From Geosiphon pyriformis uo1 (Eukaryota > Fungi > Glomeromycota): a stretch of DNA of 64,000 nucleotides. Positions 1 to 64,000 of this stretch are shown here, in pieces. The DNA lies in the NCBI GenBank assembly GCA_016748015.1, contig JAAOMT010000480.1, positions 372,001 to 436,000 on the forward strand. The letters are read 5' to 3'. Numbering within the stretch: the first letter of the stretch is position 1; each line of letters starts with the position of its first letter. Below the pieces are notes generated by a model that worked only from the letters and a program-made list of their open reading frames with translations, had not been told where the DNA came from and ran no database searches. The translations under genes were made by a program, and so were the position numbers.

Positions 1-546
1 AAAAAATATCAAGTCACCGATCTGGCGGATAATCTCAAGCCGGAGGATTGGTTAGTCGCATTTCCTGAAGACTTTCTATATAAAGCAGTTATTAGTTAGC
101 GCGAGCTGTTTGATCGATACACTCGAATAAAACATGGTCATTTTACATTAGGGACCGTGTCGTTGCTGTTATAGTGACTGGTAAGGATTGGCAATTTAAG
201 AATTGGAAGTGGCAAAGCACTGAAGACATATTCAAGAATGGTAAGCTTGGCTTTTCAATTTCATATCTAATTGTTGTTTATGGCAAATTAATCATTTTTT
301 AAATTCCAATATAGTCAAAGCATTTCATTTTAAATGGTCGCACATGGAAACTGATAAAAACGTCCTGAGATGGGGTAAGGCTGTGGAAATAATCAATGTA
401 AGTCCCTCTTGTTATTCTGTTGCCCATAACGAAATTAAAATATAAAATATATTCTCAATTCATAGATTTCTCGAGATTTTCGACATAAAGATTTCGAAGC
501 CCAGAATGCTTTTTGGAAGGCCTTGTACAGTCACATTTACAAATAA
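1..546 (+). CDS. CDC73: 3' part of Paf1-complex subunit Cdc73/parafibromin (C-terminal domain); exons 1-50, 152-240, 315-397, 466-546; 5' end outside window
   Basis: Splicing at GT-AG sites gives [37 protein letters not shown]...ISRDFRHKDFEAQNAFWKALYSHIYK*. This matches the Cdc73 C-terminal signature W.RVVAV...G..WQFK.W.W as I recall it. Confidence 0.9.
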
Positions 547-1528
547 TGAGGGAAATAACTTATCAGAAAATGAGGTAAAAAGTCAAGATTATCATTTCGT
601 GGATAGCTCAATTGTTAAATATTTTACATTTGTGACGTGAACGACGCAGATGACATCTAATCACAAGAGTGATTTAAGCAATTATTAATCATGTAATAGT
701 TATTTTAATTGATCACGTAAAGTGAGATCACAATTATCATGATATAAGCGGATGAAACTGCCGATAATACAACGACCATGAGAACAAATCTTCTATGAAA
801 TTTTTTGACTGATTAATGTTTCTTCACCACCAGAATCATAAGAAAAACCGGCCCACTCAATTCAGGAAATACCGAGCTTTGGTTTCTGCTGATCAATAAA
901 CGTCCCTTGAGAGGGATTTATGAGATCCTAATACGCAGGTTAGATTGACTGATCATAGGAAGAGGTTTTCTTGATTGGAAAGGCGTATCAAGAAGTTACA
1001 TTGCAGCGCCATTATATATATGGTTTGGTATAACGCTAAGGTGTTGATCCTTGGCAAAATGAAAAAACAATCATTACAAAAATTGATGAAATAGATTATA
1101 ATTTGTAAGTTTTATCGATTTTTTTCGTATCTTTGCGCTATAATTTCTAAATGTCTAAAAACTGGTGATTTGTATGCAGAATTATGAATAATATAATCTT
1201 AACCTCAATGAAATATTTCAAAGCCCTAATCTCATTTGGGTTGCTCTCACAGTTCAAACACTTGAAAAATTAAATCGTAACTTTTATGAATTGTAGGTCG
1301 CTATTAATCAACAATCCATTATTAAAACGATGCAGAATACTAAAAAAGCAGTTTTGAAGTGACACCCTCCAATGTGAAAGGTATTAATTTTTTCAAGATA
1401 TGGGAGAACCAAAACATCATTTTCAGCATTACATTATTACTGTTATCACAATTGTTATATCAAAATAAAATCACAACCAAAAGAATTAAAAAGATTGGAT
1501 ACCGGTTACTTGCTTCGACAATCAACCA

Positions 1529-4500
1529 TTAAACCGTCAAATTCCTCAAATTATACATTGTCTCGGCCAAATATTTTGACAAAGGTCTGCACTTTACCAA
1601 AATATCAGATAATTCCGTCTCGTATGCAACAAAATACGGAGCCATTTTCTTTGACCGGGACATATTACGTAGAATCAGACACGCGGTCAAAGGAATACCA
1701 ATAGCTTCGCCATCTTGGTCCGACGATATATTTGTACGGTAAGTGAGGAAATTCCTTCGTTGATCTAAGGGTGTGGGTGTCACCAATACTGGGTAAGGCG
1801 ACGGAGGGTGTGGTACGGCATCCGGTTCTATGGGGAAATGAATTTTAAGATGAGCTTGGACAGCGCCCCGATTTGTAGTCCCTGGGTTAAATCGACGGCA
1901 TTCCATCCAATTACAGTCATACAAAATACTGTTCTCAGGCTGTTGCGATTGAATATGTTTGTTGGGTAAATGATGATACAAAATATGTCGGTATACTTCC
2001 TCTCCAGAAATGAAAGGGGGCGCTAAACAACCATTCCATCGACATGTGAATTTTAGAGCTGGGAAAGAGCGAACCGAATGTAAGAACATGATGATAGAAA
2101 TATTTTCAATAAATGAATTTGAAAAAAAGCAACGATTGGTATACAAAATTAGTAACTCACACTTTTTGCTGGAGGGTTGCTCTCTTCCAGTATATGATCT
2201 TCGTTGGATACCCTGAATCATATACGTTAACTAATCTGTTAAGGATATTAACAGCAGTAATAGTTGTTGAAGAAATTGTATTATAAAGGATATTTAGTTG
2301 TGCTATCTGGAGCTGTAACCATCATGACAGCTGACTCAGGAAATGCACGGTTAACATGTTTAATCACTTCAGCAGCAGGCATCATGGGTATTGTTGATGT
2401 TAGGAACTGTTCGCGATAAGCAAACCACACTTCGGTTTGTAGCACGCTCTCGTTTGGAACGTATTCATAGACTAGCTTCAACCTTACATATGATATCAAG
2501 GATTAGAGTTTTGATTAATAATGGTGAAATTTGGATACAATATGAATACCTGCCACGTAATTAAACTCAAAAAAGCAAAGTGAATTGAAAGAGTACCATT
2601 CTATAGTACGATATGGTTCGGGCAATTGATTGAAGGCGCCAGATAATTGGAGTTTGGGGACAATTGGCATAATGTCGTCAAAAGCAGCTTTTACGTAGTC
2701 TAGCGCTTGCCATCGCAGAAACCTGATCATCAAACGAACAAAATTACCAGGTGCATATTGAACAATTCGATAAGCAATATCTTCATGCAACTCTAAGAAC
2801 TGATATAACCAATCAAGAACAGCTGCAACTAGCTCTTCGTCTTCGATTAATAACAATTCCATCATACGTTGAATTATTCTAGCTTCAATATCACGCAGAA
2901 CACCAAGGTTATGTTCGTTGAGGGCCAAACTAGTCATGGATCGAATTCCCCCCATAACCAAGGCTTTATCGTTGGAATATAACAATTCTGGCAAAACTTT
3001 AAGGAGCTCCTCATCTGGCCCTTTTAAAAACACATAAGGACAAATGTTTTCTATAATATCCAAACAATATTGCCTGAGCTCAGTAAAGTGGCCGAGTACT
3101 TGCAACTTAAGCCCCTCCATTAAGTATTTCCGTAATGGTTTATACGCCGCCATGAGTTTGATATTGTGTTCTAAAAATGAAAGATTTCTAATAACCAAAA
3201 ATGCTTGAAAAACACGCTGATGTCGTTGTTGAGTTCCTATCGAATCAAAAAAGGCATCGTTCATTGAATCATCAATATTATCGAAAATCTCAATAGGATC
3301 CGACATAGCAGCAGTCCGATTATTAATAACTTTGCTACATTCTTCAAAAAAAGGAGCAGCAAAAGAGAGTAACGCGTCCACTAGTCCAGGTATTTTATCC
3401 ACATGAAAGGTATCCGAGCATTCAAGTGAAAGCTTGATTAGTCTTTTGAAAGCCCAATCAATTTCATTGGGTAGAGAAGATCTCAACGCAAGTAGCATAC
3501 GATTATGATGTCCGCCTTCCAAATAATAACCTAATAAGATCGAAACTGTTAATGATATCTAAAATGGCTTAATAGATTTTTGATGCGTTACATACCTTCT
3601 CTCCATGGACCTTTCAATGCCGGCGGTTCAAGGGTTTGCATCTCAATAGCATTAGAAGGCGGGGCAAATAGTTTTCTGGAAAAAGGCGTCATGTTTCCTG
3701 CCCAATAATTGTTTATTGGCAAGATAAGAGAAACTGGATAAAATGGCATCAATCAGAGAACCGACAGTTAAGTAGCTAACCTAGAAAATGACCAAAGGCT
3801 TCAATAAAATATACTCATGGTATACTACGAGATTTTGGTGAGGATCAAGAATATAGTGATTTTACCTTTGAGAGGCTCTTTTATGGTGGTGAAACTTGTC
3901 TTTTCATTGGCATTTGAGGATTTACTTCCTTCGCGACTACTCTGAAACTGACGTTCACGATTACGAAGTTCATGACGATGACGATGACGATGACGATCAT
4001 CGTTCTCACGATCACTTCGATCACTACCACCAACGCGTTCAGCAGAACTTGAGGTTTTATGACCATCAAATGTAATTTCTTGTCCCCAAAAGTTCTTCAT
4101 TTCATAACCCTCAAGAAATTTGATATAAATATTTTTTATCGCGTAAGCACTATTTGTGCAGGTTGCTGGTAAATTGAAGGGCAACGTGATCTTTCTCCAA
4201 CCGCGTTCTTCGCTAACTTTTTTACAGCCACCTGCTTCGGTGACCATTTGATAAATTTTGTAAAGATCTAACTTTTTGGAGCCAAGTATTGGTTCTTTTT
4301 GGAGAGAAGTTCTATTTTCAATGTCAAGGGATTTGTGAACGGTGGCTTTCATAGGTGTTTTTATAATTTCAAATTTGGAAGTAAAACTCAAGCTATATAC
4401 CCGTGTTCTTCATGAAACTCTTCAAGTTTCTCCATGAAGGTTAAATATTCGTCTGTTCGTTCAATTGTATCTTCAGGGAGTTTAAACGATTTGCCACCAC

Positions 4501-4564
4501 TTCGCTGTGTCGGAACAGGAGGTTGGGGGGCATCTCCTCTTCGCATCGCTCGCGTTTCCCTCAT
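1529..4564 (-). CDS. RSC9: RSC/PBAF subunit Rsc9 (ARID2/BAF200 orthologue): ARID, ARM repeats, RFX-like winged helix, C2H2 zinc finger; multi-exon
   Basis: ATG at 4564. Intron 4312-4400 joins EEHG/TSLQKEPILGSKKLDLY (ARID). Also present: 'NRMLLALRSSLPNEIDWA' ARM start, 'EVWFAYREQF...AAEVIKHV..AFP' winged helix, CRWNGC/CNWMEC zinc fingers and C-terminal 'IPLTACLILRNM'. Exon boundaries around 3600-3870 are ambiguous. Confidence 0.88.
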
Positions 4565-5653
4565 TCCGTGGTTTGTAAAGAATGTACCAGTTGATAGTTC
4601 GCGAAATGTATAACTTTGGAAAGATGTCACACCTTTGTTCAAATTTGGCAAAAAAACGTGGCTCCCTATTTTCCACGAGGATCTACAAGATCTTTTCCAC
4701 ATTTATCCTTAGCAATATATGTAATTGGCTATTTGTGTCAATTTATAATATTACAATTAACATTTTTATCATTATTTAAATAAATTAATTGGAAAATATT
4801 AATCTTTCATTTCAAAATTTGAATTCTATAATAAATTTCAAAAGCTATAATTATAAATAGCGGATTTGTATTATTTTTAAAATTATTAATTAAGATAGTA
4901 TTTTAATAGATTGTAATTTTAAATCATATAAACATAATTAGTTGTAATTTCATATTAAAATTATTCAACAATCTGCATTTAAAAAGTTATTTTTGGCTAT
5001 AAATCAGATCATTAAATTAATAAGTAGTCAAAACTTTAATAAATTTTACATATTAATATATAGAATATAAAAATGTATACACATTTAAAAACTAAAAATA
5101 TATATATAATTTAACCAAAAAAATTTAGTTTAACCTAAAATTTGTTCAAAAATAAAATTCAAACAGTATTTATTTGTATTAATAGTAATTAGTTGATCAA
5201 AATAATTTAATTTTACAAATTTAAATATAAATCAAAAATTTCCAAATAATTAATCAAACAAAATTTTTCAATAAATCTTAAATTCAATCTATTATTATTA
5301 ATTTTGAAAATTAATTTGCATTAATAAAACAGAAATTGTTTTTTTGCAAATTTGGATTAATTAATGCACAAATCTTCGCTTATTAATAATTTTTAAATTT
5401 GATGTATGTAGTGCGAATGAAAATAGGATGTACAAAATTTTCAAGAATGTTCAAAAAGTCATCGATTTTGAAAATAACCGCTAATTAATCAAAGGTTTCT
5501 ACGGTAAAAAGATTTTCTGCTCAAATTAAGAACACAAGAGATTAAATATGCTAAAAACTGCGACAGATTGAAGATTTTATATTTGATATCGTTGTTTTCC
5601 ATTAGGGCCTTCTATCCTTGACAAACCAAATTATAATAATATACAGTCTTCTG

Positions 5654-11981
<6,328 letters not shown>

Positions 11982-12249
11982 GACGTATACTTAGTGTCAA
12001 AGAGCTAAACCTCCGAGATGGTTAGAGCAGATTACGAGAATTAACGTTAAAGTTGACCACTAAGAGTTTCGAGGCTGTTTCAACAGTTTCTAAAGCAAAG
12101 TTTGAAAAAATACAATGAGACCAGGATCTGTTAACCCAGCTTGAAAGAAAGTAGCCTTTTAGTTTATTTTTCGTAATCGTTTATATAAGTATGCGGCTTA
12201 ATTGCCGATACTCACATATAAGGAAAGTAATGCAATTTACATGACTCCT

Positions 12250-12463
12250 ATTGGTGCGCGTCTTTTAAAAACGTCACGTGATAGTTGCATAATTGCATTG
12301 TATATTAAAGTTGACAAATATAGAAATTTTCACAAATATTTTCAAGAATCGCAATGAAATAAAAGCAAAAGAAAAAAAACGAAGTGATTAGGGTGAAAAG
12401 AAATTCAATCATTTTGAGATAAAACTCACGCACTAAATTTTTTATAAAAATCAAGACGCGTCT
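12250..12463. promoter_or_regulatory. Putative promoter elements upstream of the CHD/Mit1 gene (CCAAT box, CACGTG E-box, ACGCGT MCB-like palindrome)
   Basis: ATTGG at 12250, GTCACGTGAT at 12273-12282, AGACGCGTCT at 12454-12463, in a CpG-retaining intergenic stretch. Confidence 0.35.
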
Positions 12464-12799
12464 ATGGCGCAGTAGCTAATAAGACATTGGTTGATGTATC
12501 CGCAGCAATAAATTAGTCACGAGTAGCTTCTAAATTTAAGAATTAGAACGCGATGAGTAGATGGGAATTAAGACTTGGAAAAAAAAAAAGTAACCTGAAC
12601 GGTTTTTTGATTTTTCGATCAAAAAAAATTTATAATTTAACTTTTCAGTTCCGATGATTCTCCCTGCATCCTTGCATTGTATTACTGATTTTCTGCAAAT
12701 TCTTTTTTTTTTATAAATTAACAAAATATGTGGGTAGATTTTAATTGATCGACATAAAAAATGGGAATCATGTGAACAAAGCTTTTCGATTGCGCAAGC

Positions 12800-13786
12800 T
12801 TTAAAATGTCACTTATAACTCTTATTGTAAAAATTTTAGTACTAAATTTCTTATAATATTAATTATACTAATAAAAACATAATTTCAATTATTAAACAAA
12901 GCAAACCCAATTGTTATTGGCTAGCATATGAAATAAGAATAAGATTAATTTTCGATTCAATTAAAAATTGTATAACATTTGATTATTTAATAAGATAACA
13001 ATTTTTAAAAAAGCTTTATTTACTTAAATTTGAATTTAAAAATTGTATGCTACAAGCTTTTTTACTTAAAAATTGCTTTTTAAAGTTATTACTTATATAT
13101 TAAATAAATAATATAATTTTTATTAAATTAAAAACTATTATTTAAAAAATTAAAAAATGTTGATTTTAACTTAATTAAAATAATACATTAATAAACTATA
13201 TTTATTTTCATAACATAAAATATTATTATTAAAAAAAAAGTAAAAACATGTTATTATTTAAAACATAATATTTAATAAATTATTTATTAAAATATAATTA
13301 AATTTTAATTATATGTAAAAATTTAATTCTAAACTTATAAAATTGTTAAATACAGCATATAAATCAAATTTAATCTAATAAAAAACAATAGTTTAATTAA
13401 TTATAATATTGTTATTACTATATTTAAGACAGTTTTTTTTTTTACCAGTTTTATTTTACCAATTTTAACAAAATAATTAATTTTAATTTAGTTATAAACA
13501 ATAATATTATTTTTAATTTATTTATTAATTAGATTTTTGATTTATTTATTTATTTTAAAAATATATAAACAAAAGTTTATAAATTATAAAAAAAATTAAA
13601 TATTTAAGTATTAGTAATTATTTTATTTTTATTTTTTAATTTATATTATTATTAATTTTTATAAAATACATTTTTTAAATAAATCTAAAAAACCTTTTTT
13701 TTTCTTTTATCTAAAATTTTTTTAAAAAGCAATATTTTGAAAAAAAGTTTTTTGTTTTTATTTTATTATATTTTTTACTATTTTAC
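12800..13786. other. Extremely AT-rich tract at the gene-island/TE-block boundary
   Basis: Almost no G/C, no ORFs. Confidence 0.7.
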
Positions 13787-13935
13787 AAGATACAAGGAAA
13801 AATAAAGTTTGTTAAAACTTCTTTCTTTTGTACATCCCAAATTCCCCAAAGAGCACAATTTTGAAAGAAGTTTTTTGTTTTTTCTTCTGTTTTATTTTCA
13901 CTATTTCTTTTACACATAACCTATTTGTTGTGGAT

Positions 13936-15843
13936 ATAGAGGCTGCCTTTAGTGGCAGTTCGTCAAGTTTGAAGGCTCCTTTGAGTGCTTCTTTTGGTCC
14001 TGCTGGTGGCTCTTTTTCACAAAAGAAAAGGGTTTCTTTTTGCAATGTCAAGCATTTTGGTGTTAAAGGTGATGTTTTTTTGGCCAAACCTCATTCTGAT
14101 GGAAACATATACTCTGATATGGAAAGTGATTTTAGTAGTAGTATTGTTGATAACATCCTGGTCGGTAGTAGTAATAAGTCTTTTTTTGGTTTAGTAGCTA
14201 TAACTCCTAAGGCAAAGAAAGTTAAAAATAATTTGGCTTGTGGTTCCTCTCTTGGTTCTCTGGATTATGACATAGATAACAATGATGGTGGTTTTTTCTC
14301 TCCTCCTCTTGGTGTTTCTTTGAAAAAAAAGTGGTTAGATCCCAAAATAATCAAAACTCAGGTGAAAGTTGCTGTGAAAAAATCTTATGCTCTGGATATT
14401 AATCTTTCAACTGTGGAAGGCAAATCGGCTATGACCAAAACTCAAGTCATCAGAAATTTATTTTCGAAAATCAATAGTTTTGGGGGGACCACTACCTCCT
14501 TAAAATTTGAAGGAATCATCAGATTTATTTTCACCTTAGAGATCAGCATAGAAAAAGCCACATTATTGGCCAGAAAAAAGGGGATCACTGTAAACACCGA
14601 TCTCAAGAAACAAGGAATTCGTTCAGATTGGGCCATAGTAATAAAAAAAATTCCCATGGATACACCAAAGGGAATGATCATTGCAGCTCTTTCTGAGTTT
14701 GGTTAAGTGGTGTCAATCTGATTGCAACTCATTGGGCTGTGGCAGAAAACTGTAGTGGAGTTTGCCGAATCAAGTCAAACAGATCTGTTGACAGCTAAGT
14801 AGTCATTCTTAATTGGGAAAGACTCAGTATGCGTGGCCAAAGCTGTGGAAGATCATGAGACATGGATATCAAGGGATCAGTTCAGGGTGCTTTTGTTTAC
14901 TTTGCCTGTGGGTACGACTGTGCATAATCTTAGAAATTTTTTGGAAAGGGCTGGTGGAAAGACATGTGTTATTAATTGGTTATTAGAAAGTGATAATAGG
15001 ACTCGTTGTGCTGTGGTTGGCTTTGAGTCTGATGAAATGTTGGAGTTGGCTTTTTGCACAGTTCTAATTCTTGGTAAAGTGAAGCTTTCTTGGACTAGAT
15101 TGGGTCTTGTTTGGTGTAATAGGTGTGAGAAGCTTGGTTATTCAGTTTTGGAGTGTAATGCTAAGATTGCTTCCACTCCCAAGCTTTCAAAATCATTTAT
15201 AAAGTGGGTCACTTTGGATGAGATTCGCCTTCAACTTGTCAAGTTGTATGCAAAAAAGAGTGTTCTCATCTCTCGCTTAGCTGCCTTTGGCAGTAAATTG
15301 TGGGCTCAGATTATTTCTTTTGTGTCTACATCCTTTGGTCTTTTTGTTGGTTCTGATTTGAGTCTCTTTTCCTCTGGTGGTCCAGGTTCTGGTAGTCTGT
15401 CTTCTTCTACTTTTATGCTTGACTCTGTTTTGAATAAATGCTTGTCATCTTTGAAATAATCTTTGGGACTCCTGTCGGACCAAGTGTTATGTATAGTAAA
15501 ATGCCTAAATGGTGCCAGGTTGGTGCCTTTGGTGTCTGTTTTGAATGAAACCCCTGCTATGTCTGTCTCTCAACCTTTTGCTTCAGTTCCGTCTGTGGTT
15601 GCAAATTCAAATTTCTCTTCTGATATGGTCTTAGATAGTCTTGGTGGTCTTTCTAATACCCCCTTTCCTATTGCTATTGATAGTCCGGTTCTTGGCTTAA
15701 ACAGTTCTAAGGTCTTAACTTCCAAGTTGGGCAGTCTTGAATCTAAATTTGTGGCTCTGGAAGTTTTGGTAAATTCTATTTTAGTAAGGTTTGATCAGTT
15801 GTTTGCTGGCTCAGAATTGTCATTGTTCTTCAATTCTCAATGA
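13936..15843 (+). pseudogene. LINE-a ORF1 (RRM-like regions + zinc knuckle), disrupted by stops
   Basis: In-frame fragments 13828-14706, 14833-15459, 15463-15843; knuckle CNRCEKLG(H>Y)SVLEC; probable start ATA (decayed ATG) at 13936. Confidence 0.8.
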
Positions 15844-18800
15844 ACAGTCTGGTTTGGAATATTGCAATGTGTAATGTTAGAGGAATGAACAATCCTGTGA
15901 AACAGGATGATATTATTTGTTGGCATAAAGAAATGAACAATGTGATTTTGATTGTTACTGAAACTAAGTTAAAAGGTAAGATCTGTCCTTGGATCATAAA
16001 CAAGTTTAATAGCATTCGGGTTTTTACTTCTGGTTTGAATTCTGGTCACTTGGATTCCAGGGTTGCGATCATTATGAACAATTTTTTGGCTCAGCATGTA
16101 TGCAAGGTTTTGAATATTCCTGACCAGTTTCTTTTTCTTAGGCTCCTTTTCAAAAATAACCTTTCTGTGTCAGTTTTGGGGCTGTATGCTGGAGCTTCTC
16201 TGGCAGTTTGTTTCTCTTAGGCAGATAATGTTAATTTTTTGATTGCAAGGGTGGTGAATGAGTCCTCTTTTGTCATCTTGGGTGGTGATTTCAATGAAGA
16301 TGATTCTTACAAAAGTGCAAGTTTCAAAAGATGTTTTGATTTAGGTTTGGTTAACTTCTTGGGTAAGAGCTTATATGGAAAAAAAGCTATGTGGAACAAT
16401 TCTCGAGGAATTGCCAAAACTATTGACTATATTTTTGTGTCATCGAATCTAGTTAATGTGATTTTAGATTGTAAAGTGGCTGGTATTGAGAAGTTTTTCA
16501 ATACTGATTATAAGGTTGTTTTTGTTTCTGTAGATCTTGGTGGTTTGCTGGATGTGCAATTAAACTTGTTGCGTAAACAGGCAAATAAGGATCATTGGAA
16601 GTATAATTTTAAAGATGCTAATGATGCTTTATAGTCAAAGTTTAAGGATAAAACGGTGGCTAATGCTACCATGTTCTTTGATGATTTCTTGAATACCAAA
16701 ATGTGTTCGGATTTGGATGCTATGTGGAATGCTGTTCATAAGACATTATGTTTTTCAGCAAATGTGGTTTTCAAAAAAAAATGGTTCAAAGAATATAATG
16801 GTGTTTTTATCAAAACCTTATCCAGATTTCATAGATTGGAGTTGCTGATGTCTAAATTGGTTAAAGCTTCCCAGTTGATCAATCGTGATGTATTCACTTC
16901 ACTGCTAAAAACTTGGATTCTGCTTGATTCTGCTAATGCTTTGTTGGTAAAGTCTCTTTTTTTTTTAGGTTCTTCTTTGAATGATATACGATCTGTTCTT
17001 TCAAAGATTAGGAAATTTTATCGTGCTTCTAAGTTGTTAGAGTCAAAATGTGCTGAGGATTCTTATATCAGGTCTGCTATCAATAGAAGGATGGAAAGCT
17101 TTAAGTCAGACAAAGATCACACTATTAGGAGTGTCTTGAAGCAGCCCTTTTGCAAAGTTATTTTAGATTATTTGGTGGTAAATGAGGAGCTGATCTTGGA
17201 GCCTAATCATGTTAAAAATAAAGTGGATGAGATAATAAAGGGTTGGACGTGGAAGTGAGGTGTGGTTCATGATGTGCCTGAGGATTGGTCTCATCAGTAT
17301 CAGCCTCTGGAACATGTTTTTGATGGCGCCTTTTCCAATGTTATGAACTGTATTAGTTTTGTTGAATTATTTGGTGTGGTTTCCAATCTGCCTGATAAGA
17401 AAGCTGCTGGTTTTTCAGGCATCTTCAACAAACTCTGGAAGCATTGTGACAGTTTGGCTCTTAATATGCTTTTGGTGCTCATCAATTTTTATCTTTCTGA
17501 TGGATTGATTTCTGGTGTTTAGAAGGAGGCTTGGGTTTCGATGATTCTTAAGCCTTATGAATAGGAAGGTGTGCTCACTAATACTCATCATATAGCTCTA
17601 ATTGAGACAGTTCGCAAGATTCTCTCCAAAATTCTTTCTGACAGGATTTCATTGGCATGCAGCAAATACAATGTTCTTTGTGGTGACAATTTTTCAGTTT
17701 AAAAGAGTACTATGACTTAGTTCCCTATTTTTGCGGTTGGTTCAATGATCGAGAACACTATAAAAAAAAACCAGAAGCTCTGGCTGGTTTTGCAGGACAT
17801 GCAAAAGACTTATGATTCTGTTGGTTGGGAACATCTCAGGAATAGTCTGGTTAGGATCAAAATGTATAGCAAGTTTATTTGATTTTTTGGTGGTATTTAT
17901 GGTGGTCATACCAACTGGGTTATGACTGATTTTGGATTAATGAGTGGTTATCATGTGCATGATGGCTTGAACCAAGAGGAAGTTTTCTCACTTCTCCTTT
18001 GACAGATATTTTATGATCCTCTTCTGTGCAAGGTTAAGAGACAGAAGAGTGTATGTAGGTATAGGTTGAATTCTCATTTTGTTTCTAGAACTGGTCATGT
18101 GGAATCTCAAGCTGAGTTAACTTCATTTCTTGCTGCTGGTGCTTTTATGGATGATACAATCTGGGTTGGTAATAGTTAGGCAGTAACACAGCACATTTTA
18201 GATATTGCTAGTGAATTTTTCAGGCTTAATGACATTTCAATTAACAATAATAAAACCATTGTCATTCCTATCAACTGCTGGATTGCAAATCTCTCTCTTT
18301 TGATAAGTGAAATGTCTATATCTGTGGCCAAAAAGGGGGAACCTCATTGGTATTTGGGTATCTTTTTGTCCACTGAGAGTCTTTTTAAACCCAGTCTTGC
18401 TAAAGCTTACTCGGACATCAAGTTTTTTGCTAATTTTGTGTTAAAAAAGACCATCTCTGATAAACAATTTTTGTATTTGGTGTCTTCAATCCTCCACCCT
18501 ATTGTGAATTACAGAACTCAGTTCAGTTTTGTTCCTCTTAGTGTGTGCAACAAATAGGATACTTTGATTCGCAAGGGTTTAAAATCAAAGTCTGGTTTGT
18601 CTTTGGATTTTCCCAATAATGCATTGTATTACTTCTCATTATATGGCTTGAATACTTTTGAACAAATCCAGGCTGAATACAAAGTAGTGTTTGTTGTTTG
18701 TTTTGCAAATTCGGTTGGCATTTTGGATTGTTTGTTTGCTCACAGATCTCATGACTTGCAAATTTTGTGTTGGCATCCGATTTATTCCTTGAGCTCTCCT

Positions 18801-20528
18801 GCTTGTATTGGTGTTGGTGCTTCTGATAATTTTTTGGCAGGCTTAGTTTGTATATTTTATGATTATAATCTTTCTCTGGGTGGCATCAGAGCCAATGCTT
18901 TTCATCTTTGGAAAGAGACCCCTATGGTATTTGTTCTTAGTAAGTTTAGATTTGTCAGATGTCTTCCGTCTTTTTGGTGTTATGGTGTTGCTTTTGTGGA
19001 CCAACTTCGGGACCACAGTAGGACTGCTTTTACTTGGGCAACCTTTAAATGTTGGAAGTGGTTGGATCCACGTGGGCCAGTTTCTGTCTGGTTTGATCTT
19101 TCAGTTTTTTTTATCAACATGGTGGCTCCCATTTCTGTCACATCTTCTGCTGTTAGTGGGGTTGCCCCTTGAAATGTCCTGGATTTGATTGAATTTGTTG
19201 AGATTCGTGATCGTCTACTTGGTGTTGGTACTGATAGTATTTTGGTTTATACTGATAATTTTTTGGCTGGTTTGGGTACTGTTAGCATATGGGCTGGTGC
19301 TGCCGTTTTTTTTGATGGTGTTGATTTGGGCTTGGGTGTTGAAGTCTCTGGTTTGGTATCTTCTACTATGGCAGAGTTGCAGACTATTGCTCTGGCTCTT
19401 GAGTGTGTTCCCCTCTCTAGTTCTGTTTATTTGTTTTTTGACAGTCAAGCGGCTTTGAATGCATGCAAATCTGAGCTGGGTCTGGTGTTTCCAGACTTTT
19501 GAAATCAATGCTGGTTAGAACACTGTCACATTTATGACTTGATTCATAGTAAAAATCTGAACATCTGTTGGTTTAAAGTCAAAAGACATTCTGGTGTTGT
19601 GGGTAATGAGTGTGTGGATACTCTTACTACAGCCACTGCTATGTCTGAACATTCACTTCTTTTACGTGTGAATGCATGCTATATTTTGGCAGGTGGTATG
19701 GTTGTTTCTGGAAATTCTAGACATTTTGTTCATGATATTCTCTGTTGTGTTTATCATGCTCAATGGGAGATTGGTTCTGGTTTTAGGGTCTTGGTCACCA
19801 GTTTGCGTGGTGATGTGGACTGGCATAGGTCTTTTCTTGTGTGGCATCCTGATATGCATATGACTGCTGGTTCCACTGGTAAACATTCTGCCAGTGCTCA
19901 TACTTATTTCATGAAGACTCTACATCATTGACTGCCTGTTGCTGTCTGCAAGCACTTTTATAGTAGATCTTATCCCAGCATTTTATGCTTGTATTGTGAT
20001 GAAGTTGAAGTTTCCGATCATGTTTTTGCTTGTGGTTCTGATACTGCTATCCATGTTCAGCTGCTGGACATGCATGCAGCTATCTGGAGAGCACTCTCCA
20101 GTTTACTCTGGTCATCATCATGACTTATGCAGCTTATGCTCTCTTGCATTTATGACACTTTGTTGTGTTTGGCGTTTTGTAAGAGCTTTATGTTCAAACT
20201 TTGTTTTTAGAAAGTGGTTTCAGTTTTCAGAGACTTGAAGATTGCTTGTCAGAAGGTGGTGGAATTTGTGCAAAATTTTTGTCTTGCTTTTAGGGATGAG
20301 GTTTGGCTGGTTTATATGAGTTACCATGCTTTAATAGAGAAGTGTGGCCTGATTCCTAGAGATGGCTCTGTTTCTGGCCTAGTGCGTGGTCTTTCTTTAT
20401 TATTCTTTACAGGAGTAATAAAGATGTTGGGTATTGTAGAAGCTTTTGGCATTAGCTTTGGCTTTTGTATACCTTGTTTATTTTTTTTGGGTATTGGGAA
20501 TTCTGTATTGGTTATTATAGATGCTTAG
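15840..20528 (+). pseudogene. LINE-a ORF2: AP endonuclease, reverse transcriptase, RNase H, C-terminal zinc finger
   Basis: APE: CNVRGMN, VTETKL, GGDFN, TIDYIFV. RT: GLNQGEVFS, AFMDDT. RNase H: VYTD, AELQTI, DSQAAL, KVKRHSGVVGNECVD. Zinc finger: CLYCDEVEVSDHVFAC. Confidence 0.92.
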
Positions 20529-21282
20529 TGTAGTTCTGATTGGCCTGAGTGACTGGTCACATGTAGAAAATACATGATTCATGCCTAGTTTAGATCTCTT
20601 ATGATGTATTGTACTAGGTGATATTTGGACCTCACTTATTAAACAATAAAAAAAAAAAAAGATACAAACATTTTTGTTTTGAAACTAACAATTATTATTA
20701 ATAGTATAATTAAAAAAAAAGTAATAAAAGAGTTTTTTCATAATTCTATAAGCAATATTTTTACATAAAACCAAAAATTCTAAATAATAATATTAAATAC
20801 TTTGATAATAAAACAAACATATTTCTAACTAAGTTTTTAGATAATATAAAACAATTTTTAAATATAAACACTAATTTAGAAAAAAAATAAACAAGTTTTT
20901 ATTGGTTAATAAAAATTACAAAGCAAATAATAAGAGTAAATTTTTTTTGATTTTAAATAAATACTTTTAAAGCAAAAAAATCAATATTAATAAAATGAAT
21001 AAATTTTTATTTGGAATTTTTTTTTATATTATATTATTGCTTTAAAAAAAATGAATTAATTTTAAAATAATTAAAAATTTTATGTTTTAAACATTAATTT
21101 GTTAATAATTAAAAAAAAACACTATAATAAAAATATTAATTATTAAAAAATTGTTTTTATTAATATTTAACAAATGAGGCCCAAATACTACTTAGCACAA
21201 TACGTCAAACTAAGTAATCTAACTAGGTGCAAATTATGCACTTTCTACATATAACCAGTCACTCAAATTAATTAGAGCAACA

Positions 21283-23751
21283 CTACAAATCTATTTTAAT
21301 AGACACTATACTATTAATACCAGAAAAAAAACAGCAAGATTTATAGAAACCAAAGCTAATGCCAAATGTTTTAGAAATCCCAAGCAATCTAACAACCTTA
21401 TTAGAAAACAGAAATAACAGACCAAAAATCCTGGAAAACACTAATTTATCATGCATAATTAATTTTCTCTTCTTTATAAATACTTTATATTTAGCTCTAA
21501 CTAATTATATATCAGTATAATAAACCACTTCAAAGCCCCAAACAAAATCAATAACTCATTTACTGACAGCTTTAACATTATCAAAAACAAACACAGTTTC
21601 TAAAAACCAATAATTAAACAAAAAACCCTTATACAGAATGGTATATAAAACATTATCAGAAGCACATAAAAAAAGCATCTGTAAGATCCAAAAAGATGAC
21701 AAGCTTAAACTCAACAAAGCATATCATTAAGACAAATATAATGCAAGCAGATTCTCATGAATTCCAAAATCTATTACATATACAAAAAAATGATTGGAAC
21801 TCTCTACTTCTTCACAATAAAGACACAATACACTAGGATAATTTTTATAATATAATTGTTTCCAAAAAATAACTGACAGATAATAGTACAGAGCCTTTAT
21901 AAAATACAATCACAAACCAACTGTAGACTTACTTGTAAATTTAGCTGTTATATAATAATTGAAGTGCCAAACCAAAACAGTGTGAATCCAATTTACATTA
22001 CCAATCAAGCTTTTATCAATAATACCAAAACCAAGACCAATCTCTCAACAAGCATGATGAACAATCCTAAAAATCTTCTGAACAAAATAGTGAATATTTC
22101 CTGACACTATTATACTGCCAGTTTTAATAAATCTATTTTTGACCAGAACAGAAAGCATTAAATTTGAATTAGCAGTCAAGCCAGCCAGCTTATCAGCATG
22201 CTTATTTTCCAAAACATCTAAATAACTCTTAACCTTGTATTAAAAAATGCAAAGCCTCTTTTTTCTAATAGTTTCTACAATACTGCACTATTCCATCCAA
22301 CAGCAAGTGTGAAAATCTGGTAAAACCAAAACCAACTCTACAACACAAACATTCAAGGCAGCCTAATTGTTCAAGTACACTACAACTAAACTGCTAGAAA
22401 AAACACACTCCAAAGCCAGAACAATAGTCTGTAAATTTTACTATTATAAAGAGCACTAACTTATTGACCTTAATGCTAATATCCAAATCCAAATTAAAGA
22501 AATATGCAGTTCTCCTATATTCTATTTCACACATACCCAAGTTCTTTAAAGACCCATTCATGTACATACTAATGACACTCAAACTAGCATTAAAGAGACT
22601 TTGTAACAACTCAAAAAAATCATCAGAATTATAAACATCCAAAGACTAGGAGCTAATATTACATGACTTAGCAAAAAGTAAAGACTTAATCAAGAATTCA
22701 CATATCAGGTAAAACCAGTAAAAAACCAGATCTCTTGGATTAAGTTTTTTCCAATAGCAGAAATTCTTCCAATCAAAGATCAGTTCTTTTTTGTCATATA
22801 GTTGGTTAATGAAAGCAATTTCAAATCTTATAAATAAATGTAAAACATCATAAAACACAGAATTTTTTAGAACAAAAGACATCAGAGTGCTGCCAAAAAA
22901 ATAAAATGCAAAAAAATGAATATTGTCAAGAGATATATTACAATTCAAAAAAATTTTCACTATACTAATCAAAAAGTTATTAACCAGACTAATCTTTAAT
23001 TTCATAGATTAAAACAAAGAATAAATGAGAAACCAACTCAGAACCTGCAAATTTAAAAACTGATAATCAAACAACTAATCAAGAATTCTCTTAACATTTA
23101 AAAAAACTAATACTAAAGCCATTTTATTCTTAGCCTATAGCTGTTCAAATATTTTTAAGTCATACAATGAAGAATAGTAAAAAGTCTCATTAAGAAAGTC
23201 TCTTGACAGACCAGCTTTTAACTTTAAATCTTTCTTAATCAGTGTGTTCTACTTAATACACATATTTTTAGAAACAAAACTAAACTAAGTTCTGTAACTG
23301 ATTATAAATTGTAGTACAGCCAAAACCAAATAAAGAAACTATTTGTCTAAGATAGTTTTTCTTAAAATTAGATTAACAAAAAACCTAACATCTGAATGAG
23401 CTTTGGACAAACTAGGTTTGGATAAGCTCTCAGAAGACAAAAAAATACTAAGATATCTATAAGACTCCTTTCTATGAGCAATAGAAATTGGCAAATCACT
23501 TATTGACAATAAAACATTCTTAACTTTTTAGTTAATAGAGATGGCAACAGTCTTTTTATTATTAACTGAAATATTATTGACCATAAAAAAACTACTAGCA
23601 ATATTTAAAATATATTAAGTGGCTGCTTAACTATTCTCAATTCAAATTATGTCATCAATAAAAGCATCAGCTACAAGAAATAATAACAAACCACTTAGGT
23701 TCTTTAGTCTGCCAGTTTTGGCAACAAATTTAGTATCAATATAATAATCAT
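21283..23751 (-). pseudogene. LINE-b ORF2, 3' part (end of RT, RNase H, zinc finger)
   Basis: Fragments 'YMNGSLKNLG' and 'CLYCEEVESSNHFF' are homologous to LINE-a ORF2; stop TAG at 21283-21285. Confidence 0.85.
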
Positions 23752-24729
23752 TGTTACCAGAGGTTTTTGGTCTCTTCTTAGCTCTTGTATGTTTATTGTA
23801 ATGCTGTTAATTCACGACTATGGGAAGTGTTTAAACCTCTGATAACTGAATTTATCTTCAAATTATCTCTTATAATTTGAACTGTTGGGCTTATAAGTGG
23901 AATGGCCAGTTCTATGCCAGTTGCTTTGTGTAGTTATGTTGTAGTAAACATCAACTCTTTCCCAGGAATTGCTCATCTGAAAGCTCACTAAAAATGTGTA
24001 GTTACTTTGCTGTAAAAGTCAACTCTTCTACAGGAATCTTGTTTGTAGGCTACCCTAATGATTGTAATAAGAAAATAAAAAATAAATAAAAGAAATGTAA
24101 AAGAAATAAAATTTTATCAAGGAAAATGTTTTCTATCCAGACCTGGAGTCACTAACAGTTTACTGAAATTGGTAGCTAATCAATTTCAAAACGTTAGTTA
24201 GATTTTGGGGATTTTTCGAGTACAATAATTAAAGAATTTGGTTTTTCAAATTATTTGATATTTATTTTTTTTTTGTGTATAGGAATAGTTCTAAGTGATA
24301 AATCTAAAGTAAGATACATTTTTTCGAAGAGAGAAGTTCTTCTTTTATACAACTTGTCATAACACTATTCTATAAACTTGAACTTTGCTCTTTTCTACAA
24401 TTTTGCTGAACTAAAGATACATTTTGGCGAATTACAAGTTATTTCTGCAAACTATTAGATATTTCGGTGAATTATTAATTATTTCTGCAAATTTTTACAA
24501 ATTTCAGCAAACTTTTGAATGTTACATATTTCAGGGTATTGCATGATTGATCATTGCACTTAGGTTACATTTGTGTTATGTACAAATTGAGTTATTAATT
24601 AAATGATAATTTCGGACATTTTGCTAATATAATAAGTGATAATTTAAAACAATAATATATGCTAATTAATGATAAGATTTATAAGAGTAATTTTATGCTA
24701 AACAATATCTCTAATTTTGTCTGGTAACA
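23752..24729 (-). repeat. Gypsy-A 3' LTR
   Basis: TG...CA ends with 10-bp inverted termini; ~95% identical to 32571-33549 over the part compared; adjacent PPT. Confidence 0.95.
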
Positions 24730-25417
24730 TAACCTCCTCCTCAAGACTGAGCTCCATTGAAGTCCAAGTACTATCTGTAATTTCCAGATAATAATCTAAA
24801 ATTATTAAAGAAATTTGGTCTGAAAATTGTTAAAATTTCAGTTCTGTGAGCTTTCCAATGTATTGAATCTTTAAAGGCTGTAAAATTGGGTTTTGTAAGA
24901 CATTTTCACAGGTGTGGAATAGGTCATAAAGTCTAAGGGCAGCTCTTAGTTTATAACAACTGTTTGTAAGTCCAGCTGTTGTCTTGAATTTGTTGTAGAG
25001 TTGTTTCCGAATAGCTTCTTTTGTGAGATTTGCTGCTGTAAGCTCCCGTTTTTGTTTGTGAAGTGTTTTTCCAATGTAGAAATATCTATATATTAGAGTA
25101 TAATTGTAGTTTTCTTCATTAAGACACAGTTGAAGTTTTTGTTAAATAGTAGCATTTGGTGGAATACTAATAGGAATAAGCATTAAGTTTTCTCTTAAAG
25201 CAAGTTTTAAAAGTTCTGGCAGATGAATTTCAGAATAACTTCTTGTGTTCTTCTTATATGGGTGATATTTTCGTGAATTTGGGGCTAAATTTGTAACTAT
25301 TTCTGTTTGGGTATAATTAATGTGGTTTCCAGTAACAGTAATAGATAATTTGGGTATTGTTTTTAAAGTTAACATTAGTTTTTGGGATAATTGTTGAATG
25401 TTTTGAGGAATAGTCAT
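24698..25417 (-). pseudogene. Gypsy-A ORF3, ~240 codons, unknown function, ends inside the 3' LTR
   Basis: Single frame MTIPQNIQ...YRYFYIGKTL...AALRLYDLF...IQYIGKL...ELSLEEEVMLPDKIRDIV* with two internal TAA (likely CAA>TAA); homologue in Gypsy-B2. Confidence 0.75.
24730..24742 (-). other. Polypurine tract (GAGGAGGAGGTTA)
   Basis: Immediately upstream of the 3' LTR on the minus strand. Confidence 0.85.
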
Positions 25418-25533
25418 TATAAGAGATTTGAAAATAAAAGAAAATTATTTTTAGTGTATGGGTTTTTATGTTATTTTTGCTTTGTTTTTGTGAGATTGTT
25501 TCTAAATTATAAGGAGATAACTATAAATTTAAG

Positions 25534-26918
25534 TTAAGTGTTCAAGTTGGGAGGTTGTTCAATAACAACTATTGGTTTTAAATTTTGGGGAATATCTTTG
25601 AGATTGATTAAAGGGGAATGTGTACCAATTTGTGAAATTAATGGTTCAGGATTGTGTCTGAAATTATAGTGTTTCAAACAATCTCCATGTACAACTTTTG
25701 CTAGGATTTTGTTATCAAGTCTTAGCTTGTATGATCCATTGTCTAGGACTTCATGAATAAAGAATGGTCTATCCCATTTATTTTCAAATTTTCCACTCCA
25801 TTGTTTTTCAGCTTTAGTTCTGTGTAAGAGAACTTTGTTTCCGATTTTAAATTCATTGGTAACTGGAGGCAATTTGTTGTTATGCCATTCTTTTTATTGA
25901 GCTTGGGAGTGTTTAATATGAGTGGCTGCTATTCATTGTTTTCCTTCCAATGTGCTAAGCAGAGTATAGGCTCTTCGTTGTAGTGTTTCCTGAAAGTTGT
26001 CTTTATTAATTGGTTGTACTGGATATGTTTCTATTGTAAAACTAATTGGTAACATTGCTGTCCTTCCATAGGTTAAATCAAATGATATGTGTTTTGTGGT
26101 ATCTTGTTTTAGTGTTCTATATGCTAGTAACACTGATGGAATAAAGAGATCTTATTCTTGCTCAAAATTGGTTAAGACTTTGGCTAATAATTCACACAAT
26201 GTTCTGTTGAAACATTCTACAAGTCTATTTGTTTGTGGATGGTAGGATGAAGATAATAGTCTTTTGACATTAAATCGTCCACAAATTTCTTGGATTAAAT
26301 TGTTCACAAAATGTGTTCTTTAATCAGATAAAAGTTCTATTGGGCATCCATGTCTACAAATAATGTCTTCGTAGATAAAATTTGTTACTGATTTTGCATC
26401 TGCTCATTGAATGGCTCTGGCTTCAGGCCATTTGATGAGATAGTCTACAGCTACTGCAATATAATGGTTTCTTGGTTTGTGATAAGTAGTGGTCTGACTA
26501 AATTAATACCAATTCGGTCAAAAGCCTGTCCAACTTTGATTGGGTTTAAAGGTTCTGTAGGGCAAGTTTCTTTTCTTTTTTGACAACTATTACAAGACTT
26601 AACGTATTCATGAATGTCTTTTCTCATTTGAGGCCAAAAGTAATATTCTAGTGTTCTCTGAGTGGTGTTGTCTTTTCCTAGGTGTGCTGATGAAGGATCT
26701 GAGTACATGTTATATAAAATGGTTTCTTTTTTATGTTCTTGTATTAATCTGAGTGGATTGTCTGAGTTTCTGAAGTTTTGATAATAAACTATGTTGTTGT
26801 GTAAGAAGTATTGTTTGGCTTGTTATTGTAACTGATGTTTTTTATCTGAGGACCAATCTGTTGGAATTGTTAATGTCTCCAAATATTGTTTAAGATTGTT
26901 ATAGTTTTCGGGGTTCAT
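25534..26918 (-). pseudogene. Gypsy-A integrase, separate ORF (HHCC, DDE core, GPY/F; no chromodomain)
   Basis: ATG at 26918 (MNPENYNNLKQYL); HLG...WPQM...CNSCQ; YHPQTN; WD(G)PFFIHEVLDNGSYKL. Confidence 0.88.
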
Positions 26919-26964
26919 TGTTTGTTGTTTTGTTGTTAATTCAAATGGGTGTTGGTTTTGTATT

Positions 26965-29900
26965 CTAATTTTGCCTTATTTTTGAGAGACAATCAATGTT
27001 GGTATGGAGTTTTCCTGGTTTGTGATGTACAATATATCAGTAGTTGGCTAAAAATCCTGTCCATCGGGTTTGTTTGACATTCAGCTAAGTGTTTTTATTT
27101 TGAAGTCATTTGAGTCCAATATTATCAGTGATAATGTCAAATTCTTTAGGCCTGAGATAAAGGTTGAAGTGATGTAAAGCCCAAATTATGGCTGCTGTTT
27201 CTAGTTTTGTGGCAGGGTAGTTTTTCTTAGCTGGTTTTAATGTTCTGCTAGCATAAGCAATTACTCGCTCATTTTTGTTGTCATCTAATTGTGATAAGAT
27301 AGTACCAAAGACAGTGTAAAAAGCGTCTATAGCTAGTCAAAATCAGTTACTGAAGTCTGAATAGGCAAGAATTGAAGCTGTTGTCAGCTTTTCTTTGAGA
27401 ATTTCAAAAGCCTTTTGGTGTTCTTCCATCCATTTGTATTTGACGTTTTTAGTAGTGAGCTGGTTGAGGGGTTTTGCAATTTTTAAGAATTCTTTAATAA
27501 ATTTTCAGTAATAGGATGCTAATCCAATAAATCCTCTTAATTCTGTGGTATTTCATGGAGTCTTGAAGTTTTTGACAGTGCTGATTTTTCCGGGGTCTGG
27601 TTTAATTCCATCTTTGCTAACAATGTGACCAAAAAAGGCCAAACTTGTTTTTCCGAAGTAGTATTTTTCGATGTTTAGTTTCAATCCGGCTTTCCATAAT
27701 CATTAAAAAACTTTGCGCAGGTGTTTTAAGTGTAATTCAAAAGATGGTGAATAAACATCAGTATCATCGAGATAGACAACTACTGATTTCCAAAGAAGGT
27801 TTTTGTAAACAACATCCATAAGTTTTTGGAATGTTGCTGGTGTATTGCATAATCTAAAAGGCATTACATTGAACTCATAATTTCCTCCTTGAGTGGTGAA
27901 TGCTGTTTTGGGGTGATCTTTGGGATCCATGGCAACTTGCCAGTATCCACTCTCTAAATTTAATGTCGAAAAGTATTTGGACTTCCCAAAAGCATCTAGC
28001 ATGTTATCAATTCAGGGAAGAGAGTAGGCATCTCCAATGGTGATACTATTGAGTTGTCGATAATCAACACAAAATCATATCTTTTTATTTTTCTTTTTAA
28101 CTAAGACCACAGGTGAAGTCCATGAACTCATTGATGATTGAATAAGCCCATTGTTGAGCATCCGTTGTATTTCTTCATGGATAAATTGGTGACTTTCTGG
28201 AGTAACTTAGTAGACTTGCTGTCGCCTTAGTTTGACATCTTCTGTATAGATTTGGTGTTAAACCAAATCAGTTTTTCCTAAGTCATTGTTGTTTTCGGCA
28301 AAGATATCAGCAAATTCTGCAATTAGCTCTTTGAGCTGGTTCTGTTGTTGTGGTTCAAGTTGTCCCATGTTGATTCAAGATAGTTTTTCCATGACAACAT
28401 GGTAGTTTTCAGAGCTGGGGTTTGGGTTGATTTTTGGTAGTGAATGTCCAATGATTTCTGAGAAATTGGAAACTATTTGGGATAGTTCTTGTTGAAAGAT
28501 GTTACTGTGAATGACTCCAATTTTTAAGTTATTTAATAAAATTATGGGATAATTGTTGGGATTGTAAAAAGTAACTTAGACTTTCTTTGTTCCTTCTGGA
28601 ATATAAATGTTTGGGATCAAGATATTATGTTCCAAGCAGACTTGTTTATTGGACTCAAAAATTTGTTGTGTGGTTGTTGGCTTTTCACAAGTGTAAATTT
28701 CAGGGTATTCTCCAAAGGGTGAAATAGTAATTGGTTGTAGAAGTCATAGAATCTGGTGAGATTCACTTTGTTCATTAAGAACTATGTTTACTGGAACTGT
28801 GAATTGTTCAATTGAACCAAAACTATTGGTTTCTCTTCTACTTTTTTCCAATTGTTTTTTTTGACTGACTAATTGTAAACCCGAAATGTTGATTAAAGGT
28901 AAATAAATAGCTTAAGCAATTTTTTTAGCATGTTTAATCTGAAAAAGTTTATCAGTTTCATTTTGTAACATGATTGTAATATCTCTTGTATATTCAGCAT
29001 CTATGATTCCTCCTCTAACATTGATTCCTTTGCTTGCCAATGATGATCGTAAAGTGATTTGGACCATTGCTCTTGGTAAGATTTTGAGGGCAATTTTGAG
29101 ATTAATTTTGGTAAGAGAATTTGGTTGAAGAACCAAAGTGTCTTTTTCTGGATATCATAAATTGTATCCAGCATCAATTTCATGTGCTTTTTCTGGTTTT
29201 ATTCCTTGTCCATTGTTGTTGAAGTATTTGAGTTGTGAAGCAGGTTGATTTTCGATGAGGTAGATGGGTGTTGTTTCAATTTTTTCTGTTGCTTCAAATT
29301 CTCTGAATTCAATTTCGTATTCATCACTTTTGCTGGACAATGGAATGCTAAGAGTATAGCATTTAGGACACTATTGTTCGTCACATGGCATTATACACTC
29401 CTCACATAATTTAATGTTCATTTGCTCTAATCATTGAATTTGGGTAGATATGACTTGTGATTTGGTGATATACTTCTACTTTATTTTCATAATCAAATCC
29501 AGCTAATTTCAATGTATATTCAATATATTCAGCTTCTTTCATTTGAAGGACATCTTCTTTGGTTCCTCTGTTAATTAAAACCATGGCAAGTTCATAGATT
29601 ATTTTGGCGTCATGGGAGTAGTGATAGAGTTTGCTGAGGGTGCTGTTGTATGCAGCATTAAAAAGTATTCCACATTTTACTTTTTCTGCAATAGAAAAAG
29701 CATATTGACAAGTTTGATCGTAGACTCTTTCTCTAAATGCAACATCAATCCAGTCACATTCATTGGGAAGCTGCTTTCCACAAGTAAGACAGGATGTTCC
29801 ATCCCATTTTCTGCTTCTTTTGATCAAGTGGCCCTATCATTCTCGATAGCAGGCCTTGCAATAGTAGCAGGTGTGACTTTCATATTCTTTTTTAGATAAA

Positions 29901-32524
29901 ATACAAGCTCTTATTGACGATAATTTCTTGTGGCAGTTCTTATATTTAAGAGGAATATAAGGATGTTGTTTCCTTGGCTCAATCTTTGAGTAAGGTATAT
30001 TCCATTCAGGGGTTTTGGGTTCAGAGTGTAGGGTAAAATGTTCTTGTTCAATTTCATTGGCCCAATTGGACATTAACCCAAGAGCCATGAATGTTTCGAT
30101 TATTGGTTTTTCTTCTTCTGGTTCGAATTCAAAAGCCAGGGCTTTTTCGGAGCGTTTGTTGAATATACCACAAGTGGCAGGTACTCGGACATGTTGTCCT
30201 TGGTAAGAGATTTGTAGTTTTTGGGTTTCCCAATCTAATTTTGCATTGGTTTTTTAAAGCCAGTCATTTTTAACAAAAGCTTGATACTAAGGAGCGTCCA
30301 TTACAAGAACTTTGACTGGAATGGTGATTCCATCAAGAGTGAATAGAAAATTGTCAATTTCTCTTACTGGAGTCTTTTTCATGCCATCAGCAGTGACAAT
30401 TACTGTTTGAGCTGGTCAGTCAACATTTTTTTTTAACTGTTGCATCAACTGGTAAGTAATAATACTTCCAGTAGATCCATTGTCTAGGATTAAGCAAATT
30501 GTTTTTTCTTCAACTTCAGCTTCAGTATACATAGCTGTGATTGTTTTCTGTTCATTTGCAGCAGCATTGCTGAGTAGAAATGGTGATTCATTGGCTTTGA
30601 ACTCGAAAGGAAAGATATCAGACAGATTGGCATTTTCAGCAATTCTGGCTGGTGGAATAATGGTGTGGTTATAAAAAGAATTTTGTTGTTGTGCTGTAGC
30701 TCTACCTTTCGAGAGTGCAGTATGGTGAAAATTCTGTTCTTCTGACATTGTTAAATAATTGGGTTGAGTGTAATAGTGGTTGGGTCTTAGTTGAGTGGGA
30801 TTTTGGAAAACCAATTGGTTGTTTGAACTGATTCTATTGTTGTTTACTTGGTATCAGTTTTGTGGTGTAAATTGATTTTGGGTAATCAATCTTCAAGCAG
30901 GTACTTGATAATGTTGTGTGGGTGGTTGTTGGTATTGCTGTTGGATTGGCTGTGGGGTGGGCTGATAATAATTATTTTAGTATTGGGGTCTTGGTGGATA
31001 GTAAGCCGGTGGTAGTGGTGGTTGGTAATAAGATTGTTGTGGCGAAGGGTAATGTTGATTATTCCTGTTTTGTTGGTCTCATTGTAGCTTTCTGCAATCT
31101 CTTTTCCAGTGGCCAGGGATTCCACAGTAATGGCAATTCTAAGGCTAGTTATTAGAAAGTGGTGCAAAGTTATTTTGATTTTGTCTTTGGGGTGGTTGAT
31201 ATCTTTGGGGTTGCTGTTGTTGTTGTTGGTTGGTGAAATAGTTTTCAACTTTCTTGGTTAATTGGTCAATTTTTTCTTCAGCTGCTGAGCTGGTTTCTCC
31301 AATAGCCAGATTAACAAGTTTGGTACGGTTGGCTTTTTTCATGGCCATTTCATAGTTTTTTGCCTGTTGAATAGCAGTAGCTAAATCTTCTGGTGCATGT
31401 GGGCAAACTTTCTTAATAAGTTTGTCTTTTAGTCCAGCAATAAATTGATCCAAGATTTGTGCATTGGAGTAGTATTCATTGGTTTCTAATTGCCAAATTC
31501 TTCTAAGCAGTTTGTTGAATTTCCCAAGATAAGTCATAACTGATTTACTTGGTTCTTGCTTGATATTTCAGAACTGATTTTGAAGGGTGATAGAAGTGTT
31601 ATTGTCAGTGAACTGTTCTAGAAAAGCAGTTTTGAATGCTTCCCAGTGTTCTGGTGAGGCTTCCAAGTTTTCAAATCATTCACCAGCTGTTCCTTGTAAG
31701 AAGTATGGAATTGCTTTTAACATTCTGGCAGCATTCCAACCATTTGCATCTCCTGCTTTTGAGATTTTGTCAAGCCATTTTTGAGGACTGGTTTCACTGT
31801 CTTCTCCTGTGAACTTAGGGATTTTTGTGATATATGTGGAGGCTATTTCTTTTTCATTTTCTGAGTCTTCTGTTTTTTGTTCTGATTTGGTCTCTTCACT
31901 TCAATTTTTTGCTAAGTAGTCAATAAGGTTTGTGCTGGTTAATATTGGTTTTTTTTGTTGAATAGGGCTTTTGGGTAACTGAAAATCTTTTATTCTTGAA
32001 AACCGAATAAGTGGTGAGCTTGGTGTTTGTAGTTGAGCAAGTGAAGCTAGAAATGGTGTGATTAAGAGTGGTAATTTAAAGCTGGTTCCTTGTTCTGAAG
32101 TTTGTAAATATTTGGCAGTGGTTTTAGGTGTATTGGGAGTAGTTCTGAGTTTTTGTTTTCTTTTTCATTTTCTTTTTTCTGTTTCCGATTCAAAACTAAG
32201 AGAAAATTTCTGTTCTACTGGATAATTCTCTTTACAATACTGAATGATATTGAAATTGAGTTCTTGGAAATATGTTTCAAGTGTTTAATTGTTAAAATCC
32301 TAAGTGTTTAGATGAGAGTGATGTACTAAGCTTTCATATAAGTTGTGTCTAACTTCTGAAATGTTGTAGTCTCTAAAAAGATAATTGTTGATGTGATTTT
32401 CAATGTACTGGTAAAGTGTTTTCTTAAATGTTTCAATTCTGTCTGGAATGTTAAATCTCTGCTTGCAGTGGGTGTAGATTGACTGATAATACTCTAGAGT
32501 TCTTGAATCTGTTTAAGTTGCCAC
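26965..32524 (-). pseudogene. Gypsy-A Gag-protease-Cys-rich-dUTPase-RT-RNase H polyprotein
   Basis: GTG at 32524; CHYCGIPGHWKRDC; LILDNGS; dUTPase motifs; TAFTT...VVYLDD; RNase H ending DCLSKIRQN* (TAG 26965-26967). Gag to protease is one frame. Confidence 0.88.
28810..29220 (-). pseudogene. dUTPase domain in Gypsy-A pol
   Basis: DAGYNL, RSSLA, GGIIDAEYT, KIA(Q), FGS motifs 1-5. Confidence 0.88.
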
Positions 32525-32556
32525 TTTTGAAGTTGTTGTTACTGTGTTATTTTTGT

Positions 32557-32568
32557 GGGAGAGCACCA
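32557..32568 (-). other. Primer-binding site TGGTGCTCTCCC
   Basis: Starts with TGG, 2 nt after the 5' LTR end. Confidence 0.8.
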
Positions 32569-32570
32569 AA

Positions 32571-33549
32571 TGTTACCAGAGGTTTTTGGTCTTTTCTTAG
32601 CTCTTGTATGTTTATTGTAATGCTGTTAATTCATGACTATGGGAAGTGTTTAAACCTCTGATAACTGAATTTATCTTCAAATTATCTCCTATAATTTGAA
32701 CTGCTGGGCTTATAAGTAGAATGGCCAGTTCTGTGCCAGTTGTTTTGTGTAGTTACGTTGTAGTAAACGTCAACTCTTTCCCAGAAATTGCTCGTTTGGA
32801 AGCTCACTAAAAATGTGTAGTTACTTTGCTGTAAAAGTCAACTCTTCTACAGAAATCTTGTCTGTAGGCTACCCTAATGATTGTAATAAGAAAAGAAAAG
32901 AAAAATAAAAGAAATGTAAAAGATATAGGATTTTATCAAGGGAAATGTTTTCTATCCAGGCCTGGAGTCACTAACAGTTTACTGAAATTGGTAGCTAATC
33001 AATTTCAAAACGTTAGTTGGGTTTTGGGGATTTTTTGAGTGCAATAATTAAAGAATTTGGTTTTTCAAATTATTTGATATTTATTTCTTTTTGTGTATGT
33101 AGGAATAGTTCTAAGTGATAAATCTAAAGTAAGATACATTTTCTCAAAAAGAGAAGCTTTTCTTTTATATAACTTGTCATAACACTATTCTATGAACTTG
33201 AACTTTGCTTTTTTCTACAATTTTGCTGAACTAAAGATACATTTCGGCAAATTACAAGTTATTTCTGCAAACTATTAGATATTTCGGTGAATTATCAATT
33301 ATTTTGGCAAATTTCTACAAATTTCGGTGAACTTTTGAATATTACATATTTCAGGGTATTGCATGATTGATCATTGCACTTAGGTTATATTTGTGTTATG
33401 TACAAATTGAATTATTAATTAAATGATAATTTCGGACATTTTGCTAATGTAATAAGTAATAATTTGAAACAATAATATATGCTAATTAATGATAAGATTT
33501 ATAAGGGTAATTTTATACTAAACAATATCTCTAATTTTGTCTGGTAACA
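32571..33549 (-). repeat. Gypsy-A 5' LTR
   Basis: Direct repeat of 23752-24729; followed on the minus strand by the PBS. Confidence 0.95.
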
Positions 33550-35774
33550 CCATACAAGCTCTTCTACTGTTTAATTTTGTATAATAGAAGGTCATAAAAA
33601 TTTTTTCAAAGCAGAGAAAAGAAAACCTTACTCTGGTTCAAACTATCATGTACTTGATACTTATTTGTCAAGCCATAATTAATTATGATCCAATTGATTC
33701 TATTATTGTAAATGCTTCCAAAAAACCAGATAAACTGTTCATATATTTTGATTCAAATTAAACTGTTTCTCAAATAATACTATCTCAAAGAGTTATAAGT
33801 CTTCTACATGTTTGTAAGACCAACCAAAGTTTACAGTCTTTTTCCAAAGCATTTTTAACTACAGAGTTAATGGCAAAGATAAAAAATTGAGTAGTAGTTC
33901 TTTTTAGCACAGAAAAATTGTCATCACAAAAAACATCAAAATTACTACAGACCAAAGAAATTTTATCAGAAAGTAACTTAGAAAGAATTTTACAAGTAGT
34001 CTCAATTAGTGCAATTGGTTTAGTATTAATTAAAACTCCCTTCCACTTATATGGTTTAATAATCATTAACATTCAAGCTTCTCTCTATGGTTGAGACATA
34101 AATTTACATTTCAAATAAAAATTTAAAAGATTCAAAAGCATAATAAGTACTGAATTATTATAATGTTTCCAAAGCTCATTTGTGATATTAGACAAATCTG
34201 CAGTTTTTTTATCAAGCAGGTTCTTGACCATATGCACTAAACCATTATAACTGATAGCAAACATAACACCAAAAAAAGCATTATCATCAACATAAGCCAA
34301 TGGCAGGTATTAACACTGTCACAAATTAGGAATACTGTCTAACATAACTCTTTTTTTTGTTTAACTCTTCATAATTAAATCAATCTTACTTTTGACATCA
34401 ACTGAATCCAGAATCAATTCATCTTCAGAAACCAAATAATCTAATACTACCTTATAAAAAAAATGCTTCAATATACCTAGATAATATGGCTTTTATTATT
34501 TGTAAAACTTTTCATCCATTTATTAATAGCAGATCTAATGCTTAGCTCCTTAGCTCTTAATAACTCAGCAAGTTTGGATGCATAATATGACTTCTTTATG
34601 TTAAACAGAGCAAAATACACATAAACAAAATTAGCACCAGAACTCATAAGATTCTGAATGATCAACATCTTGTTACTGTTCAAAAAAATCTAAAGAAATC
34701 CAAAAGTTCATCAGAAAAACAAACCTATCAACACAATTTTTATAAAAAACCTTTACAATCCTTGAAACCAAAATTTTCAATTTATGAAACTTAAAAGATT
34801 CCTTAGTGAAAACACTATCAAAGTTTCTAAATTATTTTTTCTTGAATGTTCTATTAGCTAAAAAAATCACAATCTTGCAAATAGTATTCTATATTGCATC
34901 CAGATTTGAAAACTTCTTAAAAGTAGCAAATTTATTAGAGAACATTATAGTATTGGCTGCCATAGCATCCTTAAAAAAGTTTTATTTTACTTTATTAATA
35001 TCTTTAATATTAAACTTCTAATAATTTTTATTAGTTATTTGTGCACAAAGTTTAACTGTACATCTAACAAGCCTCTCAAGCCCACAGAAACAGAAACAGC
35101 TTGGTAATTAATATTAAAATATTTTCCAACATCTATTATGTTATGATCTACCATCACATTAACCAAGTTCAAAAAAATAAAGGCATAATCAATTATTTTT
35201 GTGATACTTCTCAAATTCTTCTATGTTAATGTGTTTGCAGCTGCACTTTCAACCAGCAAATTAACCAATCCCAAACTGAGACACTTTTTAAAACTGGCAC
35301 TTTTGCAAAATTCGTTTTTATTGAAATTTTTACTCAAAATTAAAAAAGAAGACTTATTAACAGTCTTTGCAATCAAAAAGTTAATATCATCTACCTAAGA
35401 AAACTGAGCCAACAACAAAACACCAGTATACAACCCCAAAATCAAGACAAAAAATTTATTCTTGAAATGCAACTTGACAGGCAACAGCCAGCCAGGAATC
35501 TCTAAAATCTTACATATATGTCTTGCTAAGACAATGTCTATAATGATCATAACACCAAAACCCAAATAACTGGAATCCATACCAGAAGTAAATACTTGAA
35601 CACTATCAAATTTGTTTTTAATTCATGGATGAATCTTCTTTTTAACTTGGTCTTGATAACAACAGAAATTAAATTATTCATATCTTTGTGACAACAAATA
35701 ATATCTTTCTGCTTGGCAAAATTGTTCATCTCTCTAATATTGCATATAATAATCTTTTATACTAAGTTATTTAT
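33550..35774 (-). pseudogene. LINE-b ORF2, 5' part (APE + first half of RT)
   Basis: '(M)NNLV(W)KI', 'KQKDIICCHKDMNN', 'KPIALIETTCKILSK' are homologous to LINE-a. Confidence 0.85.
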
Positions 35775-37633
35775 TAAAAAAGATATTGAAAAAACACACC
35801 ACCAGCCAAAACCAAACTATTAAAATAAGCTAATAAACTTAATACTGAAGCAGAAAGACTTTTCAACATATTTTTCAATTTAACTACAGCAAAGGAAACA
35901 AATGGATTCAAACTTACAGCAGTTTTATTATTAGTGGTCTCACTTAAGCCCTCTTATATTACTATATAGCCCACTTGATTCTGTAACAGGAAGATTACTA
36001 GTAGCTAACATCTAAAACTAGACTGGAAAACTATTAACATAAGTAATTTCAATCTCTTAGCCAACTTACTAATTTGTTTTATAAGACTGGCAAAACTGCT
36101 TTCAATATTGACCAAACATATTTTTAATTCATTTACCAAAAAAAAAGGTTTATTATTATTAATAGAGCCAGTACTAAAAAAAACCAAAAACACTACACAA
36201 AAAACCAGAATACTAGCAACTTGGGCTCAAGTTTTACCATCAAAAAACACTGGATGGGCAATTGGTATTTACTTTCTCTTATATATGTTGACTAAACAAG
36301 CCTGGTTTTAAAAAGTTATCACATGCTTACTATAAGCACCAATATTTTTACCCACAAAATACACACTAGAAACATGACTAAATTGTTTACACAAAACACA
36401 ACATGCTAAAAAAAGACCAGTTCAATACAAATTCACACTTCTAAAAACCAGAATAGAACTAATAACAATTATTTTAAATGTTTTATCAGAAAAACAAACT
36501 ATAATACATCTATCATGTACATATAAACTCGAATTATAACCAATAAAACAAGTTTTCTTATCATATAAACTCAATAAATCAAACAAATCATAAATTGTAA
36601 TGCCAATTGGCAGAGTATACAACAAAGTCTGATGTTAATCTCTTAATACTTATGATTATTTATTATTAACAGCCAAAGCCACATACACTAAATTCTTTCT
36701 TATAAATACTAACCACTTAGAAACAACTAAATTGGCTATATTTGCTAATTTAAACTCAATAAAAATCTTTTGCCAAAGACTAATTAGCTGTAATTTGACT
36801 GAAACAATTTTACCAAATTTAGAAAAAACTGACTTTACTGCTGATTTAAGAAGATTTACAGAAATTTTTTTAATAACTATTTTCTAATCTGTATGACTAT
36901 TTGTCTTTTTTATATTATTATTAACCAAAATTTTTTTCTAATTGCTATTTCTCTAGTCTTATTCAAACTCAACTTTGATGTAAAAAAAAATCCAATAATT
37001 TCTGAAAATTTTAAGAGAGTAAAAACTCTTCTAAAACCATCTACATAATAGAAAATTTTTTTTATACACAACAATTTATTACTGAAAGTTTTACCAAACA
37101 CCACAGAAAAATTGATATCTAATGTGATCCAAGCACCAGAATTTGCTTGGAACTATCAAACTTAAGTAATAAAAGCATTAGCATATTATTATCATCACTC
37201 AAATTAGCAAACAAAGAAGCTTTTGGCAGCTGGCTCAACAGTATGTTTGAGTGCATGTTTTCTATGGTATAATATTGTTTATGGTCTTGTCAACTACCAA
37301 ATTATTTGAATTAACATAGCTTATTTCTTTAGTAACCATGTTTTTTATGTTCTTAATATCCAACAGACTGCTAATACTACTAATCTTGCTGTTAATATTA
37401 CTATCCCAAGACATTACAGGTTTCTTATCAGTACCAACTACACTCTTAAAACTCAAAAAACCAGCAAATAAATTGATTATACTGATATTTATGACAGATT
37501 TCTTTGGCTTTTTATAAGACATACTATGAGAATATACACTCTTTACACAATTTTTTTTTGCATTTAGCCAGATTCCCAATCCAGCTAAAACCAAATCAAA
37601 ACCACCAGCAGACAATTCTACCAGTTTTATCAT
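35771..37633 (-). pseudogene. LINE-b ORF1 remnants
   Basis: 'LYTLPIGITIYDLFDLL...KTCFI' is homologous to LINE-a 'LFTLPVGTTVHNL...KTCVI'; the N-terminus is divergent. Confidence 0.75.
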
Positions 37634-37789
37634 GACAAAAAAGAATATATTAGAAGAAATAACTTAAGGAAACAAAGGGAAGAGAAAAAAAAAAAGCAAT
37701 TTCTCTAAAAAATTTTTTTATTCTCATTATAGTTAGGGAATTAATAAGAAAAAGAATTTATTTAATTTATAAAAATTTTATACATATTA

Positions 37790-39748
37790 TTGAATACCAA
37801 AAAATTAATATAAAACTTTATTATTTACTTTGCTTATAAATATTATTTTAAAATTTTTTTAAATAAAACTAATAAAAAACATATATTATTAATTTTATAT
37901 TAACTATAAAGTAAAATATTATTATAAAAATGTTTTTTTGGTATATTAATTATTATTACTTTCAGTTTAATTCTAATTAGTCTTTTGTAAATTTTTTAAT
38001 TTTGGTTATATTATTATTATTATTATTATAAAATTTTTTATTAATATTGTAATGTAAACTTTTTTTAAATTTTAATTATTATTGTATATTTTATGTGTTT
38101 TTTTTAAAAACTAATTTAAAATTTATATATTATTATTAAGATTTTTTTAAAACTATTTTTACAATTACTTGAAGTATTTTTTTAAAAATTTAGTTAATAA
38201 ATAATAGTTTTATTTAATAGATAAATACAAATAATTTTTTTTAATAAATTTATAATAATAATTTAGTTTTTAATATTATTTTTTAATTGTAATAATATAT
38301 AATAATTTGTTATAAAATTAAATTAAGCTTTTTATACTATTTTAATTTTTTAATAATATTAATTTTTTATAAACTAAATTAGATTTAATTTGTTGTAAAA
38401 ATTGTAAATAATTGGTTATTTTAAATTAAAATATAATTTTTTTAAAAGTTTTTTAAGAAGTTTTATAAATATTTACTTTTAAAATTAATTATTTGTATTT
38501 AATTACTTTATATGTTAAAAAAATATTTTTATTAAGTGTTTAATTATTTTTAAAGATAAATTTTGAACTTAAATTATGTTTTTAATAGTATTTTAAATAA
38601 AAATAAACAATTAAACTTTATTTAAATTGCAAATTTTTTTTTATTTGTTTTTTTTGATGGTTTTAAAATTAAATATAATAAAATATAACTTAAAACTTTT
38701 TTTTAATTAAGTTAATTTAATATTTTTAAAATTAAATATATATTTTTTTTTACAGTTTTTTCTTATTTTTCTACTTTTTTTTAGTTTTAATTTTTGGTTT
38801 TAATATAATTTTAAATACCTTTTTTAAAAAAATTGTTAATATACTGCTTGTAAACTTTGCTATTTTTTCTTTGATTGTTTTTAAATTGGGTTTTTTTGAA
38901 GTTAAATTGTCTAAACTTTTAGTTTTTTAACAATATAATATTAAAACTTGGTAAATTGTTTTCTAAAAACAAACTATATGTATTTACTTCTTAATAACTA
39001 ATTTAATTTAAAATATTGCTATGTATAATATAAAAAAAATAATCTTATTAAACAAAAATATATTATAAAATAGCACAAAAATATAAACAATCTGGTTTTT
39101 ATTGTTATTAAAATAAAATTAAAAAATAAAATTAGATTTTAAATCAAAAACAAATTTATTGATAAAAAAGTTTTTACTTTTAGAATTTTAATTATTTAAA
39201 TTTTAATATCATAATTATTATAAATAATAATTTAATTTATTATATTTATAAAATATTTTACAATTAAATTTCTATTTAAAAACAAACTTTTTGTTTTAAT
39301 TTTGAAGTTTTATATTAATATTTTATTAATAATATATTTGATTTAAGCTAAAAAAATTAATTTATAAATTAATTTTTTTTTGTAATTTTAAATAATAATT
39401 TTAATAAAAATTGTTTTAAAAAGTGTACTAATTTCAAAAAAAACTTGAATTTTGGTTTGATTAAATTTTTAATTAGTTTTATGATTAAAATAATTATCTA
39501 ATTTAATTTATAAAAGATTAAATTATATTTTTATTTTGTTTTTACTTATTAATATTAATTACAAATTGTTTTAATTTTGGTTGGTTTAAGTGGTTTTTTA
39601 AATAAATAAATAAATATTTTATAAAAACAAATAAATAAAAATACAATTTTAAGAATATTAATAATACCAAATAAAATTTTAATTATTTATTAAATGTTTA
39701 ATAAGTGAAGCCTAACTGCTATCTAATACATAAAACCAAATTAAGTGG
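37790..39748. other. ~2-kb extremely AT-rich tract, probably terminally eroded repeat DNA
   Basis: Nearly devoid of G/C; no ORFs; lies between TEs. Confidence 0.65.
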
Positions 39749-40608
39749 TATTACTTATAGAAAAAAACATACAAAAAAATAATAGAAAAAACAGATAAAC
39801 CAATAAGAAAATAGTAGCTAATACATAAGCATATTGCTTAGCAATGTAGAGTATTGTCAAAAATTATAGCACATTGCTCAACAATATGAAACAATATTAA
39901 AAAATTATGATACATTGCTCAGCAATGTGAGTATTGCTTAAGAAATTATAATACATTGTTCGAGAATGTGAGTGATTTCATAAAACTCAAATTATGTATA
40001 TATAGCAAGAGTATTAAAAGCAAAAAAAACAAAATTAATACCAAGATCTCCTGGTTAAAACATCTTAGTTAAAATCATCAATATTAATAAATAATTATTT
40101 ACTATCTAAATTACTCTTCTTATTATCAACACTTTATGTTGATAGTATTTAATACTTGATCACACTAAAACAATAGCTCTTGATTATGACTATTGACAGA
40201 ATACTAATTTTTTTTTGTCTTGGCTTATTTCTTTATTTTTTATTTTTTATTTTATTTTATTTTCTTTTGTTTTGTTATTATCTACTAATTGATTAAAAAT
40301 TAAACACATGGAGTTATCAATATTAAAGTGACTAATAAAAGACTCAGAAATAAGGGTAGAACACTCAAAAATTGAGAATAGCTTACCAAAAAAATTACTG
40401 GCCATTACACTAAGAAAGAAATTTAACAAAATTGCAATTCCAAAAAGTGACAAATAAAACAACATTTGAATTTCTGTCTATTATACAAAAAACTCAACCA
40501 AAGTCTTCAGATTACAAAACCTTCAGATAATACCAATCATATCAGCTATTAAGCACCAAGTTACAGATTTGTTATTTGATTAGAGACTCCAAATAATTAC
40601 TTGTAACA
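39749..40608 (+). repeat. Gypsy-B1 5' LTR
   Basis: T(G>A)TTACTTATAG...TGTAACA; inverted homologue at 44119-44947. Confidence 0.85.
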
Positions 40609-43600
40609 TTTGGTGCTTTCTGTAAGGTATAATCCAACAAAAAACCAGCACCAACAGCAACTATTTGAAACAGTGACAGAATTAGAAGAAATAAAGACAA
40701 ACTACTTGGAATTTGCAAAATCTTTATTCCAGTATTACAAAGAGCATCTTGGATTGACAAATAATAATTGGCCAGCAGAATTAGCTTTTAATTGTTATGT
40801 TAATAAAAGAATTGTGTATTATTTGGAAAATCAAGGAGATTTAGAATCTGCCTTCAACAATTTCTTTAGTAAACTACTCCAAAACATCACACTGCTACAG
40901 AATTATTTATTTGCACCACTAATTACAAAAATAAACAGAGAAATTGAAAAATACACTAAACAAAAATTCTCCGTTACTTTTGCTAACAAAAAAAAAGGAA
41001 GATTGCAAACACCAGCAGAAATCCCAAAGCAAATACAATTATCTACTTAGAAGAAACAAAGAGTTAATTTATCTGCTAATCCATTATATTATTACATACT
41101 TGAAAGCATTATTAATATAACATCAATAGACATATTCACAGCAAATGTAACAACACCACTAAACAGAAGAAAACAGAGTTATTAGGAACATATGACAATT
41201 ATTTTGAGAGATTTAAATCATGATCCTCAATGCCATCAGAAGTTTGATTACCACCAGCACAACCAAATTTTGAAGCCACTAATTTTTGGAAAATAACCAA
41301 CTCTGAGGAAGAGGAAGATAGCAATCAGAAAATTAATAATTAAAATCCAATTTCAAAAAACCCAGAAATACAAACCATAATTGTTCTAACTTTGTGAAAT
41401 TAGAACAATCTAAACACTGCTTCTATTATTCCCCAAAACTTAACTTCAGTAATCATAATCAATCTACCACCAGTTCCACCAATCACTGAACAGCAACAAC
41501 AACAACCACCACTACCAGCTTAGCAACAACCTTAACAACAACCACAACCATAACAATAACTATTACTATTAGTACTAATGACTTATAATTCAATTGCCAA
41601 ACTTGAAAAATTTACTGGCAAAGAAGATGATATCCAAGTATGGCTCAATGATGTGAAAAAAGTCATTGCAGCCAATAAATAGAATGATACTAAAGCATTG
41701 CAAGCCATTTCATATTTTTTTTAAGATATTATTGACTTGTGATATCAAAGCTTGGCCAATAAACCCCAAGATTTTAACATGTTTAAACTGGAATTTTTAA
41801 GATACTTTAGTAACAATAACAGCATTAACCACTTAGCCAATACTTTTATTATTATTAAACAAGAAGATATTAAAGCCATCACCACCTATCTGAGATGCTT
41901 TCACCAAACTTTGTGCCAAAACCAAGCAATTAACACAGCCTACTTCACAGAACTGCAGATTCTGAACCAGTTTATTCGTGGTCTACACAGTAGCATTCTA
42001 CAATGCATATGTCCATTACATCCAAGCAATCTTTAAGTCACTATTACTCATGCCAAAGACTTTAAATCAACTGAATTCGAAGCCAACCATGTCCAAGCTA
42101 TAAATCTAGTGATGAATAAATCATCTGAATTGGATTTCAAATTAAAACAGTTTAATAATTTAATCAACCAGAAATTAGAAGGATACTTAGTTAACAATTA
42201 GGCCATTTATCAACCTTGACAATAATGCAATAATCAAAGAAACTCAAATTGTTTCCAAAATCAGTTGTGTTTTTTATTGTCAACCAATTAATCATGACAG
42301 CCAGAAATGCATATCTGCCACAATTGTGGTAAACAAGATTATATCAAAATTAACTGCCATTATAATGATAACTCATAATCAAAAAATCAATATTGAAATC
42401 CTGATTGCCAGTTTTAAACTCTGAACTATTCTCCAAATCAAGATCAATATCAATTCTATTACTTATAAATAACACAACAACCAATATACTTACCTTTAGT
42501 ATATTAAACTCCAGCACTTGTAATATATTAACCATAGTCACAAATCATCTATTAATCTCAACAACTTCAAATGCCACCACTAATTCCAGCTCAGATGACA
42601 CCTGGAAACCAATAGCCAAAAATAACCCAAAACTGGAGATCAGCAATGGTTGTTTATTAGCTGATTTCAAGCTCCTCAAACCAACTATCAGAATCACACC
42701 AGCATAATTCAAGAACTGGATACACCCAAAATCTGAATTCTCAGAACTATTTAAGTCTCCTAATTAACTCAAAAGATGTCTTATCCAACAAACCAAAGTT
42801 CAACTAAAAGCAGTCACTTACTAACAACATTTTATTAGCAACTGTTACTAACAATAACTTATTAGCCACTATTTTTTTCTTTAAATTCAAAGAACTGACA
42901 GTAAAACTCTTATTTAGTAGAACTGCCCTAAATACAAAGCCTATCACAACAATGTATATAGATGTCAAAGTTGATGGCCATCTTATCAAACTAATTTTAA
43001 ACAATAACTCGGCAAGCAACATTATTACACATCAATTTATAGACCAATTAGGCTACTAAGTTGATTATGCTGTCAACACCAGAATAATAACTGCTGATAA
43101 AGCAACAAAAACCCCAATTGGCAAGATTGATAACTTCCTATTTGAAATCAACAATATTACCACTGCAATCAAAATATTAGTAATAGAAGCCACCCAATAC
43201 CAAGCTCTCATTGGTAATGACTGGCTGTCCAAAACCAATGCCATGTTCAATTAAAACACTCAAAAACTTCAATTAACATTCAATAATCAATATATTTAAG
43301 TACCAGCAATTTGTGGTCATTTCAAGACTACCATCATACCAGTATCATTAATAGAATTCGAGAAAAAAGAGAAAAAACCTATTTGGAAAGCCTACCAAGT
43401 CTTGTGGGCTAACACTGACCACAATAAATTATCATTAATACTTTTTTGGAATGATAAAAAAAAAGAAAAAGAAGAAGACAAATTACAAAAAGATATTACC
43501 ACCAGTAAAATTACTAGTGATTGAGAAAAATCATATTTGACTAACACCAAACCAGAGCCACCATATATTTTATTTAAGTGCAAGGACTGTAAGAAAAAGC

Positions 43601-43773
43601 TGTCTTCTATGGAAGTCTGGATTGTATCTGACAAAAATTACTGGACATATATACACTATTACTACAAGCCATGCCATTATAAATGCTATGACTACTCAAA
43701 AAAACAAAGAAAATATGACAACAAATTATGTTTCACTTATGAGAAAACTCTACTTGATAAAAAAATGTGAAAT

Positions 43774-44069
43774 AAAATTTGATTTAAAAAAATAAGCATT
43801 ATATAAATTTATAGAATTGGTATTTTATTACAAAAATCTATTAAAAAATTTTTAAAAAATGTTAAATTTCTTAATTACTTGGTTAAAAAAACCAAAAATA
43901 TTAATAAATTTTAATACAATAAAAAGCTTTTAAAATACTTAAAATAAAATTGACAACAGCTTTAATTCTTGTTTATTGTAATTTTAACAAAAAATTTTAA
44001 TTAATTATTAATATCTTTTATATAATATTTGGTACTATTTTATTATAATTAAATAATAAAAACAATAAT
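43774..44069. mobile_element. ~300-bp AT-rich insertion in the Gypsy-B1 coding region (SINE-like or 5'-truncated retroposon?)
   Basis: The flanks ATGTG(G)AAT | (G)ACATT are contiguous in the homologue at 60181-60195; A-rich 3' end. Confidence 0.5.
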
Positions 44070-44118
44070 AACATTTTTGGTCAAAGAGAAACATGTAATA
44101 CCTTGTGCCAATACATGA

Positions 44119-44947
44119 TGTTATAGGTGATTATTTGAAATCTTAAAGCAAATAACAAATCTGTAACTTGGTGCTTAATAGCTAATACAATTAGTAATAT
44201 CTAAAGGTTTTAGTTGATCTAAAAACTTTGATTAAGTCCTTGATATAATGGACAAAGATTTAATAGAGATTTCTTTTAGTGATGTCTCAAGTGTTAATTC
44301 TTAAGTTAATGTGTTTTATTGTCTATTACTTTTCAGAATCACAATTTTGTCAATTTTTTTTTTGGTGTAATGGCTGGCAATCTTCCTGGTAAGCTATTCT
44401 TAATTTTGAGTATTTACTCTTATTTCTAAATCTTTTACCAATGCTATATCCTAATGTTAGTATCTCCACATATTAATCAATTAATAAATAATAAAGACAA
44501 AATAAAAAGAAAAAAAGAAAAAAAAGAAAATAAAAGAAATAAAGAAAATTAAGTTAAAGCAATATAAAGTTAATATTTTGTCAATAGCTATGATCAAAAG
44601 TTATTGTTTTAGTGTAATCAAGTATTAGATTTTATTAACATAAAGCATTAATAGTGGGGAGAGTAATTTAGATAGTGAATAATTATTTATTGATTTTGAT
44701 GATTCTAACTAAGATGTTTTTAACTGAAAAATCTTAATATTGATTCTGTTTTTTCTGCTTCTAATGCTTTTGCTATATATACATAATTTGAATTCTATAA
44801 GATCACTCACATTTTTAAGCAATGTGCTATAATTTTTCAAGCAATACTCACATTGCTAAGCAATATGCTTATGTGTTAATTATTATTCTCCTATTGGTCT
44901 ATCTGTTTTTTTTACTATTTTTTTGTATGTTTTTTCTATAAGTAATA
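44119..44947 (-). repeat. Gypsy-B2 3' LTR
   Basis: Reverse-complement homologue of 39749-40608; preceded on the minus strand by purine tract AAAAGAAGAAGATAA. Confidence 0.88.
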
Positions 44948-45597
44948 TTATCTTCTTCTTTTAATATTGAGCTCTATTAAAATTTTTATTTTGAATTAGG
45001 TCTATAACTTTTCTTTTTAATATCATTTGTTCAACTCTGCTTCTTATATTGTTGATTTGCGAGTTGTTCATTTTCCCCTACTGGTTAATGGTTATTGTCT
45101 CCATGTCAGAGTATAGCAATATTTTTGGGTAGTTTTAAAATATTGTGTGTAATCAATAGATTGTTTTAATGTGTAATGTCAGATTTGTTTTTTTTTCTAA
45201 TAATGTCTTCAATATTTTTTATTATCTTTGGATTAAATATTCTTTTGGCTTTATTAAAATATAACTTCTAAATATTCAACTTTTGTCCCAACTGATAGTA
45301 GTAATATAGTATTGGAAGTTGTTCTATTTACTGTTTCTAATTTTCTTTTGAAAGTTCTTCTGTTAGAACCATGATAAGTATTTTTCCAAAAGTGTTCTTC
45401 ACTTTTTCTATAATTTTATCTGACTAGTTTCTTAGTTGGTTCTGTGGTTGCTAATATGGTGTACTTTTTTCTTTTTGCTTGGTGTTTTAATAGCAGATTG
45501 TTTGGTAGTTAATGGTAATTTCTATGTTCAATTGTTGTTGATTTAAGACCTGAAATAATTGTTGAGCTAAAATGTAGATATAATCTGGTATTTCTAT
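44948..45597 (-). pseudogene. Gypsy-B2 ORF3 homologue
   Basis: (M)EIPDYIYILAQQLFQVL...ILYYYYQLGQKL...TIY(R)LHTIF...INQ(W)GKM aligns by eye to Gypsy-A ORF3. Confidence 0.65.
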
Positions 45598-45699
45598 TTT
45601 TTTTGGTTTTTTTGTTACATATATTATGTTCTTATATACTCTTTTGGTCAATCAATTTGATGTATTTGAATCAATGATTATAATTAGTTACAAATCTCA

Positions 45700-47020
45700 T
45701 AAGATCTTATCTGGTTGGATTAGTATTTATTGTACTTCTAGTTGTAGAATATTATTAGTAGATAATAGTATTATATTGTGATATGGTTTTAGTTAATTAC
45801 TATGTGCTGCTTTGATTAAAATTTTGTTGTCTTATCTTAATTTATAAGTTTTATTTCTTAAAATTTTTTTTATGTAAAATGATCTGTTCTATTTGGAATC
45901 AAATTTTCTACTCCATTGTTTTTTTGCTTTAGTATAATATAAGAATACTTTGTCTCCAATTCTAAATTTAATTGGTTTATTTGATAATTGGTTATCATGT
46001 CATTCTTTTTGTTTTTCTTATAACTTTTAGATATTATCAACTGTTTTTTTTTATTTGTTTTCTAGAGTTTCCATTAAGTTATATGTTTTTTTCAACAATG
46101 TGTTTTGAAAATTGTTTTTTGTTATTGGTTCAGTTGGATATGTGTTAATTTTTATCTCAATTGATAATGTTGCTGTTCTATCATATACTAATTTGAATAA
46201 TGTTGTTTGTATAGTATCTTGCTTTATTGTCCAATAAGCAAATAGTACTGATAGTATAAACAAATCTCATTTATCTTGGTTTTCTTAACTGATTTTGGTA
46301 ATTGTTTTATACAATCTTCTGTAAACCATTTGTTTATGGATGATATAGTGATGATAATGGTCTTTTAATTCCAAATTTTTGACTTAATTCTGCCAATGTT
46401 TTGTTTACAAAATGGGTTTTTTGATCTGATAGCAATTTTTTTGGACATTTATATTAACAAATCAAATCTTAATAAACGAATTTGGCTATGGATTCTGCAT
46501 CTGCTTTTTGAATTGCTTTCATCTTTGGCCATTTTGTGAGATAGTTTATAACTATTGCTATATAACAATTGTCTTTACTGGTTATTGTTAATGGTTCAAC
46601 TAAGTTAATTCCAATTTTATCAAATGATTGTCTTATTTTAATTGGATTTAGTGGCTTACTGAATTTTGTTTCTTTTTTTTTTTGACAAGTATTACAATTT
46701 TACACATATTAGATGATGTCTGAATACATTGATGACCAATAATATCTTTTTCTGGTTCTTTTCATGATTGCTTCTTTATGAAAATATTTTGTTGTTGAAT
46801 CTAAGTATATATTGTATAGTATTGTTTTTTTTTCTGATTTTGTAATTACTTTAAGTTGTTGATCTGAATTTTTTCTGTTTTTCTAATATAGTATATTTTG
46901 GTCAGTGATAAAATATTTAGATTGTTGTTTTATATTGTTTTATTTCTTTTGAGATAATTTTTTCTTAAACTGTTAAGTATTAATATAATGCTAAGATTGT
47001 TGATATTTTTGTGTATTTAT
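45700..47020 (-). pseudogene. Gypsy-B2 integrase, separate ORF; 3' end approximate
   Basis: Start ATA (decayed ATG) at 47020, '(M)NTQKYQQ'; RNase H stop TAA at 47103-47105. Confidence 0.8.
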
Positions 47021-47091
47021 CTTTTGTTATATTTTTGAATATTTATCTTTTGTTATATTTTTGAATATTTATTTTTTGTTATATTTTTGAG
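47014..47091. repeat. 26-bp tandem repeat x3 in the RNase H-integrase spacer
   Basis: TATTTATCTTTTGTTATATTTTTGAA at 47014, 47040 and 47066 (third copy with 2 mismatches). Confidence 0.9.
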
Positions 47092-48141
47092 TTGAAATGT
47101 TTTTAGATTTGTTTTATTCTCAACAAACCATCAAAATTTCTGTTTTTTTTTCTCTTTTTATAATGTATGATATATTTGAATAGTAAAAGTTCTATTTTCT
47201 ATTTTACATAGTGGTTATTTCCAAATTCTTGTTTTTGAATTGATGTCAATCCTTTATAATCAATGTATATGTCAAATTTTTGGCTTAAATATTTTTTCTA
47301 TTTTATGATTGTCCAATAAATAGCTAAGTGTTCTAGTGCTGGTATTCTATAATTCCTTTCAACTGGACTTAAACTTTAACTGGCATATATTACTGGATGT
47401 TTTTTTCCATCTGGTTTTTTCTGTGATAATACTGCTTCCAATGTTTGGTTTAATGCATTAGTAATAATAATAAATAATTTGTTGTAATCTAAATAGATTA
47501 ATACTAGTGCTTGGATAAGCTTTTTTTTTAGCATATTGAAAGCTTTTTGTTGAGTTTTTGTCTATTCATATTTTACATTTTTGGCTTAGAGCTAGTTAAG
47601 TGATTGAGCTATTTTTGAAAAATTCTGAATAAAGTGGCAATAGTATCCAACAAATCCTAAGAATGCTCGTAGTTCTATTAAGTTGGTGAGTATTAGAAAA
47701 TTTTTGACTATCTCAATTTTGTCTGAATCTGTTTTGATTCTATTTTTGCCTATGACATGTTCTAGAAATTTCAATTTCATTTTGCCAAAAAAGCACTTGA
47801 TTGTATTTAGTTTCAATCTTGCTCTTTTCAATCTCTTAAACACTTGTTGAAGATGATGCAAATAATTATCAAATGTTTTTGAGAACACATTGGTGTTATT
47901 CAAATATATAACTACTGATTTTCATAGCAGTCTGGTATAAACAATTTTCATAAGCCATTAAAATATGACTGGAGTGTTGATTAAGCCAAATGGCATAACT
48001 TTAAATTTAAAATTTTTTTCTTTGGTAGTGAATGTGGTTTTTTTTTTGTTAGTTGAATTTATGGCTACTTGTCAATAAACACTATTCAAGTCTAATGTGA
48101 AGAACTATTTCTTTTCTTCAAAAGCATTAAATAATTCCTGA

Positions 48142-49091
48142 TGTTACCGAAGATTTTTGGTTTCTTTTCTTAAATGTTGGTAATGTTGATTTGCTGTGAA
48201 TTCACGTTCTCAGGAAGTAGTTAAACCTCCAATAACTGAATTTATCTTCAAATTATCTCCTATAATTTGAACTGCTGGGCTTATAAGTGGAATGGCCAAT
48301 TCTGTGCCAGTTACTTTATGTAGTTATGTTGTAGTAAATGTCAACTCTTTCCCAAAGATTGCTTGTCTGGAAGCTCACTAAAATGTGTAGTTACTTTGCT
48401 GTGAAAGTCAACTCTTTTACAGAAATTTCATCTGTAGGCTACCTTAATGATTGTAATAAGAAAATACAAAAAAATAAAAGAAATGTAAAAGAAATAGGAT
48501 TTTATCAAGGGAAATGTTTTCTATCCAGGCCTGGAGTCACTAACAGTTTACTAAAATTGGTAGCTAATCAATTTTGAAATGTTAGTTGGGTTTTGGGGAT
48601 TTTCCAAGTACAATAATTAAAGAATTTGGTTTTTTTGAATTATTTGATATTTATTTCTTTTTGTGTGTGTAGAAATGATTCTAAGTGATAAATCTAAAGT
48701 AAGATACATTTTCTTGAAGAAAAAAGCTCTTCTTTTATACAACTTGTTGTAGTACTAGTCTATGAACTTGCACTTTTTCTCTTTGCTCAATTTTTGGTAA
48801 ATTAAAGATACATTTTGATAAACTACAAGTTATTTCACTGAACTATTGATTAATTTGGGTGAACTATTCATAATTTTGGCGAATTTTTGAATATTACAAA
48901 GTTCAAAGTATTGTGTAATTTGATCATCCTACTTTCTGTTATACTAATTAAATTATTTTGATTGAATCGTGATATGTGATAATTGATTAAATAATAAATG
49001 ATAATTTGAAATGATATTAATATACTAATTAATTATAGGAATTATAAGAGTAATTTCATGCTAATTAATAGCTAAAATTCTACTGATAACA
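48142..49091 (-). mobile_element. Solo LTR of the Gypsy-A family inserted in Gypsy-B2 RT; TSD CTGA
   Basis: Homologous to 23752-24729; CTGA at 48138-48141 and 49092-49095; RT reads DSYSIP(R)IQ|ELFNAF across it. Confidence 0.92.
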
Positions 49092-52000
49092 CTGAATTCA
49101 TGGAATAGAATAGCTGTCTTTACAAATTACACTATTAAGTTTTCTATAATCTACACAAAAACAAATTTTTTTATTCTTCTTATAAACTAGTAATGACAAC
49201 CATAAACTCATTAATAGTTGAATTAATCTATTATCTAATATTCTATTGATTTCTTGGCTGGCTAATAGCATTTGGTATGCTCTCTGTTTAATTGGCATTA
49301 TATTTCCAGTTTTGATCTGATACTGAATGATATCAGTTTGGCCAAATTTGTTTTTACTGGCAAAAATATCAGTAAACTTGTTAAATAACATTTTGAGTTG
49401 CATTTGTTGAAGTGGGTCTAAGTTTCCCAAATTTATTTGTTCCAATTGTTTTGGTTGGAGCAAATAACATTCTTTTTATTTGTATATTGTTTGTGATATA
49501 ATATCTACATATTCATACAGTTGTGAAAAATCTGAAATGGTTTTTGGTGGTTGGTCTTTAACTTTGGTGCTTAAATATCCAATAGTAATTCCTTTTGGTA
49601 TTTTAATAATCTCTTTCATTGTATTGTAGATAAAAATTTTGATGTGTTTAGGGCTTTTGACTGGTAAGTAAAAATTGGTGAGTTCAATTTTTCTTGATTT
49701 ACAAATTGTAGTTGCTACTTCGAAAATATGAGCTTGATCTTTTACTTTCCTTTCTATAATTAACATGTACTGGTCATATAATAGAATGGAAATTGATTAA
49801 TAGGTAAAGATAATTTCTTCTTTGTCAATAACTTTTTCTTCTGCCATATTAACTGATATGTTTATTCTATCTGTGAATCCAAATTCACTAATTCCTCTTG
49901 CTGTTATTTCTAATTCCTCTCTATTTCTCACTGATACTAGCTGAGTTATTTTAACCAGAAGTAGAAATATTGTTTGTGCTATTTTTTTATTTGGTTCAAT
50001 AATATATTTTTTTTCCAAGTCATTTTGTAGCATTGCAATAATATTTCTTATATATCCTGTGTCAATTATTTCTTTTCTTATATTGATTTTTTTTTTGCTA
50101 AACTATTCCTAAATACTAATTAAACTATTGTCATTGCTAGAATTTCTAGTACTACTTTCAGATCAATGTATATACACAAATGTGGTTCCAATTTAATGGC
50201 ATTTTTTTTAAAATATCTTAAATCAAACTCTGTATTAGTATTATGTATGTATTCTGATATAATATTTTCATCATTATTACTGGACCATTTTAGTTTCTGC
50301 TCTTTGAAAAGATCAGAAAGCACAATGTATTATTCAGGGTTATAATTGGAATTTAAATTGTTGTTATTGTTATTGCCATTTAAAATTAAGCCAGAACTAT
50401 TGTTTTTATTATTATCATTAGAGTTTGAATCAGAATTGAATTTCAATTCTGATTCTGATGCACAGCTGCTAATTGGTTTTTTTTTGGGATCATGTAGATT
50501 ATGTGTGATGGTGGATTGTAAATAAGATCATAATTATTACAATACTTGAAGTCATATGGTATTAAACAATAGTCACATAGTCAGGTGTTTAGCTCTTTTA
50601 AATGTTGTTTTTGCTCTTTTTGTGTAGATACCAAGTTTTAATAGTGTTTATGGAACTGCTCTGGATTATTTTCAATGTTGTTAAAGATGTTAAAAGTAAG
50701 GATATATTTTGGTTTGAGTAGTGAAAGTAAATTGTTTTTAATTTTTAGTAGTTTATTGGTCAAAGCACCTTTAATCTTGACACTTGTCATTCTCTATATC
50801 TTGTGTTTATTATGTGGGTATTTTTCTAAGCATTATAGTGCTCATTTTCAGGCATTGTTAATTAGAGTCTTTTTTTATATCCAATCATTGATTAGAATTA
50901 TGTACTAACATATTTTGTCATATTTTTCTTTGTTCAAGAATGTTGTTTCATATTTCTTTGTCAGAAAAAATTGTTCCATATGTAAAACAAGGCTCATTGT
51001 CCCATTTTTTTTGTTTTTTTGGTTGTCTAAAATGTTTTAAGATGTATAGATGGTAGTAATATTTGATAGTCATTGGTCATTTCTCATTGTTGTTACAATA
51101 TGCATCTATTGTTGACAATTTTTTGCTGCAATTGATGCAAATTAATTTTGGTCGATAATAGTTTGACTGATATTAAGTAGTAGTGCTGTATAGAGTATAT
51201 GTAAAGATAGTTATTTGGATTTTTTCTTTTTCTTTTTTTTTCTCTTTTTTTTTTTTCTTATGTAGGTATTGGTGGTAATTTATTGTGTTTTTCTTTGGCC
51301 CATGATATCTGATACATTTTCCAGGTAGATTTTTCTCTTTTTTCTTCTAACTTGATTAGTGGCTGTTTATTGGTGGTAGTCTTGAAATAACCACAAGTGG
51401 CTGGTACTCAAGTATATTAGCCATTTTGACTAAGTTGTAGCTCCTGGGTGTTTCAGTCAAATACTGTATTGGTTTTGAACAGCCAGTCATTACCAACAAG
51501 AGCTTAATACTGAATGGCTTTCATTACCAACATGTTAATGGACATAATAATGCTGTTAACTTCAAAAGAAAAGTTGTTGATTTCGTCAATTAGAGTTTTT
51601 GTTGCTTTATTAGCCATTATTATTTTGGTATTAGCAATACAATTCACTTGGTGACTTAATTGGTCTATAAGTTGCTTAGTAATAATACTGTTTGTTAAAC
51701 TGTTATCAAGAATTAGTTTAATAGGGTGGCCATCAACTTTTGTATCAGTATATATGATGGTAATTGGTTTGACATTAAGAATGGCTCTACTAAATAAGTG
51801 TGTTATTGTTGGCTCTTCAAGTTCAAAGAAAAAGATGGCTTCTAGTAATTTGTTTTCGGTAATGATGGCTGAAGGTATGTTATTGGTAAGTAGTTGAATT
51901 TGATTGGATTTCTGTTCACTGAGTTTGGTATCTTTTAGGATAACTAAAAGACTTAAATAATTCTAAGAATTTGGGTTTTGAGCATATTCAGTTTCTGAAT

Positions 52001-52937
52001 TCCACTGGTATAATTCTGATGATTGGTTTGAGAAACTAGAAATTAGTTGATGTATTACTATTGCCGATTTCCAGTTTTGTTGGATGTGTGTAATTTTCAG
52101 TCTTTGAGTTCTAGATAACATTTAAGCTAAATTTAGTAGTGGTGTTTGAATTGGTTTGGGTTGATAGATTATTTGCAACTGTAGCTAATATATTATGGGT
52201 GTTAGAGTTTGATATATTGGAAGTAAGTATATTGGTTGTTGTATCATTTATGAGTAATAAAGTTGATATTGATCTTAATTTGGAGAATAACTTGGAGTTT
52301 AAAACTAGTAATTGGGATTTCAATATTAATTTTCCAATTATGAGTTACCATTATAATAACAGTTAATTCTAATGTAACCTTATTTACTACAATTATGGCA
52401 GATACATGTTTTTGACTGCCATAGTTGATTGGTTGATGATAAAGAATGTGACTGATTTTAGAAATAATTTGAGTTTTCTTGATTATTTCATTATTGTAAA
52501 GATTAATAAATGGCCTAATTATTAGCTAAGTTTCCTTCCAATTTCTGATTGATTGAATCACTAAATTGTTTTAATTTGAACTCCAATTCAGATGATTCAT
52601 TCATTACTAAATTTACAGCTTGGATGTGGTTGGCTTCTAACTTTGCTAATTCAAAATCTTAGACATGTGTAACTGCATCTTAGAGTGTATTTGGATGTAT
52701 TAGACATACTCTCTGTAACAAGCTGCTGCACAATCTGTGGATGAACTGATTCAGAATCTGTGGTGCTGTAAAGTAGTCAGCTTTAATGGCTTGTATTTGG
52801 CACAGATTTTTGTGGAAGCATCCTAAGTAAGTAGTGACTATTTTAGTATTATCTTATTTGATTGTAGTGAAACTATCAGCTAGGCAGTTAATACTATTAT
52901 TATTACTAAAATGCTATAGAAACGTGGTTTTAAATAC

Positions 52938-55009
52938 TGTTACTTATAGAATATAGGAAATATATTAGCATATAAATTAACCAATCAGAAGTAGACATAG
53001 TAAATATAAAATTCCAGGATTCCTTTTAAGAAGAATTACAAGATTCCAGGAATTTCAGGATTCTCATATGAAAAATTGCAGAATTCCAGAATTTCAGGAT
53101 TTTTTTCAAGAGGAATTGTAGAATTCTTAATGTAAAGAATCAAGAAATTGAGGAATTTCAATTATGTATATATAACAGTAGTGTTAGAAGTAGAAAAAAC
53201 AAATTTTTTAGTTTAAATTTTATCTAAGCAATCTTCCACAAACACAAATATTAATAAAATAATTATTTACCATCTTCACTAAATTAACATTTAATGTTGA
53301 TAGTAATCTGTACTTAACTATATTGAAACAATAGCTTTTGATCATGGCTATTGACAGGATACTAACATGCAAATTGTTTTGGCTTACTTTTTTATATTTT
53401 GTATTTTTTTTTGTTTTATTTTCTTGTTTTGCTAACTTGATTAAAAGAATTCATATGTAAAGATACTAATGTCAGAATATAATACTGATAAAAGACCCAG
53501 AAATAAGAATAGACATTCAGAATTGAAAATATTTTACCAGAAGGATTACCAGCCATCATGCTAAGAAAAAAATTGACAAAACTGCAGTTTTGGGAAGCTA
53601 TAAATAAACAATCAATTGAATCTCTGTTCATTATACAAAGAACTTAACCAAAATCTTCAGATATAACAATCTTCAGAAACCAATATCCTTATACCAATTG
53701 AACATCAAGTTATGGGTTTGTTATTTGCTTTGAGACCCCAAATAATTATCTGTAACATTTGGTGCTTCCTATGAGGTATAATTCTAAAGAGAACTTGCAC
53801 TAACAACAATTATCCAAAAGTAACAGAATCAGAAATAATAGGGACAAACTATTTAGGATTTGTTAAATCTCTATTTCAACAGTACAGCCAACAATTGGGC
53901 TTAACCAACAACTATTATTTAGCAAAATTAGTCTTCAACTTTTACATCAACAAAAGAATCACAAATTTTTTGAGAAGACCAGTTAACATTGAATCAGCAA
54001 GAGAAAATTTCTATACAGAATTAATCCAACACATTAGCTTACTACAAAATTACAGTTTTACACCAATCATCAGAGAAATTAATCAAGAAATTGAAAGATA
54101 TACACAACAACAATTCCCCATTATCTATGCAAATAAAGGCAAAGGAAAGTTACAAACACTAGCAGCAACTCTAAAAGAAATACAATTACCAACATGAAAG
54201 AAACAAAAAATTAAATCTTCACTATATCCATTATATCATCACACACTCAGAAGTACCATCAATATCACATTAGCAGATGCATCTACATCAAACATGACAT
54301 CAACATTTGGATGACTATTATTTCAAAATAAACAAAAAAAAGCAGAATTATTAGGAACCTACAGCAATTACTTCGAAAAATTTAAATTGTGATTGCTAAT
54401 ACCATTAGAATTCCAATTACTACCATCTCCACCAGATTTCGGAACTGCAGGTCCTTGGGAGATAATGGCATCAAAAAAAAAGAAAAAAGAGGGTCAAGAA
54501 TTTAATTATCAATATCCAAATATAAAAAATCCAGAAGTGGAAACTCCAAATATTTAAACTCAGCAAACTCAAAACAATTCAAATCCCAAGTTAATTAATC
54601 AGCAAAACTTACCTCCAAAAATCATTATTAATCCACAACCAATTGATCCAATTGCTGAACAACTTCAACAGTTGTCAATACTACCTCAGCAATTACTACT
54701 TCAATCACCACAACAACCAAACTTAGATCCAATGGCCTACACCCCAATAGCAAAACTCAAAGAATTCACTGGCAAAGAGGATGATGCCCAAGTATGACTA
54801 AATGATATGGAAAAAGTCATCACAGCCAATAAATAAAATGATGTATAAACCATACAGACCATTCCATACTTCTTACAGGATACTACCAACTCATAGTATC
54901 AGAGCTTGGTTAACAAACCTCAAGATTTTAACATATTCAAGCTTGAGTTTTTGAGATATTTTAGCAATAATAACAGTATTAATTGCTTAGCCAATACATT
55001 CACTATCAT
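52938..55009 (+). mobile_element. Gypsy-C1: 5' LTR (52938-53757), PBS and partial gag; inserted in B2 gag, interrupted by C2
   Basis: TGTTACTTATAG...TGTAACA; PBS TGGTGCTTCCTATGAGG at 53760; gag up to ...LANTFTI. Confidence 0.88.
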
Positions 55010-56407
55010 TGTTACTTATAGAAATATAGAAAATATAGTAGCATGATTATTAGCCAATCAGAAGTAGACATAGTAAATGTGGAATTCCAGGATTTCTCTT
55101 AGGAATTGCAGGATTCTAGGAATTACAGGATTCTCACACAAAGAATTGCAGAATTGCAGAATTCCAAGATTCTTCTCAAAGAAATTGCAGAATTCCAAGA
55201 ATTCCAGGATTTCTGTCATGAAGAATCGAGGAATTGAGGAATCTCAATTATGTATATATAGTAGTAGCATTAGAAGCTGAAAAGGGAGATCCAGTTTAGA
55301 TTTAATCTAAGCAATCTTCCAGTTCCCAATTATTAAATAAATAATTATTTTATATCTCAATTCATTCTCCACTATCAACACTTCATGTTGATAGTAATTG
55401 ATACTTAACCATGCTGGAACAATAGCTCTTGATCACGGCTATTGATGGGATACTAACTTACCAAATTGTCTTGGCTTATTTTCATTATTGTTATTTTCTT
55501 TATTTTATTTATTTATTTCTTTGATTTTGTTGTGCATACTAATTGATTGAGAATTAAAAGTGCTGAGTTATTGACATCACAGATAGCCTGGTAAAAGACC
55601 CAGAAATAAGGGTAGATTTATATATATTATCAGTTAGCTTACCAGAAGAGCATGACTGCCATAATAAATCTGACCACCAAGCTGAGAAAGAAATTGGGAA
55701 ACAACTAACAACAAATGACAAATTGCCACACTATTGAATCTCTGTCCATTATACAAAGAACTCCATCAAAACCTTTAGATACAACACTTTCAGAATATCA
55801 TCGACGGAAATAGCTTTTGAGCACCAAGTTATGGGTTTGTTATTTGATTTGAGACCCCAAATATTCAATCATAACATTTGGTACTCCCTGTGAAATATAA
55901 TCCTACAGAGAACCAGCACCAACAACACCAAATCAAAAGTGGCAGAATCAGAAATAATAGAGACAAACCATTTAAGATTCGCAAAATTTTTATTTCAACA
56001 GTACAGCCAGCAGCTAGGCCTAAACAACAACTATTACCCAGCAGAATCAGCTTTCAATTTCTATGTCAATGAAAAAATTTTCTCTTTGTTAGAAACACCA
56101 GTGAATATTGAATCAGCAAGAGAAACTTTCTATAGAGAATTAATTCAAAACACCAACTTACCAACAAATCATAATTTTGCATCCATCATCACCAAAATCA
56201 ACAAAGAAATTGAACATCCCACCCAACAAAAATATCTAATTACATACACTAATAAAAGCAAAGAAAAACTACAAACACCAGCAGTAACACCCAGAAAGAT
56301 ACAACTATCTACTTAGAAGAAAAACAGAATTGAATCCCCAAGCAATCCATCTTACCATTATACACCCAGAAGTGCCATCAACATATCATCAACAGACACA
56401 TCCCCAT

Positions 56408-57370
56408 TGTTACCAGACGAAATTAGAGATATTATTTAGCATGAAATTATTTTATAATTCCTATCATTAATTAGCATATATTATCGTTTTAAATGATCAC
56501 TTATTATATTAGCAAAAATGTCCGAAATTATCATTTAATTAATAACCCAAATTGTACACAACACCAATGTAACCTAATTGCGATGATCAATCATGCAATA
56601 CCCTGAACTATGTAACATTCAAAAGGTTCGCCGAAATTTGTAGAAATTTGCCAAAATAATTGATAGTTCACCAAAATATCTAATAGTTTGCCGAAATGTA
56701 TCTTTAGTTCAGCGAAATTGTAGAAAATAGCAAAGTTCAAGTTCATAAAATAGTGTTATGACAAGTTGTATAAAAGAAGAGCTTCTCTCTTCGAGAAAAT
56801 GTATCTTACTTTAGATTTATTTCTTAAAACTGTTCCTATACACACAAAAAGAAATAAATATCAAATAATTCGAAAAACCAAATTCTTTAATTATTGTACT
56901 TGGAAAATCCCCAAAACCCAACTAACATTTCGAAATTGATTAGCTACCAATTTCAGTAAACTGTTAGTGACTCCAGGCCTGGATAGAAAACGTTTCCTTT
57001 GATAAGATCCTATTTCTTTTACACTTCTTTTATTTTTCTTTCTTTTCTTATTACAATCATTAGGGTAGTCTACAGACGAGATTCCTGTAGAAGAGTTGAC
57101 TTTCACAGCAAAGTAACTACACATTTTTTTTAGTGAGCTTCCAGACAAGCAATTCCTGGGAAAGAGTTGACATTTACTACAATGTAACTACATAAAGCAA
57201 CTGGCATGGAATTGGCCATTCCACTCATAAGCCCAGCAAGTTCAAATTATAGGAGATAATTTGAAGATAAATTCAGTTACTGGAGATTCAACCACATCCA
57301 GAAAACGTGAATTCACAGCAAATAAGTATCAACAACATTACAGAAAAGAGACCAAAAACCTCCGGTAATA
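56408..57370 (+). mobile_element. Solo LTR of the Gypsy-A family in C2 gag; TSD CCAT
   Basis: TGTTACCAGAC...CCGGTAATA; CCAT at 56404-56407 and 57371-57374; the gag frame is restored on removal. Confidence 0.92.
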
Positions 57371-60300
57371 CCATCAACTGCAACATTAACATTTGGATGA
57401 TTCTCATTCTAAAGTAGACAAAGGAAAACAGAATTATTAGGACCATACAGCAAATACTTTGAGGGATTTAATTCACGATCACCAATGTCATTAGGAATTT
57501 GATCACCACTGCCTCAACTGGACTTTGAAACCACTACTCCATGGAAACTATCTGAAGAAGAAAAGAAAGAAGAATCGGAAGATCAAAAATTTACTTACCA
57601 GAACCCAATTACTGAAAACCCAGAAGTTGAAACACCGAATTTTTAAACCCAGCAAAATTTAAATCTAGAAAATTCGGAAATCATCACTCCAAATTATCAA
57701 AGGCAGAACAATCTAAATCCCAAATTAATTAATCAGCAAAACTTACTTCCAGTAATCGTCATCGATCAACCACCAATTAATCCAATAGCCGAACCCATAC
57801 AGCTGCCACTTCAACTACTATCTCAACAACCAGCAGCACAACAATCACTTTAACAGTTACCACAACCACCCAATTTAGATCCAATGGCCTACACACCAAT
57901 CGCAAAACTTGACAATTTTACCAGCAAAGAAGACGACACTCAAGTATGGCTAAATAATGTAAAAAAAGCCATTGCAGCCAATGGATAGAATGACATCTGA
58001 GTCATGCAAGCCATTTCTTACTTTCTCAAGGATACCACCAATTTATGGTATCAGAGCTTGATTAATAAACCACAAGATTTTAATGTCTTCAAAGTGGAAT
58101 TCCTAAGATACTTCAGCAACAATAACAGTATCAATTGCCTAGTCAATATATTTACCACCATAAAACAAGAAGAAACTGAAGCAGTCACCACTTACCTGGG
58201 ATGCTTCCATCAAAATCTGCACCAAATTCAAGCAATTAACACCAACTATTTCACAGCACCACAAATCCTCAACCAGTTTATCTATGGCCTACACAGTAAC
58301 ATCTTGCAACATGTATGTTCGTTGCATCCAGGCACACTTCAAGATGCAATCACATGTGCCAGAGATTTTGAATCCACTAAGTCAGAAGCCAACCACACCC
58401 AAGCTGTTAATCTAGTAATAAACAGATCATCTGAATTGAATTCCAAATTGGAGAAGTTCAGTGAATCAATTAATAAGAGATTGGAAGAATACTTAGCTGA
58501 CAATTACGCTATTTATCAGCCTCCACAACAACGCAATAATTAAGAAAACTCTAATTGTGGCCAAAATCAACCACGTTTATCTTCATCGACCAATCAACAG
58601 TGACAACAAGAAACATGTATCTGCCACTATTGTGATAAATAAGGACATATTCAATTCAACTGCCACCAGTGTTTAAATAACCAATGATCAGAAAATCAAT
58701 ATCGAAATTCCAATCACCAGTTCTTAACTCCAAATTATCAATCAAACTCAACACAATATCAAACCACTTACCTACCAATGATGCAGCAACCAATCTATCA
58801 ACCACCAGTATATCAATCTCCAGTTTATCAAAACCCAACAATTTATTCACCACAGCCACAAGTAATCTATCAGCCACCTCAAGTGATCTATCAACTCCAA
58901 CCAATTCAAACACTGCCCCAAAACTCAGCTACTATGACATCAGGAAACCCAAGACCTAGAATTACTCAAAACAGGAGATTGGCAATAGTAGTTCACCAAC
59001 CAATCCCCAGTTCATCAAACCAGCAAATAGGATCTTGGCAGCAGAATTCGGGTACCAGTACCACCCAAAACCTGAATTCTTAACACTATTTAAGTCTCCT
59101 AGTTACCCCAGAAGATGCCACATCCAGTAACTTGGAATCTGACCAACAGACAACACTTACCAACAACATCCCACCAGCAACTGTTACCAATGATGGATCA
59201 TTAGCAGTTATCTTCCTTTTTGAACTTGAGAAGCCATCCCAATTACTGCTATTCAGTGGAGCCATCCTCGAAGAGAAACCCATTACAGTAATGTACACTA
59301 ATGTGAAAGTAGATGAACACTCTATCAAACTCATTCTTGATAATGGTTCAGCAGGCAGTATTATCACCAAGCAATTCATAGATCAATTAAGTTACCAAGT
59401 TGATCGAGCTGCCAGTGCTAGAATTATTACTGCAGATGGCACTACGAGAATGCTTATTGGCAAAATTGACAACTTCCCAATTGAAGTTAATAGTATTATC
59501 ACCCCCATTAAGGTCTTGGTGATGGAAGCAACTCAATACCAAGCACTAGTTAGTAATAATTGGCTAGTCAAAACCAACGCTGTGCTCAACTGGACCACAC
59601 AAGAACTCCAGCTCAGTTGAAATGGACAACACACATGAGTACTAGCCACGTGTAGTCACTTCAAGACCACCAACTCATTAGCACCACTAATCGACTTTGA
59701 AGAAAAGACAAAACCTACCTGAGAAGCCTACCAAGTCTTGTGGGCCAACCCAGACCACAACAAACTGCTGCTGATACTCTCATAAAACAACAACTTTAAG
59801 GAAAAGCAAAAAAAAAAAACTGACCTGGGAGATAGACAATTTGACCTGGACTGACAATAAACAGGAAGAACCATTGAGTTGGAAGTGGAAAGAAGAAAAG
59901 AGAAAAGGGAAAAAGAGGGAGAAAAAAAACACTCAAGCCAACAACACTTATATTCTATACACTTACGGTTAACAACAATCATTGACCTATTGCCGACCTA
60001 AACTAATATGCATTGATTGTGATAAGAAATTGTCATTAATGGGTACATGCTGTGGCAACAATGAAGAATATCAGACGGCAACCAAGTTCTATTGCCGCAC
60101 ATGCCTTGTCAAACGTTTTGGAAGACCAAAATGAGTGGAAAAATGAGATAATACACCATGTTTAGCCTGTGGAGAAAAAAATGTGGAATGACATTCCTGA
60201 GAGAGGAGGAACATGTGACATTTCCTGCCAATACACAATTCTTATTAGCGACTGGATCGAGAAAGGAACACTAATAGAAGCCATTTGGAGAAGAGCTGTA

Positions 60301-60869
60301 CAATAATTGGACAGTTGTCCACATGACGACAATGAATTATGGTGAATAGCAATCGCCAAAATTGAAGGCGCATCACCAGAAAAAATCAGGACAATTAAAA
60401 ACAACCCACCAGAACCCATCGAGCTTGACTGGAACATAGAGCCAGTCATAAATTTTCTGGAACCAGAAGAGTTCCATAAGCACTACCAAAACTTGGCACC
60501 CACTAGAGAGGAGCAAGAACAACAGCTAGCACAGTTGAATACAAGACTGTGTCACCATTGTTTAATTCCCAGTGACTTTGAATATTGTAACAATTGTGAC
60601 CTTATTTACAATCCACCATCATGCATGATTTACACAATCCCCAAAGAAGAAAAACCAATCAGCAGTTGCACATCGGAGTCGGAATCACCGTTCGATCCTG
60701 ATTCAAACTCCGACAATGATGACGACGAGAATAAACAGTTCTAGCTCTGTTCAAAATGGCAATGACTCCAACTCAGATTCAAACCCCGATTCAAACTGTG
60801 AACAATATATTGCACTCCCTGATCTCTCCAAAAAACAAGAGCTCAAATGGTTTAATTATAATAGTGAAG

Positions 60870-61270
60870 GTATCATGCTGAAACGTGTGCATGATACAGA
60901 TGCAGGGTTTGATCTAAGATATCCAGGAAAAAATACCATCAAATTGGAACCAAATGCACGAGTATGTATTGATTTGAAAATAGCTCTAGAAATTTCAGCA
61001 ACAACCATGGTTTTTTTAGCATCTAGGAGTAGTTTAGCAAAGAAAAGGATTAATATTAAAGGGGGAATAGTAGATGCAGGATATACAGGAAATATTAATG
61101 CCATATTACAAAATAATTCAGAAAAGGCCTATACAATTAAGCCAAATGAAAAAATAGCACAGGCCATATTCCTGCAATTAGTCAAAATAGCCAGCTTAGT
61201 GGAAGTGAGAACAAAGAAGGAATTGGGAATAACAGCAAGAGAGATACAGAGATTTGGGTCAATGGATAGA
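60870..61270 (+). pseudogene. dUTPase domain in Gypsy-C2 pol
   Basis: HDTDAGFDL, SRSSLA, GGIVDAGYTGNI, KIAQAI, R(G)IQ(G)FGS: all five dUTPase motifs, within open ORF 60716-61819. Confidence 0.92.
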
Positions 61271-63153
61271 ATAGAGATATCAGTTAATATGGCAGAGGAA
61301 AAAATTGTTGGCCAAGGAGAAATTATCTCAACCAGTCAAGCTATTTTTATTCCATCATATAGCCAGTACATGCTAGCAATAGAAAGGAAAGAAAAGGAGC
61401 AAGAACAAATTTTTGAAGCTGAAACAAATCTTTGTGAATCAGGAGAGATTAGACTGATCAATCTCTACATACCAGCCAAAAGCTATAGCCATATAAAAAT
61501 TCCTATCTACAACAACACTGGCAAAGTCATCAACATACCAGAAGGAACCATCATTGGATATTTAACCACAGAAATAGAAGACCAACCACCAAACCTCATT
61601 TTGGACTTTCCACAACTTTGTGAATATGTTGACATCACATTACAAACAATTTATGGACAGGACAAATGTTATTTGCTCCAACCAGAACAATTGGAACAAA
61701 TGAACATGGGAAATCTAGACCCACTACAACGTATGCAGCTCAAGATGTTACTCAACAATTTCAATGATATCTTTGCCAGTGAAAACAAATTTGGCAGAAC
61801 TAATATCATCCAACATTAAATCAAGACTGGAGATGTAATGCCAATCAAACAGCAAGCATACAGAGTACCACCAGCAAGCCATAAAATCATTTGTCAAGAG
61901 ATTAATTGAATGCTTGACAATGAGCTAATCTAGCCATCTATGAGCCCATGGTCATCACCAGTGGTACTTGTCCATAAGAAGAATGGAAAAATCCAATTTT
62001 GTGTGGATTACAAAAAACTCAACAGTGTAACTCATGGAGACAGCTACTTGACTCCACGAATCCAGGAATTATTTAACGCTTTTGATGGAAACAAATGGTT
62101 CTTAATATTAGACTTGGATAGTAGTTACTGGCAAGTAGCCATGGATCCAGCTGACAAGGAAAAGACAGCATTCACTACTAGAGAAGGGAATTTCAAATTT
62201 GAAGTAATGCTCTTCGGCTTAACCAATGTCTCAGCCATTTTCCAATGGCTAATAGAAATCATTTATACTGGCTTATTATGGAAATCAGTAATTGTATACT
62301 TGGATGACACCAATGTATTCTCAAAAACATTTGATGATTATCTTCATCATTTTCAATAAGTGTTCGAAAAGTTAAGAAGAGCAGAACTAAAGTTAAATGC
62401 AACAAAGTGCTTTTTCGGCAAGACAGAACTAAAATTCTTGGGACACATAATCAGTAAAGATGGCATTAAAATGAATCCAGAGAAAAAAGAGATAGTAAAA
62501 AACTTTCCAGTACCAACCAATGTAACTGAATTGAAATCATTCTTGGGATTCGCAAGCTATTATCAATGCTTTATAAAGAACTTTTCAAAGATAGCTCAAC
62601 TGCTCAATAATCTGTAAACCAAGAATACAAAATATGAATGGATAGAAAGTCAACAAAAAGCTTTTGATATTCTGAAAAGAAAGCTTATTCAAGCTCCAGT
62701 ACTGATCTACTCAAATTACCATTCATCATTATTACTGATGCATTAGGCCAAGCATTGGGAGCAGTACTATCTCAGAAGGGACCAGACAGCAGAAAACATC
62801 CAGTAGCATATGTCAACTGAGGTCTAACACCAGCTGAAAAGAATTATAAAACACCAGAACTAGAACATTTAGCAATCTATTGGGCAGTCATGAAGTGGAA
62901 TGAATACTTGAGCCAAAAGTTTGATATATACATAGATCATAAAGGGTTAATATCACTTCAAAAGCAAGAATTTGATGACGGCCGCCAATCCAGATAGAAA
63001 ATGGCACTATCACAATATACTTATACTATACACTATAAGAAAGGAAAAGACAATGGAAATGCTGACAGTTTGTCGTGAATAAAACAAATCTAAAAACATT
63101 TCAACCCAAAAATATAACAAAACCAGAACAATACCAATAAAAAATAACAAAAG

Positions 63154-64000
63154 ATGAACATACAAAAATATCAACAACTCCAACATTATATAAACACTTA
63201 AAAGTTCAAGGAGAATTTATCTCAAATAGAACAAAAGAGGATTAAACAACAATCAAAATATTTTATTACTCACCAAAATATACTTTATCAGAAAAATAGA
63301 AGAGATCTAGATCAACCAACCAGAGTAATTACAGAGCCAGAAAAAGAGACAATATTATTTAACATGCACTCAAATCCAACAGCCGGACATTTTCACAAAG
63401 AAGCAACCATAAAAAGAACCAGAAAAAGATACTATTGGCCATCAATGTATCCAGACATCATCCAATATGTTCAAAATTGTGACACTTGTCAGCAAAGAGG
63501 AGGAACAAGACCCAGTGAACTATTAAGACCAATCAAAGTGGGACAACCATTTGATTGGATTGGAATTGATTTAGTCGGACCATTAACAATTACCAGCAGA
63601 GGAAACAAATATATAGCAGTAGTCATAGACTATCTTACTAAATGGCCAGAGGCAAAAGCAATTCAAAGAGCAAATGCAGAATCCATTGCCAAATTTGTTT
63701 ATCAAGATTTGATTTGTCGACATGGATGTCCAAAAGAACTATTATCAGACCAAGGAACCCACTTTGTGAATAAAACATTAGCAGAATTAAGCCAGAGATT
63801 CGGAATTAAGAGACTATTATCATCACCATATCATCCATAAACAAATGGTCTAGTTGAAAGATTTAATAGAACATTGTGTGAAGCAATTGCCAAACTCAGC
63901 CAAGAAAACCAGGACGAATGAGATTTGTTCATATCATCAGTATTATTTGCTTATTGGATAATGAAACAAGATACTACACAAGCAACACCATTTAAATTAG
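63154..64000 (+). pseudogene. Gypsy-C2 integrase, separate ORF, truncated by the window end
   Basis: ATG at 63154 (MNIQKYQQLQHY); H...H...CDTCQ; IGIDLVGP; SDQG; SSPYHP.TNGLVERFN. Confidence 0.9.

Follow-up and report, generated by a model that had tools for sequence, protein, structure and literature searches.

Central CA/TG bias in the 4-bp target duplications of nested Ty3/Gypsy elements from Geosiphon pyriformis

In G. pyriformis, LTR elements are reported to make up 41% of the whole genome (PMC11952901), and our literature searches turned up no description of where they insert in this fungus. The window analysed here, a stretch of 64,000 nucleotides from contig JAAOMT010000480.1, contains seven insertion ends flanked by 4-mers, which a preliminary description tentatively read as relics of a hidden N-CG-N preference resembling that of Ginger1 transposons: CG centres, perhaps methylated, would have been hit and later deaminated to CA or TG. 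The locus raises the question of whether the integrase responsible recognised CG or read CA/TG directly.

Nested elements and their ends

All seven insertion ends in the window are genuine termini of Ty3/Gypsy LTR retrotransposons inserted in one another, and the 4-mers quoted for them were found in place, directly abutting the LTR ends in every case. The features are as follows.

23748..23751, no strand: left target site duplication (TSD) of element A, TCAT, inside a LINE remnant
23752..33549, minus strand: element A, full-length degenerate Ty3/Gypsy of LTR family 1 with PBS and PPT; LTRs 23752-24729 and 32571-33549, 94.4% identical
33550..33553, no strand: right TSD copy of A, CCAT
39745..39748, no strand: 5' flank of element G, GTGG; the second copy lies beyond the window
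39749..44118, plus strand: 5' part of element G, LTR family 2, interrupted by D; 5' LTR 39749-40608, PBS, gag, protease
44115..44118, no strand: flank at the 3' end of element D, ATGA
44119..52937, minus strand: 3' part of element D, interrupted by B and E; 3' LTR 44119-44947, PPT, integrase, RT, dUTPase, protease, part of gag
48138..49095, minus strand: solo LTR B of family 1 (LTR 48142-49091) with TSDs CTGA/CTGA, inside RT of D
52934..52937, no strand: 5' flank of element E, reading ATAC and overlapping an Ala codon (GCN) of gag
52938..55009, plus strand: 5' part of element E, interrupted by F; 5' LTR 52938-53757, PBS, part of gag
55006..55009, no strand: 5' flank of element F, TCAT, at a Thr-Ile/Met codon junction
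55010..64000 (window end), plus strand: element F; 5' LTR 55010-55876, PBS, gag, protease, dUTPase, RT, integrase
56404..57374, plus strand: solo LTR C of family 1 (LTR 56408-57370) with TSDs CCAT/CCAT, in the leader of F
63154..63840, plus strand: N-terminal part of the integrase of F with YPYY-like motif, H2C2 zinc finger and start of the DDE core

The LTRs (820-979 bp) are in direct orientation and bear TG...CA ends accompanied by PBS and PPT, three copies beginning with TA through a G-to-A change. Pfam matches follow the order gag, protease, RT, integrase along F and A, and the best solved-structure match of the integrase is Ty3-G Gag-Pol (E 4e-40), followed by PFV integrase (E 4e-31). No Chromo domain, the mark of the chromovirus branch of Gypsy, was detected by Pfam at the C-terminus of the A integrase, where just a weak SH3_Tf2-1 match is present. 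The gag-PR-RT-RH-INT order, TG...CA LTRs, PBS, PPT and a 4-bp TSD with a family-specific motif are shared with Metaviridae Ty3/Gypsy elements (PMC3276498, PMC5408687), which those described there combine neither with a Glomeromycotina host nor with a dUTPase between protease and RT, as here.

The TSD measures 4 bp in all three two-sided cases: TCAT/CCAT (3 of 4 bases identical), CTGA/CTGA and CCAT/CCAT. A length of 5 bp was rejected, none of these duplications reaching it. At the one-sided ends GTGG, ATAC and TCAT each precede a 5' LTR followed by a PBS, while ATGA adjoins the minus-strand 3' LTR of D, with the PPT on that LTR's other side. For annotation, the 4-bp TSD is a useful criterion for delimiting such elements.

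A likeness to Ginger1, as published in PMC2836005, is suggested by the 4-bp TSD, by termini of the TGTNR type (TGTTA here) and by the make-up of the integrase, in which H2C2 and DDE parts are joined by YPYY-like and GPY/F-like ones; the YPYY motif is reported there for some Gypsy elements as well. Our comparison was made against the published text description of this motif, and in 120 homologues the columns upstream of the zinc finger hold Y/F in 86 of 98, P in 68 of 78, F/Y in 98 of 103 and Y/F in 101 of 105 cases. The Ginger1 target CCGT is one transition away from CCAT. Unlike Ginger1, with its 40-270 bp TIRs, the elements of the window have gag, RT, PBS, PPT and direct LTRs, and their inverted ends span just 6-7 bp. 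Pfam gave no match to an OTU or Ulp1 domain on the integrase tail of A or the ORFs downstream. Moreover, 99% of Ginger1 TSDs are reported to be CCGG/CCGT, whereas this target (CCGT/ACGG) occurs here at one of ten sites. The proposed likeness to Ginger1 holds for one intact CCGT flank and may extend to the YPYY-like integrase, but not to the CCGG/CCGT rule; identity with Ginger1 is rejected, and the elements are Ty3/Gypsy LTR retrotransposons.

Central dinucleotide of the target sites

A central pyrimidine-purine (YR) step is present at all seven window sites, as had been claimed (P=3.4e-5, post hoc). Six centres are CA/TG and one is TA; the probability of at least six CA/TG/CG centres in seven is 4.3e-5, also post hoc, the background composition being that of positions 13800-64000 (YR 0.23; CA+TG+CG 0.138). 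Three further flanks, all one-sided and drawn from contig listings that gave 11 of the 409 loose-end rows and 12 of the 18 letter rows, were CCGT, ATGA and GCAT, so that CG, TG and CA fill their centres in 3/3 cases (P=0.003). Among the seven window sites and these three from the contig matches listed, YR is central in 10/10 and CA/TG/CG in 9/10; this sample of ten is drawn from two LTR families and consists throughout of old, mutated sites. Decay did not make the YR pattern, since transitions cannot convert a non-YR step to YR. TA constitutes 40% of YR steps in the TE block, yet it was used at one site of ten (P 0.047).

Outside the central step, where the motif was defined after the data had been seen, a final T follows in six of eight CA-centred sites (background 0.235, P 0.003, post hoc) and is missing at B (TCAG) and G (CCAC). 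NCRT fits all three new flanks among the contig matches listed (background 0.033). In element sense C-R was read at six sites and Y-G at four.

For retroviral integrases with a 4-bp stagger, YR is reported to be just 63% above 22% (PMC4422553), and at the corresponding rate of 0.36 ten YR centres out of ten have P 4e-5. Four distant intact Gypsy relatives, being the 4 of 22 loci with clean 4-bp TSDs in a genome-contig scan whose other loci were incomplete or ambiguous, carry CATA, GATC, AAAG and GATT, with central YR in 0/4. The closest loci of that scan (L003, L004, L018) offered no genomic flank. The bias greatly exceeds the generic retroviral one and is missing in 4/4 distant 4-bp Gypsy relatives.

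Additional sources of sites were searched. Viral contigs gave no match by integrase, LTR/PBS pattern or alignment; a pattern scan of metagenomes gave two loci, which were dropped, neither resembling the window; LTR-junction peptides provided no convincing case in 120 Gag paralogues. Four TGTTA...TAACA pairs with a 4-bp repeat, lying in AT-rich or coding DNA, were deemed chance and left uncounted.

State of the sites before insertion

It had been noted as counter-evidence to hidden CG that the sites at 48138 and 55006 appear ancestrally CA, and both observations held. At site F (55006) the following codon is I in 80, M in 37, L in 2 and V in 0 of 119 paralogues (the gag paralogues compared are G. 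pyriformis sequences), while codons near this site known to contain CpG do split, into R/C/H and A/V/T. At site B (48138) the Gln codon is CAG in D and in F; RT homologues have diverged too far for this site to be settled from them (D in 107/120). Site C (56404) reads CA in 8/8 listed contig empty-site alleles, five of which owe their match partly to joint calling while three are free reads, and in 2/2 window paralogues. CpGs 5 bp away do flip among alleles that read CA, and a GCGCG run at this distance went unused. At least three of the sites, 48138, 55006 and 56404, most likely already read CA at the time of insertion.

Other sites have a different history. The homologues of 44115 indeed read ACAA and ATAA versus ATGA, and a family-ancestral ACG codon is likely, making site D a probable former CG. 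The TA of site E would derive from CA or CG, because it sits on a gag Ala codon GCN; paralogues have GTC, ATG, ATA and GTA, compatible with GCG, and this may be a former CG site. The LINE copy homologous to site A has GTAG and carries no information on the ancestral state. Since D was probably CG, E perhaps as well, and G and two contig flanks may have been either, the integrase may yet prefer CG to CA.

CpG loss itself is evident: the observed/expected ratio is 0.18 in the TE block versus 0.93 in genes. Since the insertion of A, each LTR copy has shed roughly half of its CpGs, and 12-21% of LTR CA/TG are former CpG. One former CG site, and one possible, of five testable is what this share predicts anyway. 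If all targets had been (methyl-)CpG, deaminated later and also driving the nesting, both TSD copies at A, B and C would have had to decay in parallel (0.12 x 0.35 x 0.11, about 0.005), whereas the CG/TG/CA discordance predicted by post-insertion decay is never present in two-sided TSDs, and F and C read CA in all paralogues. On the other hand, decay of B-CG-T yields CA somewhat more often than TG (18 against 11, counts that are not independent), and for the preferred reading the argument from direction is thereby weakened. Thus, despite the CpG depletion of the block, the losses since A inserted and the TE CpG methylation reported in Rhizophagus (10.1101/2021.03.30.436303), this explanation is scarcely tenable. 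What stands of the preliminary description is the 4-bp TSD, the central YR and the TE-specific loss of CpG, not CG as the cause of the pattern; methyl-CpG targeting is not needed to account for nesting.

Origin of the bias

The CA/TG centres probably reflect a true target preference of the integrase rather than a decayed preference for methyl-CpG. We consider it fairly probable that the nested Gypsy elements combine a 4-base stagger with an asymmetric preference. The integrase would cut its target with this stagger while reading the sequence. It would prefer a site near B-C-R-T, or A-Y-G-V when the opposite strand is read, centred on CA/TG or CG, and the intasome would insert in either orientation. 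CA would be accepted directly, and CG too, as is suggested by one intact CCGT flank among the contig matches listed and two sites that are perhaps former CG. CG would now be rare at the sites because, once the elements had inserted, C-to-T changes removed CpGs from these repeats, probably via methylation.

That the pattern came from chance or wrongly drawn LTR boundaries is very improbable: it was spotted post hoc at seven sites, but LTR alignments, PBS/PPT and two perfect TSD pairs pin the boundaries, and the three out-of-sample flanks agree (P 0.003). A softer preference for CG, in which CCGT/CCGG-like targets come first, as for Ginger1, the scarcity of CpG makes CCAT/TCAT an acceptable substitute, and many CA/TG sites were once CG, seems unlikely. 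The intact CCGT flank, the former ACG of site D, the codon of site E and the YPYY-like motif common to Ginger1-type integrases speak for it; against it, one CG in ten does not exceed expectation (P 0.26 if CG has its present share of 3%, 0.89 if it has the 20% found in genes), 12-21% of LTR CA/TG are former CpG regardless, B, C and F were CA, and the GCGCG near site C was passed over. If CG is truly favoured, the Ginger1 target code would be tied to a Gypsy lineage. The further idea that a Glomeromycotina Gypsy with the YPYY integrase keeps a Ginger1-like CCRT/CCGT code, favours CpG and its CpA/TpG scars, homes on silenced repeats and so builds nests is rather doubtful. Generic bending, where a flexible central YR is preferred without base reading and the CAT look is small-sample noise, is still less probable. 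Such preference is general among 4-bp retroviral integrases (PMC4422553), and Ty3 and PFV are the closest solved integrases; nevertheless, the retroviral effect is far weaker, TA is under-used and the distant relatives lack central YR.

The asymmetric CAT/ATG-type, CA/CG-centred motif of the preferred reading matches none of the listed Drosophila ones, namely TATA/TRYA of gypsy, ATAT of Idefix and 412 and CGCG of ZAM/Tirant (PMC3276498, PMC5408687). Such a strong motif would add a fungal case of Gypsy integrases that read sequence; the gain is modest, because clade-specific 4-bp motifs in Gypsy are already well known. With PFV and MoMLV intasomes the elements share the 4-bp TSD and the central YR, though the bias of this type is weak, about 36% of sites (PMC4422553). 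Retroviral intasomes are also reported there to select against TSDs that begin with T or finish with A, while in our sites a first T is common, possibly arising through C-to-T decay.

Nested LTR retrotransposons of the repeat block

Host genes occupy 1-12 kb of the window (GC content 31%) and the repeat block starts at about 13.8 kb. The seven 4-mers reported in the preliminary description all adjoin LTR ends, and the elements that they flank are Ty3/Gypsy LTR retrotransposons of two LTR families, with the domain order gag, protease, dUTPase, RT, integrase and with LTRs, a primer-binding site (PBS) and a polypurine tract also present. Element D lies within G, B and E within D, F within E and C within F; four flanks are one-sided because G, D, E and F each have their distal end outside the window. 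For a Gag fragment the best 120 of 168 relatives were all named Geosiphon pyriformis, with identity not exceeding 86%, which makes that fungus the most likely source of the window. The integrase of A ends in degenerate GPY/F-like sequence and has no chromodomain.

Features of the window
1500-12000 (-): ARID-domain gene and PHD/chromo/SNF2 (Mit1-like) remodeller, beside the repeat block
13816-20528, 23101-23750, 33551-37663: LINE remnants, two degenerate copies that retain traces of endonuclease and RNase H, the second being the one that A sits in
23752-33549: full element A, LTRs 94.4% identical, inserted in a LINE
24830-25444 (-) in A and about 45000-45800 (-) in D: extra ORF between integrase and 3' LTR
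32551-32570, 40609, 53758, 55877: PBS beginning TGGTGCT, common to both LTR families
43807-44066: RT/RNase H fragment inserted out of order in the post-protease region of G
48142-49091 and 56408-57370: solo LTRs B and C, same LTR family as A
60629-61819: dUTPase between protease and RT, an arrangement found in F and D

The TGGTGCT sequence presumably resembles the 3' end of elongator tRNA-Met. An extra ORF was also registered in L003, a locus from the genome-contig scan for Gypsy relatives (2613-3053, 146 aa); a Pfam search with the ORFs of A, D and L003 gave nothing above cut-off, and pairwise comparison of A with L003 gave no significant match. All seven window insertions (7/7) fall within the repeat block, a clustering that chromatin, or purifying selection against insertions in genes, might account for as well as sequence might.

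Length and central step of the target duplications

Target site duplications (TSDs) of 4 bp, as initially proposed, were borne out by the three two-sided pairs, which match in 3/4, 4/4 and 4/4 bases and never in 5. Recounting confirmed a central pyrimidine-purine (YR) step in 7/7 sites, CA/TG in 6/7. Against the repeat-block composition (0.23 for YR and 0.138 for CA+TG+CG) the probabilities for the seven sites, calculated post hoc, are 3e-5 (all YR) and 4e-5 (at least six CA/TG/CG). Decay cannot explain the YR pattern, since C-to-T and G-to-A changes leave the Y/R class as it was.

Contigs aligned to solo LTR C (15149 of run X1 and 4 of X2) contained three rows where an LTR end is joined to non-element DNA: CCGT 5' of the LTR, ATGA and GCAT 3' of it. 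These flanks are one-sided and come from among the rows listed (11/409 loose ends and 12/18 letter rows); all three fit the central pattern (P 0.003). Run X1 may stem from the sample that gave the window itself; the flanks represent separate insertions and not a separate genome.

CpG decay and the targets before insertion

CpG decay in the repeats is real, with an observed/expected ratio of 0.93 in genes vs 0.18 in repeats. The two LTRs of A (23752-24729 vs 32571-33549) differ at 55 positions, 51 of them transitions, many of which fall outside CpG; three of their CpG columns are intact in both copies, nine are lost in one and one is lost in opposite directions, giving an estimated loss of about 0.49 per copy. 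Methylation of TE CpGs is reported for Rhizophagus (10.1101/2021.03.30.436303). In solo LTR B the loss ran mainly to TG on one strand, which hints at strand-biased, processive deamination, even though RIP is reportedly absent from related fungi.

If the target was CG, two TSD copies would decay independently. The chance of both being alike, taken from the LTRs' own ex-CpG columns (B: 13 TG, 4 CA, 3 CG, n=23; C: 7 CA, 4 TG, 11 CG, n=24), comes to 0.12 (A), 0.35 (B) and 0.11 (C), with a product of about 0.005. Sequence context could steer the direction of decay, yet among window paralogues B-CG-T leans only mildly (CA 18, TG 11, counts non-independent).

Ancestral CA, already suggested for 48138 and 55006, was upheld. 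Site B (48138) reads CAG in both D and F, while distant RT homologues have Asp there and give no help. Site F (55006) straddles gag codons 53-54, and codon 54, covered by 119 of the 120 paralogues, encodes Ile in 80, Met in 37, Leu in 2 and Val in none, therefore the pre-insertion base was A; at codons 46 and 48 the residues vary as R/C/H and A/V/T, as is typical of true CpGs. At site C (56404) both window paralogues have CA and eight contig alleles read ACAA, ACAT (4), TCAT and CCAT (2), three being free reads and five partly set by the way the joint was called, with a ninth, more diverged row left out; the bases directly 5' differ (GCGCG, GTGTG, GTGCA). The derivation of 44115 (site D) from ACGA stands in part: ATG faces ACA/ATA in paralogues and the family codon was likely ACG, though decay may predate D. 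The codon at site E (52934) is Ala in 56/106 aligned paralogues, therefore its TA derives from CA or CG. The homologous LINE copy is uninformative for site A, and site G is without a homologue.

Thus, for the seven of the ten sites that could be assigned, three were CA when hit, one is CG, two may have been CG and A was probably CA/TG. Such a share of former CG needs no CG preference, because 12-21% of CA/TG in these LTRs is detectably ex-CpG. The strict hidden N-CG-N target is largely refuted; a softer motif that includes CG, or some preference for CG, may exist.

Shape of the motif and known systems

The target-site bias is real and strong, in an ordinary kind of element. Oriented C-R, the ten sites read CCAT/TCAT, TCAG, CCAT, CCAC, TCAT, GTAT, TCAT, CCGT, TCAT and GCAT. 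Among the eight CA-centred ones a final T occurs in six (background 0.235, P 0.003) and an initial A in none (P 0.05); TA makes up 40% of all YR but occurs once, and is derived there. These ten old sites make it likely that the integrase recognises a target close to B-C-R-T, a motif shaped after they had been inspected. Four distant intact Gypsy elements (of 22 loci in MAG records) have the 4-bp TSDs CATA, GATC, AAAG and GATT, therefore a 4-bp stagger by itself is insufficient for the CA/TG pattern.

Four conserved columns upstream of the zinc finger conform to the description of the YPYY motif, compared by text alone. Gypsy-1-I_RO is presumably a Rhizopus oryzae element. According to PMC2836005, YPYY is common to Ginger1 and some Gypsy, including Gypsy-1-I_RO, and Ginger1 has TIRs of 40-270 bp with TSDs CCGG (75%) and CCGT/ACGG (24%). 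The window elements match neither these TIRs nor this set of TSDs; with the YPYY-like columns, the connection to Ginger1 would still seem to exceed a mere look-alike.

GingerRoot, with 6-bp GC-rich TSDs (PMC6839031), is not close. Retroviral 4-bp integrases raise YR by only 63% over a base rate of 22% (PMC4422553). In Drosophila Gypsy, 4-bp motifs particular to each family are the rule (PMC3276498 and PMC5408687), and none of those listed there is of the CAT/ATG type. The terms 'target site' and 'TSD' are absent from PMC3248453 on fungal LTR elements, and among the records listed by a literature search, with most subscription papers and Repbase beyond its scope, no paper on Glomeromycotina LTR target sites appeared.

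Records filed as bacterial MAGs carry intact or partial eukaryotic Gypsy elements (L005, L009, L010, L011, L003 and L018), likely as host contamination. In L003 the elements stand head to tail in tandem, with one LTR in common.

Follow-up and report, generated by a model that had tools for sequence, protein, structure and literature searches.

In described LTR retrotransposons the integrase (IN) belongs to Pol, and its fusion to Gag carries it into the particle. Foamy viruses (Spumaretrovirinae) produce the whole of Pol, integrase included, apart from Gag, and an enzyme made in this way needs separate packaging. Free-standing integrases are found in the Ginger1 DNA transposons, which are the source of the vertebrate genes GIN1 and GIN2. 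Ty3/gypsy elements are described as having a single gag-pol ORF, or gag plus an IN-bearing pol (PMC12440569, PMC2864245, PMC3248453), with the integrase 'generally' located within the Pol polyprotein (PMC12440569). The window studied here (the whole stretch of DNA analysed, 64,000 nucleotides) contains elements that depart from this Ty3/gypsy arrangement, as their integrase lies outside Pol; unlike in foamy viruses, it is the integrase alone that is set apart, and Env is absent. Judging from the sequences, we propose that the integrase of this lineage is a separate frame, likely translated from its own AUG and not cut from a polyprotein, a reading to which we assign a probability of roughly 0.8. 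A large, intact and widespread lineage with a separate integrase must make, dose and deliver that enzyme another way.

The minus-strand interval 23752-33549 holds an LTR retrotransposon of Ty3/gypsy type in decayed form (A; all of its features lie on the minus strand). The 5' LTR (32571-33549) and the 3' LTR (23752-24729) are 94.3% identical and have TG..CA termini with a 10-bp terminal inverted repeat. The outer flanks, TCAT (23748-23751) and CCAT (33550-33553), form a target site duplication (TSD) with one mismatch. A PBS-like sequence beginning with TGG, TGGTGCTCTCC, is located 2 nt inside the 5' LTR (32558-32568), and a polypurine tract (PPT; 24733-24742) ends 3 nt ahead of the 3' LTR. Of the Metaviridae traits, A has the TG..CA LTR pair, PBS, PPT and a TSD within 4-6 bp, as well as the PR-RT-RH-IN domain order, an RVT_1-type RT and a GPY/F integrase.

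Pfam matches occur along the minus strand in the order Retrotrans_gag, zf-CCHC, Asp_protease_2, dUTPase, RVT_1, RT_RNaseH, Integrase_H2C2, rve and a weak SH3. Gag (30900-32524), decayed and with a putative GTG start at 32524, contains the capsid domain (about 31714-31427) and a CCHC knuckle (about 31138-31088). It is followed by an aspartic protease in the same frame (30150-30547; Asp_protease_2, E 1.5e-6), a Cys-rich block without Pfam family (29221-29977), a dUTPase (28813-29196; E 3.4e-15), and RT plus RNase H (26965-28149), terminating at TAG (26967-26965). After an A/C-rich spacer of 46 nt (26919-26964), an ATG at 26918, in a frame different from that of RNase H, opens a stand-alone integrase ORF (25534-26918) with a YPYY-like N-terminus, HHCC, a DDE core and a decayed GPY/F region. 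The last gene, ORF3 (24698-25417), is a divergent member of a conserved family; it contains the polypurine tract and, as an earlier note on this DNA had claimed, overlaps the 3' LTR, by 32 nt.

The best PDB match of the integrase profile is Ty3 Gag-Pol (E 1.7e-47). The TG..CA LTRs, PBS, PPT, Gag-PR-RT-RH-IN order and HHCC-DDE-GPY/F integrase without chromodomain resemble those described for non-chromovirus Ty3/gypsy elements (Ylt1-like, SN_1006). Pfam lists no chromodomain in the integrase of A, in agreement with the earlier note, and the C-terminal integrase chromodomain that is the chromovirus trait was not found in the split integrases examined. The surroundings appear fungal-like, with a Chromo_MIT1 domain within the window. 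Copy A carries 44 internal stops in the 2,504 codons examined (1.8% stops per codon) and two further frameshifts, near 29440 in the Cys-rich block and near 26470 in the integrase; given this heavy decay, the window by itself cannot prove the split between RNase H and integrase.

Relatives of A occur in the same window. C1 (minus strand, approximately 44118-52937) is heavily decayed and contains gag, PR, dUTPase, RT-RH, a stop, IN and a 3' LTR. C2 (plus strand, 55010-64000), which the window end cuts, contains an LTR, PBS, GTG, gag, PR, Cys block, dUTPase, RT-RH and IN. Both have a stop at the position of that in A, so that a stop precedes the integrase in 3/3 window copies having one. In C2 the Pol stop (TAA, 63091-63093) is followed 60 nt on by an in-frame ATG (63154), and the junction is open but for TAA codons, each possibly a decayed CAA; in C1, ATA stands where the integrase start would be. 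B1 (plus strand, approximately 39749-44039; LTR, PBS, GTG, gag, PR, Cys block and an RH fragment) and B2 (plus strand, approximately 52938-55009; LTR, PBS and the 5' part of gag only) are both truncated, and no integrase was seen in either. The stop before the integrase, which the earlier note ascribed to all four relatives, is seen in C1 and C2.

The Cys-rich block of A matches those of C2 (E 4e-10) and B1 (E 1e-7), and dUTPase was found in A, C1 and C2. The proposed GTG start of Gag-Pol is in frame after the PBS in A, C2 and B1; B2 has GTA, and this start was not seen beyond the window copies. ORF3 of C1, where the sequence is heavily decayed, reaches a profile iE of only 0.8-1.3. Two solo LTRs of family A interrupt the C elements, one in the RT of C1 (48142-49091, minus strand; CTGA/CTGA) and one in the gag of C2 (56408-57370, plus strand; CCAT/CCAT). 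Together with TCAT/CCAT around A, they give TSDs of 4 bp in 3/3 family-A insertions, none of which extends to 5 bp, as the earlier note had stated.

An alignment of stand-alone integrases was used as the query for metagenome loci. Of 575 stretches confirmed in this way the 80 best were analysed, and RNase H was matched upstream of the integrase in 48 and not in 32. Among these best 80 of 575, a Pol stop precedes the integrase at 48/48 loci with RNase H upstream, and a continuous gag-pol-int frame was found at 0/48. Stop-to-integrase spacers at the 48 loci range from -35 to +1026 nt, with frames 0, 1 and 2 represented 13, 17 and 18 times, and neither frame nor sequence context is fixed across the junctions. 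Decay in these relatives is slight, at 6 stops in 14,953 RT-RH codons (49 best HSPs), and the integrase core is free of stops at 67 of the 80 loci. The C2 integrase is matched by 724 proteins, which are between 155 and 494 aa long. An N-terminal Met is present in 118 of the 120 best matches, and Chromo is absent from the precomputed domains of these 120 as well as from the P0002 and P0102 integrases.

These data bear on whether an ordinary gag-pol-int element could look split through decay or faulty assembly, an explanation that the internal stops and frameshifts of A and the in-frame junction of C2 might suggest, but which is very improbable given that near-intact relatives are split at every one of the 48 loci. 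Since their spacers are variable and the Met is conserved, we conclude, as the earlier note had anticipated, that the split integrase is not a product of decay. Run X1, which may be the source sample, yielded 17,124 contigs over 25560-28400, indicating a high-copy family. The Pol stop of A is not among the 40 of 447 X1 substitutions listed, and no majority indel is listed in its spacer, where one 2-nt insertion reaches about 11% of depth.

Named matches to the integrase are from Rhizophagus, with Entrophospora also among cluster members, and every named close relative is an arbuscular mycorrhizal fungus; the host lineage is likely the Glomeromycotina. Among viral contigs, the C2 protein found no relatives and the integrase alignment gave three weak integrase-like matches.

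Initiation at the integrase AUG is very probable. At 69 loci (from the best 80 of 575), position -3 is a purine in 62 and position +4 is G in 64; the +4 G possibly derives from Asp or Glu as the second residue. An upstream ATG within 60 nt occurs at 18/69 loci, compared to 42.4 +/- 3.6 expected from 1,000 base shuffles, a crude control given that GTA (17) and TAG (24) are equally rare upstream. As for the route, we slightly favor a scanning or re-initiating ribosome, which would reach the AUG either on genomic RNA, after termination of Pol, or on a shorter transcript initiated internally. Stop-and-restart coupling at an overlapping stop and AUG could operate at the 7/48 junctions that overlap or lie within 18 nt (best 80 of 575). 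As the general mechanism of the lineage it is rather doubtful, because the other 41/48 are spaced by 24-1026 nt, and the spacers of A and C2 measure 46 and 60 nt. Subclades appear to differ in their signal, some having stop-start overlaps, others A/C-rich spacers or structured RNA. In one subclade, PR and RT can also be separated by an in-frame stop. It reads TGA-CTA (UGA-CUA) in 8/8 cases, which is a readthrough-type context; this context is fixed, whereas frame and context at the RH-IN junction vary. Separately, one subclade, picked by eye, has an excess of the Myb-like motif AACGG in its spacers (15 in 1,170 nt, versus 15 in 16,062 nt of IN), which is noted as a lead only.

We identified a covarying RNA structure just 5' of the integrase AUG in 27 relatives. 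It ends in CAG in 20/22 rows and in CGG, with a compensatory change, in 2/22. Searches of 11 motif loci against Rfam covariance models, those of self-cleaving ribozymes and IRES included, gave 0 matches at E <= 1, a result with which a divergent member is still compatible, and no match was found among viral contigs. A set of 52 prokaryote pattern matches was rejected as apparent coding sequence without stems, scoring at most 24 bits versus 48-75 for true members. The motif was not found in the window and is thus not the mechanism of element A.

Alternatively, splicing may generate a subgenomic mRNA for the integrase, as it does for env or ORF3 in other LTR elements, or may re-fuse RNase H and integrase. 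The ORF3s of LTR elements typically come from spliced messages (PMC5408684), a branch-point-like TTGATTTAAC is present in some spacers, and the CAG that usually ends the RNA motif could serve the same reading. Fused RT/Gag-IN gene models also exist; there are four, with 48-51% identity, all of them eukaryotic. Two (P0121 and P0122) are without the RH end motif and the integrase start, the pattern that a predicted intron would leave; a third fuses Gag with part of Pol, and P0124, unexplained, retains the RH end. However, the joins in P0121 and P0122 remove the RH end motif, AG has no fixed site and is not scarcer than expected ahead of the AUG (260 versus 264), 14/69 loci have no AG within 60 nt, and the CGG variants of the motif depart from the acceptor-like ending. 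We therefore consider splicing of this kind unlikely, although a spliced mRNA that initiates at the integrase AUG would be compatible with translation from that AUG.

If the element follows the usual LTR cycle, Gag-Pol, with its proposed GTG start in the sub-lineage of the window, would build the particle and carry out reverse transcription, while dUTPase would limit uracil incorporation. The free integrase would have to reach the cDNA by binding Gag, RNA or the ends of the cDNA itself, and would make the 4-bp duplications at the target.

Phylogenetic analyses place the split elements on a single branch in both the RT-RH and the IN trees. In the former, built from gypsy-like, mostly unnamed rows, 33 split rows fall on one side (SH-aLRT 98) versus 49 fused relatives; in the latter, the split branch holds 86 rows (SH-aLRT 95). 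The trees, both unrooted, show no clear conflict. The nearest group in the IN trees consists of RT-less, Ginger1-like integrase proteins with Ulp1 or OTU domains, and the split integrases group with Ginger1-like transposases at 100/99 with limited outgroups. In the DDE core, Ginger1-like proteins share on average 41-46% identity with split integrases and 35-40% with others, but the best fused integrase is up to 56.5% identical to split ones, so identity alone does not support the link.

As in Ginger1, the integrase is free-standing, of about 400 aa, with YPYY (judged by eye here), HHCC, DDE and GPY/F, and the TGTTA ends and 4-bp TSDs compare with TGTNR ends and a 4-bp TSD (PMC2836005). In contrast, Ginger1 has 40-270 bp TIRs and CCGG/CCGT TSDs, where these elements have LTRs, Gag, RT and other TSDs; its C-terminal OTU/Ulp1 protease tail is absent in P0002, P0102 and the integrase of A. 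The integrase ORF might be a Ginger-type transposon, or the transposase gene of one, acquired by an LTR element whose original integrase had been lost, as could be argued from the tree grouping, the own AUG at a YPYY-like motif, and the shared ends and TSD length. An inserted transposon fails to explain why the ORF always follows RNase H in the same orientation, lies ahead of ORF3 or the PPT and LTR, and lacks a protease tail. For an ancient capture, the unrooted RT and IN trees show no clear conflict and give no direction; we regard the explanation as a whole as improbable.

Bao, Kapitonov and Jurka (2010) did not see Ginger1 cluster with any Gypsy lineage and regarded the evolutionary path by which an LTR element becomes a DNA transposon as unclear (PMC2836005). 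The lineage with its own integrase AUG is a concrete candidate for that path and may show the route from retrotransposon to DNA transposon. We tentatively suggest, as a possibility, that it is a missing link between LTR retrotransposons and Ginger1, in which an autonomous integrase gene, sister to Ginger1 transposases, would leave gag-pol loss (or transposase capture) as a single step, with one subclade driving its integrase by a new structured RNA.

Several traits are individually known, including dUTPase between PR and RT and fungal non-chromovirus Gypsy lineages (PMC2864245), TSDs of 4-6 bp (PMC12440569) and non-Env ORF3s (PMC5408684). PMC2864245, PMC6431247 and PMC5408684 describe gypsy elements of Postia, Phanerochaete, Tuber, bdelloid rotifers and planarians with dUTPase between PR and RT, as here, the rotifer elements sharing non-Env ORF3s with this lineage; their integrase is described within pol, whereas here it is separate. 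A literature search, to which Repbase and GyDB entries were beyond reach, found no description of the present layout. The five features do not form one set: each is present in the window, but three of them, namely dUTPase, Cys-rich block and GTG start, were found in the window copies only, and ORF3 is missing in one subclade. Annotations of mycorrhizal fungi carry such integrases as 'DDE-type integrase/transposase' genes or intron-joined models, and rve-based Ginger surveys (PMC5751038) could miscount them as DNA transposons.

In addition to the RNA motif, the analysis yields the conserved ORF3 family, which comprises 609 clusters, with proteins of about 140-230 aa. Pfam has no family for ORF3, which distinguishes it from GDSL, DEDDy and Env types, and no Env Pfam was found in 137 members; as the earlier note held, ORF3 appears to be non-Env, and the errantivirus (env-bearing gypsy) trait is lacking. 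The predicted structure is compact and all-helical (pLDDT 97). Foldseek found nothing at E <= 0.001 in PDB or BFVD, the best VIA match had Z 4.5 (rmsd 3.3, 70 aligned), and the best Atlas matches (0.85) were to unnamed clusters; Closter_coat and Translat_reg were rejected as kin, their Atlas score of 0.81 being at chance level. As a split-integrase subclade exists without it, ORF3 is an accessory gene.

We identified a Ty3/gypsy-type lineage of LTR retrotransposons that carries a free-standing integrase gene. Its representative here, element A (window 23752-33549, minus strand), has LTRs at 23752-24729 and 32571-33549 (pairwise identity 94.3%) and both PBS-like and PPT-like signals. Pfam searches of its decayed frames, with stops replaced by X, recovered capsid, CCHC knuckle, protease, dUTPase, reverse transcriptase (RT), RNase H, integrase zinc finger and integrase core, and no family for the third, non-Env ORF (ORF3) or the Cys-rich block. 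RNase H closes at a TAG (26967-26965), and the integrase ATG follows at 26918 in a different frame. Copy A is dead: 44 internal stops interrupt the 2,504 codons examined, and there are two further frameshifts. At this density a stop would fall by chance in the 17-codon junction about one time in four (computed), and relatives are therefore required to judge the split.

Between the two LTRs of A there are 49 transitions and 4 transversions, with C contexts CT 17, CA 15, CG 9 and CC 8, and CpG observed/expected is 0.22 in A versus 0.93 in window 1-12000, which suggests methylation-linked or RIP-like decay wider than CpG alone. Target duplications are 4 bp, never 5 bp, in all three family-A insertions (one pair has a mismatch). 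A GTG with A at -3 lies 3' of the PBS in A and in its divergent relatives C2 and B1; at this position relative B2 reads GTA, as G-to-A decay would produce.

The integrase of C2 matched 724 proteins of 155-494 aa, and 118 of the best 120 of these have an initial Met. Taxon-named matches are from Rhizophagus, with Entrophospora among cluster members; the long gene models are from Rhizophagus and Cetraspora. Taken together with the fungal-type host gene neighbouring the element, these matches point to a Glomeromycotina fungus as the likely host. A metagenome query aligned from 54 of the best 120 proteins yielded the loci studied here, the best 80 of 575 stretches; since it was built from stand-alone integrases, counts on split loci carry that selection. 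RNase H lies upstream of the integrase in 48 of these 80 loci. A stop precedes the integrase in all 48 and its ATG is at the expected place in 47, with spacers of -35 to +1026 nt and frames distributed 13/17/18. The RT-RNase H regions of related loci are nearly intact (6 stops in 14,953 codons), and none of the 48 has a continuous gag-pol-int ORF. Judging from these sequences, we conclude that the separation of Pol and integrase is real and not decay, an explanation that the earlier note had considered unlikely. Four related proteins are fused (48-51% identity, 262-312 bits; the next fused match scores 209 bits). In two of them both the end of RNase H and the start of the integrase are missing, the pattern expected from a predicted intron, and one is Gag joined to a partial Pol; the fourth, P0124, keeps the end of RNase H and fits neither account.

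Unrooted trees built without named reference elements place the split elements, including the window copies, on one side, both for RT-RNase H (33 versus 49 rows, SH-aLRT 98; 19 near-identical rows dropped) and for integrase (86 versus 64 rows, SH-aLRT 95). Among the best 80 of 575 loci, ORF3 homologues occur in 31 of the 43 with at least 600 nt past the integrase. They end near the PPT/LTR junction, at -46 to +45 nt in the 11 loci, out of 14, for which a PPT could be assigned. The family comprises 609 clusters at 50% identity, and ORF3 of A is a divergent member (31% identity to locus L014; profile iE 1e-6). The predicted fold of the family has eight helices (confident, pLDDT 97), and structure searches found no match. 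Neither dUTPase nor Cys block was detected in the 80 loci, although 17 cover the stretch from protease to RT, and Gag of most relatives starts with ATG. The five features proposed earlier as a package thus do not travel together: the split integrase defines the lineage, ORF3 is accessory cargo, and dUTPase, Cys block and GTG belong to the window's sub-lineage.

In four loci other genes fill the ORF3 slot: a NUDIX hydrolase (L040:1945-2886, E 1.6e-10) and, at L013:6546-6941, L030:2258-2701 and L080:6219-6611, an HTH protein and two Cys-rich proteins. In the subclade L052, L056, L060, L071, L072, L074, L075 and L076, ORF3 is missing from the six members whose DNA extends far enough downstream, and five of these have PPT and LTR 25-51 nt past the integrase. 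Gag N-termini of L013, L039, L018, L020, L031, L049 and L072 show ATG, a His/CxxC motif, then FWxW; the motif was not seen in A. Pol extends 219-343 aa beyond RNase H in L018, L021, L023, L028, L031, L039, L049 and L054 (for example L039:4354-5163). The extension includes an acidic tract and, at its C-terminus, a domain rich in Cys and His; three tested extensions had no Pfam match.

In split loci Pol terminates at or past the end of RNase H, and the integrase begins at a conserved AUG of its own, with a purine at -3 in 62 of 69 loci and G at +4 in 64. Upstream ATGs occur in 18 of the 69 versus 42 in shuffles, a crude control. These features favour translation by scanning or re-initiation at this AUG. 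Frames and spacer lengths are random, which argues against frameshifting or readthrough at the junction. A single in-frame TGA-CTA, which we take to be a readthrough-type context, lies between protease and RT in all eight members of the L052-L076 subclade (for example L056:2882-2887), and nothing of the kind marks the RNase H-integrase junction. Stop-restart coupling may fit a minority: stop and AUG overlap or are no more than 18 nt apart in just 7 of the 48 junctions (A, 46 nt; C2, 60 nt). No fixed AG acceptor was seen near the integrase start in the 69 loci. The message could be genomic or subgenomic, and free integrase would have to reach the cDNA.

Directly 5' of the integrase AUG we identified a covarying RNA structure in 27 of the 80 loci, nearly all in one subclade: L017, L018, L019, L020, L023-L025, L027-L029, L031, L032, L035-L037, L039, L041, L043-L047, L051, L053, L054, L057 and L059 (for example L018:4464-4501); two more are weak. 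The ~38-nt motif occurs once per locus on the sense strand, ending about 0-32 nt before the AUG, with compensatory change in 8 of 13 pairs. Five members were found by the model although outside its own rows. The motif had no Rfam match at E <= 1 in 11 loci and is absent from the window.

In the integrase tree, the rows nearest to the split integrases are RT-less proteins: P0127 (Ulp1 domain), P0196 (OTU domain), P0170 (OTU-like start, judged by eye) and P0212 (without protease domain). An RT-less integrase with a Ulp1/OTU protease is the Ginger1 architecture as defined by Bao et al. (PMC2836005), and from their protein domains only we consider the four Ginger1-like. A 59-row mixture-model tree groups them with 20 split integrases and two long-branch rows (support 100/99); one of the latter, P0137, has a chromodomain and apparently belongs to a fused element, and its presence makes the grouping less secure. 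After removal of five rows (four long, one partial), a tree of the 240-column core alone gave a support of 97. Raw identity was not decisive. The split integrases thus show an affinity to Ginger1 against limited outgroups, namely word-sharing matches leaving out Athila/Tat, Cer1, DGLT-A and Gypsy-1_RO, which Bao et al. place near Ginger1; descent could run in either direction.

The lineage is apparently undescribed in the searched literature. We found no published description of an LTR element whose integrase is encoded separately, or of this layout in mycorrhizal fungi, including in the accessible parts of PMC3248453, PMC5911963, PMC12863088, PMC13465315, PMC6839031 and PMC12440569; supplements, Repbase, GyDB and subscription papers lay outside the search and could hold one. 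In the portions available, PMC2864245 describes dUTPase between protease and RT, Ylt1-like lineages and one or two ORFs; PMC6431247 and PMC5408684 cover dUTPase, the latter also non-Env ORF3 and spliced messages; PMC11952901 and bioRxiv 10.1101/2021.03.30.436303 treat transposable elements of arbuscular mycorrhizal fungi at superfamily level; and PMC5751038 uses rve as a Ginger marker. Beyond the layout, this analysis adds the decay control, modular map, RNA motif and Ginger1 affinity.

Inverted copies of another sequence, 66-67% identical, lie on either side of A (window 15867-18699 versus 33551-35747 and 23101-23681), and A thus probably landed within a repeat or gene copy that was already there; a weak EOS1 match lies at 16635-17258. 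Very AT-rich palindromic or repetitive tracts (GC 0.10-0.14) occupy 13054-13750 and 38028-39574. The window also encodes, on the minus strand, two host genes, an ARID-domain gene (1529-4409) and an SNF2 remodeller of the Mit1/CHD type that carries PHD and chromodomains (5654-11990).

What the first reader, a model, noticed from the sequence alone, without database searches (positions are those of the whole stretch)
24698..25417. Conserved non-Env ORF3 running through the PPT into the 3' LTR (nef-like position)
After integrase, a ~240-codon frame encodes a basic, probably helical protein with no obvious signal peptide or TM segment. The PPT itself encodes EEEV and the stop lies ~30 nt inside U3; the same LPDEIRDII* tail is present in the solo LTR at 56408. 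Divergent Gypsy-B2 (45597-44948) has a homologue: MxIP..I..L.Q.L, Y.Y...G..L, RL...F, I..(I/W)GK(L/M). Conservation across families implies a selected accessory protein, for example a transactivator or silencing suppressor (function is inference).
Basis: partly seen in the sequence, partly recalled or inferred. Interest (0 to 1): 0.78.

Follow-up and report, generated by a model that had tools for sequence, protein, structure and literature searches.

The report
Fungal Gypsy retrotransposon accessory gene family
Gypsy-type retrotransposons of a soil fungus and of unrelated soil metagenomes carry a conserved extra gene, broken in this copy, for a small soluble helical protein with no known relative, which possibly (untested) binds the element's own promoter repeats to keep it active.

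Summary
The ORF3 is real, but this copy is dead. Intact paralogues are annotated as Geosiphon pyriformis hypothetical proteins. Relatives fall into six Geosiphon families and three metagenome lineages at 20-35% identity, including B2 in this window. An independent contig has the same order: integrase, spacer, ORF3, PPT, LTR. Protein-level constraint is shown. There is no hydrophobic signal or membrane stretch and no Env match. The predicted helical core is confident (pLDDT 92) and has no clear structural relative. The 'nef-like' overlap is incidental: it covers 10 codons, B, D and E families stop before the PPT, and the solo-LTR tail is just LTR sequence. Best mechanism (about 0.38, inferred): a DNA-binding regulator of the element's family-specific U3 repeats. 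A DUF1016/ParB-like lead failed a shuffle control. The scan noted comparable ORF3s in two other genomes; whether they are this family is unknown. Verdict: new variant of a known kind (non-Env additional ORF).

The parts
24698..25417 (-). ORF3 of Gypsy element A, 239 codons, broken by TAA at codons 92 (25142-25144) and 196 (24830-24832)
   Evidence: intact paralogues 81-89% identical
25304..25417 (-). ORF3 N-terminal module (codons 1-38): predicted helix plus beta-hairpin, hydrophobic pattern kept in all families
   Evidence: (pLDDT 57-68)
25226..25303 (-). ORF3 variable, predicted disordered linker (codons 39-64)
   Evidence: pLDDT under 50; 12 of 26 columns differ between A1 and A2
24788..25147 (-). 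ORF3 conserved all-helical core (about codons 91-210)
   Evidence: pLDDT 92 for the L001 homologue; 11 of 120 columns differ
24720..24755 (-). DNA-conserved pre-PPT motif, polypurine tract (24730-24742) and LTR start; read through in frame as ELSLEEEVMLP
   Evidence: 32 of 36 nt shared with L001, the only blastn match in the ORF3 region
23752..24729 (-). 3' LTR of element A (TG...CA)
24421..24520 (.). U3 tandem array (10/20-nt units, TTCGCCGAAAT-like), upstream of a TATA-like box near 24349; candidate ORF3 target (inferred)
25418..25533 (-). AT-rich non-coding spacer between integrase stop and ORF3 ATG
25534..32008 (-). Decayed gag-pol (gag, protease, dUTPase-like stretch, RT, RNase H, integrase with SH3-like tail); 39 stops in 2046 codons scored
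   Evidence: domains read from translation, Pfam run on the related element at 60629-63837
32557..32568 (-). Putative primer-binding site (TGG-start) two bases after the 5' LTR
   Evidence: the tRNA was not identified
32571..33549 (-). 5' LTR of element A, 55 differences from the 3' LTR (50 transitions)
44961..45597 (-). Decayed ORF3 homologue of element B2 (start codon lost, 9 internal stops, frameshift near 45190); ends before its PPT at 44948-44960
56408..57370 (+). Solo LTR, family A1, with CCAT target duplication; carries only the LTR-derived tail
48141..49091 (-). Solo LTR, family A2, with TCAG target duplication; its start reads like the A2 tail LPVEF*

Best explanation
This is a broken copy of a conserved, non-envelope accessory gene of a fungal Ty3/Gypsy lineage, whose small soluble protein possibly binds the short repeats in its own LTR promoter to regulate or unsilence the element. 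Shown: the gene, its place after integrase, its spread over many families, constraint on its core, lack of membrane features. Predicted: a helix-hairpin module, a flexible linker and a compact helical core. Inferred: the N-terminal module pairs two chains, the core reads DNA, the target is the family-specific U3 array upstream of the TATA-like box, and the protein is made from its own subgenomic mRNA. Confidence is about 0.95 for a selected non-Env gene and about 0.38 for this mechanism.
For: Gene: 197 hits, the 120 listed all G. pyriformis hypothetical proteins, 28 of them full length. Profile search gave 67 hits; the tree of 19 chosen rows separates A1, A2, B, C, D, E and metagenome lineages. 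L001 has RT-RNase H-integrase, a 316-nt gap, intact ORF3, PPT and LTR. A versus L001: integrase DNA 69% identical, ORF3 without blastn match but 32% identical in frame over 82 residues. A1 versus A2 (23 copies each): fixed differences in 12 of 26 linker columns against 11 of 120 core columns, p 3e-5, while private variants are even, 30 against 94, p 0.011. Mechanism (weak): core model pLDDT 92, pTM 0.84; among 50 VIA rows, Spo0J (Z 4.3, rmsd 4.7, 94 aligned), KorB (4.2, 5.0, 94), Raf1 (4.2, 4.5, 92), ParB (4.1, 2.6, 58) and sigma-F (4.8, 2.4, 57) appear, the first three spanning the whole domain. A repeated 10-mer beats shuffles in 7 of 9 LTRs and differs between families. Precedent: VANC targets form tandem repeats that vary between related elements (PMC5735166, abstract).
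Against: No structural match stands out: best Z 6.0 to a designed protein, none at 8 or more, and Z 4-5 is background for helical domains; Foldseek has no hit at E 0.001. The DUF1016_N resemblance (Pfam E 0.04-0.12 in 2 of 32 rows, hhalign 12%) was matched or beaten by 43 of 300 block shuffles. Two metagenome members are acidic overall (pI 5.4, 5.9). Few surface-type residues are invariant across families. U3 tandem arrays are common in LTRs and usually bind host factors (own knowledge), and several of the 9 LTRs are relatives, not independent. The copies were picked as annotated ORFs, and no codon-level dN/dS was possible. This copy decays like the rest of the element: 2 stops in 239 codons against 39 in 2046.
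Confidence: 0.38

Rival explanations
1. ORF3 counters host silencing through protein or RNA contacts (an RNAi suppressor or chromatin adaptor), not by reading DNA.
For: Related fungi silence Gypsy elements with methylation and small RNAs (10.1101/2021.03.30.436303, passages). The LTR pair differs mostly by transitions, 50 of 55. Fast divergence and variable charge fit a host-contact protein; accessory TE proteins had more predicted host contacts than core enzymes in PMC13547354 (passages).
Against: No match to a known suppressor in Pfam, PDB or the viral fold library. Transition bias shows decay of the copy, not what ORF3 does.
Confidence: 0.25
2. ORF3 is a particle or integration accessory, for example a tether that guides the integrase in place of a chromodomain.
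For: The integrase ends in an SH3-like tail without a recognisable chromodomain in A and L001 (read from translations), whereas most fungal Gypsy elements carry one (PMC3248453, abstract passage). The three A-type insertions have 4-bp duplications TCAT/CCAT, CCAT and TCAG.
Against: ORF3 is separated from integrase by a spacer of variable length (116 and 316 nt), so it is not a fused domain. Three target sites cannot show a preference.
Confidence: 0.2
3. ORF3 is a self-limiting repressor (copy-number control) acting on the same LTR.
For: Same anatomy as the best explanation; the weak whole-domain look-alikes include the repressor KorB.
Against: LTR elements cover 41.2% of the G. pyriformis genome (PMC11952901, passage), which sits poorly with tight self-limitation; the fold matches are not significant.
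Confidence: 0.12
4. The frame is a degenerate Env or a chance frame in non-coding 3' DNA.
For: It sits where env lies in retroviruses; this copy and B2 are broken.
Against: No hydrophobic stretch and 0-3 cysteines in 10 of 10 members; 211-244 residues; in-frame protein similarity where DNA similarity is gone; core-versus-linker constraint.
Confidence: 0.05

Closest known systems
Non-Env additional ORFs of Ty3/Gypsy elements (plant extra ORFs; rotifer ORF3s; unnamed 'add. ORF' of some fungal Gypsy elements)
   Same: Separate ORF between pol and the 3' LTR, no established envelope role (PMC5718144 passages; PMC5408684 abstract; PMC2864245 figure legend).
   Different: No match to DEDDy exonuclease, GDSL lipase or any Pfam family at cut-off. 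Whether the 'add. ORF' of PMC2864245 is this family could not be checked: its figure and .DOC supplement were not seen.
VANC anti-silencing proteins of Arabidopsis VANDAL transposons
   Same: Element-encoded accessory protein beside family-specific tandem repeats in non-coding DNA (PMC5735166 abstract). Working analogy only.
   Different: DNA transposon, plant, derived from MAIN-like proteins (PMC13547354 passages); no sequence or fold link found; binding not tested here.
Foamy-virus Tas and lentiviral nef (recalled, no call)
   Same: Accessory gene just before or overlapping the 3' LTR; Tas binds U3 DNA.
   Different: Here the overlap is 10 codons and missing in three families; no env; no similarity seen in Pfam, PDB or viral-fold searches.
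ParB/KorB/Spo0J-type HTH domains, DUF1016_N, DUF3102
   Same: Similar run of helices and a Y/F-x-IG...R-x-Y-x-x-F pattern in register with DUF1016_N.
   Different: All scores are at background; shuffle control not passed; conserved DUF1016_N YG motif has no counterpart in the alignment.

Membership tests
Ty3/Gypsy LTR retrotransposon | Two direct LTRs with TG...CA ends and target-site duplication | tested here: met
   978/979 nt, 94% identical, 4-bp duplication with one mismatch
Ty3/Gypsy LTR retrotransposon | Pol order PR-RT-RH-IN, Ty3-like RT | tested here: met
   order read; L001 RT/RH best PDB match Ty3, E 6e-47; integrase Pfam on the related element
Ty3/Gypsy LTR retrotransposon | PBS after 5' LTR and PPT before 3' LTR | tested here: met
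   primer tRNA not identified
Additional (non-Env) ORF3 of LTR elements | Separate conserved ORF between pol and 3' LTR | tested here: met
   A, B2 and L001
Additional (non-Env) ORF3 of LTR elements | Selection on the protein in active lineages | tested here: met
   protein-level tests; codon-level dN/dS not run for lack of paralogue DNA
Additional (non-Env) ORF3 of LTR elements | Transcribed and translated | not testable with these tools
   no RNA run was listed
Env glycoprotein | Signal peptide and transmembrane anchor | tested here: not met
   hydropathy scan only: maximum 19-residue mean 0.39-1.29 in 10 of 10 members
Env glycoprotein | Sequence or fold similarity to a fusion protein | tested here: inconclusive
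   no significant row
nef-like LTR-overlapping gene | Substantial conserved coding overlap with U3 | tested here: not met
   10 codons in A1, 4 in A2; B, D, E end at GAQ[YF]* before the PPT
ParB/KorB-type HTH, DUF1016_N | Significant profile similarity | tested here: not met
   DUF1016_N only: 12% probability, 43 of 300 shuffles as high
ParB/KorB-type HTH, DUF1016_N | Shared fold over the domain | tested here: inconclusive
   Z 4.1-4.3, rmsd 2.6-5.0, 58-94 aligned
VANC-like sequence-specific anti-silencing factor | Family-specific tandem motifs in the element's non-coding DNA | tested here: met
   7 of 9 LTRs above shuffles, low cross-counts between families
VANC-like sequence-specific anti-silencing factor | Protein binds those motifs and removes methylation | not testable with these tools
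   needs binding and methylation assays

The most novel reading that the evidence does not exclude
A fungal Gypsy lineage encodes its own sequence-specific LTR activator or anti-silencing protein, with a fold unlike any solved structure, co-evolving with family-specific U3 repeats; this would help explain why LTR elements fill about 41% of the Geosiphon genome.
Probability: 0.25. Interest if true: 0.8.

Novelty: new variant of a known kind. Interest (0 to 1): 0.5.

Why it matters
Non-Env third ORFs of LTR elements are known as a class but mostly without function, and none was found described for Glomeromycotina in the paper searches run. This family is bounded, has intact members, a confident predicted core and a candidate DNA target in each LTR, so the question of how these elements escape silencing becomes directly testable. 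It also shows that well over a hundred 'hypothetical proteins' in the G. pyriformis annotation are retrotransposon ORF3 copies, not host genes.

Tried and rejected
No whole genome was held, so paralogue DNA, copy number and dN/dS could not be had. No RNA holder was listed. No relative was found in viral contigs with three queries or in phage records. PDB sequence searches gave only FtsQ at E 0.6 or nothing. Pfam and PHROGs gave no ORF3 family at cut-off; the SH3 hits come from integrase tails joined on by gene models. Fold searches with both models gave no clear relative; this does not show a new fold. The DUF1016_N lead was built into an 11-row alignment and failed its null; DUF3102 and KorB profiles were not built. 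A palindrome scan of LTRs over 7 spacers gave a few rows at p under 0.05, uncorrected; not relied on. A domain-only Atlas search did not complete. Rejected: solo-LTR tail as evidence of selection; intact annotated copies as evidence of selection on single copies (with about one stop per 52 codons and very many copies, some open frames survive by chance); splice acceptor at the pyrimidine tract (no adjacent AG in A or L001). Paper searches listed no paper describing this ORF; the Geosiphon genome papers themselves were not in the results.

Full report
Setting. The window is AT-rich eukaryotic DNA packed with nested retroelements. Element A runs on the minus strand between two LTRs, 32571-33549 and 23752-24729, 94% identical, with a TGG-start primer site, a PPT and a 4-bp target duplication. 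Its gag-pol has the Ty3/Gypsy order and is decayed: 39 stops in 2046 codons scored. The closest proteins are all annotated as Geosiphon pyriformis, so the window is most likely from that fungus or a close relative (inference).

Observation. The frame at 25417-24698 is 239 codons from ATG to TAG but holds TAA at codons 92 and 196. Two stops in 239 codons is in line with the rest of the element, so this copy is a pseudogene. The PPT is read in frame and the stop falls 30 nt into U3. The same tail in the solo LTR and the 5' LTR is only LTR sequence. B2 carries a true but ruined homologue at 45597-44961 that ends before its PPT.

The family. A single-sequence search gave 197 hits; the 120 listed are all G. 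pyriformis hypothetical proteins in two subfamilies, and 28 of the 120 are full length. B2's intact relative P0124 aligns to A over about 190 residues (23%, E 1e-7; hhalign 88%). A profile search of 1.84 billion representatives gave 67 hits. Of 20 proteins looked up for source, 13 were Geosiphon and 7 unnamed metagenome proteins. A tree of 19 hand-picked rows separates Geosiphon families A1, A2, B, C, D, E and the metagenome lineages P0152, P0156 and P0198/P0199; deep joins are on long branches and unsure. Genomic position was seen directly only for A, B2 and L001; for D and E it is suggested by gene models that join integrase tails to ORF3. L001, a 3.7-kb metagenome contig, shows RT-RNase H-integrase, a 316-nt spacer, an intact 230-codon ORF3, PPT and LTR. 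The Atlas's nearest cluster to P0156 has 98 eukaryotic members, mostly Mucoromycota (0.94, 176 of 256 features), but the recognition value was below the tool's bar, so this is a lead only.

Selection. Between A and L001 the integrase DNA is 69% identical; ORF3 has no blastn match yet is 32% identical in frame over 82 residues. Between 23 A1 and 23 A2 copies, fixed differences fill 12 of 26 linker columns but 11 of 120 core columns (p 3e-5), whereas private variants are spread evenly (30 and 94; p 0.011). These copies were ascertained as annotated ORFs, and no dN/dS was possible.

The overlap. The only DNA shared by A and L001 in this region is a 36-nt motif over the PPT (89%). A1, A2, P0152 and P0156 read it as ELSLEEE.ML; B, D and E read it in another frame and stop at GAQ[YF]* before the PPT. 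The overlap is therefore read-through of a cis-acting signal, not a nef-like arrangement.

The protein. No signal-like or membrane-like stretch and few cysteines in 10 of 10 members; pI 5.4-9.7. The full model has an N-terminal helix and hairpin of low confidence, a disordered linker and a helical core (mean pLDDT 73). The core of the L001 protein folds at pLDDT 92, pTM 0.84. No fold search gave a clear relative. Spo0J, KorB and Raf1 are among the rows that span the whole core, at Z 4.2-4.3, rmsd 4.5-5.0, 92-94 aligned, which is background level. A DUF1016_N hint failed a block-shuffle null, 43 of 300.

LTR arrays. In the first 500 nt of 9 LTR copies, the best repeated 10-mer beat 60 dinucleotide shuffles in 7 (p 0.016-0.033), mostly upstream of a TATA-like box, and motifs differ between A, B2, the other B-type LTRs and L001. 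Such arrays are common in LTRs (own knowledge), and the copies are not all independent.

Mechanism. I favour, at about 0.38, a two-module regulator that binds its own U3 array to activate or unsilence the element, by analogy with VANC (PMC5735166, abstract) and foamy-virus Tas (recalled). Every step after 'conserved soluble protein' is inferred. Rivals are a protein- or RNA-binding silencing suppressor (0.25), an integration or particle accessory (0.2), a self-repressor (0.12), and Env or chance (0.05).

What is known. A downstream ORF3 need not be env (PMC5718144, passages); rotifer ORF3s are enzymes (PMC5408684, abstract); some fungal Gypsy elements carry an unnamed additional ORF and dUTPase (PMC2864245, passages; figure and .DOC supplement not seen, and they may bear on novelty). 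LTRs cover 41.2% of the G. pyriformis genome (PMC11952901, passages). Also read as passages: 10.1101/2021.03.30.436303, PMC13547354, PMC3248453. Nine searches listed no description of this family; the library lacks most subscription papers. The scan's own notes hold two similar ORF3 reports from other genomes; sequence look-ups with P0005 and P0124 found no look-alike, so they may or may not be this family.

Verdict. A real, undescribed as far as searched, non-Env accessory gene family of fungal Gypsy elements; new variant of a known kind; interest 0.5.

Noticed in passing
window 29200-28800 (-) and 60629-61819 (+): These Gypsy elements carry a dUTPase between protease and RT (Pfam E 3e-22 for the second), an arrangement reported for a few other fungal elements.
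   Followed up: partly
window 29900-29580 (-): A cysteine-rich stretch between protease and dUTPase in element A (several CxxC pairs); possibly an extra zinc-binding domain.
   Followed up: no
window 23748-23751, 33550-33553, 56404-56407, 57371-57374, 48137-48140: All three A-type insertions have 4-bp target duplications (TCAT/CCAT, CCAT, TCAG); may hint at a target preference.
   Followed up: partly
window 48141-49091 and 56408-57370: Both solo LTRs sit inside B-type elements, whose flanking parts join up across them: nested insertion followed by LTR recombination.
   Followed up: partly
window 38000-40000: Extremely AT-rich stretch (GC 12%) with low-complexity and self-inverted repeats.
   Followed up: no
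window 1500-12000 (-): Host genes with introns; by eye a chromatin-remodeller-like gene and an ARID-like gene (names recalled, not tested).
   Followed up: no
window 13816-20528 (+), 22600-23700, 33551-35750: Decayed copies of another repeat family, LINE-like by eye, one interrupted by element A.
   Followed up: no
L001 3400-3600: Several copies of a near-palindromic TTTGCCCTAGTG motif before the TATA-like box of this LTR.
   Followed up: partly
proteins P0127-P0226: Many G. pyriformis gene models are chimeras joining ORF3 pieces to gag, integrase or other repeats.
   Followed up: no
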